Notes under the pieces: generated by a model | The model's database searches: none | What the model saw: the letters and a program-made list of their open reading frames with translations, nothing else | Told to the model about the DNA's origin: nothing | In this document: in pieces, positions 1 to 64,000 of the stretch | Layout of the letters: each line of letters begins with the position of its first letter | Numbering within the stretch: the stretch's first letter is position 1 | Program-made: the position numbers and the translations under genes | Source of the DNA: a virus | Taxonomy: Duplodnaviria > Caudoviricetes | Direction: 5' to 3' (one strand) | Virus record (IMG/VR): IMGVR_UViG_3300032050_000002 | Length of the DNA: 64,000 nt

Positions 1-2
1 AG

Positions 3-614
3 ACTATATCTCAAAAAACGGGCATATGTATACAAGTTATAATAAGAATATTAAAAGAAAACGGTGTTAAAATTGGTTCTTCAGGTAGAAGATTTATTGG
101 TGGTCGTAAAGTCGCAATGCAAAAATACGAATCTAAACCTGAAACCAAAGAAAGAAAAAGAAAAAATTATGACAAGTGGTATGAACAAAATAAAGAACAT
201 AGAAAAGATTATCTAAAAGAATATCGAGAAAAAAACATAGACAAAATTCGTGAGGTTAAACGTAACTATGAAAGAACTCGTAAAGCAAACGACCCCCTCT
301 ATAAACTAATCTCTAATTTTAGGACTGCAATATACCAAGTTTTAAAAGAAAATAATGTAGATAAAAACGGACATTATTTTGATATATTAAAATATACTCC
401 TGAAGAACTTATATCTCACTTAGAAAATCAATTTAAAGACGGTATGACGTGGGATAATTATGGGGAATGGCATGTTGACCATTTAAGACCTATTTCGGTC
501 TTTAATATAAAGGAAATCGGTGATTCTGAATTTATGAAATGTTGGTCACTTTCTAATCTCCAACCAATGTGGGGAGAAGAAAATATTAGAAAATCAAATA
601 AGATTATTATATGA
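3..614 (+). CDS. HNH endonuclease-like protein (5'-partial; frame open to window edge)
   Basis: C-terminal WHVDHLRPIS...CWSLSNLQPMWGEENIRKSNK HNH motif; basic helical middle; frame 3 is open upstream of the track's Met (TISQKTGICIQVIIRILKENGV, HTH-like). Confidence 0.75.
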   Translation, partial: TISQKTGICIQVIIRILKENGVKIGSSGRRFIGGRKVAMQKYESKPETKERKRKNYDKWYEQNKEHRKDYLKEYREKNIDKIREVKRNYERTRKANDPLYKLISNFRTAIYQVLKENNVDKNGHYFDILKYTPEELISHLENQFKDGMTWDNYGEWHVDHLRPISVFNIKEIGDSEFMKCWSLSNLQPMWGEENIRKSNKIII

Positions 615-965
615 GATAACACTTATGCTAATGTTGTAAGAATATAAAGTTTCTTTAGGGGTAATAATCATTTTATAAAGGTCGTATAGGTCATCTTTCA
701 TTTTCTTCTCATTCATTTTAATATCTGAACAATGATTAAAAGACCACAAACTAAAAAATATTGAGTCGTCATTTAACATATTATCATAACAATCTATATC
801 AACATGCTCCTCGATAAAATCAATATCTAAAACAATTAATACATCTGATTGTAATTCTCTAAGTATTTCTCTAACTCTTACAATCTCAACTCTTTTAATA
901 AAAGGATATTCTTTTTTTAGGATTAAATTGGTAACATTTTCAAATTTTTCTTTGTCGGTTTTCAT
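594..965 (-). CDS. hypothetical protein
   Basis: 123-aa ORF, A-rich start, GATATTTAT motif 7 nt upstream. Confidence 0.7.
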   Translation of the reverse strand: MKTDKEKFENVTNLILKKEYPFIKRVEIVRVREILRELQSDVLIVLDIDFIEEHVDIDCYDNMLNDDSIFFSLWSFNHCSDIKMNEKKMKDDLYDLYKMIITPKETLYSYNISISVISYNNLI

Positions 966-972
966 TGTATTT

Positions 973-994
973 AATAAATATCAAGATATTTATA
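973..994. promoter_or_regulatory. back-to-back copies of putative late promoter motif GATATTTAT serving divergent genes
   Basis: aataaatatc-aa-gatatttata between ORF starts at 965 (-) and 1010 (+). Confidence 0.55.
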
Positions 995-1009
995 TATAAA
1001 ATAATTTAA

Positions 1010-2146
1010 ATGAAAAACTTATTTATAATAACGGAAGATGAAAAGAAAAGAATTTTGGGTCTTCATGAGGATGCAACAAAAAGACAGTATTTAAGCGAAC
1101 AATATAATCCTAATACGGAAGTTTTAGTTGTTGGAACAGGTGACCAACCATCGGTTGTTTTTAATAAACAAACTAAAAAGGCGGTAAGATTTGGTAACCC
1201 TACTAGTGATACAAAAGTCAGATTAAGTAATGATAAAAATAGACAAGAAGGTGAGACTTACGCAAAAGACCCATCAATTATAAGTCAATATAAGTTTGCA
1301 GTAACAAATAAGAAAATACCAACTGACGCCCAAATAGCAACTCTTACAAAAACAATTACAAATACGGGTCTGACAAATCCAGTTCAAAAAAGAACCTTCC
1401 CAACGTCAATTGAACAATTAACTCAAAAAGGATATTATTTAAGAAAAGGAGATAAAGGACCTTTAGTTAAAACAATCCAAACTAAATTATTAGATGCTGG
1501 TGAAGATGTTAGTTTAACATCGGTATTTGATGATATGACAAAAAAAGCGGTAATGAGTTTCCAAACTAAAAATAATCTTATTAGTCCAAGAACAAAACAA
1601 CCTGATGGTATTGTTGGTCCTAACACTTGGGGAATATTATCTAAAGTAGTTAGACAGGATTCTCCTGTTAAAGATACAGAACCTTTAAAGTTAATATCAC
1701 CTAGTAATGTTCCTGCCGATTATGGGAAAACAAATCAAGGAGTTTCAAATCCTAATCAAACATCCGAAGAATATGTTGAAGGGGGTAAGTATAAATATGT
1801 TTTTATAGATAAAAATAAAAATTCCGAAGTTACAATTCCAAATGTATTTGTAGACAGGGGAACTATTCCTCAAACGAGGAACGAATATCCTTCTTCAGGG
1901 GTTATTACCGTAGTAAGGATAAAAGAAGGAGGGGTTTTATACTCATTGTTTCCAAGTTACCATGGTGGAAATGGTTATTATTTAGACTTAGAACCCGATA
2001 AAAATACACCAAATATTTTTAATAATGAACATTTATATGACTCTGATTTAAAAGTTAAATTAATCCCAAAATCTAAACCAATTAGAAGTACTGGTAGAGG
2101 CTCAGGATTGGCTAGTATGGAATTTGACCAATTTAATCAACCTTAA
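1010..2146 (+). CDS. peptidoglycan-binding domain protein with N-terminal leader motif
   Basis: LRKGDKGPLVKTIQTKL...AVMSFQTKNNL...DGIVGPNTW is a PG_binding_1-type repeat; N-terminus MKNLFIITEDEKKRILGLHE...YLSEQ. Confidence 0.8.
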   Translation: MKNLFIITEDEKKRILGLHEDATKRQYLSEQYNPNTEVLVVGTGDQPSVVFNKQTKKAVRFGNPTSDTKVRLSNDKNRQEGETYAKDPSIISQYKFAVTNKKIPTDAQIATLTKTITNTGLTNPVQKRTFPTSIEQLTQKGYYLRKGDKGPLVKTIQTKLLDAGEDVSLTSVFDDMTKKAVMSFQTKNNLISPRTKQPDGIVGPNTWGILSKVVRQDSPVKDTEPLKLISPSNVPADYGKTNQGVSNPNQTSEEYVEGGKYKYVFIDKNKNSEVTIPNVFVDRGTIPQTRNEYPSSGVITVVRIKEGGVLYSLFPSYHGGNGYYLDLEPDKNTPNIFNNEHLYDSDLKVKLIPKSKPIRSTGRGSGLASMEFDQFNQP

Positions 2147-2361
2147 ACAATTTCTTCTTTGGTATATGTCCTAATTGATTTTGATATTACTTCGGATTCT
2201 CCAAGACTAAAGACTCCCTGATGATAAGCATATTTAACCGCCTGTATTAACATATATGAGGCGGTTTTTTTATCCATCGTTGATAGTATAGTATCAAGAT
2301 GATTTTCATCGTATAAAGGTATCGTATTAAATAATTTTCCAAATAGTTTTTGCTCTTCCAT
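2143..2361 (-). CDS. hypothetical protein
   Basis: 72-aa ORF filling the gap between convergent and divergent genes. Confidence 0.65.
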   Translation of the reverse strand: MEEQKLFGKLFNTIPLYDENHLDTILSTMDKKTASYMLIQAVKYAYHQGVFSLGESEVISKSIRTYTKEEIV

Positions 2362-2400
2362 TTTGATATTGTTTGATATTTATATATAAGAATTTTTATT

Positions 2401-3381
2401 ATGAAAGACAATAGAATTGATAAAATAAATGAGGTAACATACACATTTCATTCAAGAGGTTCTTATAATCCCCCATTAAGACCTGGATTAAGAAAATGGT
2501 TAGATAATAGTAATGACCCTTTTTTTAAACCCGTATCTAACTATATTAACGCCGAAAATAACTATGATTCTTTAGACGGAAAGATGAGTAAGAATAATAA
2601 AAATATTAAAAAAAAAGAATCTACATCTAAAAAAATTAGAAATAAAGATTTTAATAACGAAGTAAATAATAAATTTGTGAATACACCTTATAAAAAGGTC
2701 GTTCAAAAAGTTAAAAAAAATAAAGACGTTATTGATTTATCGGAATCAAATACAAGTGTAAGCGCTGGACTTTATAATGGACCTATTGAATTGGGTTTAA
2801 AAAAATGGAAAAATGAAACCGCTCCATTTAGTAATGACGTTTCTCATAACCATAATAAAAAGGCTAAAAAATCAAAAATGAAAGATAATGTATTAAGAAC
2901 TGTCGGAGTGTGGGAAAAAGGAAAAGACGGTTCATATCATATACCAACACACGATGCTGGTGGTAAAAAACAAAAGAAAAAAACAGAATCGTTAGAAGAA
3001 TGGTTAGATAGAAATAAAAATGTTTTATATGAGGATTTGGCAGTTTGGTTTGGAACAAAAAAGAAACCTAAAGGTAGTAAACAACCAAAAGGTCCTTGGG
3101 TAAATATATGTCGTAAAGATGAAAATGGTAAACATCCCCCTTGCGGAAGACCTGAGGCGAGTGATAAGGCATATCCTAAATGTAGAGCGGCAGGTGTTGC
3201 GGGTAAAATGTCTGACTCTGAGAAACGTTCTGCTTGCCAACAAAAAAGAAGGGCTGAAAAATCCAACCCTAAATCAGGTACGGGAAACAAACCTAAACTT
3301 GTTTCCTATAAACCAAGAAATGAGAACACAATTAAAATAACCGAGGCTCAATTAGAAAGATTAATTAAATATCTTATTTAA
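2401..3381 (+). CDS. basic protein with C-terminal Cys-containing domain (putative head/internal protein)
   Basis: Lys-rich; WVNICRK...HPPCGR...YPKCR...RSACQQKRRAE; C-terminal IKITEAQLERLIKYLI; GATATTTATA at 2375-2384. Confidence 0.7.
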   Translation: MKDNRIDKINEVTYTFHSRGSYNPPLRPGLRKWLDNSNDPFFKPVSNYINAENNYDSLDGKMSKNNKNIKKKESTSKKIRNKDFNNEVNNKFVNTPYKKVVQKVKKNKDVIDLSESNTSVSAGLYNGPIELGLKKWKNETAPFSNDVSHNHNKKAKKSKMKDNVLRTVGVWEKGKDGSYHIPTHDAGGKKQKKKTESLEEWLDRNKNVLYEDLAVWFGTKKKPKGSKQPKGPWVNICRKDENGKHPPCGRPEASDKAYPKCRAAGVAGKMSDSEKRSACQQKRRAEKSNPKSGTGNKPKLVSYKPRNENTIKITEAQLERLIKYLI

Positions 3382-3631
3382 GAGTATCATTAATTATCGG
3401 TTCTTCCTCTATTTTAACCTCTTTTTTCTTTTTAATTTCTTTAATTACTTTAACGGTGTCGTAAACAATTACTTTTTGTTTTACCTTAACTGTATCGTAA
3501 TATGTTTTAACTTCAGTAGAATTTTCTTTTTTTGGGGTTATTAACGTTAATGTAATCATCATTAATACTAATGCGATTGGTAACATAACCACTGTAAATC
3601 CCATCCAAAATACGCCTTTAAACTTTGTCAT
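3374..3631 (-). CDS. small membrane protein
   Basis: single hydrophobic N-terminal helix (GVFWMGFTVVMLPIALVLMMITLTLI), charged tail. Confidence 0.7.
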   Translation of the reverse strand: MTKFKGVFWMGFTVVMLPIALVLMMITLTLITPKKENSTEVKTYYDTVKVKQKVIVYDTVKVIKEIKKKKEVKIEEEPIINDTLK

Positions 3632-4046
3632 TTGTGATATTTTTATAAATGTTAGATAATGAATGTTTTACGTTTGACCTAATCTCGTTTTCCATAACTT
3701 GTCTTCTAATCTCAACCTCGTTATCGAATGTTTTGAGTAACCTATCATAAGCCTTATATGTAAGGTCAATATTGTAACTGTAATGATGATTTACGATAGT
3801 AATCTTTCCGTTATCCATAATAACAAAGATTTGATTATCTTCACTCTTAATGTAACGTTTCCCTGAAATTGGGGAGATTAATAATTTTGATTTCTCTTTA
3901 TGAATAAGGTTTTTACAAATTGCCAAACACTCATACTCGAATTCTGAATGTTTTGGTTCGTTGGATTGATTACTCGCCCGTAATATTTTTAAACCAACTT
4001 TTTGAAAAAACCTAATTGTTTTGTGTTTTAGGTTGTTTGTATTCAT
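3618..4046 (-). CDS. hypothetical protein (start re-assigned to MNTNNLKHK at 4046)
   Basis: the track's N-terminal extension (4047-4094) consists of terminator and promoter DNA; ATG at 4046 lies 4 nt after TATCTTTG. Confidence 0.7.
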   Translation of the reverse strand: MNTNNLKHKTIRFFQKVGLKILRASNQSNEPKHSEFEYECLAICKNLIHKEKSKLLISPISGKRYIKSEDNQIFVIMDNGKITIVNHHYSYNIDLTYKAYDRLLKTFDNEVEIRRQVMENEIRSNVKHSLSNIYKNITNDKV

Positions 4047-4050
4047 ACCA

Positions 4051-4082
4051 CAAAGATAAGAACTTTTTTTTAATTGGCCAAA
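4051..4082 (-). promoter_or_regulatory. Bacteroidota-type housekeeping promoter (-33 TTTG / -7 TAnnTTTG)
   Basis: minus strand TTTG(4082-4079)-N20-TATCTTTG(4058-4051). Confidence 0.7.
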
Positions 4083-4106
4083 AAAAAATCCCACTTTTGT
4101 GGGATT
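4081..4106 (-). terminator. intrinsic terminator
   Basis: AATCCCAC-AAAA-GTGGGATT stem followed by a T run on the minus strand, right after the stop at 4113. Confidence 0.8.
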
Positions 4107-4112
4107 CTTTAT

Positions 4113-4592
4113 TTAACAATAAGGTGGGGAACATCGTTTTTTTCCGTCAGTTCCTGGTTGTTTTCCTTTACATACTTGGACTGCGTAACCATTTGCGTAT
4201 GCTGAAGGGTAAACTTTAAATTTAGATTTTGCTGCCGACTTACCTCTTGCACATAGTTTTGTTCCTGTTTTTTTACGACCTTCCATCATAACTTCATCAT
4301 CGGACCACATATCTCCTGAGTTTTTAGTTTCATTAATCATAAAGTCATACACTTGACTCATATTTTCTTTAGAAACTGTTATATGGTCATCCGCCCAATC
4401 ATGTCCGTTATTTAAAATATCCTCAACCATTTTTGGGTCTAAACTTAATAACTCTTCACATTGTCTTTTAATTTGCTCTAAATTAGAAAAGAACATATAA
4501 TTAGTTATACCATCATAGGTCTTTGATGTTTCATTAACTAGTTTACCAACTAATCTCTGTAATTGCTTTTCTGTGATATTAATCTTTTTCAT
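4113..4592 (-). CDS. protein with leader motif and C-terminal YPSAYANG (DUF5872-like) domain
   Basis: MKKINITEKQLQRLVGKLVNET leader; KLCARGKSAAKSKFKVYPSAYANGYAVQVCKG. Confidence 0.7.
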   Translation of the reverse strand: MKKINITEKQLQRLVGKLVNETSKTYDGITNYMFFSNLEQIKRQCEELLSLDPKMVEDILNNGHDWADDHITVSKENMSQVYDFMINETKNSGDMWSDDEVMMEGRKKTGTKLCARGKSAAKSKFKVYPSAYANGYAVQVCKGKQPGTDGKKRCSPPYC

Positions 4593-4878
4593 TTACAGTT
4601 TCTTTATCAATTAAATTAAGGTCTAATAAACGTTTTGTTAATGTCTTTCTACCAATCTTTCTTAGGTATCTAATAACAATTGGAGGTATGTCATCTTGGT
4701 ATTTTCCAAATAATGTTTTTATTTCATCTTCTTTTGGTGTTGCCTCGTAATCTGCTCTTGACCTTGCGGCTCTTTGTCCTCTCGGACCTTTTTCATAAGG
4801 AGCCTCGTCTTCAGACTCCTTTATTACTTTTTGAACTAATTCACTTAGTTGTCTTTCTGTTAATCTAATTGTTTTCAT
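4579..4878 (-). CDS. small protein with leader motif
   Basis: MKTIRLTERQLSELVQKVIKES N-terminus. Confidence 0.75.
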   Translation of the reverse strand: MKTIRLTERQLSELVQKVIKESEDEAPYEKGPRGQRAARSRADYEATPKEDEIKTLFGKYQDDIPPIVIRYLRKIGRKTLTKRLLDLNLIDKETVNEKD

Positions 4879-4890
4879 ATTTTATTATTT

Positions 4891-6660
4891 TTAATTATTT
4901 AATCCAAACATTCCACCTAACGCAATCGCGTCTAATTGTGTAATCGCCTTACCTCTTTCATTTGTCCACACAGGATGAGGTGGAGTAACTGTAAAAACCG
5001 TTACACCTCCATCACAAGTCTCACAAACAATATTTTCCGTACCTGCCGATAAAGGTTGATTACATAAGAAACAATTGCTATAGAATAATGTTGGTATATA
5101 TTCACTTGTATTTGGTAATATACAAGAATCTAATAACTCATAACATTCCGTACCACCATTTGCAAAAATAGGCCCTTGGTTTAATACTTTAGCTATGTTT
5201 TCTAACGTCATTGATAAATAATAAACTTGACCTGTTGTACACTCTCTAAGAGTAACCCCATATAATTGACCACAATCTTCACAAGAAGAATAAGTGTCAT
5301 CAACATTTGAGTAATATAATTCACCAATACCTATTTCGGTAACACTATCACCTATTGTTCCACAAACTGCTGGAGTTGTTCCGTAATTGGCTTTTATTAC
5401 AGGATTAACTAATTGACTATCAGACGGTATATTAACATATCCTTGCTCACCGTTACAAGTTGTAAATTCGTGTAGGGTGTAGAGTTCAGGTTTAGTTATA
5501 AATAAAATACCAGGGTCACAACAACAATCGGTACTATATACACCAATTGTTACCCAATCACCGGCATTGTAATTTATTGTAATTTGTCCTGCCTCGTTTA
5601 AACTAAATGCGAATTGAAATGTTGTGTAATCAATATTATTAATACCGTTAGGTTGATTAGAACTAACCCAATAAAAAGGCCAATCACATAATGGGTTGCA
5701 CTCGTCTATTGTCGACCAAAAATAATCTAAGGTTAAAGTACCCGATGTTTGAAATTGATGATACACGTAAGTTAATCCTTCACCTTCGTTGCAATCAACT
5801 TCCCCATCTGAACCTGAAATTAACCATGCGGGAGGTCCTTCAAAAGAAGGATTAAAATCAACAAAACCTCCAAAACTTTCGTAAGTTGACCAAGAATTCA
5901 AACATTCTGTACAACTACTATAAACAACTGTACTATTAACAACAGGTGTTCCTGAAAATGTTGATATAAAATCATTTAATGTAAAAAATGGTATTATGCT
6001 ATCGGCATAATCAATGAATTTACAAGATGTGGTACCCGATTGGAACAATATGGTTGTTCCTGTTACTAAATTTTGATGACTGTAAATAAATCCTACTTCA
6101 TCAGGATTTTCGCAATCGGTGTACGAATAATATCTACCCAAACAAGATGTACATTCTTCACAACTTTTACTAGGAGAATACTCAACTATGTTAGGTAACG
6201 GAATTAATTCAGTTTCTTCAAACGGAATTATATCAATAATTGTAAAACAATCATTAAAATATAAAATATTTTCACTTTCACTTTCACCAAAAAAATGGAG
6301 CTCAGGAATTGATAATATATCTCCAATTTCATATAGATTACTAACAATAATCGGGAATTCTGAGAAAAATTCTGAACCTGGATTACAAGATTGAACTAAC
6401 GCGATTAATGTGTTTGCACTAAAACAATCTAAACAGTTATCATATGTGCTAACATATGAATGTGTTGGCTCTATTTCAGTAACCTCCACTAATACCTCAA
6501 CACATTGTTTTTTAGAAGGACTATGTAAATCTTGGACTAATAATATTTGACCTGGCGTTAACTCGATATCTGAACCAACATAATATATTGGTCTGTTAGT
6601 TATTGAAATTGGGACGAATGATAGTTGGTCACAAGTTGTTGCTGAATAAACGTATAACAT
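4891..6660 (-). CDS. Cys-rich, acidic modular virion-type protein
   Basis: repeated YxxCxxC ends (YDNCLDCF, YSSCTECL, YSSCEDCG, YSNCFLCN) plus SCEECTSC; beta-rich composition. Confidence 0.7.
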   Translation of the reverse strand: MLYVYSATTCDQLSFVPISITNRPIYYVGSDIELTPGQILLVQDLHSPSKKQCVEVLVEVTEIEPTHSYVSTYDNCLDCFSANTLIALVQSCNPGSEFFSEFPIIVSNLYEIGDILSIPELHFFGESESENILYFNDCFTIIDIIPFEETELIPLPNIVEYSPSKSCEECTSCLGRYYSYTDCENPDEVGFIYSHQNLVTGTTILFQSGTTSCKFIDYADSIIPFFTLNDFISTFSGTPVVNSTVVYSSCTECLNSWSTYESFGGFVDFNPSFEGPPAWLISGSDGEVDCNEGEGLTYVYHQFQTSGTLTLDYFWSTIDECNPLCDWPFYWVSSNQPNGINNIDYTTFQFAFSLNEAGQITINYNAGDWVTIGVYSTDCCCDPGILFITKPELYTLHEFTTCNGEQGYVNIPSDSQLVNPVIKANYGTTPAVCGTIGDSVTEIGIGELYYSNVDDTYSSCEDCGQLYGVTLRECTTGQVYYLSMTLENIAKVLNQGPIFANGGTECYELLDSCILPNTSEYIPTLFYSNCFLCNQPLSAGTENIVCETCDGGVTVFTVTPPHPVWTNERGKAITQLDAIALGGMFGLNN

Positions 6661-6905
6661 TATTGTTTTTCTTTATTTTTAAATTTATCTAAAATGACAT
6701 CCATTTTTTCTTTAGGAAAGAATTTGTTAAAAAATTCTGAATTTTTATTTTCAGATGACCAAATTTTCTTTGGTTCTGAATTTATTTCTTTTTTGGACAT
6801 AACATTTTCTTTATATGACGTTTTGTCTTTTCTAATTTCATCAATAACCTTTTTCGCGTTCTCGACAAAAACATCCGTTTTATTTTTTTTAACTTTCTTT
6901 TCCAT
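6660..6905 (-). CDS. hypothetical basic protein
   Basis: 81-aa ORF; GATATTTATG motif at 6943-6934. Confidence 0.65.
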   Translation of the reverse strand: MEKKVKKNKTDVFVENAKKVIDEIRKDKTSYKENVMSKKEINSEPKKIWSSENKNSEFFNKFFPKEKMDVILDKFKNKEKQ

Positions 6906-6947
6906 TTTTTTATTTCTAAAATAATTTATTAATCATAAATATCTAAT

Positions 6948-8408
6948 TTATTTGTAATCTACAATCTGAAATTTAATTTGTTTCTTATAAGTATTCACTT
7001 CTCCCGAAGATTCCACTTTTAAATCTATATAATACTCATTTGGTATTTTATCTCTTGTATCAAATATAAAATAATACTCATTTGGAGTTCTATTAATTTT
7101 TGTCCAATCTTGGACTTGAACTTCCGTTTGTCCTTCTCTCACATAAATTCTATAAAAAGCGTCAACTTTTTGTAATAATTTATTCGTTGTATATGCTTGT
7201 TTTATAACAACACCAACTTTTCTAATATCGGTGTTAAATATTTTTTCATCTTGTTTAATTCCGTAATAATCAAACCCATATATCTTTGGGTCTTGAGATG
7301 TTGTCCCAATTTGATAAACACTTTTAAATGGTTGTAATGTAAACTCATTTAGTAATGGATTTAATGGAAATGTGTCAACACTTAGGTCATACCATTTATC
7401 TGTAAAGGTACAAGGTGTTTTATAACCCGATAACGGAGGAACAATAACTTCGTACACCCCTTTAGTTCTTTGGCAAGTTGTAAGACCTGTAAGACCGGCA
7501 ATAGGATTACCAGCATTATCTAATATATCGACTAAAGGATTATTATCTAAATTAATTGGGTTTCCGTTTTCATAAAGATATAGATATAATTTATTTGTTT
7601 TTCCTAAACTAAATAAATTTCTATCATCATCAATTAAATCGTTATAAGACGATTCTAAAAATGGTTCGTAAAATGTTTGTGTGTGTCTTGTAAAAAATTG
7701 AACTTCATAAACATCTGTTAACCCTGTTAAGTTTTCTAATTGGGGTTTAAACGCTACCACCCATCCAGTAATACCTGATAAAGAATTATCTAATATTGCG
7801 TTTATCTCATCTGTCATATCAAACTCGATATTTTCATTACCAAATTCAAAATGTTGAGTTGCAACCTCAACTAACGAAGAATATGGTACGGGTCCGATAT
7901 TTTTATTATTATAAATTCCATCCTCAGTCCAAACTCCTAATGTAGTTGTTTGAAACCAGTTTGATGGTCTATCTGAAAAATTTTTATCGATTTCTACATT
8001 ATATTGCAAGTCGGCAAAATCATAACCAACTCCCTCATCCCAAATTTGAGGTGTTTCGGGGTCGTCATTAATATATGGAATTCTAAGTAGAACCAAATCA
8101 AATGATGTTGCTCTTTGTCTTCCTTGGGATGTTGATGTATTTAAAAAATCAAAATTAAATGACGTTGTGTTCGTCATTCTTAAAATATGTTTCATACCTC
8201 CATCGCAAGGAGATATTGTACCATCATTATATTTTTGTTTTAGTAATGTTAAATCTAAATCAAAAATGAATCTACTATACCCACTAGGATATTGAGATGT
8301 TAATAAATTACCAAAGAATAATTCCGTAACAGGATTTCTTCCCGTATTGGTAAAACTATTTGAAATTATTGTATTGTTTTTACTGAAATAAGAATTAGTA
8401 ATTGACAT
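6948..8408 (-). CDS. putative virion/baseplate structural protein
   Basis: 486 aa, beta-rich with Ig-like C-terminus, adjacent to gp5-like gene; GATATTTATA at 8435-8426. Confidence 0.55.
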   Translation of the reverse strand: MSITNSYFSKNNTIISNSFTNTGRNPVTELFFGNLLTSQYPSGYSRFIFDLDLTLLKQKYNDGTISPCDGGMKHILRMTNTTSFNFDFLNTSTSQGRQRATSFDLVLLRIPYINDDPETPQIWDEGVGYDFADLQYNVEIDKNFSDRPSNWFQTTTLGVWTEDGIYNNKNIGPVPYSSLVEVATQHFEFGNENIEFDMTDEINAILDNSLSGITGWVVAFKPQLENLTGLTDVYEVQFFTRHTQTFYEPFLESSYNDLIDDDRNLFSLGKTNKLYLYLYENGNPINLDNNPLVDILDNAGNPIAGLTGLTTCQRTKGVYEVIVPPLSGYKTPCTFTDKWYDLSVDTFPLNPLLNEFTLQPFKSVYQIGTTSQDPKIYGFDYYGIKQDEKIFNTDIRKVGVVIKQAYTTNKLLQKVDAFYRIYVREGQTEVQVQDWTKINRTPNEYYFIFDTRDKIPNEYYIDLKVESSGEVNTYKKQIKFQIVDYK

Positions 8409-8433
8409 TCAAAAGTTATTTACTTTATAAATA

Positions 8434-10038
8434 TCAATTAATTCTAATATTTTGATTTAAAATTGTAATTTCCGCATTAGCCAATATCTCATCTATTTCA
8501 GTAGTTGTTTGTCCGTTTCCTGACGCGACAGGAACTGGTGCTTGTGTTGAAATTGGATGTACGTGACCTTTTATATAAGATACTATTTTTCGTAACAACT
8601 CTATTAATTCATCACCCCTAACAACTGAATATGTTTTTGACTCAATACGACCCTTACCTATAAAATTTTCAGGTTCAAGACCATATAATGTATCTGATAA
8701 TAATTCAACCTCTCCTTTTGGAGCTCCAGTAGTTTTATGAGTTAAGAAATATAATTTATCAGCTCCCATGACCCCATATGTTGTTGGATTCTGAGAATAA
8801 AGTAATGATGCGTTTTCTTCTTGAATTATACCGTAAGTTGGTCCAATAACCGCTTGTCCTGATTGGTTTGAAGATACTATAAAAAAACCTTTAACATTTT
8901 CATCATAATTTACTTGTATCCCGTCAAACAATGTTTTGTAATTTTTTCTAATACTTCTACTAACAGGGTTTTCAGTATTACCGGTAAATGACCCACCTTT
9001 TTCATATGAAATTTTTGATGGAGTTACTACAAAAGGAAATACTTGTGAAGACTCAAAATTTTTAGAACTGTTAATGGTATATCCGGGTATCTCAACTTTA
9101 CCCGTAAATAATGATTGGATAATTTGATTAGTTAAATTTTGTATGTCATTTATAGACTTGTTTTTAAATACAAACTCTTCAATCGGTCCTTGATAATTTG
9201 TACCGATTGTTAGTTCTTTAATAGTACCTAATTTAAAATTTTGAGTATTAACTAACGGAGAACTATTTGGAATTACGTTATAAATTCCAATAGAACCATT
9301 AAATTGGTCACTATTGTTTTCTAAATTATCAACATTCCATATTAATATTTTTTTAGAATCAATTAAAGTGTAATCAAATTTAGATATCACCTCTATTTCA
9401 TCTTCCGTTAATGTTTTTGTAAAGTTTGATAATTGTATAAACGACCTAAATTGATTTCTTTCTGGTGCAACACCGATTTTTAAATTTGAAGTATTTGTTT
9501 TTCCCGCCCTAATTAAAACTGTTTCAGGTTTTAATACTATATCAGTACTACCTCTACCTAAAAAACTATTATCACCGGGTTTTGGAAATATTCCTGCACT
9601 ACCTGTATAATTTGTAATATTATCGGTTTGTTTATATTGATTACCTGTTGATAGTTGTTGTTGTGCGGAATTAAAATCTTCTTTTACCAAATATCTTGGG
9701 TCTGAAAATGGTCCTTGAATATAAAAACGATTTCCATCTTTATAATTTTTGTCATAATATAAAATATGAACATACTCACCAACTAAAGGGGTTTGATATA
9801 AATAGAATGGTAATAAAGGTAAAAATAAAATTGGGTCTCTATTTGTCCAAGCGTCTACGGTTTCATTCCATCCTGGAATTGACTCCGTTATTTTACTATA
9901 ACTAACATCTTGGTCTGGTAAAACTCTTAATCTACCTAAATTTTTTGGGTCGTTATTGTCAAAAACTTTTCCAGGAAATATAATCTTGGTTAATTGTATT
10001 TCATCAGCGTTCCTTAAAAAATCGTCTTTAAAACTCAT
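8434..10038 (-). CDS. baseplate hub/spike protein, T4 gp5-like N-terminal OB fold
   Basis: IFPGKVFDNNDPKNLGRLRV and LYQTPLVGEYVHILY resemble the gp5/VgrG OB fold; C-terminal GHVHP His pair typical of metal-binding spike tips. Confidence 0.65.
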   Translation of the reverse strand: MSFKDDFLRNADEIQLTKIIFPGKVFDNNDPKNLGRLRVLPDQDVSYSKITESIPGWNETVDAWTNRDPILFLPLLPFYLYQTPLVGEYVHILYYDKNYKDGNRFYIQGPFSDPRYLVKEDFNSAQQQLSTGNQYKQTDNITNYTGSAGIFPKPGDNSFLGRGSTDIVLKPETVLIRAGKTNTSNLKIGVAPERNQFRSFIQLSNFTKTLTEDEIEVISKFDYTLIDSKKILIWNVDNLENNSDQFNGSIGIYNVIPNSSPLVNTQNFKLGTIKELTIGTNYQGPIEEFVFKNKSINDIQNLTNQIIQSLFTGKVEIPGYTINSSKNFESSQVFPFVVTPSKISYEKGGSFTGNTENPVSRSIRKNYKTLFDGIQVNYDENVKGFFIVSSNQSGQAVIGPTYGIIQEENASLLYSQNPTTYGVMGADKLYFLTHKTTGAPKGEVELLSDTLYGLEPENFIGKGRIESKTYSVVRGDELIELLRKIVSYIKGHVHPISTQAPVPVASGNGQTTTEIDEILANAEITILNQNIRIN

Positions 10039-10280
10039 AATTGTTTTTTATTATTTCTATTTTCGTATTCGTTTAATATTAAATTATAAGTGTTTTCTAA
10101 GTTATCTAAATGATGTGTTAATTTTATTAAAGTTTCTTTAGTTTTTTCAAAATCTTCTTTAATAAAATCCATTGCAAATACTAAATCTTTATTTGAATGT
10201 GATTTATATTCGCTTGTAATTTTTAAAATTTTTTCTACGGTCTCTTTCTTATTCATATTAAAATTTTTTACCGAACGCAC
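10035..10280 (-). CDS. hypothetical coiled-coil protein
   Basis: 81-aa ORF overlapping neighbours in an operon. Confidence 0.65.
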   Translation of the reverse strand: MRSVKNFNMNKKETVEKILKITSEYKSHSNKDLVFAMDFIKEDFEKTKETLIKLTHHLDNLENTYNLILNEYENRNNKKQL

Positions 10281-12282
10281 TTGCTGGTATAGTTACACCC
10301 GCAGGTGTTATTGCTAATGAACCTATCGCAATTTGTACTTTATTATTTTCCGCGTCTTCCTCAGATACTGCCTTTATTTGTGCAAATCTTGACAACATTT
10401 CTAAATTAGGACTTCCATCGGGTAATGGTCCTGTAGGCACTCCTATCCTTTGTAATTCTTCTATAACCCCTAAAAACGCTCTTGACTCTGAAAACCCATC
10501 CAATAGTTCACACGCGAATAACAATGGTAAAGGTAATTTTTGTTGAGCACCACTTGAAGTTATGAACGTAGATGCTGCCCTAAGTAATCTTAAAATCTCA
10601 TTAATAACACTTTTACATTTTCTCCAATCATCAATAAATTGAGCTGCAGCTATTAAAATATTGGTTAATTTTAAAATCATTGTTAATTTTTTATTTGTCT
10701 TTTCTTTTGACACATCTAAAATTACTTGTTGAATAAGATTTTTTATATCTTTTTTTAGAAGTTCAAACAACTCTTCAATTAATAAAGCGTTAACTTTGGA
10801 CACTAAATTTATCACAAATTTTTTAAAGAATTTAACAAATAATTCATAACTATTTATTAAATCTAGACCTGTTTTACCTAATGCCTCAAACATGGTATAT
10901 ATTGGTAATAATACTTTTGGACTTAATAATGAAAAAATTAATCCTTTTACTAAAGAATTAATAAAATCCCAATCAACGGCAAAACTTATTTGAGCGTCAA
11001 CACCTAATCCTTCAATATTTGAATTCTCTAATAAAGCGTTTGTAACTTCTTCAGGTTTATTAATCGCAACATTATTATCTACCAAAGTTAAATTGTTTAA
11101 CGCGCTTAAAACCGCGTCAGGATTTATTGGTATTTTAACATTATCACATTGTAAAAATTCAATAACTCCATTTTTAATATTGGTTACTTTTTGGTCAATT
11201 TCTCGTAAATCAACACTATCTAACTCAAAAAAAGTATCATCAACATTTCCTGTTTCACCTAATTTAGAAATTCCACTAACGTCAATCTCTTCTTTATTAT
11301 CAAAACATAAACCCAGTATTCTTAATAAGATTCTTTCAAAGAAACCAGCATCTTTTAAAAAAGAAACACTATAATCAATATTCATAGAAATAGCCCCACT
11401 CATCGCGTTTATAACATTGGCGAATACGTTATGTAAATCAAATAATTTTATTGATTTATAGTAATCATTAATAAATTCAACAACTGAAGTCGAATCATTT
11501 GCTCTATTTGATAAGGTAACTTTATACCAACCCCCACCAACACCTGTAACAGGATGATTTTCAAAAAATTGTATGTTAAATAAATCTTGACCTGACGCTC
11601 CTTTATAATTTTGACCATACTGTCCATTATATGAATTTGATGGCGATTGTATTCTTTGATATAGTTCTCTATTCATTGAGAATGGAAAATCTTGTATTAC
11701 AATTGGGTTTTTTTCGTATAATAATTTTCCCGCATCAGATTCGGGTTCCAATTTTAATAAATTGGCTAAATCAATTGATTTTACTTTTATATAAATTGAT
11801 AGTCCTTGGGTATAAGTTTGTTGTTGGTCACAACCTATAACTTTTATTATTTCTTTATTTAATATCTCAGATATTTTTGGTTCTATGTTTTTTAATGCTA
11901 AAGTTAGTTTACTCTTAACATATTTTACAGTATTAAGATTATTTATTCTATTTTTGGTGTCCTTTAAATTATTAACTTTAGAATTTAATTTATCTTTTTT
12001 TGATTTTAGATTTTCAGTTCTATCATTATAATCAGAAGAACTAATTTGCAACATTTCCAAAAGTTGCTCAAACTGACTTTTTACTTCTTTATTTGCGTAT
12101 TTTTTACCGTTTTTTTGAAAATCATCTAATCCCTTATTAACTTTACTATTAGACTTTTCAAAAGAGTCTCCCGCCTTTTTTTTAACCTGACTATATTGAG
12201 TTTTTAAATCATTATAAGTCTTGATACTTTTAATTCTATCTTTAATTTTTACATAGTCTGACTGATTATCAATAGATGCCAT
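10258..12282 (-). CDS. large hypothetical protein
   Basis: 674-aa ORF, coiled-coil N-terminus, helical C-terminus; in the baseplate operon. Confidence 0.75.
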   Translation of the reverse strand: MASIDNQSDYVKIKDRIKSIKTYNDLKTQYSQVKKKAGDSFEKSNSKVNKGLDDFQKNGKKYANKEVKSQFEQLLEMLQISSSDYNDRTENLKSKKDKLNSKVNNLKDTKNRINNLNTVKYVKSKLTLALKNIEPKISEILNKEIIKVIGCDQQQTYTQGLSIYIKVKSIDLANLLKLEPESDAGKLLYEKNPIVIQDFPFSMNRELYQRIQSPSNSYNGQYGQNYKGASGQDLFNIQFFENHPVTGVGGGWYKVTLSNRANDSTSVVEFINDYYKSIKLFDLHNVFANVINAMSGAISMNIDYSVSFLKDAGFFERILLRILGLCFDNKEEIDVSGISKLGETGNVDDTFFELDSVDLREIDQKVTNIKNGVIEFLQCDNVKIPINPDAVLSALNNLTLVDNNVAINKPEEVTNALLENSNIEGLGVDAQISFAVDWDFINSLVKGLIFSLLSPKVLLPIYTMFEALGKTGLDLINSYELFVKFFKKFVINLVSKVNALLIEELFELLKKDIKNLIQQVILDVSKEKTNKKLTMILKLTNILIAAAQFIDDWRKCKSVINEILRLLRAASTFITSSGAQQKLPLPLLFACELLDGFSESRAFLGVIEELQRIGVPTGPLPDGSPNLEMLSRFAQIKAVSEEDAENNKVQIAIGSLAITPAGVTIPASAFGKKF

Positions 12283-12656
12283 TATTTTTTCATTTTATAA
12301 GGTTCATCAGTTTTTGATACATCTTTTTGAATTAAATTGGTTAATATAGTATCGTCAACATCTAAGTCAGACAAAGAAAAGGCTTCTTGAGTTGAATTTG
12401 ATTTTTCCCAAATACTTGATTGTAATTTTGATAAAGATAATTTTTTCTCAACACAATCGTTAATTATTTTTTGTTGTTCTTTAATTATAGGACCAAGTAC
12501 TGTCATGTCTTCGGTTTCTTTCATCATTGCTAACATTTTATTTTGAATCCTAATGGCAGTACTTCTCTGTTCTACAAGCTCATTATAAATTTCTTGCATT
12601 AAAGAAAGAATTGATTCTTTCGTTAAATTAATTTCTTTTTTTACCGGTCTTCCCAT
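12282..12656 (-). CDS. hypothetical coiled-coil protein
   Basis: 124-aa ORF; AATATTTATA 4 nt upstream of ATG. Confidence 0.75.
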   Translation of the reverse strand: MGRPVKKEINLTKESILSLMQEIYNELVEQRSTAIRIQNKMLAMMKETEDMTVLGPIIKEQQKIINDCVEKKLSLSKLQSSIWEKSNSTQEAFSLSDLDVDDTILTNLIQKDVSKTDEPYKMKK

Positions 12657-12681
12657 AATTTATAAATATTTAGCGATTGTT

Positions 12682-13431
12682 TTATTTAACCATTGCTTGT
12701 ATTAATTTTGCGTACATTACTTTGTATTTTTTCATAGACCCTCTAATTTCTTTTGTTGATAGATTTGTCATATCTCTTAATGTTAGTAATATAATATTTT
12801 TATTAAATTTATTATTATCACTACCCACAAAAATTTGGTCGTAGTTCTCAAATATAGAGTGTAATGCGTATCCTAATTTAACTTCGTTTTCGGTGAGCTC
12901 AGGTTTTTTAACAAATTCATCTAATTCATTTAAAAATTTAAATATTATTTGTTCAGACTCTAAGTTGTCTTTATCTATTCTATATGAAAATTCAGGATTA
13001 TTTTCCAAATCAGATGAGATATCTTCATATGATATTTTTCGATTTATCTCTTTTTGGTCTTTAATAATTTGACCCATTAGATAGTTTTTACATATAGTTC
13101 CAAAATAAGAATATGCTTTTTTTTCTTTTGATGGTTTAAATTTATCAATTTTGGTCATCAAAAACGAGTGGGTGTCAATATGAATCTCGTAAAAATCCAT
13201 ATCTTTTCTATATAATTTATATCTTCTAATAATTGAAGATATCATTTTGTCTAAAGGTTTTTTTAGAAACTCATTATAAATCTTATTTTTTTCTTCGAAG
13301 GAATTGGCTTCTAAAAATTTTAGAACGGCCAATTCTTCTTTAACATCAAAATAATTTGTTTGAGTTGGTTTTCTACCTTTCTTCTTTACTTCCGCATTCG
13401 TACTTCCAGTTAAATTTGGAGATTCGGTCAT
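12682..13431 (-). CDS. phage sigma factor, T4 gp55-like (late transcription)
   Basis: THSFLMTKIDKFKPSKEKKAYSYFGTICKNYL resembles sigma region 2 of gp55-like factors. Confidence 0.65.
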   Translation of the reverse strand: MTESPNLTGSTNAEVKKKGRKPTQTNYFDVKEELAVLKFLEANSFEEKNKIYNEFLKKPLDKMISSIIRRYKLYRKDMDFYEIHIDTHSFLMTKIDKFKPSKEKKAYSYFGTICKNYLMGQIIKDQKEINRKISYEDISSDLENNPEFSYRIDKDNLESEQIIFKFLNELDEFVKKPELTENEVKLGYALHSIFENYDQIFVGSDNNKFNKNIILLTLRDMTNLSTKEIRGSMKKYKVMYAKLIQAMVK

Positions 13432-14243
13432 TAATTAACTTCGGATTCATATTTTATGGCTCTATCATTAATAAAGAAATATTCTTTTTTAGCCGATTCA
13501 ATCCAAAAACGTACCTCATCGTCAGACAAAATAGAATCTCCATTTTTGTAATTCCAAAATATAGACCCTTCTCTAAGGTTAGTATGTTTATAACCAATCT
13601 TAGGTATTGTCATAATTTTTAACGAATTGTGAGTTAATCTTAAAAACATTTCATAACCAAAAGTTAATTTAAACGAACCTTTCAATCCTCCAAAATCAGT
13701 GAAAGATGATTTTTTAATCACCATACCTGATGGTTGAAAATTTTGATATGTTTGTAAAGTATCATTACTTAAAATTCCCATTTCAGAAGAAATATTAAGA
13801 GCGAATGTTGCTTCATTTGTAAAACCCGCAAAACTACCTTTTTCGTCAGTATCAACAACTATTGGTAGAAAGGCATCAACTTCAGGATAAACTTCTTCAT
13901 ATTTTTTAACTGATTTAAACCATATGTTAGAGTATTCATCGTCAAATTCAAAAATAGAAATCCATTTAGATTTTGAAATTCTAACTCCATAGTTTATTTG
14001 TTCTGAAAAATTAGGTTCTTTAGTCCAAGAATGTTTTACAACATTAAGGTCTCCAAAATCAAATCCATTTAGATACTCAACCAAAGAAGTTTCGTCTGTA
14101 TGAACAATTATTAATTCATTTATTTTTACTTTTTGTACCTTTAATGATTCGATACATTTTGTGAAATATTCTTCAAATCCTCTTGCTCCGATAGATTTAA
14201 TAGGTAATATTACCGATACGTCAAATTTTTCCATGTTATTCAA
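13431..14243 (-). CDS. glycosyltransferase family 2 (GT-A)
   Basis: VSVILPI...FSEQINYGVRISKSKWISIFEFDDEY; YEMFLRL. Confidence 0.75.
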   Translation of the reverse strand: MNNMEKFDVSVILPIKSIGARGFEEYFTKCIESLKVQKVKINELIIVHTDETSLVEYLNGFDFGDLNVVKHSWTKEPNFSEQINYGVRISKSKWISIFEFDDEYSNIWFKSVKKYEEVYPEVDAFLPIVVDTDEKGSFAGFTNEATFALNISSEMGILSNDTLQTYQNFQPSGMVIKKSSFTDFGGLKGSFKLTFGYEMFLRLTHNSLKIMTIPKIGYKHTNLREGSIFWNYKNGDSILSDDEVRFWIESAKKEYFFINDRAIKYESEVN

Positions 14244-15297
14244 TTGTTTCTAGTTTATTTAATTGTTCTTCAAAAGATACTAATCTTGTATTAATAAATT
14301 CTTCAAAAATAGATAAGGTTTTTTTATAAAAATCATCTTTAGTTAGTAATTCTGAAATTGTTTTTTTCATACCTTCATAAAGAGTTTCACTAACATTATC
14401 CTCCAACCAATTTTGTAAAAATTGAGATGTAAAATCAATTAATTGAAGTTTGTTATTTATCCAAAGACCATTATCTTCATTCATCCATTGAGGCACCATA
14501 CTAGGTACTAATCCTAAAACAGGAACTCCTGATTTCATAGATTCTAGTGGGAATGTTCCATAAGAACTTGTCTCATCAATCCATATTGATAAAAAACAAT
14601 CTTTAAAAGCGTTTGCAAATTCTTTCTCTGTTAAACCTCTCATATCTCTAAAAGTAATCCATCTATACTGAGGGTATTTAACGTAAAATGATTTAATAAA
14701 ATTTGCAGTATCTCTTTGTTCTCTTGAATGAATTGCGATTACAGGTTTTGCGGGATATTTTGTAGTTTCAAAATTTTCAGAAATAAAAGGAGGTAAAATA
14801 TCAAAAGAAACACCTCTCATAATTGTCTCAATATATTCTTTTTGTTTTTCAGATGTGGTAATACATTTATAAAAACCCAATTGAGTCCAAGTTTGTCCTG
14901 GCTGTAATGTTTCAAAAATATGGTCATACGCTTGAGATAAAACCACTTTCCCACAAGGAAGTTTTGTAATTTGGGGCATTACAAATCCAAATAATTCAGG
15001 AATTATAATAAAATCTTCGGGTGATACTTCTAAATTTTGACCCTCTATTGCTCTGTGGGGTAGTTTTTCCATATATTCTTTACCTAACCATCCAGCAACC
15101 CCAACGTAGTCTGGTTTTTCATGTAACATAATCGGATTAAATCCTCCACTCAGTAACGCCATTCCTAAATTGTAAATGTAAGAAATAGACGCTTTAGCAT
15201 TACCTTTAGTATCTTGAACTAAAAGATAAATTCTTGATTTTTTTTGTTTTAGGTTATCAATTGAACCCTCTAACTTTTTAATTTGCTCTTGTGTCAT
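14236..15297 (-). CDS. GT-B fold glycosyltransferase-like protein
   Basis: IIIPELF; C-terminal SSYGTFPLESMKSGVPVLG resembles the GT4 E-x7-E region. Confidence 0.6.
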   Translation of the reverse strand: MTQEQIKKLEGSIDNLKQKKSRIYLLVQDTKGNAKASISYIYNLGMALLSGGFNPIMLHEKPDYVGVAGWLGKEYMEKLPHRAIEGQNLEVSPEDFIIIPELFGFVMPQITKLPCGKVVLSQAYDHIFETLQPGQTWTQLGFYKCITTSEKQKEYIETIMRGVSFDILPPFISENFETTKYPAKPVIAIHSREQRDTANFIKSFYVKYPQYRWITFRDMRGLTEKEFANAFKDCFLSIWIDETSSYGTFPLESMKSGVPVLGLVPSMVPQWMNEDNGLWINNKLQLIDFTSQFLQNWLEDNVSETLYEGMKKTISELLTKDDFYKKTLSIFEEFINTRLVSFEEQLNKLETIE

Positions 15298-15298
15298 A

Positions 15299-15580
15299 TT
15301 AGTATTTGTTTATTAATTTTTTATTTAAAAGACTGTTAAATGCTAATTTAAATGGCATTGATAATCCATTACTTGATTTTAAACCGAGAGTTTCGTCAGT
15401 CTCAGCGTCTTCAGTTAAAATTGTTTCAGTTAATAATTTAACCATATCATATCTTACAACACTGATTGTGTTTTGAGGTGCAGTTTCTCCCGAAAATTCA
15501 TCCAATGGTGTGTCAACATTTATATATTCTTCAATCTTATCTAAATCAAAGTAATAGTGTTCTCCTAAAATTTTTAACAT
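15299..15580 (-). CDS. hypothetical protein
   Basis: 93-aa ORF in operon. Confidence 0.7.
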   Translation of the reverse strand: MLKILGEHYYFDLDKIEEYINVDTPLDEFSGETAPQNTISVVRYDMVKLLTETILTEDAETDETLGLKSSNGLSMPFKLAFNSLLNKKLINKY

Positions 15581-16176
15581 TATATTATTTGTTTTAATTT
15601 TTCCTCAAGCTCTTTTATCGTACTAATTGATAAATCACTTTCAGAATGTTTATTATAAACCGTATCAAATTTTATCACAATTTTATCTGACGGATATTCT
15701 AATAATAAGGCGGGATTTGCGGTAAGTAAAACGTCAATTTCATCCCACATTGAATTAATTGTATAATTACTATAAAATTTTACTTTTTCAAATTGACAAC
15801 CAAACTTAGATAAGAAAAAAAGAGTTGATGGTTTTGATTTACCAATCTCATCTGACACAATAATTAATTCGTGGTCTTCCCTTAATTTTAAATAAACTTC
15901 ATTTAAATCATTAAATGTGTTATATTCTGTTGATTGTGCGTGACCAAATATTTCCATTGGAAATTCTTCATAAAGAAATGAGTATAATTCTTCTTCATTT
16001 TGAAATTTTAAGTGGTCGGATAAATTTAAGGACTCTACAGGTAAAATCATTTCATATTTAAATTCACCGTTGTCTTCAATACCTTCAGTTTTATCAATTA
16101 AAAATTTTTGATAAGTTTGAGTAATTTTATCAATGGTATTTCGTAAAACCCCATTAACTTCAATACCTATTCTCAT
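15580..16176 (-). CDS. HAD-superfamily 5'(3')-nucleotidase-like protein with degenerate motif I
   Basis: MRIGIEVNGVLRN aligns to RIGIDxDGVL; IIVS; YNKH near C-terminus. Confidence 0.55.
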   Translation of the reverse strand: MRIGIEVNGVLRNTIDKITQTYQKFLIDKTEGIEDNGEFKYEMILPVESLNLSDHLKFQNEEELYSFLYEEFPMEIFGHAQSTEYNTFNDLNEVYLKLREDHELIIVSDEIGKSKPSTLFFLSKFGCQFEKVKFYSNYTINSMWDEIDVLLTANPALLLEYPSDKIVIKFDTVYNKHSESDLSISTIKELEEKLKQII

Positions 16177-16898
16177 TCTTCGTATTGTTTTAATATTTTG
16201 CTAATAAGTGGATTTCTAACAATATCTTTATCTTCAAACTCAAAAACACCAACGTCATCAATGTTTTTAAATTTCTGTAAAGCATCCCATAATCCACTTT
16301 GCTTTTTGTCTTTATATCTGTCGGTTTGTTCTAAATCTCCAGATATAAAAAATTTACTATTAAAACCAATTCTTGTCAATAGAAGTTTCATTTGATTTGG
16401 GGTAGAATTTTGAGCTTCTTCAAATATTAAAATTGAGTTGTCTATATTCATACCTCTCATATATGCCAATGCAAATACTTCAATAATGTCATTTTCTTTT
16501 AATTTTTCTCTAGCCTCTTTACCGATAATTTTATTTATTAGGTAATAAGAAGGGAAAATATATGGGTCTAATTTTTCTTCCATATTTCCCGGTAACGAGC
16601 CAAGTTTTTCTTCGGCCTCAACTGCGGGTCTAACAATAATAATTTTTTCATAATTGTTATTAGGGTCGGCAAGTAAATCTAAAGCCGCCTTCATCGCAAT
16701 ATAACTTTTACCAACACCCGCAGGTCCTGAACAAATTGTTATTTGATTGTTTGTTAGAAGATTATAATATTTTTTTTGATTTTCGGATAAGAATTTTTCT
16801 TTTGATTTTTTCTTTATTACCTCAAGTATAAATTCTTTTTTTGTTTTATACTTAATTTGTGGTTCTGTATTTTGTGTTGATTTTTTTCTTTTTTCCAT
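16173..16898 (-). CDS. phoH: PhoH family ATPase
   Basis: GPAGVGKS Walker A, RPAVEAEEKLGSLPG, YMRGMN, IFEEAQN, GDLEQTD, DIVRNPLI. Confidence 0.95.
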   Translation of the reverse strand: MEKRKKSTQNTEPQIKYKTKKEFILEVIKKKSKEKFLSENQKKYYNLLTNNQITICSGPAGVGKSYIAMKAALDLLADPNNNYEKIIIVRPAVEAEEKLGSLPGNMEEKLDPYIFPSYYLINKIIGKEAREKLKENDIIEVFALAYMRGMNIDNSILIFEEAQNSTPNQMKLLLTRIGFNSKFFISGDLEQTDRYKDKKQSGLWDALQKFKNIDDVGVFEFEDKDIVRNPLISKILKQYEE

Positions 16899-17549
16899 TT
16901 ATAGTTTTTGTTTATTTTTTAAATTATTTATTTTTTTAAAAACTTCTTTATTATTTATTTCTTTTTTCCATCTATCGTCTTTAGAAATTTTATTATAATA
17001 TGAAATAGTGTTATTCCATATTGCACATTTTTTATCATAGAATTCATATACTGAATTCCAAAAAAGAAAATCTTCTCTATTCACCCCTTCAAGGTAGAAA
17101 TTTGGCTTTTTACATTCTTTTAAACATTCATAATGAGATAACACATTTCCGGTATCAATAAAATTAAATTTTGGGGGACTTGCAATTAATCTTAATCTTC
17201 CGTCAGGATTAATTTGCTCCCCAATTAACATACCTTTAAAATTATTTTCTTCACATTCTTTATACTTTATATACATGTTTTCATGTAATAAAGTATCGTC
17301 ATCTAATATACAAAAATAACCATTATTTATTTTTGATAGAGCGTAATTTATTTTTGATACTTCATCAGTATCTTCACAATCAACATTGTATAATCTAACT
17401 CTTTTGTCATTTTTAATAAATTCTAAATCAATATCTTCTCTCTTATTTGACTTAGAAATATGCCAAGTGATGTCTTCATTAATTAAAATAGAATTATAAA
17501 TTGTTTCTAAATTTTCAAATCTATATAGTGCAGTTACAATATTTAACAT
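16899..17549 (-). CDS. GT-A (GT2-like) glycosyltransferase
   Basis: IVTALYR; YFCILDDDT; FIDTGN; EDFLF. Confidence 0.65.
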   Translation of the reverse strand: MLNIVTALYRFENLETIYNSILINEDITWHISKSNKREDIDLEFIKNDKRVRLYNVDCEDTDEVSKINYALSKINNGYFCILDDDTLLHENMYIKYKECEENNFKGMLIGEQINPDGRLRLIASPPKFNFIDTGNVLSHYECLKECKKPNFYLEGVNREDFLFWNSVYEFYDKKCAIWNNTISYYNKISKDDRWKKEINNKEVFKKINNLKNKQKL

Positions 17550-17980
17550 TATTTAGTTTTAACAAATTTATACCAAACTCTTTCGTGTATAAAATACAAA
17601 ATCATTTTAGTTATGACCTCAGTTCCTCCTATTGCTAAACCTATTTTTAAATTACCTGTAAGTAACCAACTTATTAATGTCGTATCAATAGTACCAACAA
17701 TTCTCCAAGTTATTGTTTTTGCTAAATGTCTTGCTATAGTATTTTCTTTTTTTTCAGTCTTAATATGTGCAACATTATTTTCTAATTTTAGAACACCTTT
17801 ACAACTGATATGCCATTTATAATCATTTATTTCCAGAATCCAATCTTTTGTAGTGTACGTATTTCCATCAATAATAACGTCAGAAACTAAAATTTCGTTA
17901 CCATTTTCAAGTAATCTCCATCTTTCATTATCTTTAGTTGAATTAGTATTGTATCTAATTTGATATATTTTATTTTCCAT
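17549..17980 (-). CDS. DUF2061-like membrane domain fused to an unknown N-terminal domain
   Basis: RHLAKTITWRIVGTIDT...TEVITKMILYFIHERVW. Confidence 0.75.
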   Translation of the reverse strand: MENKIYQIRYNTNSTKDNERWRLLENGNEILVSDVIIDGNTYTTKDWILEINDYKWHISCKGVLKLENNVAHIKTEKKENTIARHLAKTITWRIVGTIDTTLISWLLTGNLKIGLAIGGTEVITKMILYFIHERVWYKFVKTK

Positions 17981-17983
17981 TTA

Positions 17984-18565
17984 TTATTTCAAGTTTAATT
18001 TATCATAAATAAAATGTGTGCAATCGTCAATTGAGTGTGATTTAGTTTTAACTCTTATTCTTGGATTTATTGGTTCTTCATAAGGAGAATCAATACCAGT
18101 AAACATTTTAATTTGACCCGCCCTTGCCTTTTTATAAAGACCTTTAGGGTCTCTATTTTCACAAACATCTAAAGGAGTATCTACAAAAACTTCTATAAAA
18201 TTTTCTTCACCAATTATTTTTTTGGATTCTTCTCTTTCATTAATAAATGGAGATATAAATGCGGTTATAACTATAAGTCCGGCATCGTTCATTAATTTAG
18301 AAATTTCGGCAATTCTTCTAATGTTTTCTTTTCTATCAGAATCTGAAAACCCCAAATCTTTATTTATCCCTAACCTAATATTATCACCATCTAAAATATA
18401 AGATAGTTTTCCTTTTTCATGTAATAAAATTGATAATTGATTTGCAATGGTTGATTTACCACTGCCAGATAAACCAGTCAACCAAACAACAAATGATTTT
18501 TGATTTAATAATTTTTCTCTATCCGATTTAGAAATTAATAACGTTTGTTTAAATATATTTTCCAT
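17984..18565 (-). CDS. cysC: adenylyl-sulfate (APS) kinase
   Basis: VWLTGLSGSGKSTIA, LDGDNIRLG, RKENIRRIAE, RDPKGLYKKARAG, FTGIDSPYEEP. Confidence 0.95.
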   Translation of the reverse strand: MENIFKQTLLISKSDREKLLNQKSFVVWLTGLSGSGKSTIANQLSILLHEKGKLSYILDGDNIRLGINKDLGFSDSDRKENIRRIAEISKLMNDAGLIVITAFISPFINEREESKKIIGEENFIEVFVDTPLDVCENRDPKGLYKKARAGQIKMFTGIDSPYEEPINPRIRVKTKSHSIDDCTHFIYDKLNLK

Positions 18566-18574
18566 TAAATAATA

Positions 18575-19177
18575 TTAGAACTCATATCCAAAATAATCAA
18601 TATCTCTTTTATACATATGATAAACTTTTTCGGCATCTGAGTCGCTATAGTAAGTTCTATAATGGTCGTGGTTAAATTTATTCCTACACTCTAAGTCTAA
18701 ACTAATATTTAGTTTGGTTGAAATGTTTCTATAATCATCATTAATATTTTCGTACCTACCAATGAAGTCAACATTTATATTTCCTTCTTTGTTTGTGAGA
18801 TAATCAAGTTGATTAAATGATATTGATTTTGGGTAATACTCTCCATTTGGATTGTCATGTCCGATTTTTTCTACAATAATTTCTGTAAGATTTAAAAATT
18901 CACTAAAATTTTTTGAATTGTTTAAAACATATTTTGAAAAGTCGTTGGAAACCTTTAAATTCAAAAACATGTTATACCAAGAAACTAATCTATCCCAAGG
19001 ATTCCTAACAAAAGAAAATTTAAAATAATTTTTATATTCATTTTCTAATTCAGTTATAAATGAATGTTTGTTTTTATATTTTATCCCCCCTGACTTTAAC
19101 ATATTTATACTTATAGATGTTCCGGCTGTTTTATGTATATGAACAAACACATATTTTTTATTATGATTAATAATCAT
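18575..19177 (-). CDS. sulfotransferase (Sulfotransfer_2-like)
   Basis: FVHIHKTAGTS 5'-PSB loop, FVRNPWDRLVSWY 3'-PB motif, GRYENI, YKRDIDYFGYEF. Confidence 0.88.
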   Translation of the reverse strand: MIINHNKKYVFVHIHKTAGTSISINMLKSGGIKYKNKHSFITELENEYKNYFKFSFVRNPWDRLVSWYNMFLNLKVSNDFSKYVLNNSKNFSEFLNLTEIIVEKIGHDNPNGEYYPKSISFNQLDYLTNKEGNINVDFIGRYENINDDYRNISTKLNISLDLECRNKFNHDHYRTYYSDSDAEKVYHMYKRDIDYFGYEF

Positions 19178-19379
19178 TTTTTCTATTATTTGATATTTTT
19201 AATATTTCATTATATAATGAATAATCTTCATCGTGAAAATCAATTATTTTTTTTAATAAAACATCATCCACGCTATAAAATTTGTTTTTGTTATTAACAT
19301 TTAAATTTAAAACTTTTAACGAGTGGGAAAAAGATACTCCCGTTGTTTTTGGTATATGTATATTAACTATTTTCATCAT
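19167..19379 (-). pseudogene. internally deleted sulfotransferase remnant
   Basis: has IHIPKTTGVS (N-terminal PAPS loop) and DFHDEDYSLY (C-terminal motif) but lacks the ~130-aa core including RxP...S. Confidence 0.55.
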
Positions 19380-19932
19380 AAAATCTATTTATTTTATTTT
19401 TTTGTTCTTCAGTTAATTTAAATTCATACCTTTCATTATCAGGTTTAAGAGAATGAAAATTTGAAAGTCCAGTCATACCAAGATATTCCTCAATCGATTT
19501 AACGTCAAAGAAATTAAATATCTTAATATCTTTACTAATTTCACCGTTTTCACCAATAATAAATTCTTTATAGTGTAAATTGTGATTATCGAAAATCAAT
19601 GAATTTTTTTTATCTAAAAAATAATTTAAAAAAATGTCAAAATTTTCAACGTATTGTTCTAAACCATTAGAATATTTTCTTAAATAAAAATATTCTGAAA
19701 TAACTCTATCAATATTTGGTCTAATTACAGTAAAAATTTTATTAGTTAATAATCCCATCTCTTTAAGTTCTCTATAGGTACAGTGTTGAGGACTATGACC
19801 ATTTATATAACCTTGTTTTCTAACAGAACGAAATTTCACATCATATCCGTTATCCTTAACAAATTTCTCAATAGAATCTCCACCTGTTTTTGGAATATGG
19901 ATAAATGTTATTTCGTCATTAAAAATCGGCAT
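19363..19932 (-). CDS. sulfotransferase (Sulfotransfer_2-like)
   Basis: FIHIPKTGGDS, HSPQHCT, FTVIRPNIDRVISEY. Confidence 0.82.
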   Translation of the reverse strand: MPIFNDEITFIHIPKTGGDSIEKFVKDNGYDVKFRSVRKQGYINGHSPQHCTYRELKEMGLLTNKIFTVIRPNIDRVISEYFYLRKYSNGLEQYVENFDIFLNYFLDKKNSLIFDNHNLHYKEFIIGENGEISKDIKIFNFFDVKSIEEYLGMTGLSNFHSLKPDNERYEFKLTEEQKNKINRFYDENS

Positions 19933-20871
19933 CAGTCAAAAAAAAATTATAAATTTATTGTGGTATCTTTATAACCATATATGATATGTATATCCTCTAA
20001 ATTAGAGATGTGATTTTGGGAATTCTTATTAATCATCAATTAATTTTAAATTAATATCATTTATAGTGTCATTTAATAAATCGTTATAATAATATAAACA
20101 AAATTCACTTTTAAGATAATACTCTTCAAACCTTTCGTATTCTTTAAATAATTTTTTATCTTCTTTTACAAATTCCTTATAATTCATATTATAATTAGAG
20201 TATAAATTTCTTATAAAATCATTTACAAACGTTAATCTTCCTGACCCAATAATTTTGTGAGATTCGCAATTAATTGATTCTTTAACAACAAATTTAGGAT
20301 GAATAATATCTCTATAAAAATAAGTATCTCCAATTTCAATAGTTTCTTTATTTATAATTGAATTGAATATTTTACCAAATAAAAAATTCTTATCTCTATA
20401 TATAGAATTGAAATTGAATGGAAATAATATTATTACGTTTGAGTATCTACTACCATTATCAATGATATGTTTAGTAATTTTATATTTGGATTCTATATAA
20501 GGGGTATTGTAAAAATTAAAAGGGGTTGACAAATTTATTTGACCTGAATTTTTATTCCAAAGTTCGCATGTAGAATAAATAATTACTTTATTTGCTCTTA
20601 TTATGAAGAATTCAATAAATTCTAACGTAATTGTAAAATTAACTTCATAATATTCATTTATATTTTCTATGAATTTTTTAGATTCGCCAATACAAATAAA
20701 AACCCTATCCCATTTTGAATTTTCATATTCTTGAAAATTAAAGTTTCTACCGGAAACTTTTCTATAGTTATCAGCGAAATAATAAGATAGTTGAGATGTG
20801 TTTCCTATAACTAAGTTATTCATGTTTTATAACCTTAAATTAAATGTTATTTCGTTATTAAAAATTGGCAT
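19902..20871. repeat. 31-bp direct repeat pair (29/31 identical) at 19902-19932 and 20841-20871 flanking the epimerase gene
   Basis: taaatgttatttcgtcattaaaaatcggcat vs taaatgttatttcgttattaaaaattggcat. Confidence 0.85.
20029..20823 (-). CDS. NAD-dependent nucleotide-sugar epimerase/dehydratase-like protein
   Basis: NLVIGNTSQL degenerate Rossmann start, IIYSTCELW, PYIESKY (YxxxK), FNFNS...FLFGKI, YRDIIH. Confidence 0.7.
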   Translation of the reverse strand: MNNLVIGNTSQLSYYFADNYRKVSGRNFNFQEYENSKWDRVFICIGESKKFIENINEYYEVNFTITLEFIEFFIIRANKVIIYSTCELWNKNSGQINLSTPFNFYNTPYIESKYKITKHIIDNGSRYSNVIILFPFNFNSIYRDKNFLFGKIFNSIINKETIEIGDTYFYRDIIHPKFVVKESINCESHKIIGSGRLTFVNDFIRNLYSNYNMNYKEFVKEDKKLFKEYERFEEYYLKSEFCLYYYNDLLNDTINDINLKLIDD

Positions 20872-20876
20872 TTATT

Positions 20877-21371
20877 TTATATTTTTTCTCCAAAAATCAT
20901 GAAAGAATTATTTAAATCAATCCCTGATTTAAATATGTTTTTATAACCTCTATCTAACATATAATCATAAATAATTTGGGGAGTGAATACATTTTTATGT
21001 TTCAAGTTATTCCAAGGTCTCCAATATACTTGAGAGTAATCAGGTAGATACAAAAAAAGAACTCCACCTTCTTTTAAATTATCATACCAATAATTCATAA
21101 CACTAACCCAATCGTTAATATGTTCTAAACAATGACTTGAAAATATATAGTCAACATTCTTTTTAGGTAAGTTCAAAGCGTGAAATCCGTCATTAAAACT
21201 CAAATCTATTGGTATTGAGTTTGGAAACGACCATTCTTTTTTCATACAACCAATATCATATCCTTCACCATAACAAACTTGTTTTGCAAATGGTATTGCA
21301 TATTGCGATGCGTTTCCTTGAGATTGAAAAATGGGGTATATATTCCCCTTATATTCTATAGTTTTTATCAT
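20877..21371 (-). CDS. class I SAM-dependent methyltransferase (start at MIKTIEY, ATGA overlap)
   Basis: YDIGC, VDYIFSSHCLEHI, LKEGGVLFLYLP. Confidence 0.8.
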   Translation of the reverse strand: MIKTIEYKGNIYPIFQSQGNASQYAIPFAKQVCYGEGYDIGCMKKEWSFPNSIPIDLSFNDGFHALNLPKKNVDYIFSSHCLEHINDWVSVMNYWYDNLKEGGVLFLYLPDYSQVYWRPWNNLKHKNVFTPQIIYDYMLDRGYKNIFKSGIDLNNSFMIFGEKI

Positions 21372-21967
21372 AAATTTTTTTTTGGTTGGCAAATTATATA
21401 TCCTTCATGCCTATAGTCTTTAACTATAGTGTGTGTATCTGATAATATATCGTAAATAAAATTAACACCTGAAGAAGTCTTCTCGTTTTTTAAAACCCCA
21501 TCCCAATTTCCAGATTGGTAATTTCCTTTCTCATAAATCCTTAAATCATCAATAATGAAAACATCATTCTCAATATTTTTACTTTCTTTTATAATTCTTA
21601 ATTCTTTCTCTAAAGGTATAAAAATTTCTTTATTATTTAAATAATCATTACCAAAACTATTGTCATAAAAATCAGGTAAATGAGCATCTAACCAAAACAA
21701 ACAATTTTTTTTTGTTAGTTGAGGTAATAATTCTATTAATCCATCAATGGAGTTATTTTTTATTAATTTTATTTGGCGATTCTTACTAAACCTTTGGGTG
21801 CAAAGATTGTAAAATTTATCCAATAATTCGATACTATACATATCCTCAAACCCAAATGATGATGCGTAATCTAAACTGTCTCCCATATAAGTACCCGTTT
21901 CTACAAAGACAGATAGATTGTTTTTAATTTTGTATTGATTCAAATCAAATATTTTAAGTGTGCCCAT
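21368..21967 (-). CDS. SAM-dependent methyltransferase-like protein
   Basis: FVETGTYMGDS, YSIEL, FWLDAH, IIDDLR. Confidence 0.7.
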   Translation of the reverse strand: MGTLKIFDLNQYKIKNNLSVFVETGTYMGDSLDYASSFGFEDMYSIELLDKFYNLCTQRFSKNRQIKLIKNNSIDGLIELLPQLTKKNCLFWLDAHLPDFYDNSFGNDYLNNKEIFIPLEKELRIIKESKNIENDVFIIDDLRIYEKGNYQSGNWDGVLKNEKTSSGVNFIYDILSDTHTIVKDYRHEGYIICQPKKNL

Positions 21968-21968
21968 T

Positions 21969-22589
21969 TTATTTTTTTTTAAAAACCGCGGTTAATATGT
22001 TTTTATCATTGTTAGTATTTTTTCTTATAATGTCTTCAATATTATTATAATTAATAAGTTCATATTCATTTTCATTCATAAAATTTATTAATGATTTTTC
22101 AGAAAAATGAAATAAATGTTCATTCGGCCTAAGGTGTCTCCATTTAGAAAACCATTCATCTGAAAAATTATGACACCAAGGAACCGAAATAACAACATAC
22201 TTAGTTTTTAATTTTTTTACAAATGATATATCTTCAAAATGTTCTAAAGAGTCAAAAAAAGTTACAACATCTACCTCAATTTCTATAGATTCAGATAGTA
22301 AACATCCTTCAGGTAATTTATATCCTGATATATCATAACCGTAACATTTGTTTATCGTGTTTTTACAAACAGATAAAAAATCACCATTTCCATAACCGAC
22401 ATCAAGTATTGAATTTGGAATATGTCCAATACTCCCTATAATAAAACCATATCTTAAATAGGACATTCTAACACCCAATTCACCATATGTATTATAACTC
22501 CTCTCAATATATTCCGTGTCGTATTTTCTTTTGTTTATTACCGATTGTTTAATAACACCGTTGGGTAATTCTTTATAATTTTCTAACAT
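21969..22589 (-). CDS. class I SAM-dependent methyltransferase
   Basis: ILDVGYGNGDFL, YGYDI, DVVTFFDSLEHF. Confidence 0.85.
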   Translation of the reverse strand: MLENYKELPNGVIKQSVINKRKYDTEYIERSYNTYGELGVRMSYLRYGFIIGSIGHIPNSILDVGYGNGDFLSVCKNTINKCYGYDISGYKLPEGCLLSESIEIEVDVVTFFDSLEHFEDISFVKKLKTKYVVISVPWCHNFSDEWFSKWRHLRPNEHLFHFSEKSLINFMNENEYELINYNNIEDIIRKNTNNDKNILTAVFKKK

Positions 22590-22593
22590 TTTT

Positions 22594-23280
22594 TTAATTT
22601 ATTAATTTCCAATTAAGTTTAGATTTGGCAAAATCTTTACTAGGTCTACAATATGTGTGAAAAAATAGTTCATTTTCAAAATTGAAAGAGTCAATCATCA
22701 TTCTAAATGATGAATCCATACAATGAATTTCTTTAGCGTTCTCAATAAGAGTTAAGTAGTCAAAAACATTTTTCGTAAGTTCTGGTATAGGTCTAATAAC
22801 TTTTTTATTTTTTAAAAATTCATTTCTAATATTAAAATTCCTAAAATTGTCATCATGTACAAAAATATATTCTTTTTTAATAAGATTAAATTTTTCAAAA
22901 AAAATTAATTCTCTTTTGAAATCTCTTTCACATTTAAAGTTATTCCATCTTTCATTGAAATCAATAGAATTACTTAAATAAAAATTTTCATCGAAGCTAT
23001 GTGACATAAATTTATTAGTTAAAGTTATTCTTATAATGTCTTCTTTTTGTATTTTATTTTTTAAAATGTATTCATACACAAAATTGTCATTAGTCGCATA
23101 GTCTTGGTAACCTGAAATAAAATTTATGTTTTTTAAATCTCTAAACATAAATTTTAAACTTTCTAAGTTTTGTTTATGGGAAAAAATTAGATATTCTTCA
23201 TCATCTCTAATAATTTTACGGAGCATACCGTTACAAATAAAAAAATCTCCAAGACCTAAATGAGGATATATATATTTCAC
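22594..23280 (-). CDS. putative GT-B glycosyltransferase-like protein
   Basis: HLGLGDFFICNG N-terminus, YIFVHDD, EIHCMDSSF; GT9/fucosyltransferase-like layout. Confidence 0.5.
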   Translation of the reverse strand: MKYIYPHLGLGDFFICNGMLRKIIRDDEEYLIFSHKQNLESLKFMFRDLKNINFISGYQDYATNDNFVYEYILKNKIQKEDIIRITLTNKFMSHSFDENFYLSNSIDFNERWNNFKCERDFKRELIFFEKFNLIKKEYIFVHDDNFRNFNIRNEFLKNKKVIRPIPELTKNVFDYLTLIENAKEIHCMDSSFRMMIDSFNFENELFFHTYCRPSKDFAKSKLNWKLIN

Positions 23281-23281
23281 G

Positions 23282-24004
23282 TTATTTTATTTTTTTAAAA
23301 ACTCTATTATGACCAACACAAATTAATTCAACAAAATCAGTATCTGATTCTAATTTTTCTTTAACCGCATTACAAACGTCTATATGACCTTTAAATCTTC
23401 CCGGTTCGTTAGATAACGATTTAAAACAAGAAGAATCGTCTAAAACAACAAATCCGTCAACTTTTACAATTTGTTTTGTGAGTTCTATATCTGAAATAAC
23501 ACAATTGTAATCGTGACATCCGTCAATATAAACAATATCAAAAGATTTCATGTTAATTAACTTGGTTTTAATTTCGGTGTTAGTCGAGTCCCCTTTAATT
23601 AAATTAATATTTGAATCAAAATTCAAATTAAAATATTTAAATAAATCTTTAATTGTCTGTTCGTAATTAGTCTTTTCATAAATAGAAAATTTATCTCCCG
23701 AACTATCAAAAGGCGACGCACCATAAAATTCTACTTTTTTATCATAATTGTCTGATAACAATTTTATCAGACTAAGAACTTGACCTTTGTAAACCCCAAT
23801 TTCTAAAAATTTGAATTCTTTTGGTTGTAATTTTATTAGTTCCCTCCACATAGTATGAAACGGTCTTTCACCATATCCTAAATTATTTTTTTCTATGTGG
23901 ATTCTGTGTTTTAACAATAATTCATCTTTTAAAAATTCGGACATAAATGTTTGATATATTTTGTCCAAATTAGATTCTTTTTGATTTTCTAAAATTAAAT
24001 TCAT
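23282..24004 (-). CDS. SAM-dependent methyltransferase (Methyltransf_24-like)
   Basis: FLEIGVYKGQ, IKGDS, FDIVYIDGCHDY, VVLDD. Confidence 0.85.
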   Translation of the reverse strand: MNLILENQKESNLDKIYQTFMSEFLKDELLLKHRIHIEKNNLGYGERPFHTMWRELIKLQPKEFKFLEIGVYKGQVLSLIKLLSDNYDKKVEFYGASPFDSSGDKFSIYEKTNYEQTIKDLFKYFNLNFDSNINLIKGDSTNTEIKTKLINMKSFDIVYIDGCHDYNCVISDIELTKQIVKVDGFVVLDDSSCFKSLSNEPGRFKGHIDVCNAVKEKLESDTDFVELICVGHNRVFKKIK

Positions 24005-24007
24005 TTT

Positions 24008-24691
24008 TTAATAAATTGATGGTTGGAAATAATTATATTTTATTTTATCAGTTCCAAAATTTATACTTTTTAACTTATTTTTGATAAATAAGTTTGTCAA
24101 AATACTTTGGTCATATCTGTGTTCTTTGAAATTATTTATATTTGGTAGTCCACTCACGTTTTGTATTTCAGTTAAAATATTTTTATTTTTGGTAAATTCG
24201 TACCATTCTTCGACAAATTTTACGTTAAAATCGTTATTTTTTAATCCAACAACTCCGGCCTCTAATTGCACCGAATTATGATATTCGGGACTATCACATT
24301 CCATTAATACAAAAGTATCTCTTTTTGTCCACTGTCCATGATTATAACCTCTATTAACGAAAAAATAATCGTTATTTTTAAAATGTTCAACTATAGAATC
24401 AAAAAAAGGTTTTAATGGTAAATCAGTTGAATCAACATAAAGTAGTATATCTTCTTTACCAATTTTATTTAACTCATTTAATATTATAAAAGGTTTCCAA
24501 ATGCAATACCCATATCCCCTTTTATACAATAGAATTTCTTTATGTTCTTCTAAAAATGATTTTGGTAAATCATCTTGGGTTAAATTAATTTGTTTATTAA
24601 TACCAATTCTATCTAAATGATTTTTTAATTTATTTTGCGAATCAATAAAATTTCCTTTCGCAAAAGTTAAGACAATTATATTATCATACAT
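24008..24691 (-). CDS. putative GT-A glycosyltransferase
   Basis: YCIWKPFII, ILLYVDS, EHRYDQSILT. Confidence 0.55.
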   Translation of the reverse strand: MYDNIIVLTFAKGNFIDSQNKLKNHLDRIGINKQINLTQDDLPKSFLEEHKEILLYKRGYGYCIWKPFIILNELNKIGKEDILLYVDSTDLPLKPFFDSIVEHFKNNDYFFVNRGYNHGQWTKRDTFVLMECDSPEYHNSVQLEAGVVGLKNNDFNVKFVEEWYEFTKNKNILTEIQNVSGLPNINNFKEHRYDQSILTNLFIKNKLKSINFGTDKIKYNYFQPSIY

Positions 24692-24696
24692 AATAT

Positions 24697-25452
24697 TTAA
24701 ATTTTATTATTAATTAATTTTTTATGACTTTCATCATAATCAACATGGTGGGTTTGAGTTCCGTGCGAATTTAATTGGAAGTGTTTTATTAATCCACTGG
24801 TTAATTTCATTTTTTTATTTTTTATTAAATAGAAAAATGAAATTGCTCTTTCTTGAGCGTGACCACAATATTCATCCTCTTTTATTTCGTCTATTAATGG
24901 TTCAAACCAATTCATATATTCGTTAAAAATTTCTTTTTTAAATGTTATGTTATTAGTTGATGACCAAAATGAATCCGGATATGTTTTAACGATAGAATCA
25001 ATAATATTTTTTACATCTAAGTTATGTATTTTTTTAATTGCCGGTAATACACTTCTAACCCAATTATTGTTATTAATAAAATGGTAATTATCTAATCTAA
25101 TTGGAACATACCCAACCAAGTCACAATCTTCATTGAAGAAGTTATCTATTATTGTTTCAAACTGTTCTGATAATACTACATCGTATTCAATTAACGAAAC
25201 ATAATCTGTAGTCACCAAATTATTTTTCCAAATCATATACCATCCTGTAAATGCGGTAAAAAGAGGATAGTCTTCTAAATTTTCTTTAAAATTTCTTGCG
25301 ATTAATACATTTTTTAAATTACTAATTTTGGAAACGTCTTTTTTACCAACAAAAACATAACAATAATCTTTTAAATTTTTAAATTTATTATTTTGTTCAA
25401 ATTGTAAAAGAAGTTCTTGGTCGTGAATAAATATAAATGTTTTATGTGTCAT
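24697..25452 (-). CDS. putative GT-A glycosyltransferase
   Basis: DYVSLIEYDV, GHAQER; context within the glycan island. Confidence 0.45.
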   Translation of the reverse strand: MTHKTFIFIHDQELLLQFEQNNKFKNLKDYCYVFVGKKDVSKISNLKNVLIARNFKENLEDYPLFTAFTGWYMIWKNNLVTTDYVSLIEYDVVLSEQFETIIDNFFNEDCDLVGYVPIRLDNYHFINNNNWVRSVLPAIKKIHNLDVKNIIDSIVKTYPDSFWSSTNNITFKKEIFNEYMNWFEPLIDEIKEDEYCGHAQERAISFFYLIKNKKMKLTSGLIKHFQLNSHGTQTHHVDYDESHKKLINNKI

Positions 25453-26954
25453 TGTTTAATAAATTTTTTTAAATATTTTAAATTATCAATTACAAATGGA
25501 GTTAGGTTTTCTAAATAATCCTTCTCTTCTCTTTCTTTTCTTTCAGGCTCATTTTTTCTTGTTTGACTTTCTAAATGATATGCTACTAAATTACTATCAC
25601 AATAATTAACATAACCTAAAGTTAGACATTTACAATTTAGTTCAAAATCTTCTAAATGTATATCATATTTTTCATTAAAATATCCACAAATTTCAAAAAC
25701 TTTTTTTCTAATCATTAACAATGCTGCGGTAGAACCAAGAACATCGTGTAAATTAACTGAATGATTGTAATAATGTTTAGCACCAAAATGTTTTAAAACA
25801 AATACTTTAAACTTATCAAAAAACGGCGTAATACCATCATGTTGCACTGTATTATCTTCATAATGAAGTCTTGCGCCAACAGTTCCGGTATTTTTATTAT
25901 TTTTAAATGTATTTAACATTCCATATATAACGTTATTTAACACAACAATATCATTATTACAAAATAGTAAAAACTCGTATTCACTGTTAACATGGTTTTT
26001 AACCACGTCATTATTTATTTTTGCAAAATTATAATAATCGTATTCTATTAATTTTATATTACCCAACTTTAATATATTAGTTTTAATATATTCTTTTTCA
26101 TCAGGTTCAGAACCCGTATCGGCAATAAAAATGTCAAATAGATTAGAGTTACAATTTTGGTAGAAAGATTTAATACAATTCTCCAACATCTCAACTTTTC
26201 CTTTGGTTGGGATTATTACCGCTACTTTACCAATATTTTTTATTGGTCGTTCTTTAATTTGAGGTATATAAATTTTTTCAGGTTTTAAATCTAACGGTAG
26301 TTTACTTCCCCATTTTTCCAAAAATTTTGATTTTGATGTAAAAAACTCATGATTGGGTTGACCCACAGATTCGTGAGTAATTTCAAAAGAAGATGTAACA
26401 CCTATTTTAATACCATCCAAATAATTAGGAATACAAAAAGAATGGTCATAAAAATGAAATCTACCTATAGTCTCATCAAAATTATGTTTAATTTTTCTTT
26501 TATCAAAAGAAATAAAAAGACCATCAATTGTTACAACGGAAACTAAAAAAGGTAATTTCGGAGAATACCTACTTAACCATTTCTTTTGTCCTTGAGGTTG
26601 ATGATAAACTTGCCCAACCATAGTCTCTTTCATTTTCTCCCAGTAAATTCCTGATTCAGGAAAATAACAACTACCTGCCTTTCCGATTATGCCGAAGTCT
26701 GAATTATTAGAATAATCTTCTAATAATTTTTTACCCCAATTTTTTTCTAATTTTATATCATTATGACAACATACAACAATATCATATATCGATTCATTAA
26801 TTCCTTTGTTGTAAATTTCAGCTAAAGAATATTGGTTATGATTTAAATATTCTAAGATTTGAACGTCTTTAATACCAACACTTTTAACTAAATGTTCTTT
26901 AAATTTAAGATTATAATCTAAATCTTTATGAGTGGAATAAATTATTGTTATCAT
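25449..26954 (-). CDS. two-domain GT2 glycosyltransferase
   Basis: IVVCCHNDI...FHFYD first domain; VAVIIPT, NFAKINN, LLFCNNDI, EDFELN second domain. Confidence 0.85.
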   Translation of the reverse strand: MITIIYSTHKDLDYNLKFKEHLVKSVGIKDVQILEYLNHNQYSLAEIYNKGINESIYDIVVCCHNDIKLEKNWGKKLLEDYSNNSDFGIIGKAGSCYFPESGIYWEKMKETMVGQVYHQPQGQKKWLSRYSPKLPFLVSVVTIDGLFISFDKRKIKHNFDETIGRFHFYDHSFCIPNYLDGIKIGVTSSFEITHESVGQPNHEFFTSKSKFLEKWGSKLPLDLKPEKIYIPQIKERPIKNIGKVAVIIPTKGKVEMLENCIKSFYQNCNSNLFDIFIADTGSEPDEKEYIKTNILKLGNIKLIEYDYYNFAKINNDVVKNHVNSEYEFLLFCNNDIVVLNNVIYGMLNTFKNNKNTGTVGARLHYEDNTVQHDGITPFFDKFKVFVLKHFGAKHYYNHSVNLHDVLGSTAALLMIRKKVFEICGYFNEKYDIHLEDFELNCKCLTLGYVNYCDSNLVAYHLESQTRKNEPERKEREEKDYLENLTPFVIDNLKYLKKFIKQ

Positions 26955-27550
26955 ATACCAGTACTTCCAAATCCGTTATTACCTCTATCTTTTTCAGGAA
27001 GAACATTCCTTTCAACCAAGTCAACCCACTTACCATTAACCACAGGACATAAAACCGCTTGCGCAATTTTCATCCCCTTTTTAATTGTAAATGGTTCTTT
27101 ATTTGTGTTAAAAAGTATAACTTTAACCTCACCCAAATACCCGCTATCAACTGTGCCAGGTGAATTAAGACACATTAACCCTTGATTAATCGCTAACCCA
27201 CTTTTACTTCTAACTTGAATTTCATATCCGTCTTTGATGTCAAAAGATAATCCTGTTGGAATTAACGCTCTTCCTAAACCTACAATAGTAATTTCTTCTG
27301 TAGAGTATAAATCAAACCCTGAATCCGATTCATAATTATAGTATGGTGATGTTGAATCGTCATTAACTCTATAATATCCCAATTCTAATTTTCCAGTATG
27401 GTTAATCATGTCAGACTCAAGAGCTTTGATATCGACACCGTATTCATCATAGATAATATCAAAATCAATATCTTCTTTATTGTCGGATAAATAACTATTA
27501 AGTTTATCCAAGTCTTCTTTTAATTTGTTAAAATCAGGTTCTTTAATCAT
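26951..27550 (-). CDS. dut: trimeric dUTPase
   Basis: SGFDL, RSKSGLA, GTVDSGYLGE, IAQAV, RGNNGFGSTG (motifs 1-5). Confidence 0.95.
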   Translation of the reverse strand: MIKEPDFNKLKEDLDKLNSYLSDNKEDIDFDIIYDEYGVDIKALESDMINHTGKLELGYYRVNDDSTSPYYNYESDSGFDLYSTEEITIVGLGRALIPTGLSFDIKDGYEIQVRSKSGLAINQGLMCLNSPGTVDSGYLGEVKVILFNTNKEPFTIKKGMKIAQAVLCPVVNGKWVDLVERNVLPEKDRGNNGFGSTGI

Positions 27551-28248
27551 TTTAAATCTTTTAATTTTTTAATTATTTCTATTAATACATTAACATCTTT
27601 TTCGCAATACTCTGAAATTTTTTCCAAACTTTTTTCACGCCAATAATATTCATGAATATTTTCTCCCGTAACCTCCCCATTTTTTGGCGTCTCAATTCCA
27701 AGACAAGAGCATAATAAATCCAATGAACCTATAGAACTATATGACCCGTATTGCCATATCTCTTTGGTGTCAATCGCCTTAACCTCCCAAGGTTTTGTGT
27801 CGTATGAAGGTAATATTGATGGTGGTAAAATACCATTAATAATCATTCTTTTTGCAAGGACAGGAATATCAAAGTTTTTTAAATTATGCCCACAAAGAAA
27901 GAAATCTAATTTACCACATCTATCAAGTAATTTTTGAACACCGATTAAGATTTCTTTTTCGTCATGACCTGAAAATGTTTGTTTTTTAACATCACCATTA
28001 TCCATTACAAACGCAACACTAACACAAATAATTTTTGAAAATTCAGGTACAAGACCTGAACGTTTAGAAAACATATCATTAATGTTTAATGAGGAATCTT
28101 CAGGAAATCTTTTTTGAAACCAATCGAAGTATTTTTCAAATCTGTTGGCTAATTCAGGTTTTGATTCACCACAAGAATTAAAATCTTTACATCCTCCGAC
28201 AGTTTCAATATCGATAAATAAAATTTTTGTTATTGGAATTTTTATCAT
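27547..28248 (-). CDS. DnaQ-like 3'-5' exonuclease (PolB-exo-like)
   Basis: FIDIETV (ExoI), GHNLKNFDIP (ExoII), YCEKDV (ExoIII). Confidence 0.88.
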   Translation of the reverse strand: MIKIPITKILFIDIETVGGCKDFNSCGESKPELANRFEKYFDWFQKRFPEDSSLNINDMFSKRSGLVPEFSKIICVSVAFVMDNGDVKKQTFSGHDEKEILIGVQKLLDRCGKLDFFLCGHNLKNFDIPVLAKRMIINGILPPSILPSYDTKPWEVKAIDTKEIWQYGSYSSIGSLDLLCSCLGIETPKNGEVTGENIHEYYWREKSLEKISEYCEKDVNVLIEIIKKLKDLK

Positions 28249-29459
28249 TTTACTAAAGTTTTATACCAATCTGCTCTATTCTTTGTAACATTTTTAAGAT
28301 GATATGTATCTTTAACTGTTTCATATAATCTATTACCCATGTCTTCAATCATATTTGGATTTTGAATTAATTTCTTAATGTATTTGTTCCAATCACTATG
28401 ATTTCTTGATTCTTCAACTAATAAAGCGTTACCATTAACAAAGTTACCATCTTTTAATGAATGTGTCAAGTCAATTGTATAAGGACCCACTTTTGAAGCT
28501 ATTAATGCTTTTTTATAGAAACCTGCTTCAATAACTTTTAATTGAGATTTAACTCGGTTGAAAATATGATTTTTAATTGGGGCTAAAGATATGTCAAACT
28601 TTGAATAGTTTTTAGCGTAAGATGTTACAGGTAAAGTCCAAACTCTTCTATAAGGTATTGTTGTATCAGAAGTATACTCTTCTTGTTTAAATTCTAATAA
28701 GAAATTTTTATAGTTTTCATCAACAATTTTATAATTGTTTGTAAATATTTCTTCATATCTTGCCCAAACAGTTTCATGTGGTTTAATATCTCTTTTCTTT
28801 TGTTCCCCCGTTTCTTTATTAATTTCCGTTACAGTTCCTCTAAGGTCAAATCCACATACAACGTATTGAACTTTATCATTAAACTCTGAGTTTTTAGAAA
28901 CCATACCATCTAATAACATTAAATCGTGTAAGTGAGAAGAACCTCCTAACCAACCAATTCTAATCTTATCTGAAGGTAGTGTTGGCTCTTTAAATTGAGG
29001 TTCATCAGGATTTATTGCATTTGGAAAAACCTCAACGTTTTTATTTAATTTTCTAATTTCATCCGCAAATACCCTTGTAGTTGTTGTAACATAACTAGCG
29101 GCTCTAAGATTGGCCATAATTTTTTGGTCAATCTTGTTTTGAACAATTATGCTATGTATCGGATGTTCTTTTGTTGGTAACCAATAGTCGTCCAAGTCTA
29201 CAATAACGACAATTCCCATAGATTTTAAATGATTGATTAAATTAGGTACTTGGTCATAATCTTGACCAACACTTCTGTGAATATGGACTATCTGATATTT
29301 TTTCCAAAAATTTATATCATTCGCTTTTGGTTCATAATCAATATCCACATGAAAATCATCGGGATACATATTTTGTAACATTACATGAGGGTCTACTGAA
29401 CGGAACTTCCCAACTCCTGTTTTGTCTGAAGGGATAACTAAAACATTAATTTTTGACAT
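28245..29459 (-). CDS. GT-B (GT4-like) glycosyltransferase
   Basis: VDLDDYW, IGWLGGSSH, FDISLAPI...KSQLKVIEAG. Confidence 0.8.
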   Translation of the reverse strand: MSKINVLVIPSDKTGVGKFRSVDPHVMLQNMYPDDFHVDIDYEPKANDINFWKKYQIVHIHRSVGQDYDQVPNLINHLKSMGIVVIVDLDDYWLPTKEHPIHSIIVQNKIDQKIMANLRAASYVTTTTRVFADEIRKLNKNVEVFPNAINPDEPQFKEPTLPSDKIRIGWLGGSSHLHDLMLLDGMVSKNSEFNDKVQYVVCGFDLRGTVTEINKETGEQKKRDIKPHETVWARYEEIFTNNYKIVDENYKNFLLEFKQEEYTSDTTIPYRRVWTLPVTSYAKNYSKFDISLAPIKNHIFNRVKSQLKVIEAGFYKKALIASKVGPYTIDLTHSLKDGNFVNGNALLVEESRNHSDWNKYIKKLIQNPNMIEDMGNRLYETVKDTYHLKNVTKNRADWYKTLVK

Positions 29460-29484
29460 AATTTTATTTTCTTTTATAAGAGAA

Positions 29485-29513
29485 AATATAATATATTAAG
29501 TTGTTTAAATCAA
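29485..29513 (-). promoter_or_regulatory. sigma70-like promoter TTGATT-N17-TATATT
   Basis: minus-strand match upstream of the GT/dUTPase/PhoH/sigma gene run. Confidence 0.5.
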
Positions 29514-29540
29514 TGTTATTATTATAGATTTATAATTATT

Positions 29541-31562
29541 TTATGTTATAAGATTTTTTTCTAAAAACTCGGACAATTTGTCTAAATTAAATTTATCTAA
29601 CATTTTTTGTTTCGTTATTTTTATTTTTTCTTCAAAAAAATTATAATTGTTGTAAACTTCCAATATTTTTTTTGAAGCGTCATCAATATCTGGCTCGGCC
29701 CAATTAGATTTATTGTTTAGTTCAAGATATGCGTTATGACTTGCATCAATCTTTGTAAGATTATAATTAACTAATTGACAATTTTCGTCACAAAAGTCTA
29801 AATTACCTGAAAAATTTGTGCAAACAACAGGAATTTCTAAATTTATTGCCTCCATCATTGTTAACCCTAAACCTTCTGAACGATGTAAAGAAATATATAA
29901 ATCAGCACTGTTAAATAAATCTGAAATTGATTCTCTATCTAATGTTTTATTAATTAAGATAATTCTATCATCTTTAAACTCGTTATGATTAATAAAATCA
30001 TTGTCATTACAATTATGAGTTTTAATAATTAAAACAACGTTTTCATCATTATGAAACGTTTTTTTAAATGACTTAATTGTCGCAAAAGGATTTTTTCTAC
30101 TAACATCACTACCGTAATCAAATGAAAATAGACAAACAAATTTACCATCAAACCCTAATTTTTTTTTAATATTATCTTTATTTTTTTTATCAAAAAAATC
30201 TGTAGGTATATTTAAAGTTTTTATGTTTTTGTTTAAAATATTTCTTTTAAAAGAATCTTCACAAAATTTGGAGATTGTCCAAATTTCATCAAATATTTTA
30301 GATTCTTTAATCCAAGTATCCGGAACATCGGGTAGTTCCCATGCCCATAATACAATATTATATTTATCTTTAATATAATTTTCACCAACAAGGTTTAAAA
30401 ACTTTGTCTCAGGATTACATATTATTAAATTACTATTGAAATAATTAAATTCTTCATTTAACATATAATTTTTATCGTTAAATGAATTTGGGAGATTTAT
30501 ATTAAAAGGTATTTTAGATTTTTTAAGTGATTTTATCACACTTCTCATGATTTGACCTAATCCGCTATCAGTATTTCCATATCCATATAGATTAACACCT
30601 TTAAACTTTTTTAAAAATCTTTCAAAAAGATTATCATCAAAAAAACTATCGACAAATGGTTGATGACACCCAAAAGTATCATCATAAAATTCGTGTTCAA
30701 AAGAAAATTTTTTACAAATTTCAACATTAGGTATATTATATTTATTTATTTTTCTAATAAAATATGAAAAAAACAAATCTTCGTAGTTTTGGTCGATGTC
30801 CGATGGTTTAACACTAAATGAATTATAATTTTTTATAATTTCAATCATAGCGTTTACCGACCTTAAACTTAATCCTCCATTACCAAAATAAACATCAAAA
30901 TCTAAATTATAGTCTTTTTTTATTGAGTCGGAATGTGCAGATGGTCCCCAAGGAGCACCAATATAATCCCATTCTAAAAAAGAGTTGTCAAATTCTTTAA
31001 AAATAAAAGTGTCTGATTGATAAATTAATACTTTCTCACAAGAAATTTTTTCCCAAAATTCCAAACTTAATAGAAGATTATTATATGAATTTCTATCTAT
31101 TTTTTTGTTTTCTAAATTAATGATTTCAATATTAGGTGATATTTCTTTTTTTAAATTTTTAATTTCATTAAAATTATTGTTTCCGCAAAAAATAATATGA
31201 CCCCACCCGTCACCCAACTTTTGTATAGTATTTTTTATTGTGAATTCAATCTGTTTGTTCCATCTAGTTTCAACTATTACAGATTTATTTTTAGAATTTT
31301 CAGATATTTTAGGGAAATTAGGTTCTAAATAACCTAATAATTTTTCACATAAATTATTAAATATTTTAATTTTATTCTCTTTATTTTTTAAAGATAACCA
31401 TTTTTCATTTTTTTTATACAATCTATTTTCTTTACGTCCATAATTAAGATAATGGTGAGTAACTCTTTCTTTTGTTATTATCCCCGCTTTTTTTAAATCA
31501 GGATTATATTTCAAATATAATTTCCAATCAAAGTCTTCAGGTAAAGTTTTATAATTATCCAT
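29541..31562 (-). CDS. multidomain glycosyltransferase (FDWxxY domain + DUF5672-like + GT4)
   Basis: FDWKLYLKYNPDL...HYLNYGRKENR; WDYIGAPW...GNGGLSLRS; LYISLHRSEGLGLTMMEA. Confidence 0.8.
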   Translation of the reverse strand: MDNYKTLPEDFDWKLYLKYNPDLKKAGIITKERVTHHYLNYGRKENRLYKKNEKWLSLKNKENKIKIFNNLCEKLLGYLEPNFPKISENSKNKSVIVETRWNKQIEFTIKNTIQKLGDGWGHIIFCGNNNFNEIKNLKKEISPNIEIINLENKKIDRNSYNNLLLSLEFWEKISCEKVLIYQSDTFIFKEFDNSFLEWDYIGAPWGPSAHSDSIKKDYNLDFDVYFGNGGLSLRSVNAMIEIIKNYNSFSVKPSDIDQNYEDLFFSYFIRKINKYNIPNVEICKKFSFEHEFYDDTFGCHQPFVDSFFDDNLFERFLKKFKGVNLYGYGNTDSGLGQIMRSVIKSLKKSKIPFNINLPNSFNDKNYMLNEEFNYFNSNLIICNPETKFLNLVGENYIKDKYNIVLWAWELPDVPDTWIKESKIFDEIWTISKFCEDSFKRNILNKNIKTLNIPTDFFDKKNKDNIKKKLGFDGKFVCLFSFDYGSDVSRKNPFATIKSFKKTFHNDENVVLIIKTHNCNDNDFINHNEFKDDRIILINKTLDRESISDLFNSADLYISLHRSEGLGLTMMEAINLEIPVVCTNFSGNLDFCDENCQLVNYNLTKIDASHNAYLELNNKSNWAEPDIDDASKKILEVYNNYNFFEEKIKITKQKMLDKFNLDKLSEFLEKNLIT

Positions 31563-31600
31563 AATGTAAAATTTAATTTTTTAATGAAAAAAATAAATAA

Positions 31601-31628
31601 AAAATCCCCACCTTTTTATGTGAGGATT
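31601..31628 (-). terminator. intrinsic terminator
   Basis: minus strand AATCCTCAC-loop-GTGGGGATT (one G-U pair) followed by T-rich tail. Confidence 0.7.
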
Positions 31629-31649
31629 AAGATAGATTAATTAATCTTT

Positions 31650-32243
31650 TTATTGAACTTTTTTAATCTTAGTTAACTTACCTTCAAAAATATGTTTGCC
31701 AACTCTAAATGTAAAAACTTCATTTGATTTGGAAGTCGACTCCACCAATAAACCGTTTTCAGATAATACCTCTTCAATAGTTTCTCTAACAATTAATTTA
31801 ATGGTACTAACATCTAATCCGACAGACTGTTGTTGTACTTGAGGTTTTGGTTGTGATTGACCAATTTGTTTCCCTGAAGCGTCTGTATTCATTAATCTAG
31901 CGGCCTTTTCGACTATATCAGTTGATATTGTAGGACCTGACATAGAATTTGGTTGAGATATTGGATGTTCAATCATTAATCTTTTAATCTCGTCCGGTAA
32001 TTTTGAAGATAGCACTCTATCTTTTGTCATTTCTTGTGGAGGTCTTTGTTGAGGTATCGATGCTTCTTGTAGATATTCTTGAGGTAAAGAATATTTTGCC
32101 ATTGGTGTTGAAAATTCTTGTACTTCAGGTACATTACCATTCATTGGCATTGAGTCCGCGCCAGCTCTCGGCATTTGTTTATGTTTATCCATTATTTGTT
32201 TGGATATCATTAATTTTGCTATTAAATCATTTTCTGTTTTCAT
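31650..32243 (-). CDS. hypothetical protein (Met/Gln/Pro-rich)
   Basis: 197-aa ORF in operon. Confidence 0.75.
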   Translation of the reverse strand: MKTENDLIAKLMISKQIMDKHKQMPRAGADSMPMNGNVPEVQEFSTPMAKYSLPQEYLQEASIPQQRPPQEMTKDRVLSSKLPDEIKRLMIEHPISQPNSMSGPTISTDIVEKAARLMNTDASGKQIGQSQPKPQVQQQSVGLDVSTIKLIVRETIEEVLSENGLLVESTSKSNEVFTFRVGKHIFEGKLTKIKKVQ

Positions 32244-32647
32244 GCTAAATATTCTTCTTCGTTATCATCAAATTTTGCGTTTATTATAACATTAACCATT
32301 CCTTTATCTCCGGCCAAATTGTAACCGGGTTTAACATCGTTAAATTTTTCGCCAGATGGTCTAAAAGATAATATCTTATCGACTCTAAATAATCTCCATC
32401 CTGGTAACGGTTGTTTTCCTTTATAACCTGTATGAGACGCTCCTTTTGAATCCCACGCTCTTAATACTGGGTTATCGGATTTACTATAACCAAAACATAC
32501 GGGTTCAATTTCTCTTAATCCTCTACCTCCTGGTTCGTCTCCATCATAGTATATAATTATCTTATCTTTTTTCTTAATTGCATCAACAATAGAATCAATT
32601 GACGCTACTTCTAAGATAAGAGATTTTGCTATGTTGTAAAGTTTCAT
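32240..32647 (-). CDS. stand-alone WYL-like domain protein
   Basis: IIIYY...REIEPVCFG...LRAW...WRLFRVDKI matches the WYL pattern (RxVEP...W...RxFRxDRI); no HTH. Confidence 0.7.
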   Translation of the reverse strand: MKLYNIAKSLILEVASIDSIVDAIKKKDKIIIYYDGDEPGGRGLREIEPVCFGYSKSDNPVLRAWDSKGASHTGYKGKQPLPGWRLFRVDKILSFRPSGEKFNDVKPGYNLAGDKGMVNVIINAKFDDNEEEYLA

Positions 32648-32940
32648 TACGCGCTTGGTGTAGTGTAAGGATTATTTGGTTTGTAATTGTTTAAAACAAC
32701 TTCAGCCTTTCTTTCAAGAATATCCTGAATAGCTCCGGCCTCTTGATTATAAACATCTAAAAAATTACCCGTACCTTTTCCTTGGTCATCACCGTCAGCT
32801 AATGCGTCAGGATTTACTGAGGAATATTGATTGGTATTTTTAAAATCATTTTTCGGAAATAATTTCGCTCTTTCCGCATCTGCGATTTCGCTCAACTTAT
32901 TTTTAGGTTGTTCAAAATTTAAAGGTTCTTGTGTTGGCAT
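32647..32940 (-). CDS. hypothetical protein
   Basis: 97-aa ORF in operon. Confidence 0.7.
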   Translation of the reverse strand: MPTQEPLNFEQPKNKLSEIADAERAKLFPKNDFKNTNQYSSVNPDALADGDDQGKGTGNFLDVYNQEAGAIQDILERKAEVVLNNYKPNNPYTTPSA

Positions 32941-32941
32941 A

Positions 32942-33409
32942 TTAAATTATTTTTTTGATTAAATTATTTATTCTTTTTACGTCTTCAGTGATTTTTAAAT
33001 CATCTATACTACTACCGTGTTCTTTTGAGGGTCTGTTCATGCTTGATAGGTCTTTGTTTTTTTCGTGTGGAGCGATATATTGATTAGGTAAAACCGGTGA
33101 TTTTACTTTTTTACCCAACTCGACCTCATCTCTCATACTACCCAAAGTTCTGTCAACCCATCCTTTAACATAATGACCTCCATTTAAAATAAATGGTAAT
33201 TCATTTTCGTGACCATTAAAAGAATCAAACCAATTTTTCATTCTTTTAAGTTGTTGATATGTTGTGTGCCGAGAATCTCTTAGTTCTTTATTTCTTTTAT
33301 ATCCTTCAGTATTTTCATCAGCATTTTTCGCAGCATCAAAACATTGTTGTAAATATCCAACAACGTCTTCAGGTAATTCAACTCTCTCTCCGTATAAATC
33401 TTTATTCAT
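32942..33409 (-). CDS. hypothetical protein
   Basis: 155-aa ORF; C-terminal LKITEDVKRINNLI. Confidence 0.7.
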   Translation of the reverse strand: MNKDLYGERVELPEDVVGYLQQCFDAAKNADENTEGYKRNKELRDSRHTTYQQLKRMKNWFDSFNGHENELPFILNGGHYVKGWVDRTLGSMRDEVELGKKVKSPVLPNQYIAPHEKNKDLSSMNRPSKEHGSSIDDLKITEDVKRINNLIKKII

Positions 33410-34247
33410 CGGTATTTAAAGCTTTGATTAATTGATTAAGACTAATACCTTCTTTTTCGGCAATTTTTTTAATTGATTGTAAATTCTTAACTAATATTTT
33501 ACTAATTGTTTTATCTTCTTTACTTACAACATCAGAGTCTCCTTTTGATTTTTTGGTTAGTATATCCTCAACCATTTTAATCATTTTTTGTTTTTGAGCC
33601 TCTTCGATACTATCTTTTTCTGTTAATCTTTGTTTCAATTTACCTTTTCTTTTTTTAGCCTTAGGTAATTTACCCAATTGTTTAGTTCTTTTAACTCTTT
33701 CTTCAGGGTCATCAATACCCATGTTTTTTAAAGTTTTTAAAGTTTCACTAAAGTCTTTATCCACAGTTTCTTCATATCCAAAAGCGTCCGAAAAATCAAT
33801 TTCAGAAACAACATTATCTTTCTTATCTTTACTTTCACCCCAATATACACGATATCCTCTTGTTACAGGGTCGTTAGAAATTCTAGCGGTAACAATTGTT
33901 TGGTCCATAGTTTTCTTTGGAGCGAGTGTCATGTTATATAATGGAGTTTTTGAACCCAATAACCCACCGTCAGAATCGATTAATTCATCAATTTCTCCAC
34001 CGTTTTCAACATTATCTAATTCTTTGTCTAAATCTTTTTTTGTGGGTTTATTCTTACCTTTTAAAAATTTGTTAACTATGGTTTTAACTTTTTTTTCATC
34101 CTTCTTATCAAATTCTTTTTTTGTTACTTTTTTCCTTGATTCTAATAAAGTATCAGCCACAGAATAGTATAATGAAATGGTATCTCCATTGTCCTTCATA
34201 AAGAAATGACAATTATTATAAAAATATTCTTTGTTATAACTAATCAT
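33402..34247 (-). CDS. hypothetical Lys-rich protein
   Basis: 281-aa ORF; GTATTTATT motif upstream. Confidence 0.75.
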   Translation of the reverse strand: MISYNKEYFYNNCHFFMKDNGDTISLYYSVADTLLESRKKVTKKEFDKKDEKKVKTIVNKFLKGKNKPTKKDLDKELDNVENGGEIDELIDSDGGLLGSKTPLYNMTLAPKKTMDQTIVTARISNDPVTRGYRVYWGESKDKKDNVVSEIDFSDAFGYEETVDKDFSETLKTLKNMGIDDPEERVKRTKQLGKLPKAKKRKGKLKQRLTEKDSIEEAQKQKMIKMVEDILTKKSKGDSDVVSKEDKTISKILVKNLQSIKKIAEKEGISLNQLIKALNTDE

Positions 34248-34260
34248 ATTATTTTTTATA

Positions 34261-34289
34261 AATAAATACTTCGCTTTAATGTATTTATC
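34261..34289. promoter_or_regulatory. divergent promoter region with two GTATTTAT motifs
   Basis: minus copy 34269-34261, plus copy 34281-34289, at the major strand switch. Confidence 0.55.
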
Positions 34290-34298
34290 ATAAAAAAG

Positions 34299-37139
34299 AT
34301 GTCAAGTCAAAATATTAATCAATATGTTTATAACAATTTGTTTCCTAAGTTGTCATTAGACACTCAAGACATGTCTTTAACTTCGGATGAATTGGAGTTT
34401 AATCAGGAGGTTGTTTTTTCGCCATATTTGATTGCTCAAACATACGGGAACAAATTACCTTTTTATTTTGATACTAATAATAGTGTAACAACACAAAATT
34501 TAACTTTAATATATAAAAACTATAATCCAAATAATATATTTGTTTCACAAAACTACTATAATCCCGATGAAAAAGATTTAACTTGTTTTACTTCTTCAAC
34601 ATCCTGTGATATTGGTTTAACGGGAACTGACAATGGTTTAGTTACAGGTTTAACCGCTCAGACAATTACATTTACAAATGGACTTTTTTCTGATAGTTTA
34701 AAATTCGACAGATTACATTTTGATAGAAGATTTAAAATGTTTCAGGTGACAGGTTACACAAGTTCACCCAATATTATGTTTTCAGGATTCAATAAAACAA
34801 TACTATATGAAGTTGTAAGTAAAAACTCTCCATTTGAGGGTAGATATGAGGAGCTTTACGGAGGATTTTATCAAGGGTTTTATAAATTATTTGGTTACGA
34901 TTATGATATTTTTCCAGAAAGGATGAATAAAGGTTGGTCAGTTGAAATGATACTTAAGCCAAGATTTATTAATGAATTTTATCCCGAACCAAATGAAACA
35001 ACATTAAATAATATTTACCCAAATAATAAAAACACATTCTTTTATTTTGGAACCAGAGCAGAAAACAAATTTTATCATCACGCGGATAAAACTCCAAATT
35101 GTTTTACAGGTTATACGAGAGTAACTTCAGAATTAACCGGCTTAACAACATGTGCTTGTTGTAATAAAATAATTACAAATAGTAGATGTATATACGTTTA
35201 TCCACCAAGGTCTAAAGATAATGTTCACGACCCTCATGTTAATTATGGTTGTGATAGATGTAACGGTAATAAAGATATTAGTACTAGTTGTGGTTGTGGA
35301 TGTAACGAAATTGCGTGCGAAACTTGTGGGTGGGAATGTCAATACCATAATTGTGAATCAATTATTTATCCAACTCCAACACCAACTCCTACCCCAACAC
35401 CAACACCAAATAATTGTGTTGTGACTCCCCAATGTACACCTACTTGTACGGACTGTTCGGGATGTACTAATTGTTCTGATTGTGCGGTAACAGGATTTAC
35501 CTCTATAGAAGATACTTGTGAAAAAGACCCATTATATGATAGTATGTCAAATGCGTTTTCACTTAAACTTTGTGGAGACATTAAAAATCCACAAATAGGT
35601 GTTAGATTTTTAAGATTTACAGGTGAATGTGTTACTACAGGAAGTTGCGAAACAACTGGGAAAACATGGAGCACGGGTTATACAATAACAGAATACTGTA
35701 CTCCACCAATCTATCCTAGATGTGAAAAAGAAAACCCAAATTGGTTAAATGAAGAACATTGGTTTCAAATTAATGTTGTTTGGGAAAGGTATTCTTTTTG
35801 GGATAAATGTGATTTAAATTATAAAGGTGGATTGGGGGATATTACAAAAACCGCTTTTTTAAACTCATTAGCGAATAATTCGGTGTCGTTAATCGCTCCA
35901 CCATATACAAATGGACAAGAAGAATCGTTACAGATAACACTAACAAATTTAAATAAAAAATGGTTAGAAGAGAAAAAATATAGAAATGGAAGATTAAAAT
36001 TTTATGTTAATGGAAAATTACATTATACGGTTGAGAATTTTGAGGAAATAATTCCAAGAGCATTAAATACGGATAAAGAAAAACAAGTCGGAGTTCCGTT
36101 TAACGTATCTTGGGGTGGAGGGACTCAAGGGTTAAGAGAAAATTTAATTTTCTCATCTACGACATTACCAAACGGACCATACATACAAGACCCTGAGTTA
36201 TTTCCAAATAATGTTTTATCGGCAACAACTCTTAGTGGTTTAAACACCAATATTTTAATTGAACAAAATTTTGCAGGTACTTTTGAGGGAGCAATATCCC
36301 AATTCAGAATGTATGTAACCCCTATGTCATCACCAGAGGTTAAACATAATTTTAATATTCTAAAAAATACATTTAGAATGTTTAACCCTGATTGTCCAGA
36401 TTGCTCAACAATAAAATGCGTAGATGATTTTACATATGAAATAGAAGACGTTACAACCACTACAACAACAATAATTCCAACAACTCCATATGGTTTAGGT
36501 AGAGAATTAAAAATTGATGAAAGAGATAAAAAGTATTTAATAGAGAATAAATTAACTTTACCAAAAACCACGGTAACTCAAATGTATTGGGATGATAATG
36601 GGTGGTGGGGGAACCAAGGTAATACTCCTCAATGCGTTGGGTATTCTTGGGCTCATTTTATTGATGACGGTCCTATAAAACACTCAGGACCTAAACCAAA
36701 CACAAATCCAACTTTAATATATAGAGAAGCTCAAAAAATTGATGAGTGGATGGGAGAAAATTATGATGGAACTTCGGTTAGAGCTGGAGCAAAATATTTA
36801 AAAAGTCAAAATAAGATTAGTTCTTATTTATGGGCATATAATTTAGATACATTAATTAAAACCGTATTAACTCAAGGACCTGTTGTTGTTGGGACAAATT
36901 GGTATAATGGAATGTTTTATCCTGATAAAAATGGTTTAATAAAAATATCAGGTAGAATTATGGGTGGTCATGCTTACGTAATTAATGGTATCGATACAAA
37001 AAAACAACTATTTAGAATTAAGAATAGTTGGGGTCGTTCATGGGGAGTTAAAGGTAGTGCGTTTATAAGTTTTGCTAACATGCAAAGATTAATTAATGAA
37101 AACGGTGAGATTTGTTTAGCGGTAGAAAATAAGTTTTAA
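34299..37139 (+). CDS. virion-type protein (Cys-rich + Pro/Thr + LamG-like) fused to a C-terminal papain-family (C1A) cysteine peptidase
   Basis: [12 protein letters not shown] (Gln, Cys), GGHAYVING (His), [11 protein letters not shown] (Asn); LKFYVNGKL and ISQFRMY LamG-like strands. Confidence 0.8.
35370..35408 (+). repeat. coding (PT)n tract
   Basis: ccaact/ccaaca hexamer repeats encoding [13 protein letters not shown]. Confidence 0.9.
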
Positions 37140-37141
37140 GT

Positions 37142-38161
37142 ATGAGTCAAAGTATTACAATAAAAAGTATTAATTATGAAGGTGAAATTGCAAACATCAT
37201 TTTTAAACCTGCGGACGAATTAATTGCAATAAATTTAGGTAATCAAGTTTTACCTTTTATTTTCCAACCTTATTTGTTAGAACCACCAAGAACTGTTTAT
37301 GGTACATATACAATTCTAGTTTTAGAATCTGATTGTCCTACTATTTTAAATGTACCAAAACCAACACCAACTCCTACACCAACAAATACTCCCACAAAAA
37401 CACCTACACCAACACCAACTGCTACCCCAAGTCCAACGCCTACATACAACCCTTGTAATATACCTTCACCAACAAGAACGCCGACACCAACTAAAACTCC
37501 AACCCCAACCAATACTCCAACCCCATCAGTTACAAAAACTCCTTGTTACACACCAACCCCAACAAATACCTCAACTCCAACTCCTACCCCAACTCCTGTT
37601 TATTTTGCATACTTATTTATTGAACCAATTAGTGGTTCAACAAGTATTGGTCAATGGATGTTTGATTCAGGGTCTAATTTCTATGGATTTACAAATACAT
37701 CTCAACCAACTCAAAACCAAACAATATTTAATTCCGACTTAAACAGATATGTTGATTTTACAGGATGGACTAACGGAGAATTTCCATCAATTATTAAACA
37801 AACCGTACCTCAAATAAGTGGTGGGGTTGATTCATTTGGAAATGCCAAAGTTAAATATAATTTCTTAACAACTCATGTGGTAGAGAATAGTATTGGAAGT
37901 AAAGCTTGGTATACTTGGATTATACCTACATCTTTAACTAATAACGAAACTCAAGTATTAATTGATGTTAATACCGCAGATAACCCTAATTTGTTTACAA
38001 CAGTTGCTACTGAAGGAACGATAAACTCATATACATTTACATATACAGGGTCAACAATCCCTAATACAACTTATAAAGTTTATACAACTTTCCCAAATAC
38101 AATATTCCAAATAACCGACTCTCAAAATATTTATTTCAGAGGTAATGCAACATCACCATAA
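37142..38161 (+). CDS. virion-type protein with long Pro/Thr tract
   Basis: [15 protein letters not shown]-terminus; ~80-aa PT-rich segment. Confidence 0.75.
37355..37597 (+). repeat. mucin-like Pro/Thr coding tract (~81 codons)
   Basis: [19 protein letters not shown]...TPTPTPTP. Confidence 0.9.
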
Positions 38162-38163
38162 GT

Positions 38164-39021
38164 ATGAGTTTTAACTATAAGAACCCAATAACTCCGTTAT
38201 ATTCTTTAGGGAATATTAGTGTCAAAAGAGATAACGTTTTTGGTACTAATTTTAGTGTGCTATCAACTGGTGGTTTTATGGAGGTTTATGATATTGATGA
38301 CCTTTATTTTACAATACCTCCATCTACGGTGGGTCTTGTAGAGTACACTGGAAATACGATACCAATACAATTAAATGTTAGTAATGGTTCTCTATTTTCA
38401 TTTAATGTATTAACTTTAAATTCAGACAATATATCTTCAGGTAGAAGAAGAATTGGTATGTTGGCGTATGTTATTAATCAAGACCAAGTATATCAATTTC
38501 AAATACCAAATTATTATAATTTATGGACGGCAGCAACCGCAACAGGAGCGGTAGGTCCTGGTGGTCCAACGGCAGTATTTTCTGATTTTGGAACAACAAT
38601 AAAAAGTAATACTCAAGTAGGTATTAATTTTATTTCCGCTTGGACGGCAAATACAATTGAGGGTATTAGTGGAGAAACATTTACAACCGCAAATTGGAAA
38701 AAATTTAATCCATCTGCAACTATCACCGCAACTTGTTACAATCAAATAATTACTAAAGAATTAATAGGTTGTGATTTATCAGGTATAACATTATCTTCAG
38801 ATATTACTCCAAACTCAGATAACACTATAAATTTGGGAACGGGTATTAAAAGATTTAGAAACATAAATACCGTTAGTGGAACAAGTACTTATTGGTCATC
38901 GACAGTTAAAGTTATAACTCCCGAGATTGATTTAGGTTTAGATTCTTCGGGTAATACAAGAACAATAACCGCCGATAGCTCAATAATACAATATGATATT
39001 TTAAACGGTGGAAATTTTTAA
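38164..39021 (+). CDS. putative tail/fibre-associated protein
   Basis: RRRIGMLAYV motif; ends DILNGGNF like the neighbouring DVLDGGQY. Confidence 0.55.
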   Translation: MSFNYKNPITPLYSLGNISVKRDNVFGTNFSVLSTGGFMEVYDIDDLYFTIPPSTVGLVEYTGNTIPIQLNVSNGSLFSFNVLTLNSDNISSGRRRIGMLAYVINQDQVYQFQIPNYYNLWTAATATGAVGPGGPTAVFSDFGTTIKSNTQVGINFISAWTANTIEGISGETFTTANWKKFNPSATITATCYNQIITKELIGCDLSGITLSSDITPNSDNTINLGTGIKRFRNINTVSGTSTYWSSTVKVITPEIDLGLDSSGNTRTITADSSIIQYDILNGGNF

Positions 39022-39057
39022 AAAAAAATAAACGATATATTTATAAAGTAAAAAATA

Positions 39058-40692
39058 ATGGCAACAAGACAAACACGGTTAATAACCAAAAACTCGTTAA
39101 CATCAAATCAACCTCTATCGGGGGCAACCGCATTAAAAGGTGAAGCGGTAGTAAACTTATTTGACGGTATACTATATTACTCAGGCGCGAGCGGAGGAGG
39201 ATTTGTATCATCGGATAATCCAACATCAGGCTTTTTTGAGGTGGGTTCAAACCTATATCAATTAAAAATTAGAGATAAAATAACATCTTATAGCGGAGTA
39301 ACCAATTTATCAGGTCAATTCCTTTCAGGCACATCAACAGGATTTGTTTTAGCTCCAATATCTTCTATTCAGGGTGTTGATAGACATGTTACGGGTTTTA
39401 CTTACGACCCAAATACAAATTCGTTCACAATAACTCAAAGTGAAGGAGGTCCTACAAAAACCGCTTCATTTGACTCAGTGTCAGGGTTAACTATTAACGG
39501 TAATTTGACTGTAACAGGAAATACTGTATTATCTTCAATTACTGGTGGTAGTACAACAATTAATGGTAATTTAACTGTAACAGGAAATACTAATTTAAGT
39601 GGTACAACTTTATATGACGAAACTGTTTCGGGGACAAATCCTCTAGAAATTATAAATTTAAATTATTTAACGGGATACGTACAAACCACTGATGTTTATG
39701 TAACCGGCGCAACTTACACACCCGCAACAAATGATACGGATTATACAAGTTGGTTATTACAATATCACGGTACTCCAATAGGAAGTCCTCACTCTTTCTC
39801 AGGTGAGAACACATTTGTAACTGGTGGTACTTATAGTTTAGGAACAATTACCTTTAACTATAACGATAGTGGTAAACCCGCTTTTACAGTAACAGGTATT
39901 GACGGAACTGATACATACGTAACAGGAGGTACAATATCAACATACCCTTCAACAAGTAATATTACAGGTCAAACTCAATTATCTTATAATAATCCTGAGG
40001 CTGGAGGTCCTTATTATTTACCTTATAGTGATGTATTTGTAACAGGTTTTACTTACTCTAATAACACATTTACAATTAAAGATAATAGTGGTAACACTTA
40101 TTCTGATGTTATTAATACCGTTACAGGTTTAACTGTTAATGGTAATTTAACGGTAACAGGTTTAGGTACTAATAGAGTTGTTTATACAACAACAGGTGGT
40201 TTATTAACAACTGAAAGTAATTTTGGATATAATGATGGAACAGATACTTTATCGGTTCAAAACATTGATGCGAGTGGAGATGTTACAGTCCAAGGTTCAT
40301 TAACGGTTTTCGGACCTAGTATATCCGCATTTACTACTAACTTATATGTTGAAGACCCTAACATTTATTTGAACTATAACCCAACAGGTTCTACAACTGT
40401 AACTTCAGTTAATGCCGGTTTTACAATTCAAGATGGTAATGGAGTTTCTAGTGGAGATGTTAATTTTGATATTATTAGATTACAAAATTTAACAGGATTA
40501 ACATCAAACAATGTTCCAAATGTTTCAGAATATACCTCCCCAACAGGGTATTCTAATAGAGGTTGGATAACTCAATTAAATGATATCGTTATTAGAAGTA
40601 CTGATGTCACCGATGAAATAACTCCGCCATCATCAATTAATGGTGTTAGGGTATTGGCAGAATTTGACGTACTCGATGGGGGTCAATATTGA
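39058..40692 (+). CDS. tail fibre-like protein
   Basis: Thr/Gly/Ser-rich, repeated INGNLTVTGN and YVTGGTY motifs, VEDPNIYLN. Confidence 0.65.
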   Translation: MATRQTRLITKNSLTSNQPLSGATALKGEAVVNLFDGILYYSGASGGGFVSSDNPTSGFFEVGSNLYQLKIRDKITSYSGVTNLSGQFLSGTSTGFVLAPISSIQGVDRHVTGFTYDPNTNSFTITQSEGGPTKTASFDSVSGLTINGNLTVTGNTVLSSITGGSTTINGNLTVTGNTNLSGTTLYDETVSGTNPLEIINLNYLTGYVQTTDVYVTGATYTPATNDTDYTSWLLQYHGTPIGSPHSFSGENTFVTGGTYSLGTITFNYNDSGKPAFTVTGIDGTDTYVTGGTISTYPSTSNITGQTQLSYNNPEAGGPYYLPYSDVFVTGFTYSNNTFTIKDNSGNTYSDVINTVTGLTVNGNLTVTGLGTNRVVYTTTGGLLTTESNFGYNDGTDTLSVQNIDASGDVTVQGSLTVFGPSISAFTTNLYVEDPNIYLNYNPTGSTTVTSVNAGFTIQDGNGVSSGDVNFDIIRLQNLTGLTSNNVPNVSEYTSPTGYSNRGWITQLNDIVIRSTDVTDEITPPSSINGVRVLAEFDVLDGGQY

Positions 40693-40710
40693 TGCAATAA
40701 CTTTATATTT

Positions 40711-40740
40711 AAAAAAGGGAAGAATTTACTTCCCTTTTTT
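40711..40740 (+). terminator. intrinsic terminator (could act in both directions)
   Basis: AAAAAAGGGAAG-aattta-CTTCCCTTTTTT. Confidence 0.85.
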
Positions 40741-40806
40741 ATTTTATACATATTTATTAAGTGAGGTTATATAACCTAATAACGTGACTCTATATAGAGA
40801 TTTTTA

Positions 40807-42240
40807 ATGGCGAATAGAAAAACAACCTTTCTTTTAAGAAGGTCAAATGTTATTGATAAGATACCTGATTTAACAGGTCTTACAATTGGTGAATTAGCGG
40901 TTAACACTGCCGATGCAAAACTTTACACAATATATACAAGTGGAACAACTGGTGCTACTGAAGTTAGACAAATTGGTTGGGATAGACTATCAATAATTTC
41001 AGGAGGCACCGTTTCAGGTAATACTATATTCACTTCGGGAGTCACGGGAAATTCATTTAATATATTTTCAACACCTGTAAATAATAATACAAACTCACAA
41101 ATTTTAACAAGAAATTCCACAACTGGTAATGTTGAATATAGGACCCTTTCAAGTATAACAGGTGATTACTTACCATTATCAGGAGGTACTGTAACGGGAG
41201 GAGTGGTATTTACTTCGGGTATTACGGCAAATACTATATCTAATGTTCAGTATATAGATTTTAATAAAACCGCCAGTACGACTCATGTTGAGGGTAGAGT
41301 TCATTGGAATAATGATATTAAAAGTTTGGAGATTGATACCGAAAATCCTGAAGTTCAATTAGAAGTTGGTCATGAATTAGTTCTTAGAGTTGTTAATAAA
41401 ACCGGAGCTGACATCCCAAAAGGAAGAGCGGTTTATATAGATGGTGAACAAGGTCAAAGACCAACAATTAGATTAGCGAGTTTTACTGCTGATACTACGT
41501 CTGCGTCGGTAGTTGGTTTAACAATGGCACAAATAAGTAACAATAATAATGGATATGTTATTTTAAATGGTTTGTTAGTCGGAAGTATTTCTGAACCGTT
41601 AGATACAAGTTCATATAGTGCGGGAACACCATTATATCTTTTAACCGGAGGAACATTAACAGATATAAAACCTCAAGCTCCTGACCACGATGTTAGAATT
41701 GGTAAGGTAGTTGTTTCAAACGCAACAACAGGTTCAATATACGTTCAAGTCCAAAACGGATACGAATTAGATGAGCTACACGATGTTAGGATAACAAATA
41801 AGACATTTGGGGATATTATAACTCTAAGTGCTTATAACGGAAATGATGTTTGGGTTAATTCAAAAACTTTAAATGGTTCTTATACAATAACAGGAAGTAC
41901 ATCGATTAATAACGGGTTATTTGTAACGGGTAACACAACTTTACAATCGTTTACCGCGGGAACAGGAACAATTAATGGTAATTTAACTGTTACGGGAAAT
42001 ACAAACGTAAGAGATGTCACAGGTACTACAGGGACGTTTAATGGAAATTTATTAGTTACCGGTACGTCAAGTGCGTCAACGGTTACCATAACGTCAACCC
42101 CGACAAGTGGTATAACATCCACCCAAATTTTAGTAAGAAATTCAACAACAGGTGTTGTTGAGTATACCGATAATACGTCACCAACCATATTTAATTATGG
42201 TTTGGCTTACGCATTTAGTACATCAAATATAACAGTTTAA
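40807..42240 (+). CDS. tail fibre-like protein with Mtd_N-like N-terminus
   Basis: LLRRSNV...IP...GELAVNTADAKLY; shares a ~210-aa module with 53135..55702. Confidence 0.65.
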   Translation: MANRKTTFLLRRSNVIDKIPDLTGLTIGELAVNTADAKLYTIYTSGTTGATEVRQIGWDRLSIISGGTVSGNTIFTSGVTGNSFNIFSTPVNNNTNSQILTRNSTTGNVEYRTLSSITGDYLPLSGGTVTGGVVFTSGITANTISNVQYIDFNKTASTTHVEGRVHWNNDIKSLEIDTENPEVQLEVGHELVLRVVNKTGADIPKGRAVYIDGEQGQRPTIRLASFTADTTSASVVGLTMAQISNNNNGYVILNGLLVGSISEPLDTSSYSAGTPLYLLTGGTLTDIKPQAPDHDVRIGKVVVSNATTGSIYVQVQNGYELDELHDVRITNKTFGDIITLSAYNGNDVWVNSKTLNGSYTITGSTSINNGLFVTGNTTLQSFTAGTGTINGNLTVTGNTNVRDVTGTTGTFNGNLLVTGTSSASTVTITSTPTSGITSTQILVRNSTTGVVEYTDNTSPTIFNYGLAYAFSTSNITV

Positions 42241-42263
42241 TAAAAAAATAAAAAATATAAATT

Positions 42264-42689
42264 ATGCCAGCAAACGTACAACCAATTTACACAAGAGAAC
42301 CTGACGTACAATGGACGATTTCAGCGATGACAGTTGCCAACACAACAAAAGATTTAACGGGAGGAACCATTTATTTAGCGTTTACTGCCGACACAACAAA
42401 CGGTAGTTATGTGCAAAGAATTAGATTTAGACCATTAGGGACTAATAATAGTGCCACTGTTGCTAGGGTTTGGATAAATAACGGTTCAACAACGACTACC
42501 GCAGCAAATAATGCGTTAATAGACGAAATAACATTACCAACAATAACAAATTCTGAGGTAGCAGCACAGTCAAATTATGAATTACCTCTAAATTTTGGAC
42601 TAGCACCTAGTGATAGAATTTATGTCACACTTGGTACCGCACCAAATTCTGCGGGATGGCAAGCAACGGTTATTGGGGGTAAATATTAA
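42264..42689 (+). CDS. small beta-sandwich virion-type protein
   Basis: MPANVQPIY...LPLNFGLAPSDRIYV...VIGGKY. Confidence 0.6.
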   Translation: MPANVQPIYTREPDVQWTISAMTVANTTKDLTGGTIYLAFTADTTNGSYVQRIRFRPLGTNNSATVARVWINNGSTTTTAANNALIDEITLPTITNSEVAAQSNYELPLNFGLAPSDRIYVTLGTAPNSAGWQATVIGGKY

Positions 42690-42701
42690 AAATACAATAT
42701 T

Positions 42702-42896
42702 ATGAAATATAGTTTATGTCAATTTGAATATGGTTATGAAGGACAATTTTATCAAATCTGTGATTTAAATAGTGAAATTGGATTTGTTAGGTTTTCTGAT
42801 TTGGATGGGAATACTTTAGAATTAGTACCACCATACGGTTATTACATAGTTGATGGTGATTCACCAACACCGACTTGGGATTTAAATAATGATTGA
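42702..42896 (+). CDS. small hypothetical protein
   Basis: 64-aa ORF coupled to the next gene. Confidence 0.6.
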   Translation: MKYSLCQFEYGYEGQFYQICDLNSEIGFVRFSDLDGNTLELVPPYGYYIVDGDSPTPTWDLNND

Positions 42897-43809
42897 TTAT
42901 TCTAATATATCACAAATAACAAACCATCAAACTTTTTTCGGTTTAGGTTCAACTGTTTGGCAGACTTGGCAAAAACCAAAAAATACAAATTTTGTCTTTA
43001 TAACCGCAATAGGTGGAGGTGGTGGTGGAGGAGGTTCTACAAATAGTACCTCCCTATCAATTGCTGGAGGTGGTGGAGGAGGATGTTCATCAATATCAAA
43101 AATATTTGTTCCCTCTTTCTTGTTACCCGATACATTATATATAAATGTTGGTATGGGTGGAGCTGGAGGTGTAAATGCTGCCGGTTCTTCAGGTGGAATT
43201 TCGACCATTTCAATACAACCAAACACAACTTCTTCAAATGTTATTATTGAATCAGGAATTGTTGGTGCGGGGGGAGGTTCAAGAGGAACATCAACCGTAG
43301 GCAGCGGTACTGCCGGAACTGGAGGTACCGCGTTTGTAACATCAGAAGGATTCTTATCATCATTAGGTACTTGGTCAAGTTTTAATGGTATTTCAGGGGC
43401 AAATGGTGGTGCCCCAGGATTTAACGCCGGAGGGACTGTTACTGCTTTAAACACTTTCATATTGACAGGTGGTGGTGGTGGTGGCGGAAGAAGTACATCA
43501 AATGGGGGTGCCGGTGGTAGTATATTAGCAAATGGGGTTTTAGGTAGGTCGGCAGGAGGAACACCTACTAATGACGGAACAAATGGATTGATTACTATAA
43601 GACCAACACTTTTAACGTATTCATCAACAAAGTTTCCTTTTGCTGCAACAGGTGGTGCTGGAGGTGGTGGTGCAGGTCCCGCCGCTACGGGTGGTTCTGG
43701 TGGTAATGGTGAAATTGGGTGTGGTGGGGGAGGTGCCGGTGGTGGTGAAGAGGGTGCTGGTAATGGTGGTAGAGGAGGTAATGGAATTGTATTTATAACA
43801 ACTTTTTAA
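42889..43809 (+). CDS. glycine-rich tail-associated protein
   Basis: IGGGGGGGG, many GGxGG motifs, ends GGRGGNGIVFIT. Confidence 0.75.
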   Translation: MIDYSNISQITNHQTFFGLGSTVWQTWQKPKNTNFVFITAIGGGGGGGGSTNSTSLSIAGGGGGGCSSISKIFVPSFLLPDTLYINVGMGGAGGVNAAGSSGGISTISIQPNTTSSNVIIESGIVGAGGGSRGTSTVGSGTAGTGGTAFVTSEGFLSSLGTWSSFNGISGANGGAPGFNAGGTVTALNTFILTGGGGGGGRSTSNGGAGGSILANGVLGRSAGGTPTNDGTNGLITIRPTLLTYSSTKFPFAATGGAGGGGAGPAATGGSGGNGEIGCGGGGAGGGEEGAGNGGRGGNGIVFITTF

Positions 43810-43820
43810 TTTTTTAATAT

Positions 43821-44777
43821 ATGATAGATTTTTTTAACTTACCAAATATAACAAATACACAAGTATTTTATGCTCAAGGAACGACTGTTTGGCAAATATG
43901 GCAAAAACCAAGAAATTGTAAATTTGTTCACTTGTTTGTATTAGGTGGTGGAGGTGGTGGTGGTGGAGGTAGAGGTGGTGGTAGTGCTCCTGCAACAGGT
44001 GGCGGAGGAGGGGCGTCTTCTTCTGTAACGACAGGATTTTTTACCGCAAACCTTATACCGGATAACCTTTATATTTTGGTAGGACCTGGTGGGACTTCAG
44101 GACCTGGTGGAGGTTCAGGAACAAACGGAACTGTGGGTGGTAATGGTTCATTATCATATGTTTCTGTAACAAATAGTGCGTCCGCAGCAAATGTTATTTT
44201 GGCCAGTGGAAACGCCGCGGCAACAGGAGGTTCAGGTGGGATTGCCGGACCTAACACGGTTGCTGGAGGAACTGCCGGGACATCGTTTACATCGACAAAC
44301 GGATTATTGTCTAATTTGGGAATTGTAAATTCAATTGGTGGCCAAATTGGTCTTTCAGGTCAAAATCTTTCCGCTGGAGTTGACGTTACTATCACGGGTA
44401 TAACATCTGGAGGTGCGGGAGGTGGTGGAGCTCAAAGTAGTGCTACGGTATACTCTGGAGGGTCAATAAACTCGTCAGGATTTATACCAAGAGTAAATGG
44501 TGGTGTTTTAGGTCTCGGTTCCAATGGTGGAACGGCCAATTCTGGATTTATTAGTTTAAACCCTTCTTCTTTATCAACATCAAAACAACCATTCTTAACC
44601 ACAGGTGGTGCTGGAGGAGGGGGTTCAACAAATAATGGAGTTGGTACATTTACCGGTGGAACTGGAGGTAATGGTGGTTATGGCTCTGGCGGTGGAGGAG
44701 GTGGAGGAGCATATAGTAATACTGGAGGCGCCGGAGGTAGAGGTGGTAATGGTATTGTAATAATAACTTCTTGGTAA
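43821..44777 (+). CDS. glycine-rich tail-associated protein (paralog of 42889..43809)
   Basis: same WQxWQKP.N..FV N-terminus and GGRGGNGIV.IT C-terminus. Confidence 0.75.
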   Translation: MIDFFNLPNITNTQVFYAQGTTVWQIWQKPRNCKFVHLFVLGGGGGGGGGRGGGSAPATGGGGGASSSVTTGFFTANLIPDNLYILVGPGGTSGPGGGSGTNGTVGGNGSLSYVSVTNSASAANVILASGNAAATGGSGGIAGPNTVAGGTAGTSFTSTNGLLSNLGIVNSIGGQIGLSGQNLSAGVDVTITGITSGGAGGGGAQSSATVYSGGSINSSGFIPRVNGGVLGLGSNGGTANSGFISLNPSSLSTSKQPFLTTGGAGGGGSTNNGVGTFTGGTGGNGGYGSGGGGGGGAYSNTGGAGGRGGNGIVIITSW

Positions 44778-44792
44778 GATATTTATAATTAA

Positions 44793-45305
44793 ATGCAAAC
44801 AATAGAAATAACAGGAGCAACAGGGACAGGACCTTACGATGTTTATCTTTGTGATATAACATTAACATATTGTTTTTTAATTTCGGGTTCAACAACAATC
44901 CCACCAACCGTATCATTCGAATTACCATCGTCATTACCAAACCCTTTTCCTCCACCAGCGAATATATCTTTTACAGGTGCGGATTCAGTCATTGTTAAAT
45001 TAGTCGATACATCAAGTGGATGTGAAAAATTCATATATTATGGTTGCCCTGTTAGTCCAACACCAACACCCACAATGACTCCAACCCCAACTCCTACACC
45101 TACTTCAACTTGTAGATGTATTACGGTATCTGCAAGTACAATCACAAATGGTGTGTTTTATTATACAGATTGTTTTGGGGTTACATTAGCGCCAATAACC
45201 GTAACTCAAAATACGATATCTTATTATTGTGGAACAAATCCAATCATTGTATCAGATTGTTCAGTTACTTTAGGGTCTCCTTGCGTATCAGGTTCTTGTC
45301 CTTAA
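44793..45305 (+). CDS. Cys-containing virion-type protein with Pro/Thr tract
   Basis: [21 protein letters not shown] at 45048-45110; GATATTTATA 5 nt upstream of ATG. Confidence 0.7.
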   Translation: MQTIEITGATGTGPYDVYLCDITLTYCFLISGSTTIPPTVSFELPSSLPNPFPPPANISFTGADSVIVKLVDTSSGCEKFIYYGCPVSPTPTPTMTPTPTPTPTSTCRCITVSASTITNGVFYYTDCFGVTLAPITVTQNTISYYCGTNPIIVSDCSVTLGSPCVSGSCP

Positions 45306-45359
45306 TTTTTATTAATCTATTCATATTTATTTGATTTTTTTTATTTTTAAAATAAAAAA

Positions 45360-46607
45360 ATGTCAAAGATTTTTATTCAAATTGCATCTTATAGAGACCC
45401 ACAATTAATTCCAACAATTAAAAGTATGTTGGAAAACGCAAAGAATCCACAAAATTTAGTTTTAGGTATTTGTAGACAATATCACCCTGATGATAAATTT
45501 GATGATTTATCAGAGTATAAAAATGATAAAAGATTCAGAGTTTTAAATGTTTTATACACAGAATCAAAAGGTGTTTGTTGGGCAAGAAATCAAGTCCAAC
45601 AATTATATAAAAACGAAAAATATACATTACAAATTGACTCACACATGAGGTTCGCTCCAAATTGGGATGTTGAAATGATTAATATGGTTAGAGACCTTCA
45701 AAAGAAAGGTTATAAAAAACCATTATTAACAGGATATGTATCATCGTTTGACCCTGACAATGACCCAAATGGAAGAGTTAATGAACCTTGGAGAATGGTA
45801 TTTGATAGATTTATCCCTGAAGGAGCGGTTTTCTTTTTACCTGAAACAATTCCAGATTGGAAAAATTTAACCGAACCAGTTACGACAAGATTTTATTCCG
45901 CTCACTATTGTTTTACTTTGGGACAATTTTCAAAAGAAGTTATTCATAATCCAAATTACTATTTTCACGGAGAAGAAATCTCAATTGCTGTGAGAGCTTA
46001 TACTCATGGATATGATTTATTTCATCCTCATAAAGTTTTAATTTGGCACGAGTACACAAGAAAGAATCGTACAAAACAGTGGGATGATGACAAGGAGTGG
46101 TTTAAAAAGAACGACCAATCACACAAATTAAATAGACAACTATTCGGTATGGATGGTGAGGAAATGATTGATTTTGGTGAGTATGGTTTTGGTAAGGAAA
46201 GAACTTTAGAAGATTATGAAAAGTATGCAGGAATTAAATTTTCATTAAGAGGAGTTCAACAATATACTTTAGATAAAAATTACCCTCCTAATCCATATAA
46301 TTACGAATCTCAAGAAGAATGGTTAAAAAGTTTCTCATCAATCTTTAAACATTGTATTGATGTTCACTTTAATCAAGTTCCTGAAAAAGATTATGATTTT
46401 TGGGTGGTAGCGTTTCATAATGAAAAAGATGAGACAATATATCGAAAAGATGCCGATATAAATGAAATAAACAGAATGATGACCGACCCTGACGGATATT
46501 GTAAAATATGGAGAGAATTTCAAACAACAATTAAACCAAAGTATTGGGTTGTTTGGCCATATAGTAAATCTAAGGGGTGGTGCGATAGATTAACAGGAAA
46601 TTTATGA
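45360..46607 (+). CDS. GT60-family (GlcNAc/Gnt1-like) polypeptide GlcNAc-transferase
   Basis: IFIQIASYRD, GVCWARN, LQIDSHMRF (DxH), FYSAHY, YFHGEEI, RAYTHGYDLFHP. Confidence 0.82.
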   Translation: MSKIFIQIASYRDPQLIPTIKSMLENAKNPQNLVLGICRQYHPDDKFDDLSEYKNDKRFRVLNVLYTESKGVCWARNQVQQLYKNEKYTLQIDSHMRFAPNWDVEMINMVRDLQKKGYKKPLLTGYVSSFDPDNDPNGRVNEPWRMVFDRFIPEGAVFFLPETIPDWKNLTEPVTTRFYSAHYCFTLGQFSKEVIHNPNYYFHGEEISIAVRAYTHGYDLFHPHKVLIWHEYTRKNRTKQWDDDKEWFKKNDQSHKLNRQLFGMDGEEMIDFGEYGFGKERTLEDYEKYAGIKFSLRGVQQYTLDKNYPPNPYNYESQEEWLKSFSSIFKHCIDVHFNQVPEKDYDFWVVAFHNEKDETIYRKDADINEINRMMTDPDGYCKIWREFQTTIKPKYWVVWPYSKSKGWCDRLTGNL

Positions 46608-47323
46608 AAAAAATATTATTAACAATGTTGTTTTGGACTGATGGTCAAAGTCAGTCTACCAGAGAAAGAAATGTTAAATTTACGTTTCCAAAAATTATAG
46701 ATTTAACCGAATTTTTAAATAAAAATAATATTGAATGCGAATTCAAACTATATGATTTTTCACCTATTAAAGTAATTTACGATTCAATTCATATACCTTA
46801 CGAGTTAGGGGATTATAAACGGTCTGAAAAAATAAATCTAATATTAAAACAAAATGAAAATTTTGATTTTGTATTTATGTTTGATTGCGATACTTTTTTT
46901 AATGAATCTAATTTTTTACAAATATTAAACATTATTAATAATTTAGAAAAGGGGGATATTGTGACTTTTGATGCTGCAAAACTAAAAGAAGAGGATTTAG
47001 ACTTAATATTTAAAACCGGCAACGTTGATGAAAAAACCACAGATTGGTGGTATGCGTATTCAGGTGAAAAAAAATACGGACCTTTAAACGGAAGAGCGGG
47101 TGGATTAGGTGGCGTTTTTATTTGTGATATAGATTTAATATTAGGTAATGGCGGGTTTGATGAAAAATATGTTGGTTGGGGTGGAGAAGATGGAGATATG
47201 TTGGATAGAATAATTAATTCAAAAAAACTTAATAGATTAACTCCGACTAGAGATTTTGCGCCTTATCATCTCCCACATTTTGTGGATTTAAATAACAAAA
47301 AATATAATAAAAGATTCAAATAA
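46604..47323 (+). CDS. GT-A glycosyltransferase with GT7 C-terminal (galactosyltransferase-like) motif
   Basis: FMFDCD (DxD), GGFDEKYVGWGGEDGDM, YHLPH. Confidence 0.8.
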   Translation: MKKILLTMLFWTDGQSQSTRERNVKFTFPKIIDLTEFLNKNNIECEFKLYDFSPIKVIYDSIHIPYELGDYKRSEKINLILKQNENFDFVFMFDCDTFFNESNFLQILNIINNLEKGDIVTFDAAKLKEEDLDLIFKTGNVDEKTTDWWYAYSGEKKYGPLNGRAGGLGGVFICDIDLILGNGGFDEKYVGWGGEDGDMLDRIINSKKLNRLTPTRDFAPYHLPHFVDLNNKKYNKRFK

Positions 47324-47339
47324 TAAAAAAATTAAATTT

Positions 47340-48188
47340 ATGAAAACACTTTTTATAACCTCTATTTATTCAAATCTTTGGGGCACTGAGTTTGGCGGAA
47401 GACCTAGTAGAGAGTATCATTATAGGATAAGTCTTCAAAACATTTTGAATATGAATCCCACAAAATGTGTTTGTTTCACTTCATCAGATGAAATAGAAAA
47501 TCTAAAAAATGTATTCTATAATAATTTTAAAATGCCTCAAGAACAATTATCATTTGTAATTTTTGATTTACACAATACCAAATATTTTGATGAGATTAGA
47601 AAATTAAAAAATTTGGAGGAGATGAAAAGAACCGATAGATGTTATGAAATTCAGTATAATAAATTTATGTGGAAATATAACATAAATGAAATTTATAATT
47701 ATGATAGGGTTTATTGGATTGACTCTGGATTATCTCATGGAGGTATTTTTCCTGAAAAATACCAAAAAGATAATAGTCGAGAAGGTCATTATAAAATAAG
47801 TTTATTTAGTCAAAAATATTTAAACCATTTAAATCAATTAACTTCAGATAAGATTCTTTTATTATCTAAAAATAATGAAGGACAATTTTTTTGGTCGCAA
47901 CAAATACCCCAACATTATTATAAAGAATTTGATAGGTCTAAACATATTATCGGAGGTCTTTTTGGGGGAACACCAAAAAAATTTTTAGAATTTTGTGATA
48001 AGTTTGAAACTTTATTAATACAATTATTAAGAAATGAAAATCAATTATATATGGAAGAACTAATAATGTCTTGTCTATATTTTAATGAAAAAAATAATTT
48101 TACTTTATTGGAATTCGATGATTGGTATAAAAGAGAGCACCATAATGACCCTAATATAAAATATTTTTATAATATGTTTGAATTATGA
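47340..48188 (+). CDS. HtrL/YibB (WlaTC-like) putative glycosyltransferase
   Basis: YNKF, VYWIDSG, IIGGLFGG, MEELIM. Confidence 0.65.
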   Translation: MKTLFITSIYSNLWGTEFGGRPSREYHYRISLQNILNMNPTKCVCFTSSDEIENLKNVFYNNFKMPQEQLSFVIFDLHNTKYFDEIRKLKNLEEMKRTDRCYEIQYNKFMWKYNINEIYNYDRVYWIDSGLSHGGIFPEKYQKDNSREGHYKISLFSQKYLNHLNQLTSDKILLLSKNNEGQFFWSQQIPQHYYKEFDRSKHIIGGLFGGTPKKFLEFCDKFETLLIQLLRNENQLYMEELIMSCLYFNEKNNFTLLEFDDWYKREHHNDPNIKYFYNMFEL

Positions 48189-49855
48189 TTACATTAGTTA
48201 CGGGTCTTTGGGATATAAAAAGAGATAGTCTTTCTGAAGGGTGGTCTCGTTCATTCGAGCATTACAAACAAAAATTTTCAGAACTACTTAAAGTAGAAAA
48301 TAATATGATTATATTCGGTGACCCCGAGTTAGAGTCATTTGTTTGGGAACATAGAGGTAAAGAAAATACACAGTTTATTGTAAGATATCAATCTTGGTTT
48401 AAGACCAACGAATATTATGAATTAATTCAAAAGATTAGAAACAATCCAGAATGGTTTAATCAAGTAGGTTGGTTAACAAATTCCACTCAAGCAAAACTTG
48501 AGATGTATAACCCACTTGTAATGTCAAAGATGTTTTTATTACATGATGCGAAAATACTTGATAGGTTTAATTCCGAATATCTATTTTGGATTGATGCTGG
48601 TCTTACAAACACTGTTCACCCTGGTTATTTTACTCACGACAAAGTTTTAGAGAAGTTGCCAAAATACGTTAATAACTTTAACTTTGTTTGTTTTCCTTAT
48701 GAAGCAAATACCGAAATTCATGGGTTCAAATTTGATAAGATGAATGACTATTCAGGTAAGAAAGTTGATAAGGTTGCTAGAGGAGGATTTTTTGGTGGTA
48801 GAAAAGAATCAATAACCGAAATTAATAATCTATATTACAATTTATTAGTTGAGACATTAAACAATGGTTTAATGGGTACTGAAGAAAGTTTATTTACAAT
48901 TCTATTATACAAATACCCAAACACATTTAGTTATTCTGAAATAGAAGGTAATGGTCTTATGGGTAAATTTTTTGAGGATTTAAAAAACGATTCTGTGGTC
49001 GTCAAATCGGAAAAACCAATTAGACAAGAGATTAAAAATATTGATACGAGTAAGGTTGGTTTATATGTTATTACATTTAATTCACCAAATCAGTTTGAGA
49101 CATTAATTAAATCAATGTTAGAATATGACTCTGATTTTATAACAAAAACAAAAAAGTTTTTACTTGACAACTCAACAGATTTATCAACAACTCCAAGATA
49201 TAAACAATTATGTGAGCAATATGGTTTTGAACACATAAAGAAAGATAATTTGGGAATTTGTGGTGGAAGGCAATTTGTGTCTGACCATTTTAATGAATCT
49301 GATTTAGATATAATGGCGTGGAGCGAAGATGATATGTTTTTTCAAAACAAACCTAATGAAACTTGTAGAAATGGGTTTAATAGATACACATCAAATTTAT
49401 ATCAAAAATGTTTAGATATTTTAAAGAAAGAAAATTTTGATTTTTTAAAAATAAACTTCACGGAATTCTACGGAGATAATTCAACTTGTTGGCCGTGGTA
49501 TAATGTTCCGCAAGATTTTAGACAAAAACATTGGCCAAATAAACCAAATCTTCCTGTGCAAGGTTTAGACCCCGATTCTCCTTTGTCGAAATATAAACAT
49601 ATTAAATCTTATAAAGGTTTACCTTATGTTAGTGGTGACATTTATTATTGTAATTGGACTCATTTTATAACAAAAGAAGGTAATAGAAAAATGTTTCAAG
49701 AAACAAAATGGGATAGACCATTTGAACAAACTTGGATGAGTCATATATATCAAGAAACAATTAAAAGTAAAATTAACCCTGGTTTATTACTATTAACACC
49801 AATTGAGCATAACCGTTTTGAACACTATGACGGTAAATTAAGAAAAGAAAGTTAA
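48185..49855 (+). CDS. HtrL/YibB-like domain fused to a second GT-A-like domain
   Basis: ITLVTGLWDI, FWIDAG, RGGFFGG, TEESLF; C-terminal LLDNS, AWSEDDM. Confidence 0.7.
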   Translation: MITLVTGLWDIKRDSLSEGWSRSFEHYKQKFSELLKVENNMIIFGDPELESFVWEHRGKENTQFIVRYQSWFKTNEYYELIQKIRNNPEWFNQVGWLTNSTQAKLEMYNPLVMSKMFLLHDAKILDRFNSEYLFWIDAGLTNTVHPGYFTHDKVLEKLPKYVNNFNFVCFPYEANTEIHGFKFDKMNDYSGKKVDKVARGGFFGGRKESITEINNLYYNLLVETLNNGLMGTEESLFTILLYKYPNTFSYSEIEGNGLMGKFFEDLKNDSVVVKSEKPIRQEIKNIDTSKVGLYVITFNSPNQFETLIKSMLEYDSDFITKTKKFLLDNSTDLSTTPRYKQLCEQYGFEHIKKDNLGICGGRQFVSDHFNESDLDIMAWSEDDMFFQNKPNETCRNGFNRYTSNLYQKCLDILKKENFDFLKINFTEFYGDNSTCWPWYNVPQDFRQKHWPNKPNLPVQGLDPDSPLSKYKHIKSYKGLPYVSGDIYYCNWTHFITKEGNRKMFQETKWDRPFEQTWMSHIYQETIKSKINPGLLLLTPIEHNRFEHYDGKLRKES

Positions 49856-49901
49856 TCTATTTATTTTACATTATTAAAGTATTTATATGATAAAAAGATA
49901 G

Positions 49902-50645
49902 ATGGATTTTTTTATCAAAAAAAATAGTACTCTCCCACTTTTAAAATTACAGGTCGTAAAGAATGGTCGTAACGATTATGATAATTTTATGAAAACCATA
50001 GAATTATCAGCAATCTTCTTTTCAATGGTCGATATTGAAACGGGAGTTGCTAAGATAAGTTCAAGACCCGCAGGATTTGTAGAAAAAACTTTTATTGACC
50101 CAAACGCAGAACCTGAATATTATATTTACTATCAATTTACAAATAGAGATACAAATAAAGTAGGTAGATATGAAGGTCAGTTTATGTTAAGAAATGATGA
50201 CGGAGTTTTAATATTACCTATTAGAGAAAAACTTTTTATTAATATTCAAGAGTCATTTATCGCGGATGATTTACCATATGAGAATTGTTATACATCAGAA
50301 TTTCCTTGTTGCGTTAACGGACCTTATACAACAACTACAACAACGACTCCGTGTCCAAGTTGTCCAACTTGTCCTGAACCAACTCAAACTCCTATAACAA
50401 CTACTACAACAACAATTATCCCTATAACAACTACTACGACAACAATAAATATAACTGAAACGCCAACTCAAACTCCTACAGTAACTCCAACTCCTACAAT
50501 AACACCAAGTCCGACACCGGCACCTCAAAACGATTTGATGTTTATGTTTATTCCTGAAGGTGATATAGAATTTGTATTAATACCTGACGGTGATTTAGGA
50601 GTTTTTGATTTACCAATTGATGATTTAGGTTTTGAATTTTTATAA
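49902..50645 (+). CDS. BppU-like Ig-fold virion protein with Thr/Pro tract and acidic tail
   Basis: FFIKKNSTLPLLKLQ...YQFTNRDTNKVGRYEGQF; PT/T-run tract 50322-50525. Confidence 0.65.
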   Translation: MDFFIKKNSTLPLLKLQVVKNGRNDYDNFMKTIELSAIFFSMVDIETGVAKISSRPAGFVEKTFIDPNAEPEYYIYYQFTNRDTNKVGRYEGQFMLRNDDGVLILPIREKLFINIQESFIADDLPYENCYTSEFPCCVNGPYTTTTTTTPCPSCPTCPEPTQTPITTTTTTIIPITTTTTTINITETPTQTPTVTPTPTITPSPTPAPQNDLMFMFIPEGDIEFVLIPDGDLGVFDLPIDDLGFEFL

Positions 50646-50679
50646 AAAAGAAAATAAATGAATATTTATAAATAAAAAA

Positions 50680-52758
50680 ATGGCAATAGGAATTAGAATA
50701 ACGAGTAATAATTTAAATGGTAAAGTTGCTAATGTGACTTTTAATCCATCGACTGGTGGTACAATAAATATTGGTGATGTGACAATTCCGTTTAATTATA
50801 TAACAGAATTTCCTTATGGAACATATCAAGTTTATGTTCCGTTTTATGACTACACTTATGATTTAACAATTAATCAACCTGTTGATGTTAAATCTTTTGT
50901 ATTTGTGTCAAAAACAACCACAAATAATAATAATGGTATTGTTAATTTAAATTATGGTGATTTAACCGCAACGGTATTTAATTTAGGAATCGATAGCACG
51001 GGATGGTATATAAATGATTTATATCCGATAACAAATTCAGGTTACGCAATATATTTTCAAAACGATAATACTTGTGATTTACAATGGGTTGTTTTTATAG
51101 ATTCAGAAGGTAATGTAATTGAAAGTTATCAAACTAATTGTAATTGTGATTACGATTATAATATTTTAGGAGGTAAATACGCAACGTTTGAAGATTACTA
51201 TAATCGTGTTTTAAAAATTTTTAATGGTAAAGAAATTACTACACTTAGTCCTGATGATGAAAATGAAGCGTATTTTACAGTTGATGATTATGATGGTGTA
51301 TTATCAAATAATAATATTATTGTTGCAAAACAAAACCTTTCTGCCAACACATTTACGTTAAATATTTTAAATAATAATACTTTAATTCCTTTTGGAGATG
51401 TTTATACCTACTCAACAGGGTTTATGGATTTTTCAACATATTTTGACGGTAATTTTATACGTATTAGAAAATATAATAATTCTTTAAGTTCATTTGAATA
51501 TATTAAAATATATGATGGTTCAAATGGTAATTTATTACAAAATATCGATTTAACAACAAATATCTATAATCAAGATAGATATTCATTTTATGGTAATAAT
51601 AAATTGATTGAAATCTATTGGAACAATTCCGACAGTAGTATTGATTATTTAATAATACATTATGACGGTAACACAAATACATTAAATACCACAACACATA
51701 ATAGGTTAAATTATCTGGGTTATCCTGATTTAACAACAAATGAAAATCTATATCCAAATAATGGTGGTTCGGATTCTTTTAGTTTAATGATATATGATAA
51801 TTCAGGAAGTTACAATGGTATTGGAACTTCCGTTAGTTATTGTGATATATTATACATGTTAAGTGGGGATACAAACATTCAAACATTCACTTTTCAAAAT
51901 AGCGGAGTCCAAGATAAAACAATTAGAACATATGTTTCATTAAATGATAATATTTTTGTTCCTTGCGACAATGGTGATGGAAAAGTTTCAATATTAAGTA
52001 TTACAAGTTCAGGTATAAACTATCATGACACAAATCTTTTAATGTCTAGTAATCCTCAAGTTAGTGATATGGTTGAATGTGGAAATGGTTTTGTTGGTTC
52101 ATTTTTTGATGATACTAATTATACTCAAATGAGTTTAATACATATAACAGAAACCGGAACTTTAGGAGATGTTATTAACGGTATTAATTTGACAGGGGTG
52201 TATCAAAGAAATGTAGAATATTACGGTAATTTATATCATTTTAGACCTTACACAGGTGATACTTATTATATAATTCCAAACTCATCTTCTTTTCAAATAG
52301 GTAATTTTACAGGTAGTACGGTTAATCCTTATAATCCACAAACTTCATTTAAAGAAGATTTTTTAAGAAGAGGTAATTTATTATATATTGATTATACCAA
52401 TTCTCAGTGTTGTTTATTAACTGAAAGCGGTCTTACCTCAACTTTTAATTTACCTATTGGTTCGGCTGGGTATTCTGTAAGTGTTGGAGAAACCACATTT
52501 ATGTATGTTTATAATGATAGTATCACTAATTTTATAACAATAAATCTGTACGATTTCAATTTCAATCTATTAAATAGTCAAATAACCACTTTTACAAATA
52601 TATGGACTACTGATTCTTGTAATGATAATCACGTATTAATAATTAATGAAAATAATAAATATTATATTTATTTGGTTTCTGAAAATGAAATAACTTATAA
52701 AGAATTGTCGGATAATGATTCGTATAGAACGTTCAATGATTATGTTTGGTGGGATTAA
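50680..52758 (+). CDS. large Asn/Thr/Tyr-rich virion-type protein (possible beta-propeller)
   Basis: 692-aa ORF; N-terminus resembles that of 37142..38161; AATATTTATA upstream. Confidence 0.6.
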   Translation: MAIGIRITSNNLNGKVANVTFNPSTGGTINIGDVTIPFNYITEFPYGTYQVYVPFYDYTYDLTINQPVDVKSFVFVSKTTTNNNNGIVNLNYGDLTATVFNLGIDSTGWYINDLYPITNSGYAIYFQNDNTCDLQWVVFIDSEGNVIESYQTNCNCDYDYNILGGKYATFEDYYNRVLKIFNGKEITTLSPDDENEAYFTVDDYDGVLSNNNIIVAKQNLSANTFTLNILNNNTLIPFGDVYTYSTGFMDFSTYFDGNFIRIRKYNNSLSSFEYIKIYDGSNGNLLQNIDLTTNIYNQDRYSFYGNNKLIEIYWNNSDSSIDYLIIHYDGNTNTLNTTTHNRLNYLGYPDLTTNENLYPNNGGSDSFSLMIYDNSGSYNGIGTSVSYCDILYMLSGDTNIQTFTFQNSGVQDKTIRTYVSLNDNIFVPCDNGDGKVSILSITSSGINYHDTNLLMSSNPQVSDMVECGNGFVGSFFDDTNYTQMSLIHITETGTLGDVINGINLTGVYQRNVEYYGNLYHFRPYTGDTYYIIPNSSSFQIGNFTGSTVNPYNPQTSFKEDFLRRGNLLYIDYTNSQCCLLTESGLTSTFNLPIGSAGYSVSVGETTFMYVYNDSITNFITINLYDFNFNLLNSQITTFTNIWTTDSCNDNHVLIINENNKYYIYLVSENEITYKELSDNDSYRTFNDYVWWD

Positions 52759-52774
52759 AAAAAAATAAAAAAAT

Positions 52775-53020
52775 ATGATAACAACAGTAAGAATTAATGT
52801 AGAAAAATTAAAAAACTCCTTGTTGAACTACTCAACAACAGTTCACCTCAATGAAGGTTCGACTTATTTAGATTTAAAAGAAAAATTATATTCGATGGTA
52901 AATCTTGATAAATCTTTTGAGGTTGATAAATCGTCAATTTATGTTAAAAACAAAGAAGTAAAATATGATGAAGTAGTATCAACCGAAAATAAAATCTTAT
53001 ATAATGTAACGGTTAAATAA
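52775..53020 (+). CDS. small protein, possible beta-grasp (ubiquitin/MoaD-like) fold
   Basis: VHLNEGSTYLDLKEKL and IYVKNKEV pattern; no C-terminal GG. Confidence 0.4.
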   Translation: MITTVRINVEKLKNSLLNYSTTVHLNEGSTYLDLKEKLYSMVNLDKSFEVDKSSIYVKNKEVKYDEVVSTENKILYNVTVK

Positions 53021-53054
53021 AATTTAATAAAAATTAATAAAATGTCTTAATAAT

Positions 53055-53088
53055 AAACCCCAATTTTTGTTGGGGTTTTATTTTTTTA
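53055..53088 (+). terminator. intrinsic terminator
   Basis: AAACCCCAA-tttttg-TTGGGGTTT followed by T-rich run. Confidence 0.8.
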
Positions 53089-53134
53089 TATAAACAAATA
53101 TAATCCAATGATATTTATATCATAAAAAGACTTC

Positions 53135-55702
53135 ATGGCAAATATAAAGATATCGGCGTTACCAAGTGTCCAACCAAGTGGTTATACGAATGACGATTTA
53201 TTGGTAATAGTAAATTATGACGTTTCAAGTGGGACAACAAAGAATACACCTTTAAGTGGATTAACTTCTTATATATTAAGTGGAGTAACATTTCCAACAG
53301 ATTATCTTCCGTTAAGTGGTGGGACAGTTACAGGTGATACAATATTTAATCAAGGTTTAACCGCAACAACAATATCCGCATCAACATACTTAGGACTACC
53401 TTTAGATGTTTATGTTACGGGGGGAACTTATTCTGGAGGAACAATAACGTTTACAAATAATAGTGGTGGAACATTTCCTGTATCAGGAATAACTTCAAAT
53501 GAGGGAAATCAATGGTTAATACCAACTGGAGATACCGTTACCGTTAATTCAAATTATCAATATTTCATATATGGTGATATAATAGTTCAGGGTACTTTAA
53601 TACTCGAAACTAATAGTCAGTTAGTAGTTGTTAATGGAGATGTTATAAATAGTGGAGGAACAATCACAAATAACGGAACAATATCCGATATTGAAATTCC
53701 TTTATTTGATACGAAAGTTACTGGTGGAACGTATTCTGCCGGAACAATAACATTTACAAATAATAGTGGGGGAACTTTCACGGTTACAGGAATTACCGCA
53801 ACTGGCGGAGGAACATTTACTGGAGGAACGGTTAGTGGAGATACAATTTTTAGTAGTGGATTAACCGCAACTACGATATCCGCATCAACATACTTAGGTT
53901 TGCCTTTAGATATATATGTGACCGGAGGTACATATAGTGCTAGTTCATCTACAATTATATTTACAAATAATTCCGGTGGTACTTTTGATGTCACGGGAGT
54001 GACTGCTTCGGGTGGAGGAACATTTACAGGAGGAACTGTAACTGGGGAAACAATATTTCAAAGTGGGATAACCGCAACAACAATTTCAGCAACATCTTTA
54101 ACAGTTGATTATATTGATTTTAATATAACCGCAAATACCACTCATCAGGAAGGAAGAATTCATTGGAATGATGCTCTAAAAACTTTAGAGGTTGATACAG
54201 AAAATGCCGGTGTGCAACTAAAAGTGGGACATGAATTAGTTGTGAGAGTTAACAATCAGACTGGTTCACCAATTCCAAAAGGAAGTGCGGTTTATATAAA
54301 CGGAGAACAAGGACAAAGACCCACAATAACTTTGGCAAGTTTTACGGCAGATAGTACATCCGCAGCAGTTGTTGGTCTAACAATGACTCAAATAAATAAC
54401 AATAATAATGGTTATGTAATTGTTGGGGGTGTATTAGAAGGTCTTGACACCTCTTCTTATACCGCAGGAACGCCATTGTATCTTTATACAGGAGGAACCT
54501 TAACTTCAACAAAGCCACAAGCCCCTGACCATGATGTTAGAATTGGTAAGGTAGTTGTTTCAAACGCAACAACAGGTTCTATATATGTTTCCATTCAAAA
54601 TGGTTATGAATTAGATGAATTACATGATGCTAGAATTACAAATAAATCTGTTGGAGATTTATTAACAGTTAGTGGGTATAACGGATATGATTTATGGGTT
54701 AATTCAAAAACATTAAACGGTTCATATACAATAACCGGAGATACTACGATAGGTCAAGGATTAACCGCGACAACAATATCGGGAGGAACAATATATGGTA
54801 GTGGTTTGGGTTTAATAAATATTCCTATTTCTGGTGTTACCAATCTACAAACATCATTAAATAATAAATTTGATATAACAGGTGGAACTATTAATGGAAA
54901 TTTAACTGTAACCGGAAATACAAATTTACAAACATTTACTGCGGGAACAGGAACTATTAACGGTAATTTAACTGTAACAGGAAATACTATTTTAACATCC
55001 GTTACAGGAAATAGTTTAAATATAACCGGAAATACAATAATATCTTCTTTTACAGGAGGTTCGGGAACAATTAACGGTAATTTAAATGTAACTGGAAATA
55101 CCTCAATGACAGGAACATTAAATGTTACGGGTAATACAAACGTGAGAGCGTTTACAGGTACTACGGGATATTTTTCTGGAACAGGTCAGAACGTGTTAAC
55201 AGTTATTGGTTCAGGTAATAGCACATCGTCACCAATATTTTCGGTTATAGGAAATGGAACTAGCGCGGAATTATTTAGTGTTACAGATTCTTTTTCAGGT
55301 TCGTTATTTTCGGTTAACGATATTTCAGGATTATCGATATTAGATGTTAACTCTGATAGTACAATTTTGATGGGTAATTATTTAGCTCCGTCATTAAACA
55401 CAACAACAAGAACAAGTCTAACCGCAGGAACTACCACGGTTTATTCAATACCGACAAGTGCCTATACAGGAGCGTTTTTTGATTATACTTTAATTAGTAC
55501 GGGAAGCACAGGTGCTAGAGCGGGAACGATAATGTCAATATGGAGTGGGTCAAGCTCTCAGTTTACTGAGGTTTCAACTAACGATATTGGTGTTACAACT
55601 GGAGTTACTTTCACAGTTGCGGTTTCAGGAAATAATGCGGTGTTAAGTAGTTCGGCAACAACAACGGGTTGGACATTAAAAACAATAGTTAGAAGTATAT
55701 GA
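53135..55702 (+). CDS. long tail fibre-like protein with internal repeats
   Basis: repeated TGGTY..TI.FTNNSGGTF and TATTISA units; INGNLTVTGN repeats; module shared with 40807..42240. Confidence 0.7.
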   Translation: MANIKISALPSVQPSGYTNDDLLVIVNYDVSSGTTKNTPLSGLTSYILSGVTFPTDYLPLSGGTVTGDTIFNQGLTATTISASTYLGLPLDVYVTGGTYSGGTITFTNNSGGTFPVSGITSNEGNQWLIPTGDTVTVNSNYQYFIYGDIIVQGTLILETNSQLVVVNGDVINSGGTITNNGTISDIEIPLFDTKVTGGTYSAGTITFTNNSGGTFTVTGITATGGGTFTGGTVSGDTIFSSGLTATTISASTYLGLPLDIYVTGGTYSASSSTIIFTNNSGGTFDVTGVTASGGGTFTGGTVTGETIFQSGITATTISATSLTVDYIDFNITANTTHQEGRIHWNDALKTLEVDTENAGVQLKVGHELVVRVNNQTGSPIPKGSAVYINGEQGQRPTITLASFTADSTSAAVVGLTMTQINNNNNGYVIVGGVLEGLDTSSYTAGTPLYLYTGGTLTSTKPQAPDHDVRIGKVVVSNATTGSIYVSIQNGYELDELHDARITNKSVGDLLTVSGYNGYDLWVNSKTLNGSYTITGDTTIGQGLTATTISGGTIYGSGLGLINIPISGVTNLQTSLNNKFDITGGTINGNLTVTGNTNLQTFTAGTGTINGNLTVTGNTILTSVTGNSLNITGNTIISSFTGGSGTINGNLNVTGNTSMTGTLNVTGNTNVRAFTGTTGYFSGTGQNVLTVIGSGNSTSSPIFSVIGNGTSAELFSVTDSFSGSLFSVNDISGLSILDVNSDSTILMGNYLAPSLNTTTRTSLTAGTTTVYSIPTSAYTGAFFDYTLISTGSTGARAGTIMSIWSGSSSQFTEVSTNDIGVTTGVTFTVAVSGNNAVLSSSATTTGWTLKTIVRSI

Positions 55703-56385
55703 GTTTTAGTTACGGACAAAAAATAGTAACAAATGGATTGGTTTTATATCTAGATGCCGCAAATATTAGGTCATACCCAAAAACCGGAAATACTTGGTAT
55801 GATTTAAGTATTGGTACTAATACTGGTACTTTAAATAGTGGTTCAACATTTAATACCTCAAATGGTGGTAGTATTGTTTTTGATGGTACAGATGATAATG
55901 TAAATTGTGGAAACAATTCAATATTAGATGTTGGAAATAACATTACGGTAAACGCTTGGATTTTTTTACCGAGTACTGGTGCGACAACAGGTTATAGACC
56001 GATAGTATCTAAAGTTGTTAGTGGAGCCACTGTTGGTTGGGAAATGGGTGTTAGTATTGGAAAATTAAGATGTGTCTTCAGGCCGACCTCAAATATTATA
56101 GACCTTACTGGACCTGATTTATCTATAGGTGTTTGGCAAATGTGTACATTTAGTTATGATAACTTAACCACTAAGTTATATCTAAATGGGGTTTTAAGAA
56201 CCTCAACATCAAGTGGTGGTCCTGTTATATTAGATTCATCACAACCATTTCAAATAGCGACAAGAGGAATCGGAGGAAATACGTTTTTAGGTAGGATATC
56301 ACAAGTCTCGATGTATAATCGAGCCTTATCTTCATCAGAAATTTTACAAAACTATAATTCGACAAAAGCGAGATTTCAATTATGA
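55699..56385 (+). CDS. LamG/concanavalin-A-like domain protein
   Basis: IVTNGLVLYLDA, FDGTDD, ITVNAWI, LYLNG, MYNRALSSSEILQNYN. Confidence 0.85.
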   Translation: MSFSYGQKIVTNGLVLYLDAANIRSYPKTGNTWYDLSIGTNTGTLNSGSTFNTSNGGSIVFDGTDDNVNCGNNSILDVGNNITVNAWIFLPSTGATTGYRPIVSKVVSGATVGWEMGVSIGKLRCVFRPTSNIIDLTGPDLSIGVWQMCTFSYDNLTTKLYLNGVLRTSTSSGGPVILDSSQPFQIATRGIGGNTFLGRISQVSMYNRALSSSEILQNYNSTKARFQL

Positions 56386-57140
56386 GCGGAAGTATTGTAA
56401 GTTCAAAAATAGTTACAAATGGATTAGTATTATACTTAGACGCGGTTAATACTCTTTCGTATCCAAAAACCGGAAATACTTGGTATGATTTAACAACCAA
56501 TGGGTTTATTGGTCAACTAAACAACACCCCCTTATTTGTAACAACAGGTGGAACTTCTTTTTCTTTTGACGGTACCAATGAAAATGTTAATTTAGGTAAT
56601 CTGTCATCACTTTCTTTTACTAGTGGGACATTTTCCGTTGAGATTTGGGTTAATGTTCCAAGTAGTTGGTCTGGACCTGCAAACATAAATCAATATCCTA
56701 ATTTAATTAGTAAAGGAGCTAACGCTGGATGGGACACAAATGGGTGGTCATTACATTGTTTTAGAGGGGTGTTAAGTTCTGACCCCAAAGTTATTGGGTT
56801 AGGGATTAAAAATGGGTCTAATCTTGTTACATCATCCACACAAATAACATTAGAAAATACAGATTTAGATAGATTCATATGTGTATCAGTAACTATGGAT
56901 TTAACCTCTATTAAAATTTTTAAAAACGGAATACTTAATAAAACGGTAACATCTTTAACTTCGCCATTAGGAAACCCTTTAGTAGGTCCTGCGGAAAATT
57001 CATCAAATGTTGTTATCGCAAGCGGTCCATCGTCACAATATTTTCCTGGTAAGATATCTAACATTAAATTATATGATAGAAAATTAAGTGATTCTGAAGT
57101 TTTACAAAATTATAACTCAACTAAAGTAAGATATATTTAA
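56382..57140 (+). CDS. LamG/concanavalin-A-like domain protein
   Basis: IVTNGLVLYLDA, FSVEIWV, IFKNG, LYDRKLSDSEVLQNYN. Confidence 0.85.
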   Translation: MSGSIVSSKIVTNGLVLYLDAVNTLSYPKTGNTWYDLTTNGFIGQLNNTPLFVTTGGTSFSFDGTNENVNLGNLSSLSFTSGTFSVEIWVNVPSSWSGPANINQYPNLISKGANAGWDTNGWSLHCFRGVLSSDPKVIGLGIKNGSNLVTSSTQITLENTDLDRFICVSVTMDLTSIKIFKNGILNKTVTSLTSPLGNPLVGPAENSSNVVIASGPSSQYFPGKISNIKLYDRKLSDSEVLQNYNSTKVRYI

Positions 57141-57145
57141 TTAAT

Positions 57146-57409
57146 ATGGAAACACAATTATACGAGAATAGAAAATTTATGATATTTAATGTATCTGAAT
57201 TAGAATTAATAGATTTTACACAAGTATGTGAAACTTCAATTGACACGGTTAGAAAAAGTGTTGATGGTGATAAAACATTTGTTAAATGGGACACCGAAGG
57301 AATTCCTTCATCAGTGGATAGTTTAACAACTAAAGAAGGTCCTTATACTTATGAAGAAATTTTAAACATACTATCAACTTCAGAATGGACTGATGTAACA
57401 ATAATATGA
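57146..57409 (+). CDS. small acidic protein within the LamG array
   Basis: 87-aa ORF, TVRKSVDGDKTFVKW. Confidence 0.7.
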   Translation: METQLYENRKFMIFNVSELELIDFTQVCETSIDTVRKSVDGDKTFVKWDTEGIPSSVDSLTTKEGPYTYEEILNILSTSEWTDVTII

Positions 57410-58149
57410 GTACAGTAGGAAATTGGCAAGGTCCAAAAATAGTTAAAGAGGAGTTAGTTTTATATTTAGATGCGGGTTCTCCCAATTCTTATTTTGATAA
57501 AACAAGCACAACTTGGAGAGATATTAGTGGATATGGTAACAACGCCACATTACTAAATGGGGTAACGTATAGTTCAAATAATGGCGGTGTTTTTATTTTT
57601 GACGGTACTGATGATGCGGCCAGAGTCTCACCAAACGCAATCTATAGAAATTTTACAAATGCAACTTTTAGTATATGGTGTACATTCTCAACACTATCTA
57701 CTAATAGTATCTATACTTTAATAAATAATGGAATCCAATCAACTGATAGTCATTTTTGGTTATATTATGATAATAGGACTTCATTACCATCTAATGTTAA
57801 TAGAATAGGTTTTGAGTGGGGTAATGGCACTAATAGAACTGGTTTACTATCAACATCAACTTTAATTCCTGTTTTAAATAATTGGTATAATATTGTGGCA
57901 ACTTTTGATAACGGAACTTCAATAATTTATGTTAATGGAGTTGTGTTTGGTAGTGGTACAACATTAGTAACAACAATAGCCGGAGTTGCCGCGGCTCAAA
58001 TATATACAGGAGGTTATTTTTCCGCCGGTCCTTCGGGAATACAATTATCTTGGCCGGGAAATTTAAATCAACATTTAATATATAGAAAAACATTATCTCA
58101 ATCAGAAGTTTTACAAAACTACAACGTAACAAAATATAGATATTTATAA
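57406..58149 (+). CDS. LamG/concanavalin-A-like domain protein
   Basis: LVLYLDAG, FDGTDD, WYNIVATFD, IYVNG, IYRKTLSQSEVLQNYN. Confidence 0.85.
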   Translation: MSTVGNWQGPKIVKEELVLYLDAGSPNSYFDKTSTTWRDISGYGNNATLLNGVTYSSNNGGVFIFDGTDDAARVSPNAIYRNFTNATFSIWCTFSTLSTNSIYTLINNGIQSTDSHFWLYYDNRTSLPSNVNRIGFEWGNGTNRTGLLSTSTLIPVLNNWYNIVATFDNGTSIIYVNGVVFGSGTTLVTTIAGVAAAQIYTGGYFSAGPSGIQLSWPGNLNQHLIYRKTLSQSEVLQNYNVTKYRYL

Positions 58150-58199
58150 CTTTAATATATTTATAATAAAATAAACATTACTGGACAGGGGAAGTAATT

Positions 58200-59018
58200 A
58201 TGCCAAACGAATTAATAGTAAGAAACGGTTTTACAAGTCAAGGAAACTCATTTATAAACGGTACTTTGTCCGTAACAGGAAATACAACTTTACAGACAAT
58301 TAATGTTACGACATTAGGTATTACAGGAACAACTACCACAAGAAGTATTATACCTGAATCAAATAATACTTATAATTTAGGAGCAACAAATAGAAGATGG
58401 AGTGGTGTTTATACAAGAGAAATAAGATTTTACGATGCTGACGGAACATCGGTAAATGACTACATAACTGTTAGCGCTCCAACAGATTTAGCTAGCTCTC
58501 CAAAACCAGCTTGGGCGTTAACTTTACCTCTATTAAGTGGTTCAACAAATAGTTTTTTAGGAGTATATAGTGGAGCATCAAACACGTCAAATACAACTTG
58601 GTTCTCATTATCAGGAGGAACAGGAATTTCCATATCTCAAACATCAAATGCTAGTGGAGGAACGATGACACTATCTTCTTCCCCAACCAGTTTTTATTCC
58701 GAACCATCATCAACTGCGGTTACGTGGAATGTAAGTGGTAATAGTACAAACTATAAACTAACCTTAACCGCAAACACAACATTAAATTTAAGTAATGTTA
58801 GAAATGGTGATTACGGAACAATTATTTTAACTCAAGATTCGGGAGGAAATAGAACGGTAACTTTAGGAACGGTTAACGGTGGCTCAGCAACACATAAAGT
58901 TGTTAATGGTGGCGCTGGTTTAGTTAGTTTAACCGCAACGGCAAACGCAATTGATATTCTATCTTTTACATACGATGGAACAAATATGTATTGGAATAAA
59001 GGTTTAAATTATACATAA
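58200..59018 (+). CDS. tail fibre-like protein
   Basis: MPNELIVRNG, INGTLSVTGN, ILTQDSGGNRTVT, DILSFTYDGTN C-terminal module. Confidence 0.6.
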   Translation: MPNELIVRNGFTSQGNSFINGTLSVTGNTTLQTINVTTLGITGTTTTRSIIPESNNTYNLGATNRRWSGVYTREIRFYDADGTSVNDYITVSAPTDLASSPKPAWALTLPLLSGSTNSFLGVYSGASNTSNTTWFSLSGGTGISISQTSNASGGTMTLSSSPTSFYSEPSSTAVTWNVSGNSTNYKLTLTANTTLNLSNVRNGDYGTIILTQDSGGNRTVTLGTVNGGSATHKVVNGGAGLVSLTATANAIDILSFTYDGTNMYWNKGLNYT

Positions 59019-59020
59019 TA

Positions 59021-59908
59021 ATGTCTAGACTATTTTTTAGTTCATTAAGTGGTGTTGATTACGGAGGAAGTATTGACCCGATAACTTTAAACCCAACGGT
59101 TTATTTTCAGGTGTTTGATACAAGTTATTTAACCCCGTCATCACCTTCTTCAGGAACTTCAATTACTGAAATTAGACAATACACGGCGGAAACTTATTCA
59201 GCAATTACCGCTGCGACCGATTGTGCCCCAACTTGGGATGTTTTGGGGGGTCAAAATTTACTTTATTTTCCCGCAATATATGGTTCTTGCTGGCCACCTC
59301 CTTGTGTTGCGACTTGTGATGGTAGTTATTATACAACGAATCAAAATATTAGTTTTATGTCTACAAGTGGGTATTCATTTACTCTTTATCTTGTAGTAAA
59401 ACCGTTATCGGGAAGAACTGCTGATATTTCAAGTAATCTAAATTTTATATTAAACGATGACCCATTATATTTACCTTTACCAAGAACTTCAAATGTAGAA
59501 TATATTGCGGTAGTCGATAATAAAGACATTTATTTAAAAACAGAAACAGATAATTATAACACAATACTAAATGTACCAATTGAGATTAACTCTGATGAAA
59601 CCGAACTTCAGTCAAAAAATTTAAGAATCTTTTCAATTAGGGCTCAAGACACTAGAGATTTAATAAACAATTCCGTTTTTACGTATGTTAATGGAATACA
59701 GACAACCGCGATGACTCAGTCAACCGTTACAACAGGAACTACAATAGGAATTGATTTTTCTTTAGGAGGAGTAAATCCAACCAATAGTATTGTAGAGGAA
59801 TTATATCAAGGTTATTTTGGGGAATTAATAATTTTTAATACAATACACTCAATTGATACTCACAGTAAAATAATAACCTTCTTAAAAAATAGGTGGGGAA
59901 TATCATAA
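59021..59908 (+). CDS. putative virion protein with LamG-like C-terminus
   Basis: TYVNG, GYFGELIIFN, FLKNRWGI. Confidence 0.55.
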   Translation: MSRLFFSSLSGVDYGGSIDPITLNPTVYFQVFDTSYLTPSSPSSGTSITEIRQYTAETYSAITAATDCAPTWDVLGGQNLLYFPAIYGSCWPPPCVATCDGSYYTTNQNISFMSTSGYSFTLYLVVKPLSGRTADISSNLNFILNDDPLYLPLPRTSNVEYIAVVDNKDIYLKTETDNYNTILNVPIEINSDETELQSKNLRIFSIRAQDTRDLINNSVFTYVNGIQTTAMTQSTVTTGTTIGIDFSLGGVNPTNSIVEELYQGYFGELIIFNTIHSIDTHSKIITFLKNRWGIS

Positions 59909-59913
59909 GTTAT

Positions 59914-59942
59914 TTGACAATTCATTAGATTAATTTTATATT
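59914..59942 (+). promoter_or_regulatory. sigma70-like promoter TTGACA-N17-TATATT upstream of polB
   Basis: exact spacing; overlaps an ATATTTAT motif (59938-59945). Confidence 0.65.
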
Positions 59943-60003
59943 TATTTAGGTAAGGTAAATCTCAAATAGTTTGAGAGCGAATAAACCACTTTAAATTTTT
60001 ATT

Positions 60004-62778
60004 ATGATTAGTCAAGAAGAAATCAAATCCTTCTTAGAGGGTAATGACCCCGAAGAACACATTGTTGCGATAGAATTCGATTACGCAACCGATTCCATTT
60101 ATAAAATAAAAGAACCACCAGGACAAGGAAAGATTATCAAGAAAGATAATTTTACCGCATTTGCTTGGGTCGGAGACCTTAAAGGGATAAATTTTTATCA
60201 ATCATCAAAAGCACTACAAAAAGAGGCTATGTCCAAATACGGAATTATGATTGAGAAACTTGAGACCAAAGGAAATAAAAGATTGGAAGATGGTCTTAAA
60301 TTTATGGTTAAATCTTTAAAAGGTTACCGTTCACTCATACAATTCTTCAGAGATGGTGGGGCAGACCCTTGGGGAGAAAGAACAAAAGATTTAATAATGG
60401 TTCTACCTCCAGTAGAACAATATCTAATCCAAAAAGAAAAACGTTTATTTAAAGGATATGAAGAATACAACGACATCACAAGGTTTGTATTTGACTTGGA
60501 GACGACCTCATTAGAACCAAAAGACGGTCGTATTTTTATGATTGGATTAAAAACAAATAAAGGATTTCAAAAAGTTATTGAATGTTCCGATGAAGAGCAA
60601 GAAAGAGCGGGACTTGTTGAGTTCTTTAGAATTATAGATGAGATAAAACCAACAATCATTGGTGGTTATAACTCCGCAAATTTCGACTGGTATTGGATAT
60701 TTGAAAGATGTAAGGCGTTACATTTGGATATTAAAAAGATATGTAGAACATTAAATCCGAACTACAATATTAAACAAAGTGAGAATTTACTTAAACTCGC
60801 CAATGAGGTTGAGAAATATAATCAGGTTGGAATGTGGGGTTATAATGTTATTGATATTTTACATTCGGTTAGAAGAGCTCAAGCTATTAACTCAAGTATT
60901 AAGTCAGCGGGTCTTAAATATATTACACAATATATTGAGGCAGAAGCACCTGACCGTGTTTATATTCCCCATGAAGATATTGGTGCAATGTATCGTGATA
61001 AGAATGAGTATTGGTTAAACATTACAAACGGAAAATATAAAAGAGCGGATAAACCTGAGTTCGATAATTTAGATACAAGATTTCCTGGAACATATATAAA
61101 AGTAACGGGGGATAATATTGTTGAGAGATATCTTGATGACGATTTGGAGGAAACCCTATTAGTCGATGATGAATTTAATCAAGGGACATTCTTACTTGCG
61201 TCAATGGTACCAACAACTTACGAGAGAGTTTCTACTATGGGAACTGCGACTTTATGGAAGATGTTGATGTTAGCTTGGTCTTATAAATTCAAATTAGCAA
61301 TTCCTAAAAAACAAGAAAAAGCGGACTTTGTAGGAGGATTATCAAGATTACTAAAAGTAGGATATTCAAAGTCAGTATTAAAACTAGATTATTCTTCACT
61401 ATACCCATCTATTCAATTAGTTCATGACGTGTTCCCTGATTGTGATGTTACAGGAGCAATGAAAGGAATGTTATCTTATTTCAGAAATACTCGTATTATG
61501 TATAAGAACTTAGCGGGGGAATGGTATGAGAAAGATAAGAAAAAATCATTATCTTATGACCGTAAACAGTTACCTATTAAGATTTTCATTAACTCAATGT
61601 TCGGGGCTTTATCAGCACCACAAGTATTTGCTTGGGGAGATATGTTTATGGGAGAACAGATTACTTGTACGGGAAGACAATATCTTAGAATGATGATTAA
61701 GTTCTTTATGAAAAAAGGTTATACTCCGCTAGTAATGGACACCGATGGGGTCAATTTTTCAAAACCTGATGGAGTGGAGAATAGAGTTTATATTGGTAAA
61801 GGTAATAATTGGAAAGTTAAAAAGGGTAAAGAGTATAAGGGTGATGATGCTGATGTTGCAGAATTTAACGATATGTTTATGAGAGGTGAGATGGCATTAG
61901 ATACCGATGGAACTTGGCCTTCTTGTATTAATCTTGCTCGTAAAAACTACGCGGTTATGGACGCAAAAGGTAAAATCAAATTAACAGGTAATACAATTAA
62001 ATCAAAAAAACTTCCACTATATATTGAAGACTTTTTAGATAAAGGAGTTAAATACTTGCTTGAGGGTAAAGGTCAGGAGTTTGTTGAGTGGTATTACGAA
62101 TACCTATCCAAGATATACAATAAAGAAATCCCACTAATGAAAATCGCCCAAAGAGCGAAAGTAAAACTTAGTATGGATGATTATATCAAAAGGTCAAAAC
62201 AAAAAACAAAGGCGGGTGGTGATATGTCGATGATGGCACATATGGAATTAGCAAGACAACATAAGTTAAATGTTAATTTGGGTGACGTTATCTATTATGT
62301 AAATAACGGGACAAAGGCTTCAGAGGGGGATGTTCAGAAGATAACAAAAAAATTAACTAAGAAACAAATAACTGAACTTGAGGCAGCAGGTAAAAAAGTT
62401 CCTGAACCAACAAAAGAAATTCAAATTAATTGTTATATGTTAGATGCCAAAACATTAGAAAATAATCCAGGTATGACAGGTGATTATAATGTTGCAAGAG
62501 CGGTAACAACATTTAATAAAAGGATTGAGCCATTACTTGTGGTATTTAAAGATGAAGTTAGAGATAGTTTACTTGTTGACAAACCTGAAGATAGAGGGTT
62601 ATTTACAAAAGACCAATGTGAATTAATTAATGGACACCCATTTGAACCTGAAGACCAAGATTCTTTAGAAGAAGTTTTAAAATTATCTGAAGGGGAAGTT
62701 AAGTATTGGGAGAAAAGAGGTATTGACCCTAACTATATGTATGAATTGGCTGATGAAGGGTGGGAAGAATACATTTAA
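60004..62778 (+). CDS. polB: family B DNA polymerase
   Basis: FDLETT (ExoI), YNSANFD (ExoII), LDYSSLYPS, KIFINSMFG, MDTDG; no intein seen. Confidence 0.95.
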   Translation: MISQEEIKSFLEGNDPEEHIVAIEFDYATDSIYKIKEPPGQGKIIKKDNFTAFAWVGDLKGINFYQSSKALQKEAMSKYGIMIEKLETKGNKRLEDGLKFMVKSLKGYRSLIQFFRDGGADPWGERTKDLIMVLPPVEQYLIQKEKRLFKGYEEYNDITRFVFDLETTSLEPKDGRIFMIGLKTNKGFQKVIECSDEEQERAGLVEFFRIIDEIKPTIIGGYNSANFDWYWIFERCKALHLDIKKICRTLNPNYNIKQSENLLKLANEVEKYNQVGMWGYNVIDILHSVRRAQAINSSIKSAGLKYITQYIEAEAPDRVYIPHEDIGAMYRDKNEYWLNITNGKYKRADKPEFDNLDTRFPGTYIKVTGDNIVERYLDDDLEETLLVDDEFNQGTFLLASMVPTTYERVSTMGTATLWKMLMLAWSYKFKLAIPKKQEKADFVGGLSRLLKVGYSKSVLKLDYSSLYPSIQLVHDVFPDCDVTGAMKGMLSYFRNTRIMYKNLAGEWYEKDKKKSLSYDRKQLPIKIFINSMFGALSAPQVFAWGDMFMGEQITCTGRQYLRMMIKFFMKKGYTPLVMDTDGVNFSKPDGVENRVYIGKGNNWKVKKGKEYKGDDADVAEFNDMFMRGEMALDTDGTWPSCINLARKNYAVMDAKGKIKLTGNTIKSKKLPLYIEDFLDKGVKYLLEGKGQEFVEWYYEYLSKIYNKEIPLMKIAQRAKVKLSMDDYIKRSKQKTKAGGDMSMMAHMELARQHKLNVNLGDVIYYVNNGTKASEGDVQKITKKLTKKQITELEAAGKKVPEPTKEIQINCYMLDAKTLENNPGMTGDYNVARAVTTFNKRIEPLLVVFKDEVRDSLLVDKPEDRGLFTKDQCELINGHPFEPEDQDSLEEVLKLSEGEVKYWEKRGIDPNYMYELADEGWEEYI

Positions 62779-63158
62779 TCCAACTTAATACCATCGGACG
62801 AAATTATATACCAGTTGTTTTCAATTAAAACCATCTCAACACAAGCACCCTTACTTATATTAAGTTCATCATAGTACTCATCTATCTTTCCGATAGATGG
62901 GGTTATGGTAACGTTTGTTAATACTTTAATAATAAGGTGGTCGGATTTAGAATTGTCTAAAACTAAATTACAATGTTCGGCATTTTTGATTAAAATTAAA
63001 TCTTCACCATTTGTTTTATACGAAGATTCGGTTACGACTTTTTTTAAAAACTCAGGCACTAACGGAATAAGTTTCTCAAAATATTCAATCTCTTTATGTT
63101 GTTTAATATTATAGGTTTTATCACCAATTTTTTTCCTAACCAATGTCGATTTTATCAT
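62775..63158 (-). CDS. hypothetical protein
   Basis: 127-aa ORF coupled to the neck gene. Confidence 0.7.
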   Translation of the reverse strand: MIKSTLVRKKIGDKTYNIKQHKEIEYFEKLIPLVPEFLKKVVTESSYKTNGEDLILIKNAEHCNLVLDNSKSDHLIIKVLTNVTITPSIGKIDEYYDELNISKGACVEMVLIENNWYIISSDGIKLD

Positions 63159-64000
63159 ATTACATAAATTTGTCTTGGCATTGCGGTAAATTTCTTTTGT
63201 TTGTTTAAGTTTTCCGCAAGTAACGCCTCACGCTCCATTACTTTTTCAGGTCTTAATCTTGTTAATCTACCCTCAGCACCTGTTAATTCCTCAATTAATT
63301 TAGTTTTTTCGTCTTTTGACTCAGTCGCTAAAGATTGGTAATCCATTGTTAATTCAGAATCAGGAGTTTTTAAATTACCGCTATATTTTCCTCTTACCTT
63401 TGATAAGGTTTCTTTACAATATGCAATAAACCATCTTCTAACCCATTGTTGTGCTGGGTTATTAAGGTCTGCCCAACTAATCTTTTCAAACGGAACATCA
63501 GAAGGTAATCTAATAATATCAGGATTGTCCTTCAAACATTTATCTCTATCAGGACCATCAACCTCATAATACCAATACCAAACCTTACCTCTCATTAATG
63601 TAGAATTTCCAAAATCAAATTTACCACCTGGTACATTCATAAGGTGAATTGCCTTCTTTCCTTCAGGAAGTGCGGTAACTCTATATGTTAATTCTCCCGC
63701 AATAATTCTTCTTTGTATATTAATCTCTTGCATTCTTAATAACATATCAAAGGCAGGCATCATAAAATATGAGCCCGAATAACCAAACTGAGAATAACCA
63801 GCGGGTCCTCCCAAACCAACACCACCTAATGCTCCAAATGTCCAAGGGTCAAATAATAAATTATTTAACTCAGCCGGAGTAAACCATAATAATTCATTTA
63901 ATTCTCTACCGGCAGGAATTTCGTACATTTGTTGTCCTTTAACTAATTGTATGTAATCTTTTTTAAGAACAGAATCTCCTCCCGCTTGCAATCCAACAAT
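63155..64000 (-). CDS. neck/head-completion protein, T4 gp13-like (5'-partial)
   Basis: WVRRWFIAYCKETLSKVRGKYSG...ELTMDYQSL resembles the gp13-like C-terminus; frame open to window end. Confidence 0.6.
   Translation of the reverse strand: MVGLQAGGDSVLKKDYIQLVKGQQMYEIPAGRELNELLWFTPAELNNLLFDPWTFGALGGVGLGGPAGYSQFGYSGSYFMMPAFDMLLRMQEINIQRRIIAGELTYRVTALPEGKKAIHLMNVPGGKFDFGNSTLMRGKVWYWYYEVDGPDRDKCLKDNPDIIRLPSDVPFEKISWADLNNPAQQWVRRWFIAYCKETLSKVRGKYSGNLKTPDSELTMDYQSLATESKDEKTKLIEELTGAEGRLTRLRPEKVMEREALLAENLNKQKKFTAMPRQIYVI

Follow-up and report, generated by a model that had tools for sequence, protein, structure and literature searches.

What does an APS kinase gene (cysC) do in a large freshwater phage that places it in one module with two sulfotransferase genes, so that the virus carries a PAPS-making enzyme of its own? 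We found no published description of a phage cassette combining cysC with sulfotransferases, and phage cysC is treated in the literature as a sulfur-assimilation gene. To address this question, we analyzed a 64,000-nucleotide stretch of the phage DNA (hereafter the window), drawn from a 203 kb viral record with a completeness of 68% (CheckV). The initial annotation had described a module of five elements, ordered DUF2061, cysC, sulfotransferase, sulfotransferase remnant and sulfotransferase, and all five were confirmed on the minus strand, where they overlap or are separated by gaps of no more than 9 bases; the stop of the DUF2061 gene in turn overlaps the start of the next gene by one base. 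These elements, together with a short relic nearby, are as follows.

19363..19932, minus strand: ST3, a soluble 189-aa protein, predicted to be a divergent Sulfotransfer_2-like sulfotransferase
19167..19379, minus strand: stub, a 70-codon open reading frame that shares 17 bases with the end of ST3 and 11 bases with the start of ST1
18575..19177, minus strand: ST1, a soluble 200-aa Sulfotransfer_2 enzyme (PF03567)
17984..18565, minus strand: CysC, a 193-aa APS kinase whose start lies 9 bases past the ST1 stop
17549..17980, minus strand: DUF2061 protein, 143 aa, whose start lies 3 bases past the cysC stop
20827..20871, minus strand: orphan 14-codon relic (MPIFNNEITFNLRL*), left from the 5' end of a gene of the ST3 family, upstream of an epimerase-like gene

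CysC matched PF01583 over the entire profile (positions 1-152 of 152, E = 4.1e-68; score 228.7 bits, cut-off 21.1), and its P-loop (Walker A, GLSGSGKST), DGDNIR motif, APS-binding motif (FSxxDRxENIRR) and mobile lid (RDPKGLYKKAR) were all intact. When the protein was aligned with nine other phage CysC sequences, GLSGSGKST, DGDNIR, FSDSDRKENIRR (APS-binding) and RDPKGLYKKARAGQIKMFTGIDSPYE (lid) matched columns invariant in all 10, and the invariant residues were retained. It is the sole APS kinase of the 203 kb record, and on these motifs it is predicted to convert APS and ATP to PAPS. The annotation had noted that the window contains no ATP sulfurylase, which was correct, and the absence extended to the whole record (~68% of the genome), where PF01747, PF01507, PF00459 and PF01467 had no match and no ATP sulfurylase, PAPS reductase, CysQ or sulfite-reduction gene was found, while the missing third or so of the genome could hold a sulfurylase or cysH. 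The 203 kb likewise contained no CTP_transf_like gene and gave no tblastn match to the small nucleotidyltransferase encoded after cysC in relatives. The further proposal that the enzyme would depend on host APS fits the lack of sulfurylase candidates, but that lack applies to only about two-thirds of the genome.

ST1 scored 56.4 bits against PF03567 (cut-off 22; E = 6.4e-15), its residues 2-199 aligning with positions 4-252 of the 252-position profile, and possesses the 5'-phosphosulfate-loop lysine, the 3'-phosphate Arg/Ser motif and the conserved histidine; K16, H38, R58, R63 and S66, each shared by 95% or more of 120 family members, were all retained. Its family comprises 3559 proteins, frequently bearing the automatic name chondroitin 4-sulfotransferase 11, which should not be taken literally. 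ST3 as a single sequence matched no Pfam family even at E = 5, and the precomputed PF03567 assignment was present in 10 of its 61 homologues. A profile comparison with hhalign nevertheless related the ST3 and ST1 families to each other over 167 columns (98.3% probability, E = 2.5e-14), and K15 in the 5'-phosphosulfate loop (IHIPKTGG), H50, R71, R76, S79 and H117 were invariant in the ST3 family alignment. The AF2 model of ST3 (pLDDT 90.2) had as its best fold match a heparan sulfate 2-O-sulfotransferase (3f5f, Z = 10.1, rmsd 3.4 Å over 164 residues), and the top 19 rows of the fold search were all PAPS-dependent sulfotransferases. Judged by the profile comparison, the conserved residues and the predicted fold, ST3 is a real sulfotransferase. 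Thus the description of an intact APS kinase beside two complete sulfotransferases was borne out, with CysC, ST1 and ST3 at full length and with their cofactor-binding residues.

The sulfotransferase remnant proved harder to place. The stub resembles sulfotransferases in its first ~30 residues only, which include an IHIPKTTG loop, and BLASTP aligned it with ST3 (E = 7e-4) and ST1 (E = 1e-3) over the first 30-60 residues only. It has no 3'-phosphate motif, matched neither the ST1 nor the ST3 family profile and had no homologue among the loci compared. The label given by the initial annotation is therefore plausible, and we regard the stub as the probable, weakly supported 5' remnant of a third sulfotransferase gene. 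A second fragment came from the 14-codon relic, whose first 31 bases match positions 19932-19902 at 29 of 31; MPIFNNEITFIHIPK is the consensus N-terminus of the ST3 family alignment.

The module occupies one end of a larger variable region, which is bordered and followed by glycosyltransferase genes or candidates as listed below.

17549..25452, minus strand: variable block, 7.9 kb and 12 genes for sugar tailoring
16899..17549, minus strand: left flank, a conserved 216-aa glycosyltransferase-like protein with a DDD motif (ILDDDT)
25449..26954, minus strand: right flank, a 501-aa double GT2 glycosyltransferase (PF13712, 3e-21; PF00535, 1.3e-12)
29541..31562, minus strand: a 673-aa DUF5672-GT4 glycosyltransferase (PF18922, 5.7e-34; PF00534, 5.3e-11)

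In addition to the DUF2061 gene, cysC, ST1, the stub and ST3, the block contains an SDR/epimerase-like gene, three recognized methyltransferases, three open reading frames without assignment and a weak DUF4422 match (Pfam), and its GC content is 24.4% as against 27.5-28.2% in the flanks. By tblastn, the genes at 17549-25452 had no match in two close relatives, G100 and G054, whereas both flanks did: the left-flank protein, which looks like a glycosyltransferase and had no Pfam or PHROG match, was 66% identical in G100 and 60% in G054, and the double GT2 protein 71% and 62%, respectively. Since the PhoH gene beside the left flank is 97% identical in G100, identity drops at the edge of the block. 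In place of the block, both relatives carry BKACE, hexapeptide acyltransferase and DegT aminotransferase genes, to which G054 adds GNAT and GT2 genes. Such a pattern suggests that the block sits at an exchangeable position bordered by two conserved glycosyltransferase genes, with sulfation as one interchangeable flavor of glycan decoration in this lineage. The DUF5672-GT4 gene is accessory, with no tblastn match in 60 kb of G054 around PhoH; it recurs beside the sulfation genes of other phages (L101, 52% identical; L037; and a weak one near cysC in L071).

On this evidence, the module probably represents an activated-sulfate supply plus two enzymes that use it, acting on a glycan built in the cytoplasm of the infected cell; most likely the phage sulfates a sugar chain of its own making during infection rather than aiding sulfur uptake by the host. 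Host CysDN would provide APS, which the phage CysC would phosphorylate to PAPS, and the soluble, mutually divergent Sulfotransfer_2-type enzymes ST1 and ST3 would transfer the sulfate onto hydroxyl groups, leaving removal of the by-product PAP to the host. The putative acceptor is a sugar chain made by the glycosyltransferases of the surrounding island and decorated further by its methyltransferases. The suggestion that cysC is not an assimilation gene but supplies sulfotransferases that modify a glycan of the phage's own making thus gained support from its position 9 bases from ST1 within a swappable sugar-tailoring block. The arrangement is like that of NodP/NodQ-NodH in rhizobia and RaxP/RaxQ-RaxST in Xanthomonas, where an APS kinase lies beside the sulfotransferase that consumes its product inside an acceptor-building cluster; in the phage, the 9-base gap between ST1 and cysC is likewise set among glycosyltransferases and methyltransferases on both sides. 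Unlike those cassettes, the phage has no ATP sulfurylase in its 203 kb (~68% of the genome), and it differs further in the phage carrier, the two sulfotransferases accompanied by two relics, and the swappable slot among glycosyltransferases.

Where such a glycan would be attached bears on the first alternative, namely that the glycan, or sulfate alone, is placed on the host envelope (lipopolysaccharide, capsule or another surface polysaccharide) and alters the surface of the infected cell, which we consider unlikely, as we do its possible uses in blocking superinfection or keeping progeny off debris. It is known that phages can alter the surface glycans of their hosts, as exemplified by the Gtr and Oac seroconversion modules, and PAPS-dependent sulfation of lipopolysaccharide has a precedent in rhizobia, where the PAPS-dependent enzyme LpsS makes sulfated lipopolysaccharide. 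The genomic setting is also in keeping with an envelope target, as the island neighbors PhoH, dUTPase and exonuclease genes and does not lie inside the structural operon. Against this, none of the 24 island proteins had a clear transmembrane segment or signal peptide (none reached a 19-residue hydropathy of 1.6), and Pfam searches of the island recognized no flippase, polymerase, ligase, bactoprenol glycosyltransferase or membrane acyltransferase, whereas known seroconversion modules rely on membrane proteins; the island thus differs from Gtr and Oac in lacking both clear transmembrane proteins and the matching Pfam families. The phage also looks large and lytic, for which a late change of the cell surface would seem of less obvious value. 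Given the lack of clear membrane or export proteins in the island, a phage protein is the most likely glycan carrier, and probably one that forms part of the particle. The initial annotation had further proposed that a sulfated virion coat could lure Bacteroidota by mimicking the sulfated polysaccharides that they bind and forage, or could shield the particle; both roles are purely speculative. Precedents for virus-encoded glycosylation in the cytoplasm include the chloroviruses, whose capsid glycans carry methylated sugars. For the Che8-like phages, glycosyltransferases and capsid glycosylation have been mentioned (PMC11256854). With the mycobacteriophage Che8-type capsid/tail and chlorovirus systems the island shares soluble viral glycosyltransferases and methyltransferases and the lack of export machinery, and it differs in that sulfation and a PAPS supply were found only here and that attachment to the virion is here a prediction.

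To examine what accompanies cysC in other viruses, we surveyed a further 49 viral records with cysC, after dereplication at 90% CysC identity. Of these, 27 contained a Pfam sulfotransferase (24 with scores above the curated cut-offs), located no more than 5 kb from cysC in 15 records and no more than 10 kb away in 19. Sulfotransfer_2 or Sulfotransfer_3 occurred in 26/49 cysC-bearing records compared to 2/50 relatives of the window phage (Fisher P = 2e-8), a comparison in which the two sets are not phylogenetically independent, the control is a single lineage and many records are fragments. These 50 relatives, chosen by PhoH (77-85% identical) and including four that are 93-99% complete, had no APS kinase (0/50), and the two sulfotransferases among them were one weak Sulfotransfer_2 and one Sulfotransfer_3 match. 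The three closest further relatives (PhoH 85-97% identical) likewise had no cysC in records that are 3-8% fragments. PAPS_reduct was detected in 5/49 cysC-bearing records, and the three adjacent to cysC were 281-358 aa long, a CysD-like size. In cysC-bearing viral records sulfotransferases therefore proved common and PAPS-reductase-family genes rare. The initial annotation had named the opposite outcome, co-occurrence of cysC with cysH or sulfite-reduction genes, as a refutation of its reading, which thus passed this check. The joint absence of cysC and sulfotransferases from close relatives also supports a cysC that serves sulfotransferases.

These counts weigh on the second alternative, in which cysC, together with DUF2061, acts in auxiliary metabolism and boosts the host route from APS through PAPS and sulfite to cysteine, and the sulfotransferases are passengers on host PAPS. 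It is the published reading: a COBRA survey of freshwater phages interpreted phage cysC as an assimilatory sulfate-reduction auxiliary gene, reported larger genomes for cysC phages than for cysH phages and transcription of phage cysC in a lake, and contains no occurrence of sulfotransferases (PMC10914622). The window cysC is of the gene family treated in that survey and likewise comes from a large freshwater phage genome, and it differs in being tied by position and co-occurrence to sulfotransferases and not to cysH. Some phage loci also have sulfotransferases without an adjacent cysC; L101 is one, so the two are not obligatorily linked in phages. In addition, the DUF2061-cysC pair mirrors the head of Bacteroidota DUF2061-cysC-cysD-cysN operons. 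The DUF2061 protein matched PF09834 at residues 86-136 (E = 2.9e-23, 82.5 bits against a cut-off of 23.1), and its AF2 model (pLDDT 86) comprises a seven-strand beta N-domain (residues 1-80) followed by the DUF2061 domain as a two-helix hairpin (81-139). Pfam describes DUF2061 as a predicted membrane protein, and the window protein has a maximum 19-residue hydropathy of 1.55 (usual threshold 1.6) with charged residues in its helices, so that it may or may not insert into the membrane. In sequence, the phage domain shares 57-75% identity with DUF2061 domains of Bacteroidota, and its gene adjoins cysC as in their operons; unlike them, the phage took DUF2061 and cysC only, in reversed order, with an added beta N-domain that was absent from the 80 bacterial loci examined. 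The N-domain is matched by 184 proteins, and PF09834 was also found in 117 of 120 among the matches listed. Among the 80 Bacteroidota loci, DUF2061 lay beside cysC in 61, and an ST1/ST3-type sulfotransferase was within 5 kb in only 3. A DUF2061 gene is also contained in the nodH-nodPQ locus of Mesorhizobium (bioRxiv 10.1101/2022.04.26.489235). The inclusion of DUF2061 in a sulfation module thus held insofar as the gene travels with cysC, but not as a mark of sulfation, given that the Bacteroidota DUF2061-cysC operons are mostly without ST1/ST3-family sulfotransferases. As this operon type serves general sulfate activation in Bacteroidota, the DUF2061-cysC pair alone is equally compatible with an assimilation role, and because DUF2061 heads such ordinary operons, it does not help to decide the role of cysC. 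An assimilation role is nonetheless improbable in view of the record (~68% of the genome), which has no PAPS reductase or sulfurylase, of the survey, and of the slot, where cysC adjoins ST1, is absent from relatives jointly with the sulfotransferases, and is replaced there by genes that are all sugar-tailoring.

Sulfation of a glycan, which we prefer, was then set against the third alternative, that the sulfotransferases act on non-glycan substrates such as small metabolites, lipids or protein side chains and that the glycosyltransferases belong to a separate pathway. The fold scores of the ST3 model were about equal for carbohydrate enzymes (Z = 9.4-10.1) and cytosolic small-molecule SULTs (Z = 9.1-9.6), the latter within 1 Z unit of the top match, and the acceptor-binding parts of ST1 and ST3 have no characterized relative, with no PDB sequence match for either. 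Tyrosylprotein sulfotransferases scored far lower (Z = 5.9). ST1, in turn, is a full-length member of Sulfotransfer_2, a family whose characterized members are mainly carbohydrate enzymes. The phage proteins share with the animal Golgi members (heparan sulfate 2-O- and chondroitin 4-sulfotransferases) the Pfam family of ST1, the fold of ST3, the 5'-phosphosulfate lysine loop and the 3'-phosphate Arg/Ser motif, and differ from them in being ~190-200 aa long, in having no membrane anchor or stem and in being at most 19% identical. Moreover, at least four phage lineages have sulfotransferase and cysC genes flanked by glycosyltransferase genes: the window phage, L028 (GT25, sulfotransferase, GT10, FkbM methyltransferase, CysC, nucleotidyltransferase, DUF2061), L101 (GT25, two sulfotransferases, DUF2061, glycosyltransferases, ST3-like, ST1-like, DUF5672-GT4) and L037 (double GT2, CysC, nucleotidyltransferase, DUF2061, DUF5672-GT4), and in the L008/L037 phage group the gene immediately upstream of cysC is a homologue of the right-flank double GT2 gene. 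A bacterial ST3 relative (46% identical) was likewise found in a CysD-CysN-CysC-DUF2061-sulfotransferase cassette. This recurrent placement argues against a non-glycan acceptor, which we consider quite improbable. Finally, that the module has lost its function and is merely decaying cargo, as the two relics in the block and its unusually low GC content might suggest, is very improbable, since CysC, ST1, ST3 and the DUF2061 protein are full length with every family-invariant residue checked retained, and sampled 31-base words placed the stretch fully or largely in metagenomes that several studies of 2017-2024 obtained from lakes and fresh water, matches that support persistence of the DNA only.

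Beyond the sulfation of a phage-made glycan, a wider scheme is conceivable, though we hold it only tentatively: the freshwater jumbo phages of this lineage may cover their particles with a glycan that they make themselves, and may change its chemistry by exchanging cassettes at a single slot. In that case, the glycan would be sulfated and methylated here and aminated and acylated in the close relatives, in a manner resembling a virion serotype system, and the phage would be the first virus of bacteria with demonstrated sulfate esters, made from its own PAPS supply. More generally, the majority of the phage cysC genes that are currently classed as auxiliaries of sulfur assimilation would then serve sulfation.

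A 203 kb IMG/VR virus record, 68% complete by CheckV, contains the window as the reverse strand of its bases 58691-122690; relatives that are 93-99% complete measure 274-291 kb. GC content over the window ranges from 24 to 39%, with its minimum at 16-26 kb, and every gene from about 4 to 34 kb lies on the minus strand. The genes considered here, in order of transcription, are as follows:

19932-19363, minus strand: ST3, a complete sulfotransferase gene, first
19379-19167, minus strand: 70-codon ORF, second, after ST3
19177-18575, minus strand: ST1, a complete sulfotransferase gene, third (Sulfotransfer_2, Pfam E 6.4e-15)
18565-17984, minus strand: cysC, APS kinase gene, fourth (APS_kinase, Pfam E 4.1e-68, full profile length)
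17980-17549, minus strand: DUF2061 gene, fifth (DUF2061, Pfam E 2.9e-23)

From ST3 to the DUF2061 gene, neighbors overlap or are separated by at most 9 bases, and one base is common to the DUF2061 stop codon and the following start codon. Scanned for promoters and terminators, the interval 13-32 kb gave 132 sites compared with 139 expected from shuffled sequence, and the T4 late-promoter word TATAAATA was not enriched in this interval (22 found vs 19.5 expected). The sole minus-strand terminator-like hairpin at 13-32 kb (31603-31628), from a scan whose total was no higher than shuffled, is located immediately upstream of the DUF5672-GT4 gene, a position that would fit a single long transcription unit downstream. 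No near-identical DNA was found among deposited phage genomes, no RNA among the sequencing runs listed as containing the stretch, and no PHROGs or Pfam match for four large downstream proteins (4891-12282) and several ORFs of the 12-gene block (17549-25452) to which the five genes belong.

CysC retains intact P-loop, DGDN, APS-binding and lid motifs, and ST1 has every residue that at least 95% of 120 relatives share, K16, H38, R58, R63 and S66 among them. ST3, which had no Pfam match even at E 5, is a predicted sulfotransferase by its homologues, invariant residues, profile comparison and modelled fold. Ten of its 61 homologues match Sulfotransfer_2, their alignment shows K15 of the IHIPK loop, H50, R71, R76, S79 and H117 to be invariant, and comparison of the ST1 family with the ST3 profile gave 98.3% probability (E 2.5e-14, 167 columns). 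The AlphaFold model of ST3 (pLDDT 90), searched against 48,161 representative chains, matched heparan sulfate 2-O-sulfotransferase best (3f5f, Z 10.1, rmsd 3.4 Å, 164 of 189 residues), with cytosolic SULTs and heparan 6-O-sulfotransferase within one Z unit and PAPS-dependent sulfotransferases throughout rows 1-19, while tyrosylprotein sulfotransferases reached a Z of only 5.9. Foldseek against the PDB gave weak E-values (0.02 or worse) with sulfotransferases in all rows, and a sequence search of solved structures gave no match for ST1 at E 1 and chance-level rows only for ST3. The initial annotation of an intact cysC beside two complete sulfotransferase genes was thus borne out by Pfam, the motifs, and the profile and fold evidence for ST3. 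Its reading of a sulfotransferase remnant between ST3 and ST1 is plausible, as the likeness of the 70-codon ORF to sulfotransferases is confined to the first ~30 residues and the 3'-phosphate motif is missing; this ORF cannot encode an enzyme and would most simply be a stub. A second relic, the orphan MPIFNNEITFNLRL* (20871-20827, 14 codons), is situated upstream of the epimerase-like gene; of its initial 31 bases, 29 are identical to the ST3 start (19932-19902), and its peptide is the consensus N-terminus of the ST3 family.

To place the block in its lineage, relatives were fetched by the neighboring PhoH gene, which more than 500 viral contigs encode and for which the best 80 matches were 77-97% identical. 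None of the 50 longest PhoH relatives encodes an APS kinase, and their sulfotransferases amount to one sub-threshold Sulfotransfer_2 and one Sulfotransfer_3; cysC was likewise absent from three additional relatives, the closest of those examined beyond this set, which are fragments of 11-45 kb with PhoH 85-97% identical. The Sulfotransfer_3 gene (G065:C1:95071-95670), the sole clear sulfotransferase among these 50, sits 1.7 kb from a contig end, beyond which a cysC could lie. Two relatives, G100 (PhoH 97% identical) and G054 (a 291 kb genome, 97% complete), were compared gene by gene with the window, which they match at 3618-17549 (27-98% identical) and from 25449 on, whereas the genes at 17549-25452 have no match in either. 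Toward the edges of the block, identity to G100 declines to 66% in the left-flank glycosyltransferase-like gene (16899-17549; 89-97% for neighboring genes) and to 71% in the right-flank double GT2 gene (25449-26954; 84-94% for neighboring genes), the pattern that exchange by recombination inside the flanks would be expected to leave. GC content is 24.4% in the block and 27.5-28.2% alongside. Between the same flanks, genes for a BKACE enzyme, a hexapeptide acyltransferase and a DegT aminotransferase are present in both G100 and G054, accompanied in G054 by a GNAT acetyltransferase and a GT2, and G100 has a CmcI-type and another methyltransferase just past the right-flank glycosyltransferase. 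In the window, this place is taken by the sulfation genes together with an SDR/epimerase-like gene, three recognized methyltransferases, three unassigned ORFs and a weak DUF4422 match. Because its close relatives hold other such genes there, we regard this slot as a site for alternative sets of sugar-tailoring enzymes, with sulfation and methylation in the window versus amination and acylation in the relatives; the drop in identity in the flanking genes suggests that cassettes may be exchanged by recombination at this place. The slot contents compared were window 17549-25452, L187:5185-7250 and L190:8000-11917. The DUF5672-GT4 gene (29541-31562) likewise matched nothing in the portion of G054 that was retrieved. 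Within the block, the 264-aa epimerase-like protein (20029-20823) aligns with just the central part of the NAD-dependent epimerase profile (1.4e-7), with GNTSQLS in place of the Rossmann glycine motif and YxxxK kept (YIESK); it could represent an RmlD-like reductase or a relative that has lost activity. Just outside, a 198-aa protein (15580-16176; start MRIGIEVNGVL) resembles the beginning of HAD-type nucleotidases, with Glu and Asn at the positions expected for catalytic aspartates; because it is kept in relatives without cysC (89% in G100), we place it outside the sulfation block.

Phage cysC could serve sulfur assimilation or supply sulfotransferases, and the initial annotation had favored the latter, naming co-occurrence with cysH or sulfite-reduction genes as one contrary outcome. 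A profile scan of IMG/VR gave 114 cysC loci, of which the best 80 formed 55 clusters when CysC was grouped at 90% identity; the search covered 49 records, the five shortest and one other being left out. Sulfotransfer_1, _2 or _3 was present in 27 of the 49 (24 over curated cut-offs), within 10 kb of cysC in 19 and within 5 kb in 15, compared with five records for PAPS_reduct (four within 10 kb, three within 5 kb), so the cysH pairing was not seen; the three cysC-adjacent PAPS_reduct products are 281-358 aa, CysD-sized rather than CysH-sized. Sulfotransfer_2 or _3 occurred in 26 of 49 cysC records and 2 of 50 PhoH relatives (Fisher P = 2e-8, a descriptive figure, since the control comes from a single lineage, the cysC records are a mixture and many of the records are fragments), and among records of at least 50 kb in 24 of 38 cysC-bearing records against the same 2 of 50. 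The initial annotation had also noted that the window lacks ATP sulfurylase, which held and extends to the whole 203 kb record (68% complete), where ATP sulfurylase, PAPS_reduct, an inositol-phosphatase-type CysQ and a cytidylyltransferase-like gene were all absent and tblastn found no match to the small cysC-linked nucleotidyltransferase. Within what the record covers, the phage would therefore be limited to converting ready-made APS to PAPS.

Similar embedding was observed in other phages and in a bacterium. The 232 kb phage L028 (PhoH 57% identical) has the order GT2, GT2, GT25, Sulfotransfer_2, GT10, FkbM methyltransferase, CysC, nucleotidyltransferase and DUF2061, and the L008/L037 group has double GT2 (52% identical to the right flank of the window), CysC, nucleotidyltransferase, DUF2061 and DUF5672-GT4. 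On the 141 kb contig L101, an ST3-like gene adjoins an ST1-like gene as in the window but without the stub, followed by a 52%-identical DUF5672-GT4 and preceded upstream by GT25, Sulfotransfer_4, a second Sulfotransfer_2-like gene and DUF2061, with no cysC within 10 kb. On a bacterial chromosome, a relative of ST3 (46% identical) is part of a CysD-CysN-CysC-DUF2061-sulfotransferase cassette. Directly after cysC, 24 of the 55 viral clusters carry a ~150-aa cytidylyltransferase-like gene (KKYAIFIGRYQPYHYGH; PF01467 5.9e-7), for example L003:8590-9057, L008:8956-9420 and L005:7977-9026 (fused to cysC), which is a candidate stand-in for ATP sulfurylase and is absent from the phage of the window and from L004/L022. 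Some phage CysC proteins bear a C-terminal HAD-like domain (L008:7986-8951, HAD_2 4.7e-5) that might act as a phosphatase on PAP, the inhibitory by-product.

DUF2061 lies within 3 kb of cysC in 24 of 49 viral cysC records and is part of a triple DUF2061-APS kinase-HAD fusion in L018:7767-8939. The closest cellular homologues of the phage protein (57-75% identical) are nearly all from Bacteroidota, where, across 80 loci (L192-L271) spanning Flavobacteriales, Chitinophagales and Cytophagales, DUF2061 comes first in DUF2061-cysC-cysD-cysN operons (cysC follows in 61/80, cysD in 62/80) and an ST1/ST3-type sulfotransferase lies within 5 kb in only three. Its assignment to a sulfation module therefore held in part: DUF2061 is a companion of cysC, but it also heads ordinary sulfate-activation operons. 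Gene neighborhoods thus mark it as a companion of sulfate activation in general that does not separate sulfation from assimilation, and support a Bacteroidota origin or host. We found no paper stating the DUF2061-cysC operon link; one preprint includes a DUF2061 gene among those of a nodH-nodPQ locus (bioRxiv 10.1101/2022.04.26.489235). The protein of the window has an extra ~80-residue N-domain, in which many polar residues are invariant and the model shows seven beta strands; a search of the 80 bacterial loci did not find this domain, which is matched by 184 proteins, nearly all of the same two-part architecture. A fold search gave helical-hairpin look-alikes only (Z ≤6.5, residues 78-143), barely covering the N-domain, and entry of the hairpin into a membrane is uncertain. 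An identical DUF2061 protein (17549-17980) occurs on 13 contigs, the longest of which (307,689 bases) may be the complete genome of the phage of the window.

Because the genes are intact, packed, co-oriented, gained together, set amid glycosyltransferases and accompanied by no clear membrane protein, we infer a cytoplasmic pathway. Phage CysC would convert host APS to PAPS, which ST1 and ST3 would use to add sulfate at two positions, or on two of the sugars, of a glycan assembled by the conserved glycosyltransferases and the accessory DUF5672-GT4 and further decorated by the methyltransferases. The phage may carry its own kinase because a stoichiometric modification could require more PAPS than the regulated CysC of the host supplies. 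As no export machinery was found, the most economical carrier of the glycan would be a phage protein, probably in the particle; the lure and shield roles proposed in the initial annotation are hypothetical. Many glycosyltransferases together with aminotransferase, acyltransferase and methyltransferase genes are typical of oligosaccharide synthesis, and DNA sugar modification as the purpose of the surrounding 24-protein glycosyltransferase-rich island was set aside on this gene mix.

The arrangement follows the same logic as the bacterial sulfation cassettes NodPQ with NodH and RaxPQ with RaxST, but unlike them it is phage-borne and without a sulfurylase. Surveys take viral cysC as a sign of phage control over host sulfur assimilation, treating it as an assimilation gene with sulfotransferases unmentioned (PMC10914622), and the function of phage sulfotransferases "remains unclear" (PMC10580990); in the literature searched, phrases for phage or viral sulfotransferases occurred in no paper. 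New here are close relatives that lack both genes and so provide a matched natural control, the setting in a tailoring slot and the operon origin of DUF2061. The two sulfotransferases, being small, soluble, anchor-free and of carbohydrate type, would with their matching kinase be compact candidates for enzymatic sulfation. If cysC feeds phage sulfotransferases, ecological readings of viral cysC need revision, and sulfated glycoconjugates made in infection would be a concrete, testable answer for the role of phage sulfotransferases. By analogy, the swappable slot suggests that these phages may vary a glycan as bacteria vary O-antigens, and such variation would have consequences for adsorption, for grazing or attack by enzymes, and for how the particle is recognized.

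Follow-up and report, generated by a model that had tools for sequence, protein, structure and literature searches.

The GT60 cluster and its surroundings

The sequence analysed here, called the window below, is a 64,000-nucleotide stretch of a 203-kb contig (29% GC, 68% complete) from an uncultured jumbo phage. Within it, a cluster of glycosyltransferase genes headed by a member of family GT60 lies in a tail-fibre/baseplate block and is flanked on both sides by genes for proteins with proline/threonine (PT) tracts. Genes are named by their start positions, and the features used in the argument are these:

34299..37139, plus strand: Cys-rich virion-type protein, 946 aa, candidate acceptor; (PT)n at residues 356-372, poly-Thr tether at 719-730
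37142..38161, plus strand: 339-aa protein, candidate acceptor; ~65-aa N-domain, 84-residue PT stalk (71-154), C-terminal domain
38164..44777, plus strand: fibre/baseplate-type genes forming the structural setting (38164, 39058, 40807, 42264, 42889, 43821)
44793..45305, plus strand: 170-aa protein directly upstream of GT60, prime candidate acceptor; PT linker at 88-107
45323..45330, plus strand: ATATTTAT, promoter-like motif, 37 nt upstream of the GT60 start codon
45360..46607, plus strand: GT60-family glycosyltransferase, 415 aa, conserved first gene of the locus; PF11397 match
46604..47323, plus strand: GT-A-type transferase, 239 aa, member of the variable cassette; PF02709 match, phrog_26327
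47340..48188, plus strand: HtrL/YibB-like paralogue, 282 aa; BLASTP match to the 48185 N-domain
48185..49855, plus strand: two-domain HtrL/YibB protein, 556 aa, conserved last gene of the locus; PF09612 match
49902..50645, plus strand: 247-aa protein, candidate acceptor and virion anchor; BppU_N/baseplate-like N-domain at 1-125, poly-Thr and PT at 140-206

The four transferase ORFs are joined by two 4-base overlaps and one 16-base gap, and this spacing, together with their family matches, agrees with the initial annotation, which had described four coupled glycosyltransferase genes from the sequence alone. Their placement inside the structural region between two PT genes was likewise borne out, as 44793 and 49902 flank the cluster and PHROG and baseplate-fold matches lie nearby. 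The products of 39058 and 40807 are fibre-like, the glycine-rich products of 42889 and 43821 match PF21722 (Gly_rich_2), that of 42889 also matches phrog_863 (tail fibre assembly) and phrog_754 (minor tail protein), and those of 55699 and 56382 match a virion structural protein PHROG.

The GT60 enzyme

The product of 45360 matches the PF11397 'GlcNAc' profile with an E-value of 1.7e-70 (238.7 bits against a cut-off of 21) and the glycosyltransferase family phrog_24687 with an E-value of 1.4e-170; the PHROG category of the family is 'moron, auxiliary metabolic gene and host takeover'. Its GT60 identity and DSH motif, both claimed beforehand, hold up under this search and in a 30-sequence alignment in which D93-S94-H95 is invariant, and the protein is a true member of GT60. 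The AF2 model (pLDDT 91.4) consists of a GT-A catalytic domain and a beta-rich C-terminal domain of ~100 aa that belongs to no known family, residues 310-415 having no Pfam match. The top fold match of the model is Dictyostelium Gnt1, the Skp1 hydroxyproline GlcNAc transferase (E 9.8e-25, 26% identity), and every further Swiss-Prot and PDB fold match is a polypeptide GalNAc-transferase of family GT27, the leading PDB entries being GalNAc-T2, T4, T12 and similar enzymes. A profile search of PDB sequences returned nothing that would place 45360 in GT27 by sequence.

CAZy family GT60 comprises the Skp1 hydroxyproline GlcNAc-transferase and the mucin-type Thr/Ser alpha-GlcNAc transferases of T. 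cruzi and Dictyostelium. Judged by sequence and modelled fold, the nearest characterised relatives of the 45360 product all glycosylate polypeptides, and we propose that it is a putative initiating polypeptide O-HexNAc transferase. No hydrophobic segment was found in any ORF of at least 100 aa between 12 and 63 kb, and all the transferases are predicted to be soluble. A separate observation concerns the acceptor residue: the closest characterised homologue acts on hydroxyproline, which speaks against threonine. We found no paper tying GT60 to phages.

The cassette transferases and the conservation of the locus

Among 41 dereplicated relatives, a hypervariable cassette of 1-8 genes lies between the GT60 gene and that of the 556-aa HtrL fusion, and the variable genes of 36 loci encode 112 proteins in 57 families. 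These include transferases of the GT25, GT10, GT11, GT2, GT34, PLOD-GT, GT7C and RXYLT1 types as well as sugar O-methyltransferases, a carbamoyltransferase, a sulfotransferase, an NTP-transferase and an epimerase. Relatives freely exchange the middle genes of the locus, so diversifying selection probably acts on the structure of the glycan. Many relatives have the locus directly upstream of their DNA polymerase gene.

The conserved last protein, from 48185, matches HtrL_YibB (PF09612) over residues 2-253 (E 9e-19) and TIGR02192 with an E-value of 2e-19, a score under that model's cut-off, while its 300-aa C-terminal part has no Pfam match. The 47340 product, also without a Pfam match, resembles the N-terminal domain of the 48185 product (BLASTP E 5e-6) and has a homologue in relatives often, though not always. 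A homologue of 46604 was found in a single related locus only. The match of its product to PF02709 (Glyco_transf_7C, E 6.3e-9) covers just 43 residues (165-207), and the role given to it in the initial annotation, of a GT7 enzyme extending GlcNAc with Gal, is unsupported by so short a match in a gene of the variable cassette.

A homologous module occurs in the cultured Xanthomonas jumbo phage XacN1 (ORF334-ORF330), in Xoo-sp13 and in the Stenotrophomonas phages CM1 and RAS14, with GT60 enzymes 45-49% identical to that of the window. The XacN1 module holds GT60 (49% identity), a 47340 homologue (ORF332; 33% identity, E 1e-33) and a 48185 homologue (ORF330; 42% identity over the full length), and here too the middle is variable and includes a carbamoyltransferase. 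It differs from the window in its neighbours: in the XacN1-like lineage replication genes rather than PT proteins surround GT60, and PT density is lower (9.5 per Mb); the giant ORF325 of XacN1 (3313 aa, one PT tract) lies about 9 kb from the GT60 module. XacN1 virions contain at least two Schiff-positive protein bands, which the authors ascribed to the phage's transferases, likening their phage to other cases of virus-encoded virion glycosylation (PMC5852040). The bands carry no protein names and no tie to ORF334, which counts against the explanation that we favour below.

Proline/threonine-tract proteins beside GT60

Seven of the 215 ORFs in the 203-kb contig bear PT or poly-Thr tracts, and four of the seven lie within 34.3-50.6 kb, in the 34299, 37142, 44793 and 49902 proteins, where they had been reported. 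The 34299 product ends in a papain-family peptidase (Peptidase_C1, E 2.6e-6; phrog_16701 peptidase, E 1.1e-59), and the 37142 product has neither a Pfam nor a PHROG match nor an Atlas lead. In the 44793 product a conserved 85-aa N-terminal domain is followed by the PT linker and a Cys-rich C-terminal module; of the upstream proteins, 19 begin with this N-domain (E 1e-9 to 1e-39), and the family in relatives ranges from 154 to 3289 aa, with as many as 26 PT tracts and with tracts in 20 of 20 members. Residues 1-125 of the 49902 product, modelled at a pLDDT of about 90, match phage baseplates in the PDB (8hqz, 9m8o, 4v96) and BppU-domain, minor tail and baseplate proteins in BFVD; the Atlas lead is BppU_N, and the protein has a baseplate-type anchor domain. 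Relatives carry this domain either by itself or joined to PT-linked extensions (up to 1085 aa).

A PT tract is present in the gene immediately upstream of GT60 at 30 of 40 dereplicated loci, compared with 45 of 522 other genes (odds ratio 32), in counts whose relatives are not phylogenetically independent; with the tracts masked, the upstream proteins fall into at least seven sequence clusters. Profiling also answered the question raised at the outset of whether phages with GT60 are richer in PT-tract proteins: (PT)4 is present in 39 of 50 GT60-bearing viral records (31.7 per Mb) as against 0 of 47 random records, a small control set of 1.12 Mb, and the reversed control pattern gave 0 everywhere. 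When records were selected by (PT)6 instead, PF11397 was found in 11 of 68, compared with 0 of the 47 random records; five of these 11 have divergent enzymes (28-42% identity to the window GT60), and in eight a PT protein lies within four genes of GT60. Bacterial genomes contain the pairing as well: GT60 adjoins PT-rich proteins with twin-arginine-like signals in four lineages, lies near VgrG proteins with PT tails in Burkholderiaceae, and has PT ORFs at 21 of 326 genes at offsets 1-3 versus 5 of 283 further off. PT proteins are absent within 8 kb of many bacterial GT60 loci, and in many bacteria a 48185 homologue is paired with GT60. GT60 and PT tracts are thus paired far more often than expected by chance, not only in relatives but also in more distant phage lineages and some bacteria, an association that points to the tracts as putative acceptors. 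PT linkers are common in phage fibre proteins and GT60 sits in the fibre module of this clade, so that the adjacency could reflect inherited synteny rather than function.

The upstream motif and the 13-31 kb island

The initial annotation had noted that the cluster and the virion genes have an upstream motif in common. The motif, ATATTTAT, is indeed present at 45323, but copies also stand ahead of the DNA polymerase gene (60004) and of several genes on the minus strand, and it is therefore promoter-like rather than specific to virion genes. Its 26 copies in the window are no excess over chance (23.8 +/- 5.1); yet on the sense strand 16 of the 26 stand 13-66 nt ahead of a start codon, against an expectation of about 1. 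A second group of glycan genes was recognised from Pfam matches:

13431..31562, minus strand: glycan-enzyme island, broken up by non-glycan genes
17984..18565, minus strand: APS kinase
18575..19177, minus strand: sulfotransferase

The island also holds GT2, DUF2061, epimerase, 3-4 methyltransferase, DUF4422, GT2_5+GT2 and DUF5672+GT1 genes, interrupted by PhoH, dUTPase and exonuclease genes. That it caps, methylates and sulfates the glycan, as had been suggested, finds indirect backing in related loci: relatives have methyl-, carbamoyl- and sulfotransferases in their GT60 cassette, the GT60 locus of some of them adjoins APS kinase and DUF2061 genes, and in Verrucomicrobia GT60 adjoins a sulfotransferase and an APS kinase. 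It is possible that the island tailors the same glycan as the GT60 cluster.

Proposed function and alternative explanations

We lean, with moderate confidence, towards reading the locus as a phage-encoded cytoplasmic protein O-glycosylation system with the phage's own baseplate and fibre appendages as its targets. The soluble GT60 enzyme would move HexNAc (by homology GlcNAc) from a host UDP-sugar onto Thr hydroxyls of appendage proteins encoded on either side of it (the 44793 and 49902 families, 37142 and 34299), within their disordered Pro/Thr and poly-Thr stalks; the GT7C-type and HtrL-like cassette enzymes, with the conserved HtrL-second-domain protein, would extend the sugar into an oligosaccharide; and decoration with methyl, carbamoyl or sulfate groups may follow, through the cassette enzymes of relatives or, here, those of the 13-31 kb island. 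Since a GT60 relative of mucin-type initiators is flanked by genes for Pro/Thr-stalk appendages, the phage probably coats its own particle with a putative layer of sugar. What the first annotation observed of cluster and tracts is confirmed, and its interpretation, taken whole, is partly supported, virion protein O-glycosylation being the best reading of the locus.

The sugars could instead sit on folded domains or termini of capsid, sheath or fibre proteins, like those of chloroviruses and mycobacteriophages, with the PT tracts as plain flexible linkers common in that gene module, and although we think this unlikely it would suit the Schiff-positive bands of XacN1, which has no PT protein beside GT60, and the presence of PT linkers in most appendage genes of the clade at any distance from GT60. 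Known phage virion glycosylation, according to Freeman et al. 2023 as cited in PMC12619734, falls on the C-termini of capsid and tail-tube subunits. The enrichment of PT tracts beside GT60, on the other hand, spans at least seven unrelated upstream clusters and divergent GT60 lineages, and bacteria, too, pair GT60 with non-phage PT proteins. Known acceptors of GT60 and GT27 enzymes, moreover, are Thr, Ser or Hyp within Pro-rich disordered segments. A single cytoplasmic host or phage protein might also be marked for regulation or host takeover, as Gnt1, the best characterised homologue, marks Skp1, leaving the particle surface uninvolved; the PHROG category would fit such a role. We judge it very improbable, since a hypervariable cassette with methyl-, carbamoyl- and sulfotransferases better fits a surface-exposed oligosaccharide, a prolyl-hydroxylase-type oxygenase was not found in the contig (68% complete), and the locus is embedded among appendage genes.

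Polymorphic glycosyltransferase clusters of jumbo phages have been read as systems modifying outer polysaccharides (Iyer et al. 2021, PMC7824862), as have those of jumbo cyanophages. The HtrL/YibB name, taken from an E. coli gene in the LPS core region, the GT25 'LPS biosynthesis' domains in relatives' cassettes and a hypervariability like that of O-antigen loci would all agree with remodelling of host LPS, capsule or O-antigen during infection, for example as a superinfection block. This seems improbable, however, for a locus within a fibre/baseplate module whose characterised GT60 homologues and nearest fold relatives all act on polypeptides; moreover, no membrane protein, polyprenyl-phosphate priming transferase, flippase, polymerase or multi-pass Wzx/Wzy/WecA-like protein was found in the window or across the 203-kb contig. 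Glycosylation of hydroxymethyl-pyrimidines, protecting phage DNA from restriction, is highly improbable. Phage GT-A and GT-B enzymes do build diverse DNA glycans, usually in pathways clustered with base-modifying enzymes (bioRxiv 10.1101/2023.12.21.572611), the locus is next to DNA polymerase in many relatives and among replication genes in XacN1, and the contig has a thymidylate-synthase homologue and a dUTPase. Against this, no DNA-hydroxymethylation genes were found beside the cluster, and neither a TET/JBP dioxygenase nor a C5 cytosine methyltransferase turned up; the ThyA-like gene lies ~77 kb from the window and its translation has a dUMP-type PFN motif; the fold matches are polypeptide transferases rather than base-J or T4-type enzymes; and the DNA of XacN1, which has the same module, was mapped by BssHII, NaeI and SpeI digests (PMC5852040).

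Comparison with known glycosylation systems

With Gnt1, its best fold match, the window enzyme has the PF11397 family and DxH motif in common, and like that cytoplasmic protein it is soluble and without a signal peptide; it differs in its extra C-terminal domain and in being phage-encoded and paired with an HtrL-fusion protein, with no prolyl hydroxylase partner found. The animal and protist mucin-type initiators of GT27 likewise have a GT-A fold with DxH and, behind the catalytic domain, an additional C-terminal one, and dense Thr/Pro tracts are the candidate acceptors of the window enzyme; the latter is not a GT27 member by sequence, is predicted to be cytoplasmic rather than Golgi-located, and has a C-terminal domain whose identity as a ricin-type lectin is not established.

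The capsid of chlorovirus PBCV-1, mimivirus fibrils and the capsid and tail tube of mycobacteriophages (Freeman et al. 2023) are modified in the cytoplasm by the virus's own soluble transferases and tailoring enzymes, a scheme proposed here too. The window differs in its GT60 initiator, which belongs to another enzyme family, in its proposed acceptors, mucin-like PT appendage stalks as opposed to capsid N-/O-sites or C-termini, in a locus whose ends are conserved and whose middle is exchanged, and in its occurrence in uncultured jumbo phages of freshwater type. The serine-rich-repeat adhesins of Gram-positive bacteria are primed with cytoplasmic O-GlcNAc by GtfA/GtfB and extended by variable transferases. 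There, too, a long Ser/Thr-rich repeat is primed, extension varies between strains and the enzymes are encoded beside their substrate; the initiator, however, is a GT-B (GT4) pair rather than GT60, and the substrates are Ser-rich adhesins exported by accessory Sec, not phage particle proteins.

A putative cytoplasmic GT60 initiator and its gene cluster

Uncultured jumbo phages of a very abundant clade carry a glycan locus of hypervariable content, whose leading gene encodes a homologue of the enzymes that initiate mucin- and Skp1-type glycosylation in eukaryotes. The four co-oriented glycosyltransferase genes reported at 45360-49855 are present, separated by two 4-base overlaps and one 16-base gap. 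The first of them, 45360 (genes are named by their start coordinates), is a robust member of CAZy family GT60 (Pfam PF11397): the profile matches at 238.7 bits against a curated cut-off of 21 (E = 1.7e-70), the DSH noted by the initial annotation (D93-S94-H95, the metal-binding DxH of the GT60/GT27 clade) is unchanged across 30 phage sequences with identities down to 37%, and the AlphaFold2 model built on the alignment of these 30 sequences (pLDDT 91.4) has a GT-A fold. A separate genome-wide profile search also found the PF11397 match on the contig, and phrog_24687 matches with E = 1.4e-170. The best Foldseek match in Swiss-Prot is Dictyostelium Gnt1, which transfers GlcNAc to hydroxyproline of Skp1 (Q8T1C6; E = 9.8e-25, 26% identity, residues 3-312), after which come almost only polypeptide GalNAc-transferases, two teichoic-acid transferases being the exceptions. 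Among the top 50 PDB chains, GalNAc-T1, T2, T4, T10, T12, PGANT9 and TgGalNAc-T3 predominate, alongside a few polysaccharide transferases; a GT60 profile search of the PDB sequences found no relative. Given the Gnt1 and GalNAc-transferase matches, the nearest characterised relatives of 45360 in sequence and in fold all glycosylate polypeptides. As a GT60, it would be a retaining enzyme that transfers alpha-GlcNAc from UDP-GlcNAc to hydroxyls of a polypeptide. Its close relatives in viral contigs number 288 and its non-redundant relatives in metagenomes more than 7,500.

In mucin-type systems initiated by GT27, the initiator carries a ricin-type lectin domain that has a role in substrate choice. 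The phage enzyme, in contrast, belongs to GT60 by sequence, and its C-terminal part is as follows:

46287-46604, +, beta-rich C-terminal domain of GT60 (residues 310-415), no Pfam family

Conservation of this domain extends to every phage homologue and to many bacterial ones; it stands in tandem duplicate in a homologue (L107 9995-11716) resembling that of the cultured Xanthomonas jumbo phage XacN1; by analogy with the lectin domain, it might select the substrate. All four cluster proteins have the form of soluble virus-encoded transferases, a hydropathy scan finding no hydrophobic segments, signal peptides or membrane anchors in them. A predicted complex of GT60, Mn and the protein of 44793, the gene directly upstream, scored 0.01, which speaks neither way. 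Since searches of the contig (68% complete) found no P4H-type oxygenase, hydroxyproline is a less likely acceptor.

All that the initial annotation described is there, the other three genes included. Gene 46604, described as GT7C-like, does match Glyco_transf_7C, but over just 43 residues. Of the two genes called HtrL/YibB-like, 48185 qualifies (residues 2-253 against PF09612, 68.5 bits with a cut-off of 24.1, E = 9e-19); its match to the YibB equivalog, the sole addition from NCBIfam, falls below the cut-off, so it is no YibB orthologue. The other, 47340, has no Pfam match and owes its HtrL kinship to 48185 alone, as a paralogue of the N-domain of that protein (BLASTP-type E = 5e-6). Pfam gave no match for the C-terminal domain of GT60 or for that of 48185 (~300 residues), which may be GT-A-like, to judge by its motifs LYVITFN, DNSTD and EDDM.

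The motif upstream of the cluster, taken initially as one common to virion genes, is ATATTTAT (core TATTTAT). Sixteen of its 26 copies in the window lie 13-66 nt upstream of start codons, where about one is expected:

986, 2376, 8427 (-), 12662 (-), 39037, 44779, 45323, 50662, 53111, 59938; both strands; examples of ATATTTAT among 15 gene starts, 13-66 nt upstream

It looks like a promoter element common to structural, glycan and replication genes. We rejected it as a sign of virion-gene co-regulation, since copies also stand ahead of the DNA polymerase gene and of minus-strand genes.

A constant frame around a variable middle

The order of genes is constant in 41 dereplicated loci: an appendage gene, GT60, a variable stretch, the homologue of the HtrL-fusion protein (556 aa), a gene of the 49902 family and often a DNA polymerase gene. 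The variable stretch comprises 1-8 genes (0.6-6.5 kb), and its 112 proteins fall into 57 families, including transferases assigned by Pfam to GT25, GT10, GT11, GT2, GT34, PLOD-type GT, GT7C and RXYLT1, together with tailoring enzymes (sugar methyltransferases of the FkbM/CmcI/TylF type, carbamoyltransferase, sulfotransferase, HAD, NTP-transferase and epimerase). Fixed first and last enzymes around a swapped middle appear to be the signature of a glycan structure under diversifying selection. The same core is found in XacN1, in the cultured Xanthomonas jumbo phage Xoo-sp13 and in their uncultured relatives: GT60 and a 48185 homologue (42% identity, full length), in most cases joined by a 47340 homologue. 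The middle is variable there too and holds a carbamoyltransferase.

The gene content of the 13-31 kb island, proposed to tailor the GT60 glycan, was confirmed. Its tie to that glycan is indirect and consists of three observations: enzymes of the island's kinds occur within the GT60 cassettes of relatives, the GT60 locus of several relatives (L031, L035, L039, L047, L058) borders on genes for APS kinase and DUF2061, and the genes are linked in Verrucomicrobia as well. In four verrucomicrobial loci (L370, L371, L374, L383), homologues of the island's sulfotransferase 18575 follow GT60, and in two of these (L370, L371) homologues of its APS kinase 17984 lie close by. This gene order ties GT60 physically, and independently, to sulfation.

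Association of GT60 with Pro/Thr tracts

The Pro/Thr (PT) and poly-Thr tracts noted near the cluster were confirmed on the translations. Such tracts occur in 7 of the 215 ORFs of the contig, and 4 of these 7 lie within 34.3-50.6 kb. Among dereplicated loci, the gene directly upstream of GT60 has a PT tract in 30 of 40 cases; for the other genes the count is 45 of 522, which gives an odds ratio of 32. When the tracts are masked, these upstream proteins form at least seven sequence clusters, a labelling that was checked by BLAST on low-complexity-masked sequences and on separate N- and C-domains. The largest cluster is the 44793 family, in which a constant N-domain of 85 aa is followed by PT-linked modules, for total lengths of 154 to 3289 aa; the tracts are thus much expanded in relatives, where a single one reaches ~110 residues and one protein may hold up to 26 of them. 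In mucin-type systems initiated by GT27, the glycans sit on dense repeat domains of Ser, Thr and Pro; the PT and poly-Thr tracts would be candidates for such a role.

The expectation that phages with GT60 should have more PT tracts was borne out: (PT)4 occurs in 39 of 50 GT60-bearing records and in none of a small control set of 47 random records (1.12 Mb), and the reversed control pattern was never matched. The density of (PT)4 in GT60-bearing records is 31.7 per Mb overall, 41.6 in the clade of the window and 9.5 in the XacN1-like lineage. In the reverse direction, PF11397 is present in 11 of 68 viral records chosen for (PT)6 and in 0 of 47 random-16-mer records (Fisher p = 0.003; p = 0.014 when normalised per base). 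Five of these 11 records have divergent enzymes, with 28-42% identity to that of the window, and in eight a PT protein lies at most four genes from GT60. We take the association as real; as to the acceptor it is circumstantial, because the phage loci are mutually related, PT linkers are general in the appendage genes of this clade, the random controls are few, and a PT neighbour is absent from the XacN1-like lineage, where replication genes flank GT60, and from many bacterial loci.

Pro/Thr proteins as probable parts of the particle

Several lines of evidence suggest that the PT proteins belong to the virion. The N-domain of 49902, the PT-bearing protein downstream of the cluster, was modelled with a pLDDT of ~90 and matches baseplate proteins of phages DT57C, NF5, TP901-1 and T5; its matches among viral folds are to BppU-domain, minor tail and baseplate proteins, and BppU_N came up as a weak lead in a search by language model. 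Relatives have this domain on its own or joined to PT-linked extensions (up to 1085 aa), a layout of anchor plus variable cargo that is typical of appendage proteins. Neighbouring genes have PHROG matches to tail-fibre, minor-tail and virion structural families.

Gene 34299 (34299-37139, +), with which the plus-strand appendage block opens, encodes a complete C-terminal papain-family peptidase on a poly-Thr tether; the peptidase part matches phrog_16701 (E ~1e-59), and XacN1 also encodes a C1 peptidase. The proteins of 37142, which bears PT tracts, and of 50680 are alike by eye over their N-terminal ~65 residues (I.I.S.N..G..AN..F.P...PF...YGTY; window 37142-37340 and 50680-50880), which may be a common anchor domain with different cargoes. 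An Atlas search with the C-domain of 37142 gave no usable match.

GT60 loci in bacteria

The pair of GT60 and HtrL-fusion genes is widespread in Bacteroidota, Gemmatimonadota, Verrucomicrobiota, Burkholderiaceae and others. In four lineages the product of the gene adjacent to GT60 has a twin-arginine-like signal (e.g. SRRQFVKYLVGG) and, after it, 30-200 PT-rich residues:

L333 6947-7735, -, Tat-like PT gene with twin-arginine-like signal, Jiulongibacter sediminis
L357 6645-7625, -, Tat-like PT gene with twin-arginine-like signal, Arcticibacterium
L320 6675-7556, -, Tat-like PT gene with twin-arginine-like signal, Saprospiraceae MAG
L362 9563-10243, +, Tat-like PT gene with twin-arginine-like signal, Acidimicrobiaceae MAG

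The signals suggest that these proteins are glycosylated in the cytoplasm prior to Tat export. Of the genes at offsets 1-3 from bacterial GT60, 6.4% are PT ORFs, compared with 1.8% further out; in high-GC loci the ORFs were called by a simple greedy procedure, and some frames there may be spurious.

VgrG-like spike genes, with PT tails of 40-130 residues, also occur near GT60 in Burkholderiaceae and relatives, with similar cases in L372, L387, L389 and L390:

L375 10267-13131, -, VgrG-like T6SS spike protein with C-terminal PT tract, few genes from GT60
L345 11903-14392, -, VgrG-like T6SS spike protein with C-terminal PT tract, few genes from GT60

What the locus probably modifies

O-glycosylation of virion proteins, started by GT60, is the best explanation of the locus, one that we favour by a little over even chances, and PT stalks would be its likeliest acceptors. 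The observation of the initial annotation is confirmed and its interpretation partly supported. The strongest rival keeps the virion as target and moves the glycan to sites other than PT tracts. The XacN1 virion has at least two Schiff-stained protein bands, known as bands alone, and its authors propose two annotated transferases, among them the GT60 homologue ORF334, as their makers (PMC5852040). As XacN1 has the homologous module, these bands lend indirect support to a glycan on particle proteins. The same genome was mapped with BssHII, NaeI and SpeI digests (PMC5852040), which argues against a bulky sugar modification of XacN1 DNA. Glycosylation of DNA by the locus is of low probability for the window phage too, where a base-hydroxymethylating route is not clustered with the transferases and the sole ThyA-like gene, ~77 kb from the window, has a dUMP-type PFN motif. 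Neither TET/JBP dioxygenase (PF12851) nor C5-methyltransferase (PF00145) gave a match, the PF12851 control being silent everywhere as well. The thymidylate-synthase homologue (G000 contig 199605-202838, -) consists of two ORFs split by an insert of ~1.7 kb, in which lie a gene for an HNH endonuclease-like protein and two small ORFs; the insert is probably, as in the td gene of T4, an intron with a homing endonuclease.

Remodelling of host polysaccharide, the published reading of glycosyltransferase clusters in jumbo cyanophages (PMC7824862), has likewise a low probability here: by the hydropathy scan, the 12-63 kb part of the window encodes no membrane protein, and the most on the contig (68% complete) is one 4-segment protein; within that scope there is no polyprenyl-phosphate priming transferase, flippase, polymerase or membrane-embedded Gtr. 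A purely regulatory target of GT60 fits poorly with a hypervariable multi-enzyme cassette.

Virion glycosylation by virus-encoded enzymes is a known phenomenon, of which the GT60 locus would be a variant; to our knowledge, direct proof that phage enzymes glycosylate the particle is so far limited to a few mycobacteriophages. No relevant paper came out of literature searches that combined GT60 or PF11397 with phage, and the papers searched linked neither GT60 nor PT stalks to phages. A wider proposal, which we put forward tentatively and consider rather improbable as a whole, is that GT60 and the HtrL-fusion protein are central to a 'mucin-type' O-glycosylation system that acts in the cytoplasm and is widespread in prokaryotes, priming Thr in PT stalks and building hypervariable oligosaccharides, sometimes sulfated, methylated or carbamoylated, which would give jumbo phages a mucin-like glycocalyx on their baseplate and fibre appendages and in bacteria would decorate Tat-exported PT-rich proteins and the PT tails of VgrG. 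If the glycans are on appendages, they could affect host recognition, resistance to proteases and grazers, particle stickiness and antigenicity, and would add to host range a second level of variation that fibre protein sequences do not reveal. The pair of enzyme and substrate would then also be a compact system for cytoplasmic O-glycosylation of Pro/Thr linkers, of possible use in glyco-engineering, and a large reservoir of GT60 in prokaryotes and viruses would be suggested.

Source contig and host

The window corresponds to positions 58691-122690, minus strand, of a 203-kb IMG/VR virus record with a CheckV completeness estimate of 68%. Its GC content is ~29%, no tRNA genes were found in it, and megablast of the region against cultured phages gave no match; the family-B DNA polymerase 60004 has just 22-29% identity to homologues in cultured phages. 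Related contigs reach 270-322 kb, and the source is therefore an uncultured jumbo phage. A GT60 of 69% identity and a 48185 homologue occur on contigs of Saprospiraceae MAGs (L315, L319, L320 and others; GC 0.33-0.34), one of them 230 kb long. The GC of these contigs matches that of the MAG bins; they are probably phage contigs, and they give a hint of a host in the Bacteroidota, possibly Saprospiraceae. Four core glycosyltransferase orthogroups and Bacteroidota hosts have been described for the 'moraphages' (PMC12619734).
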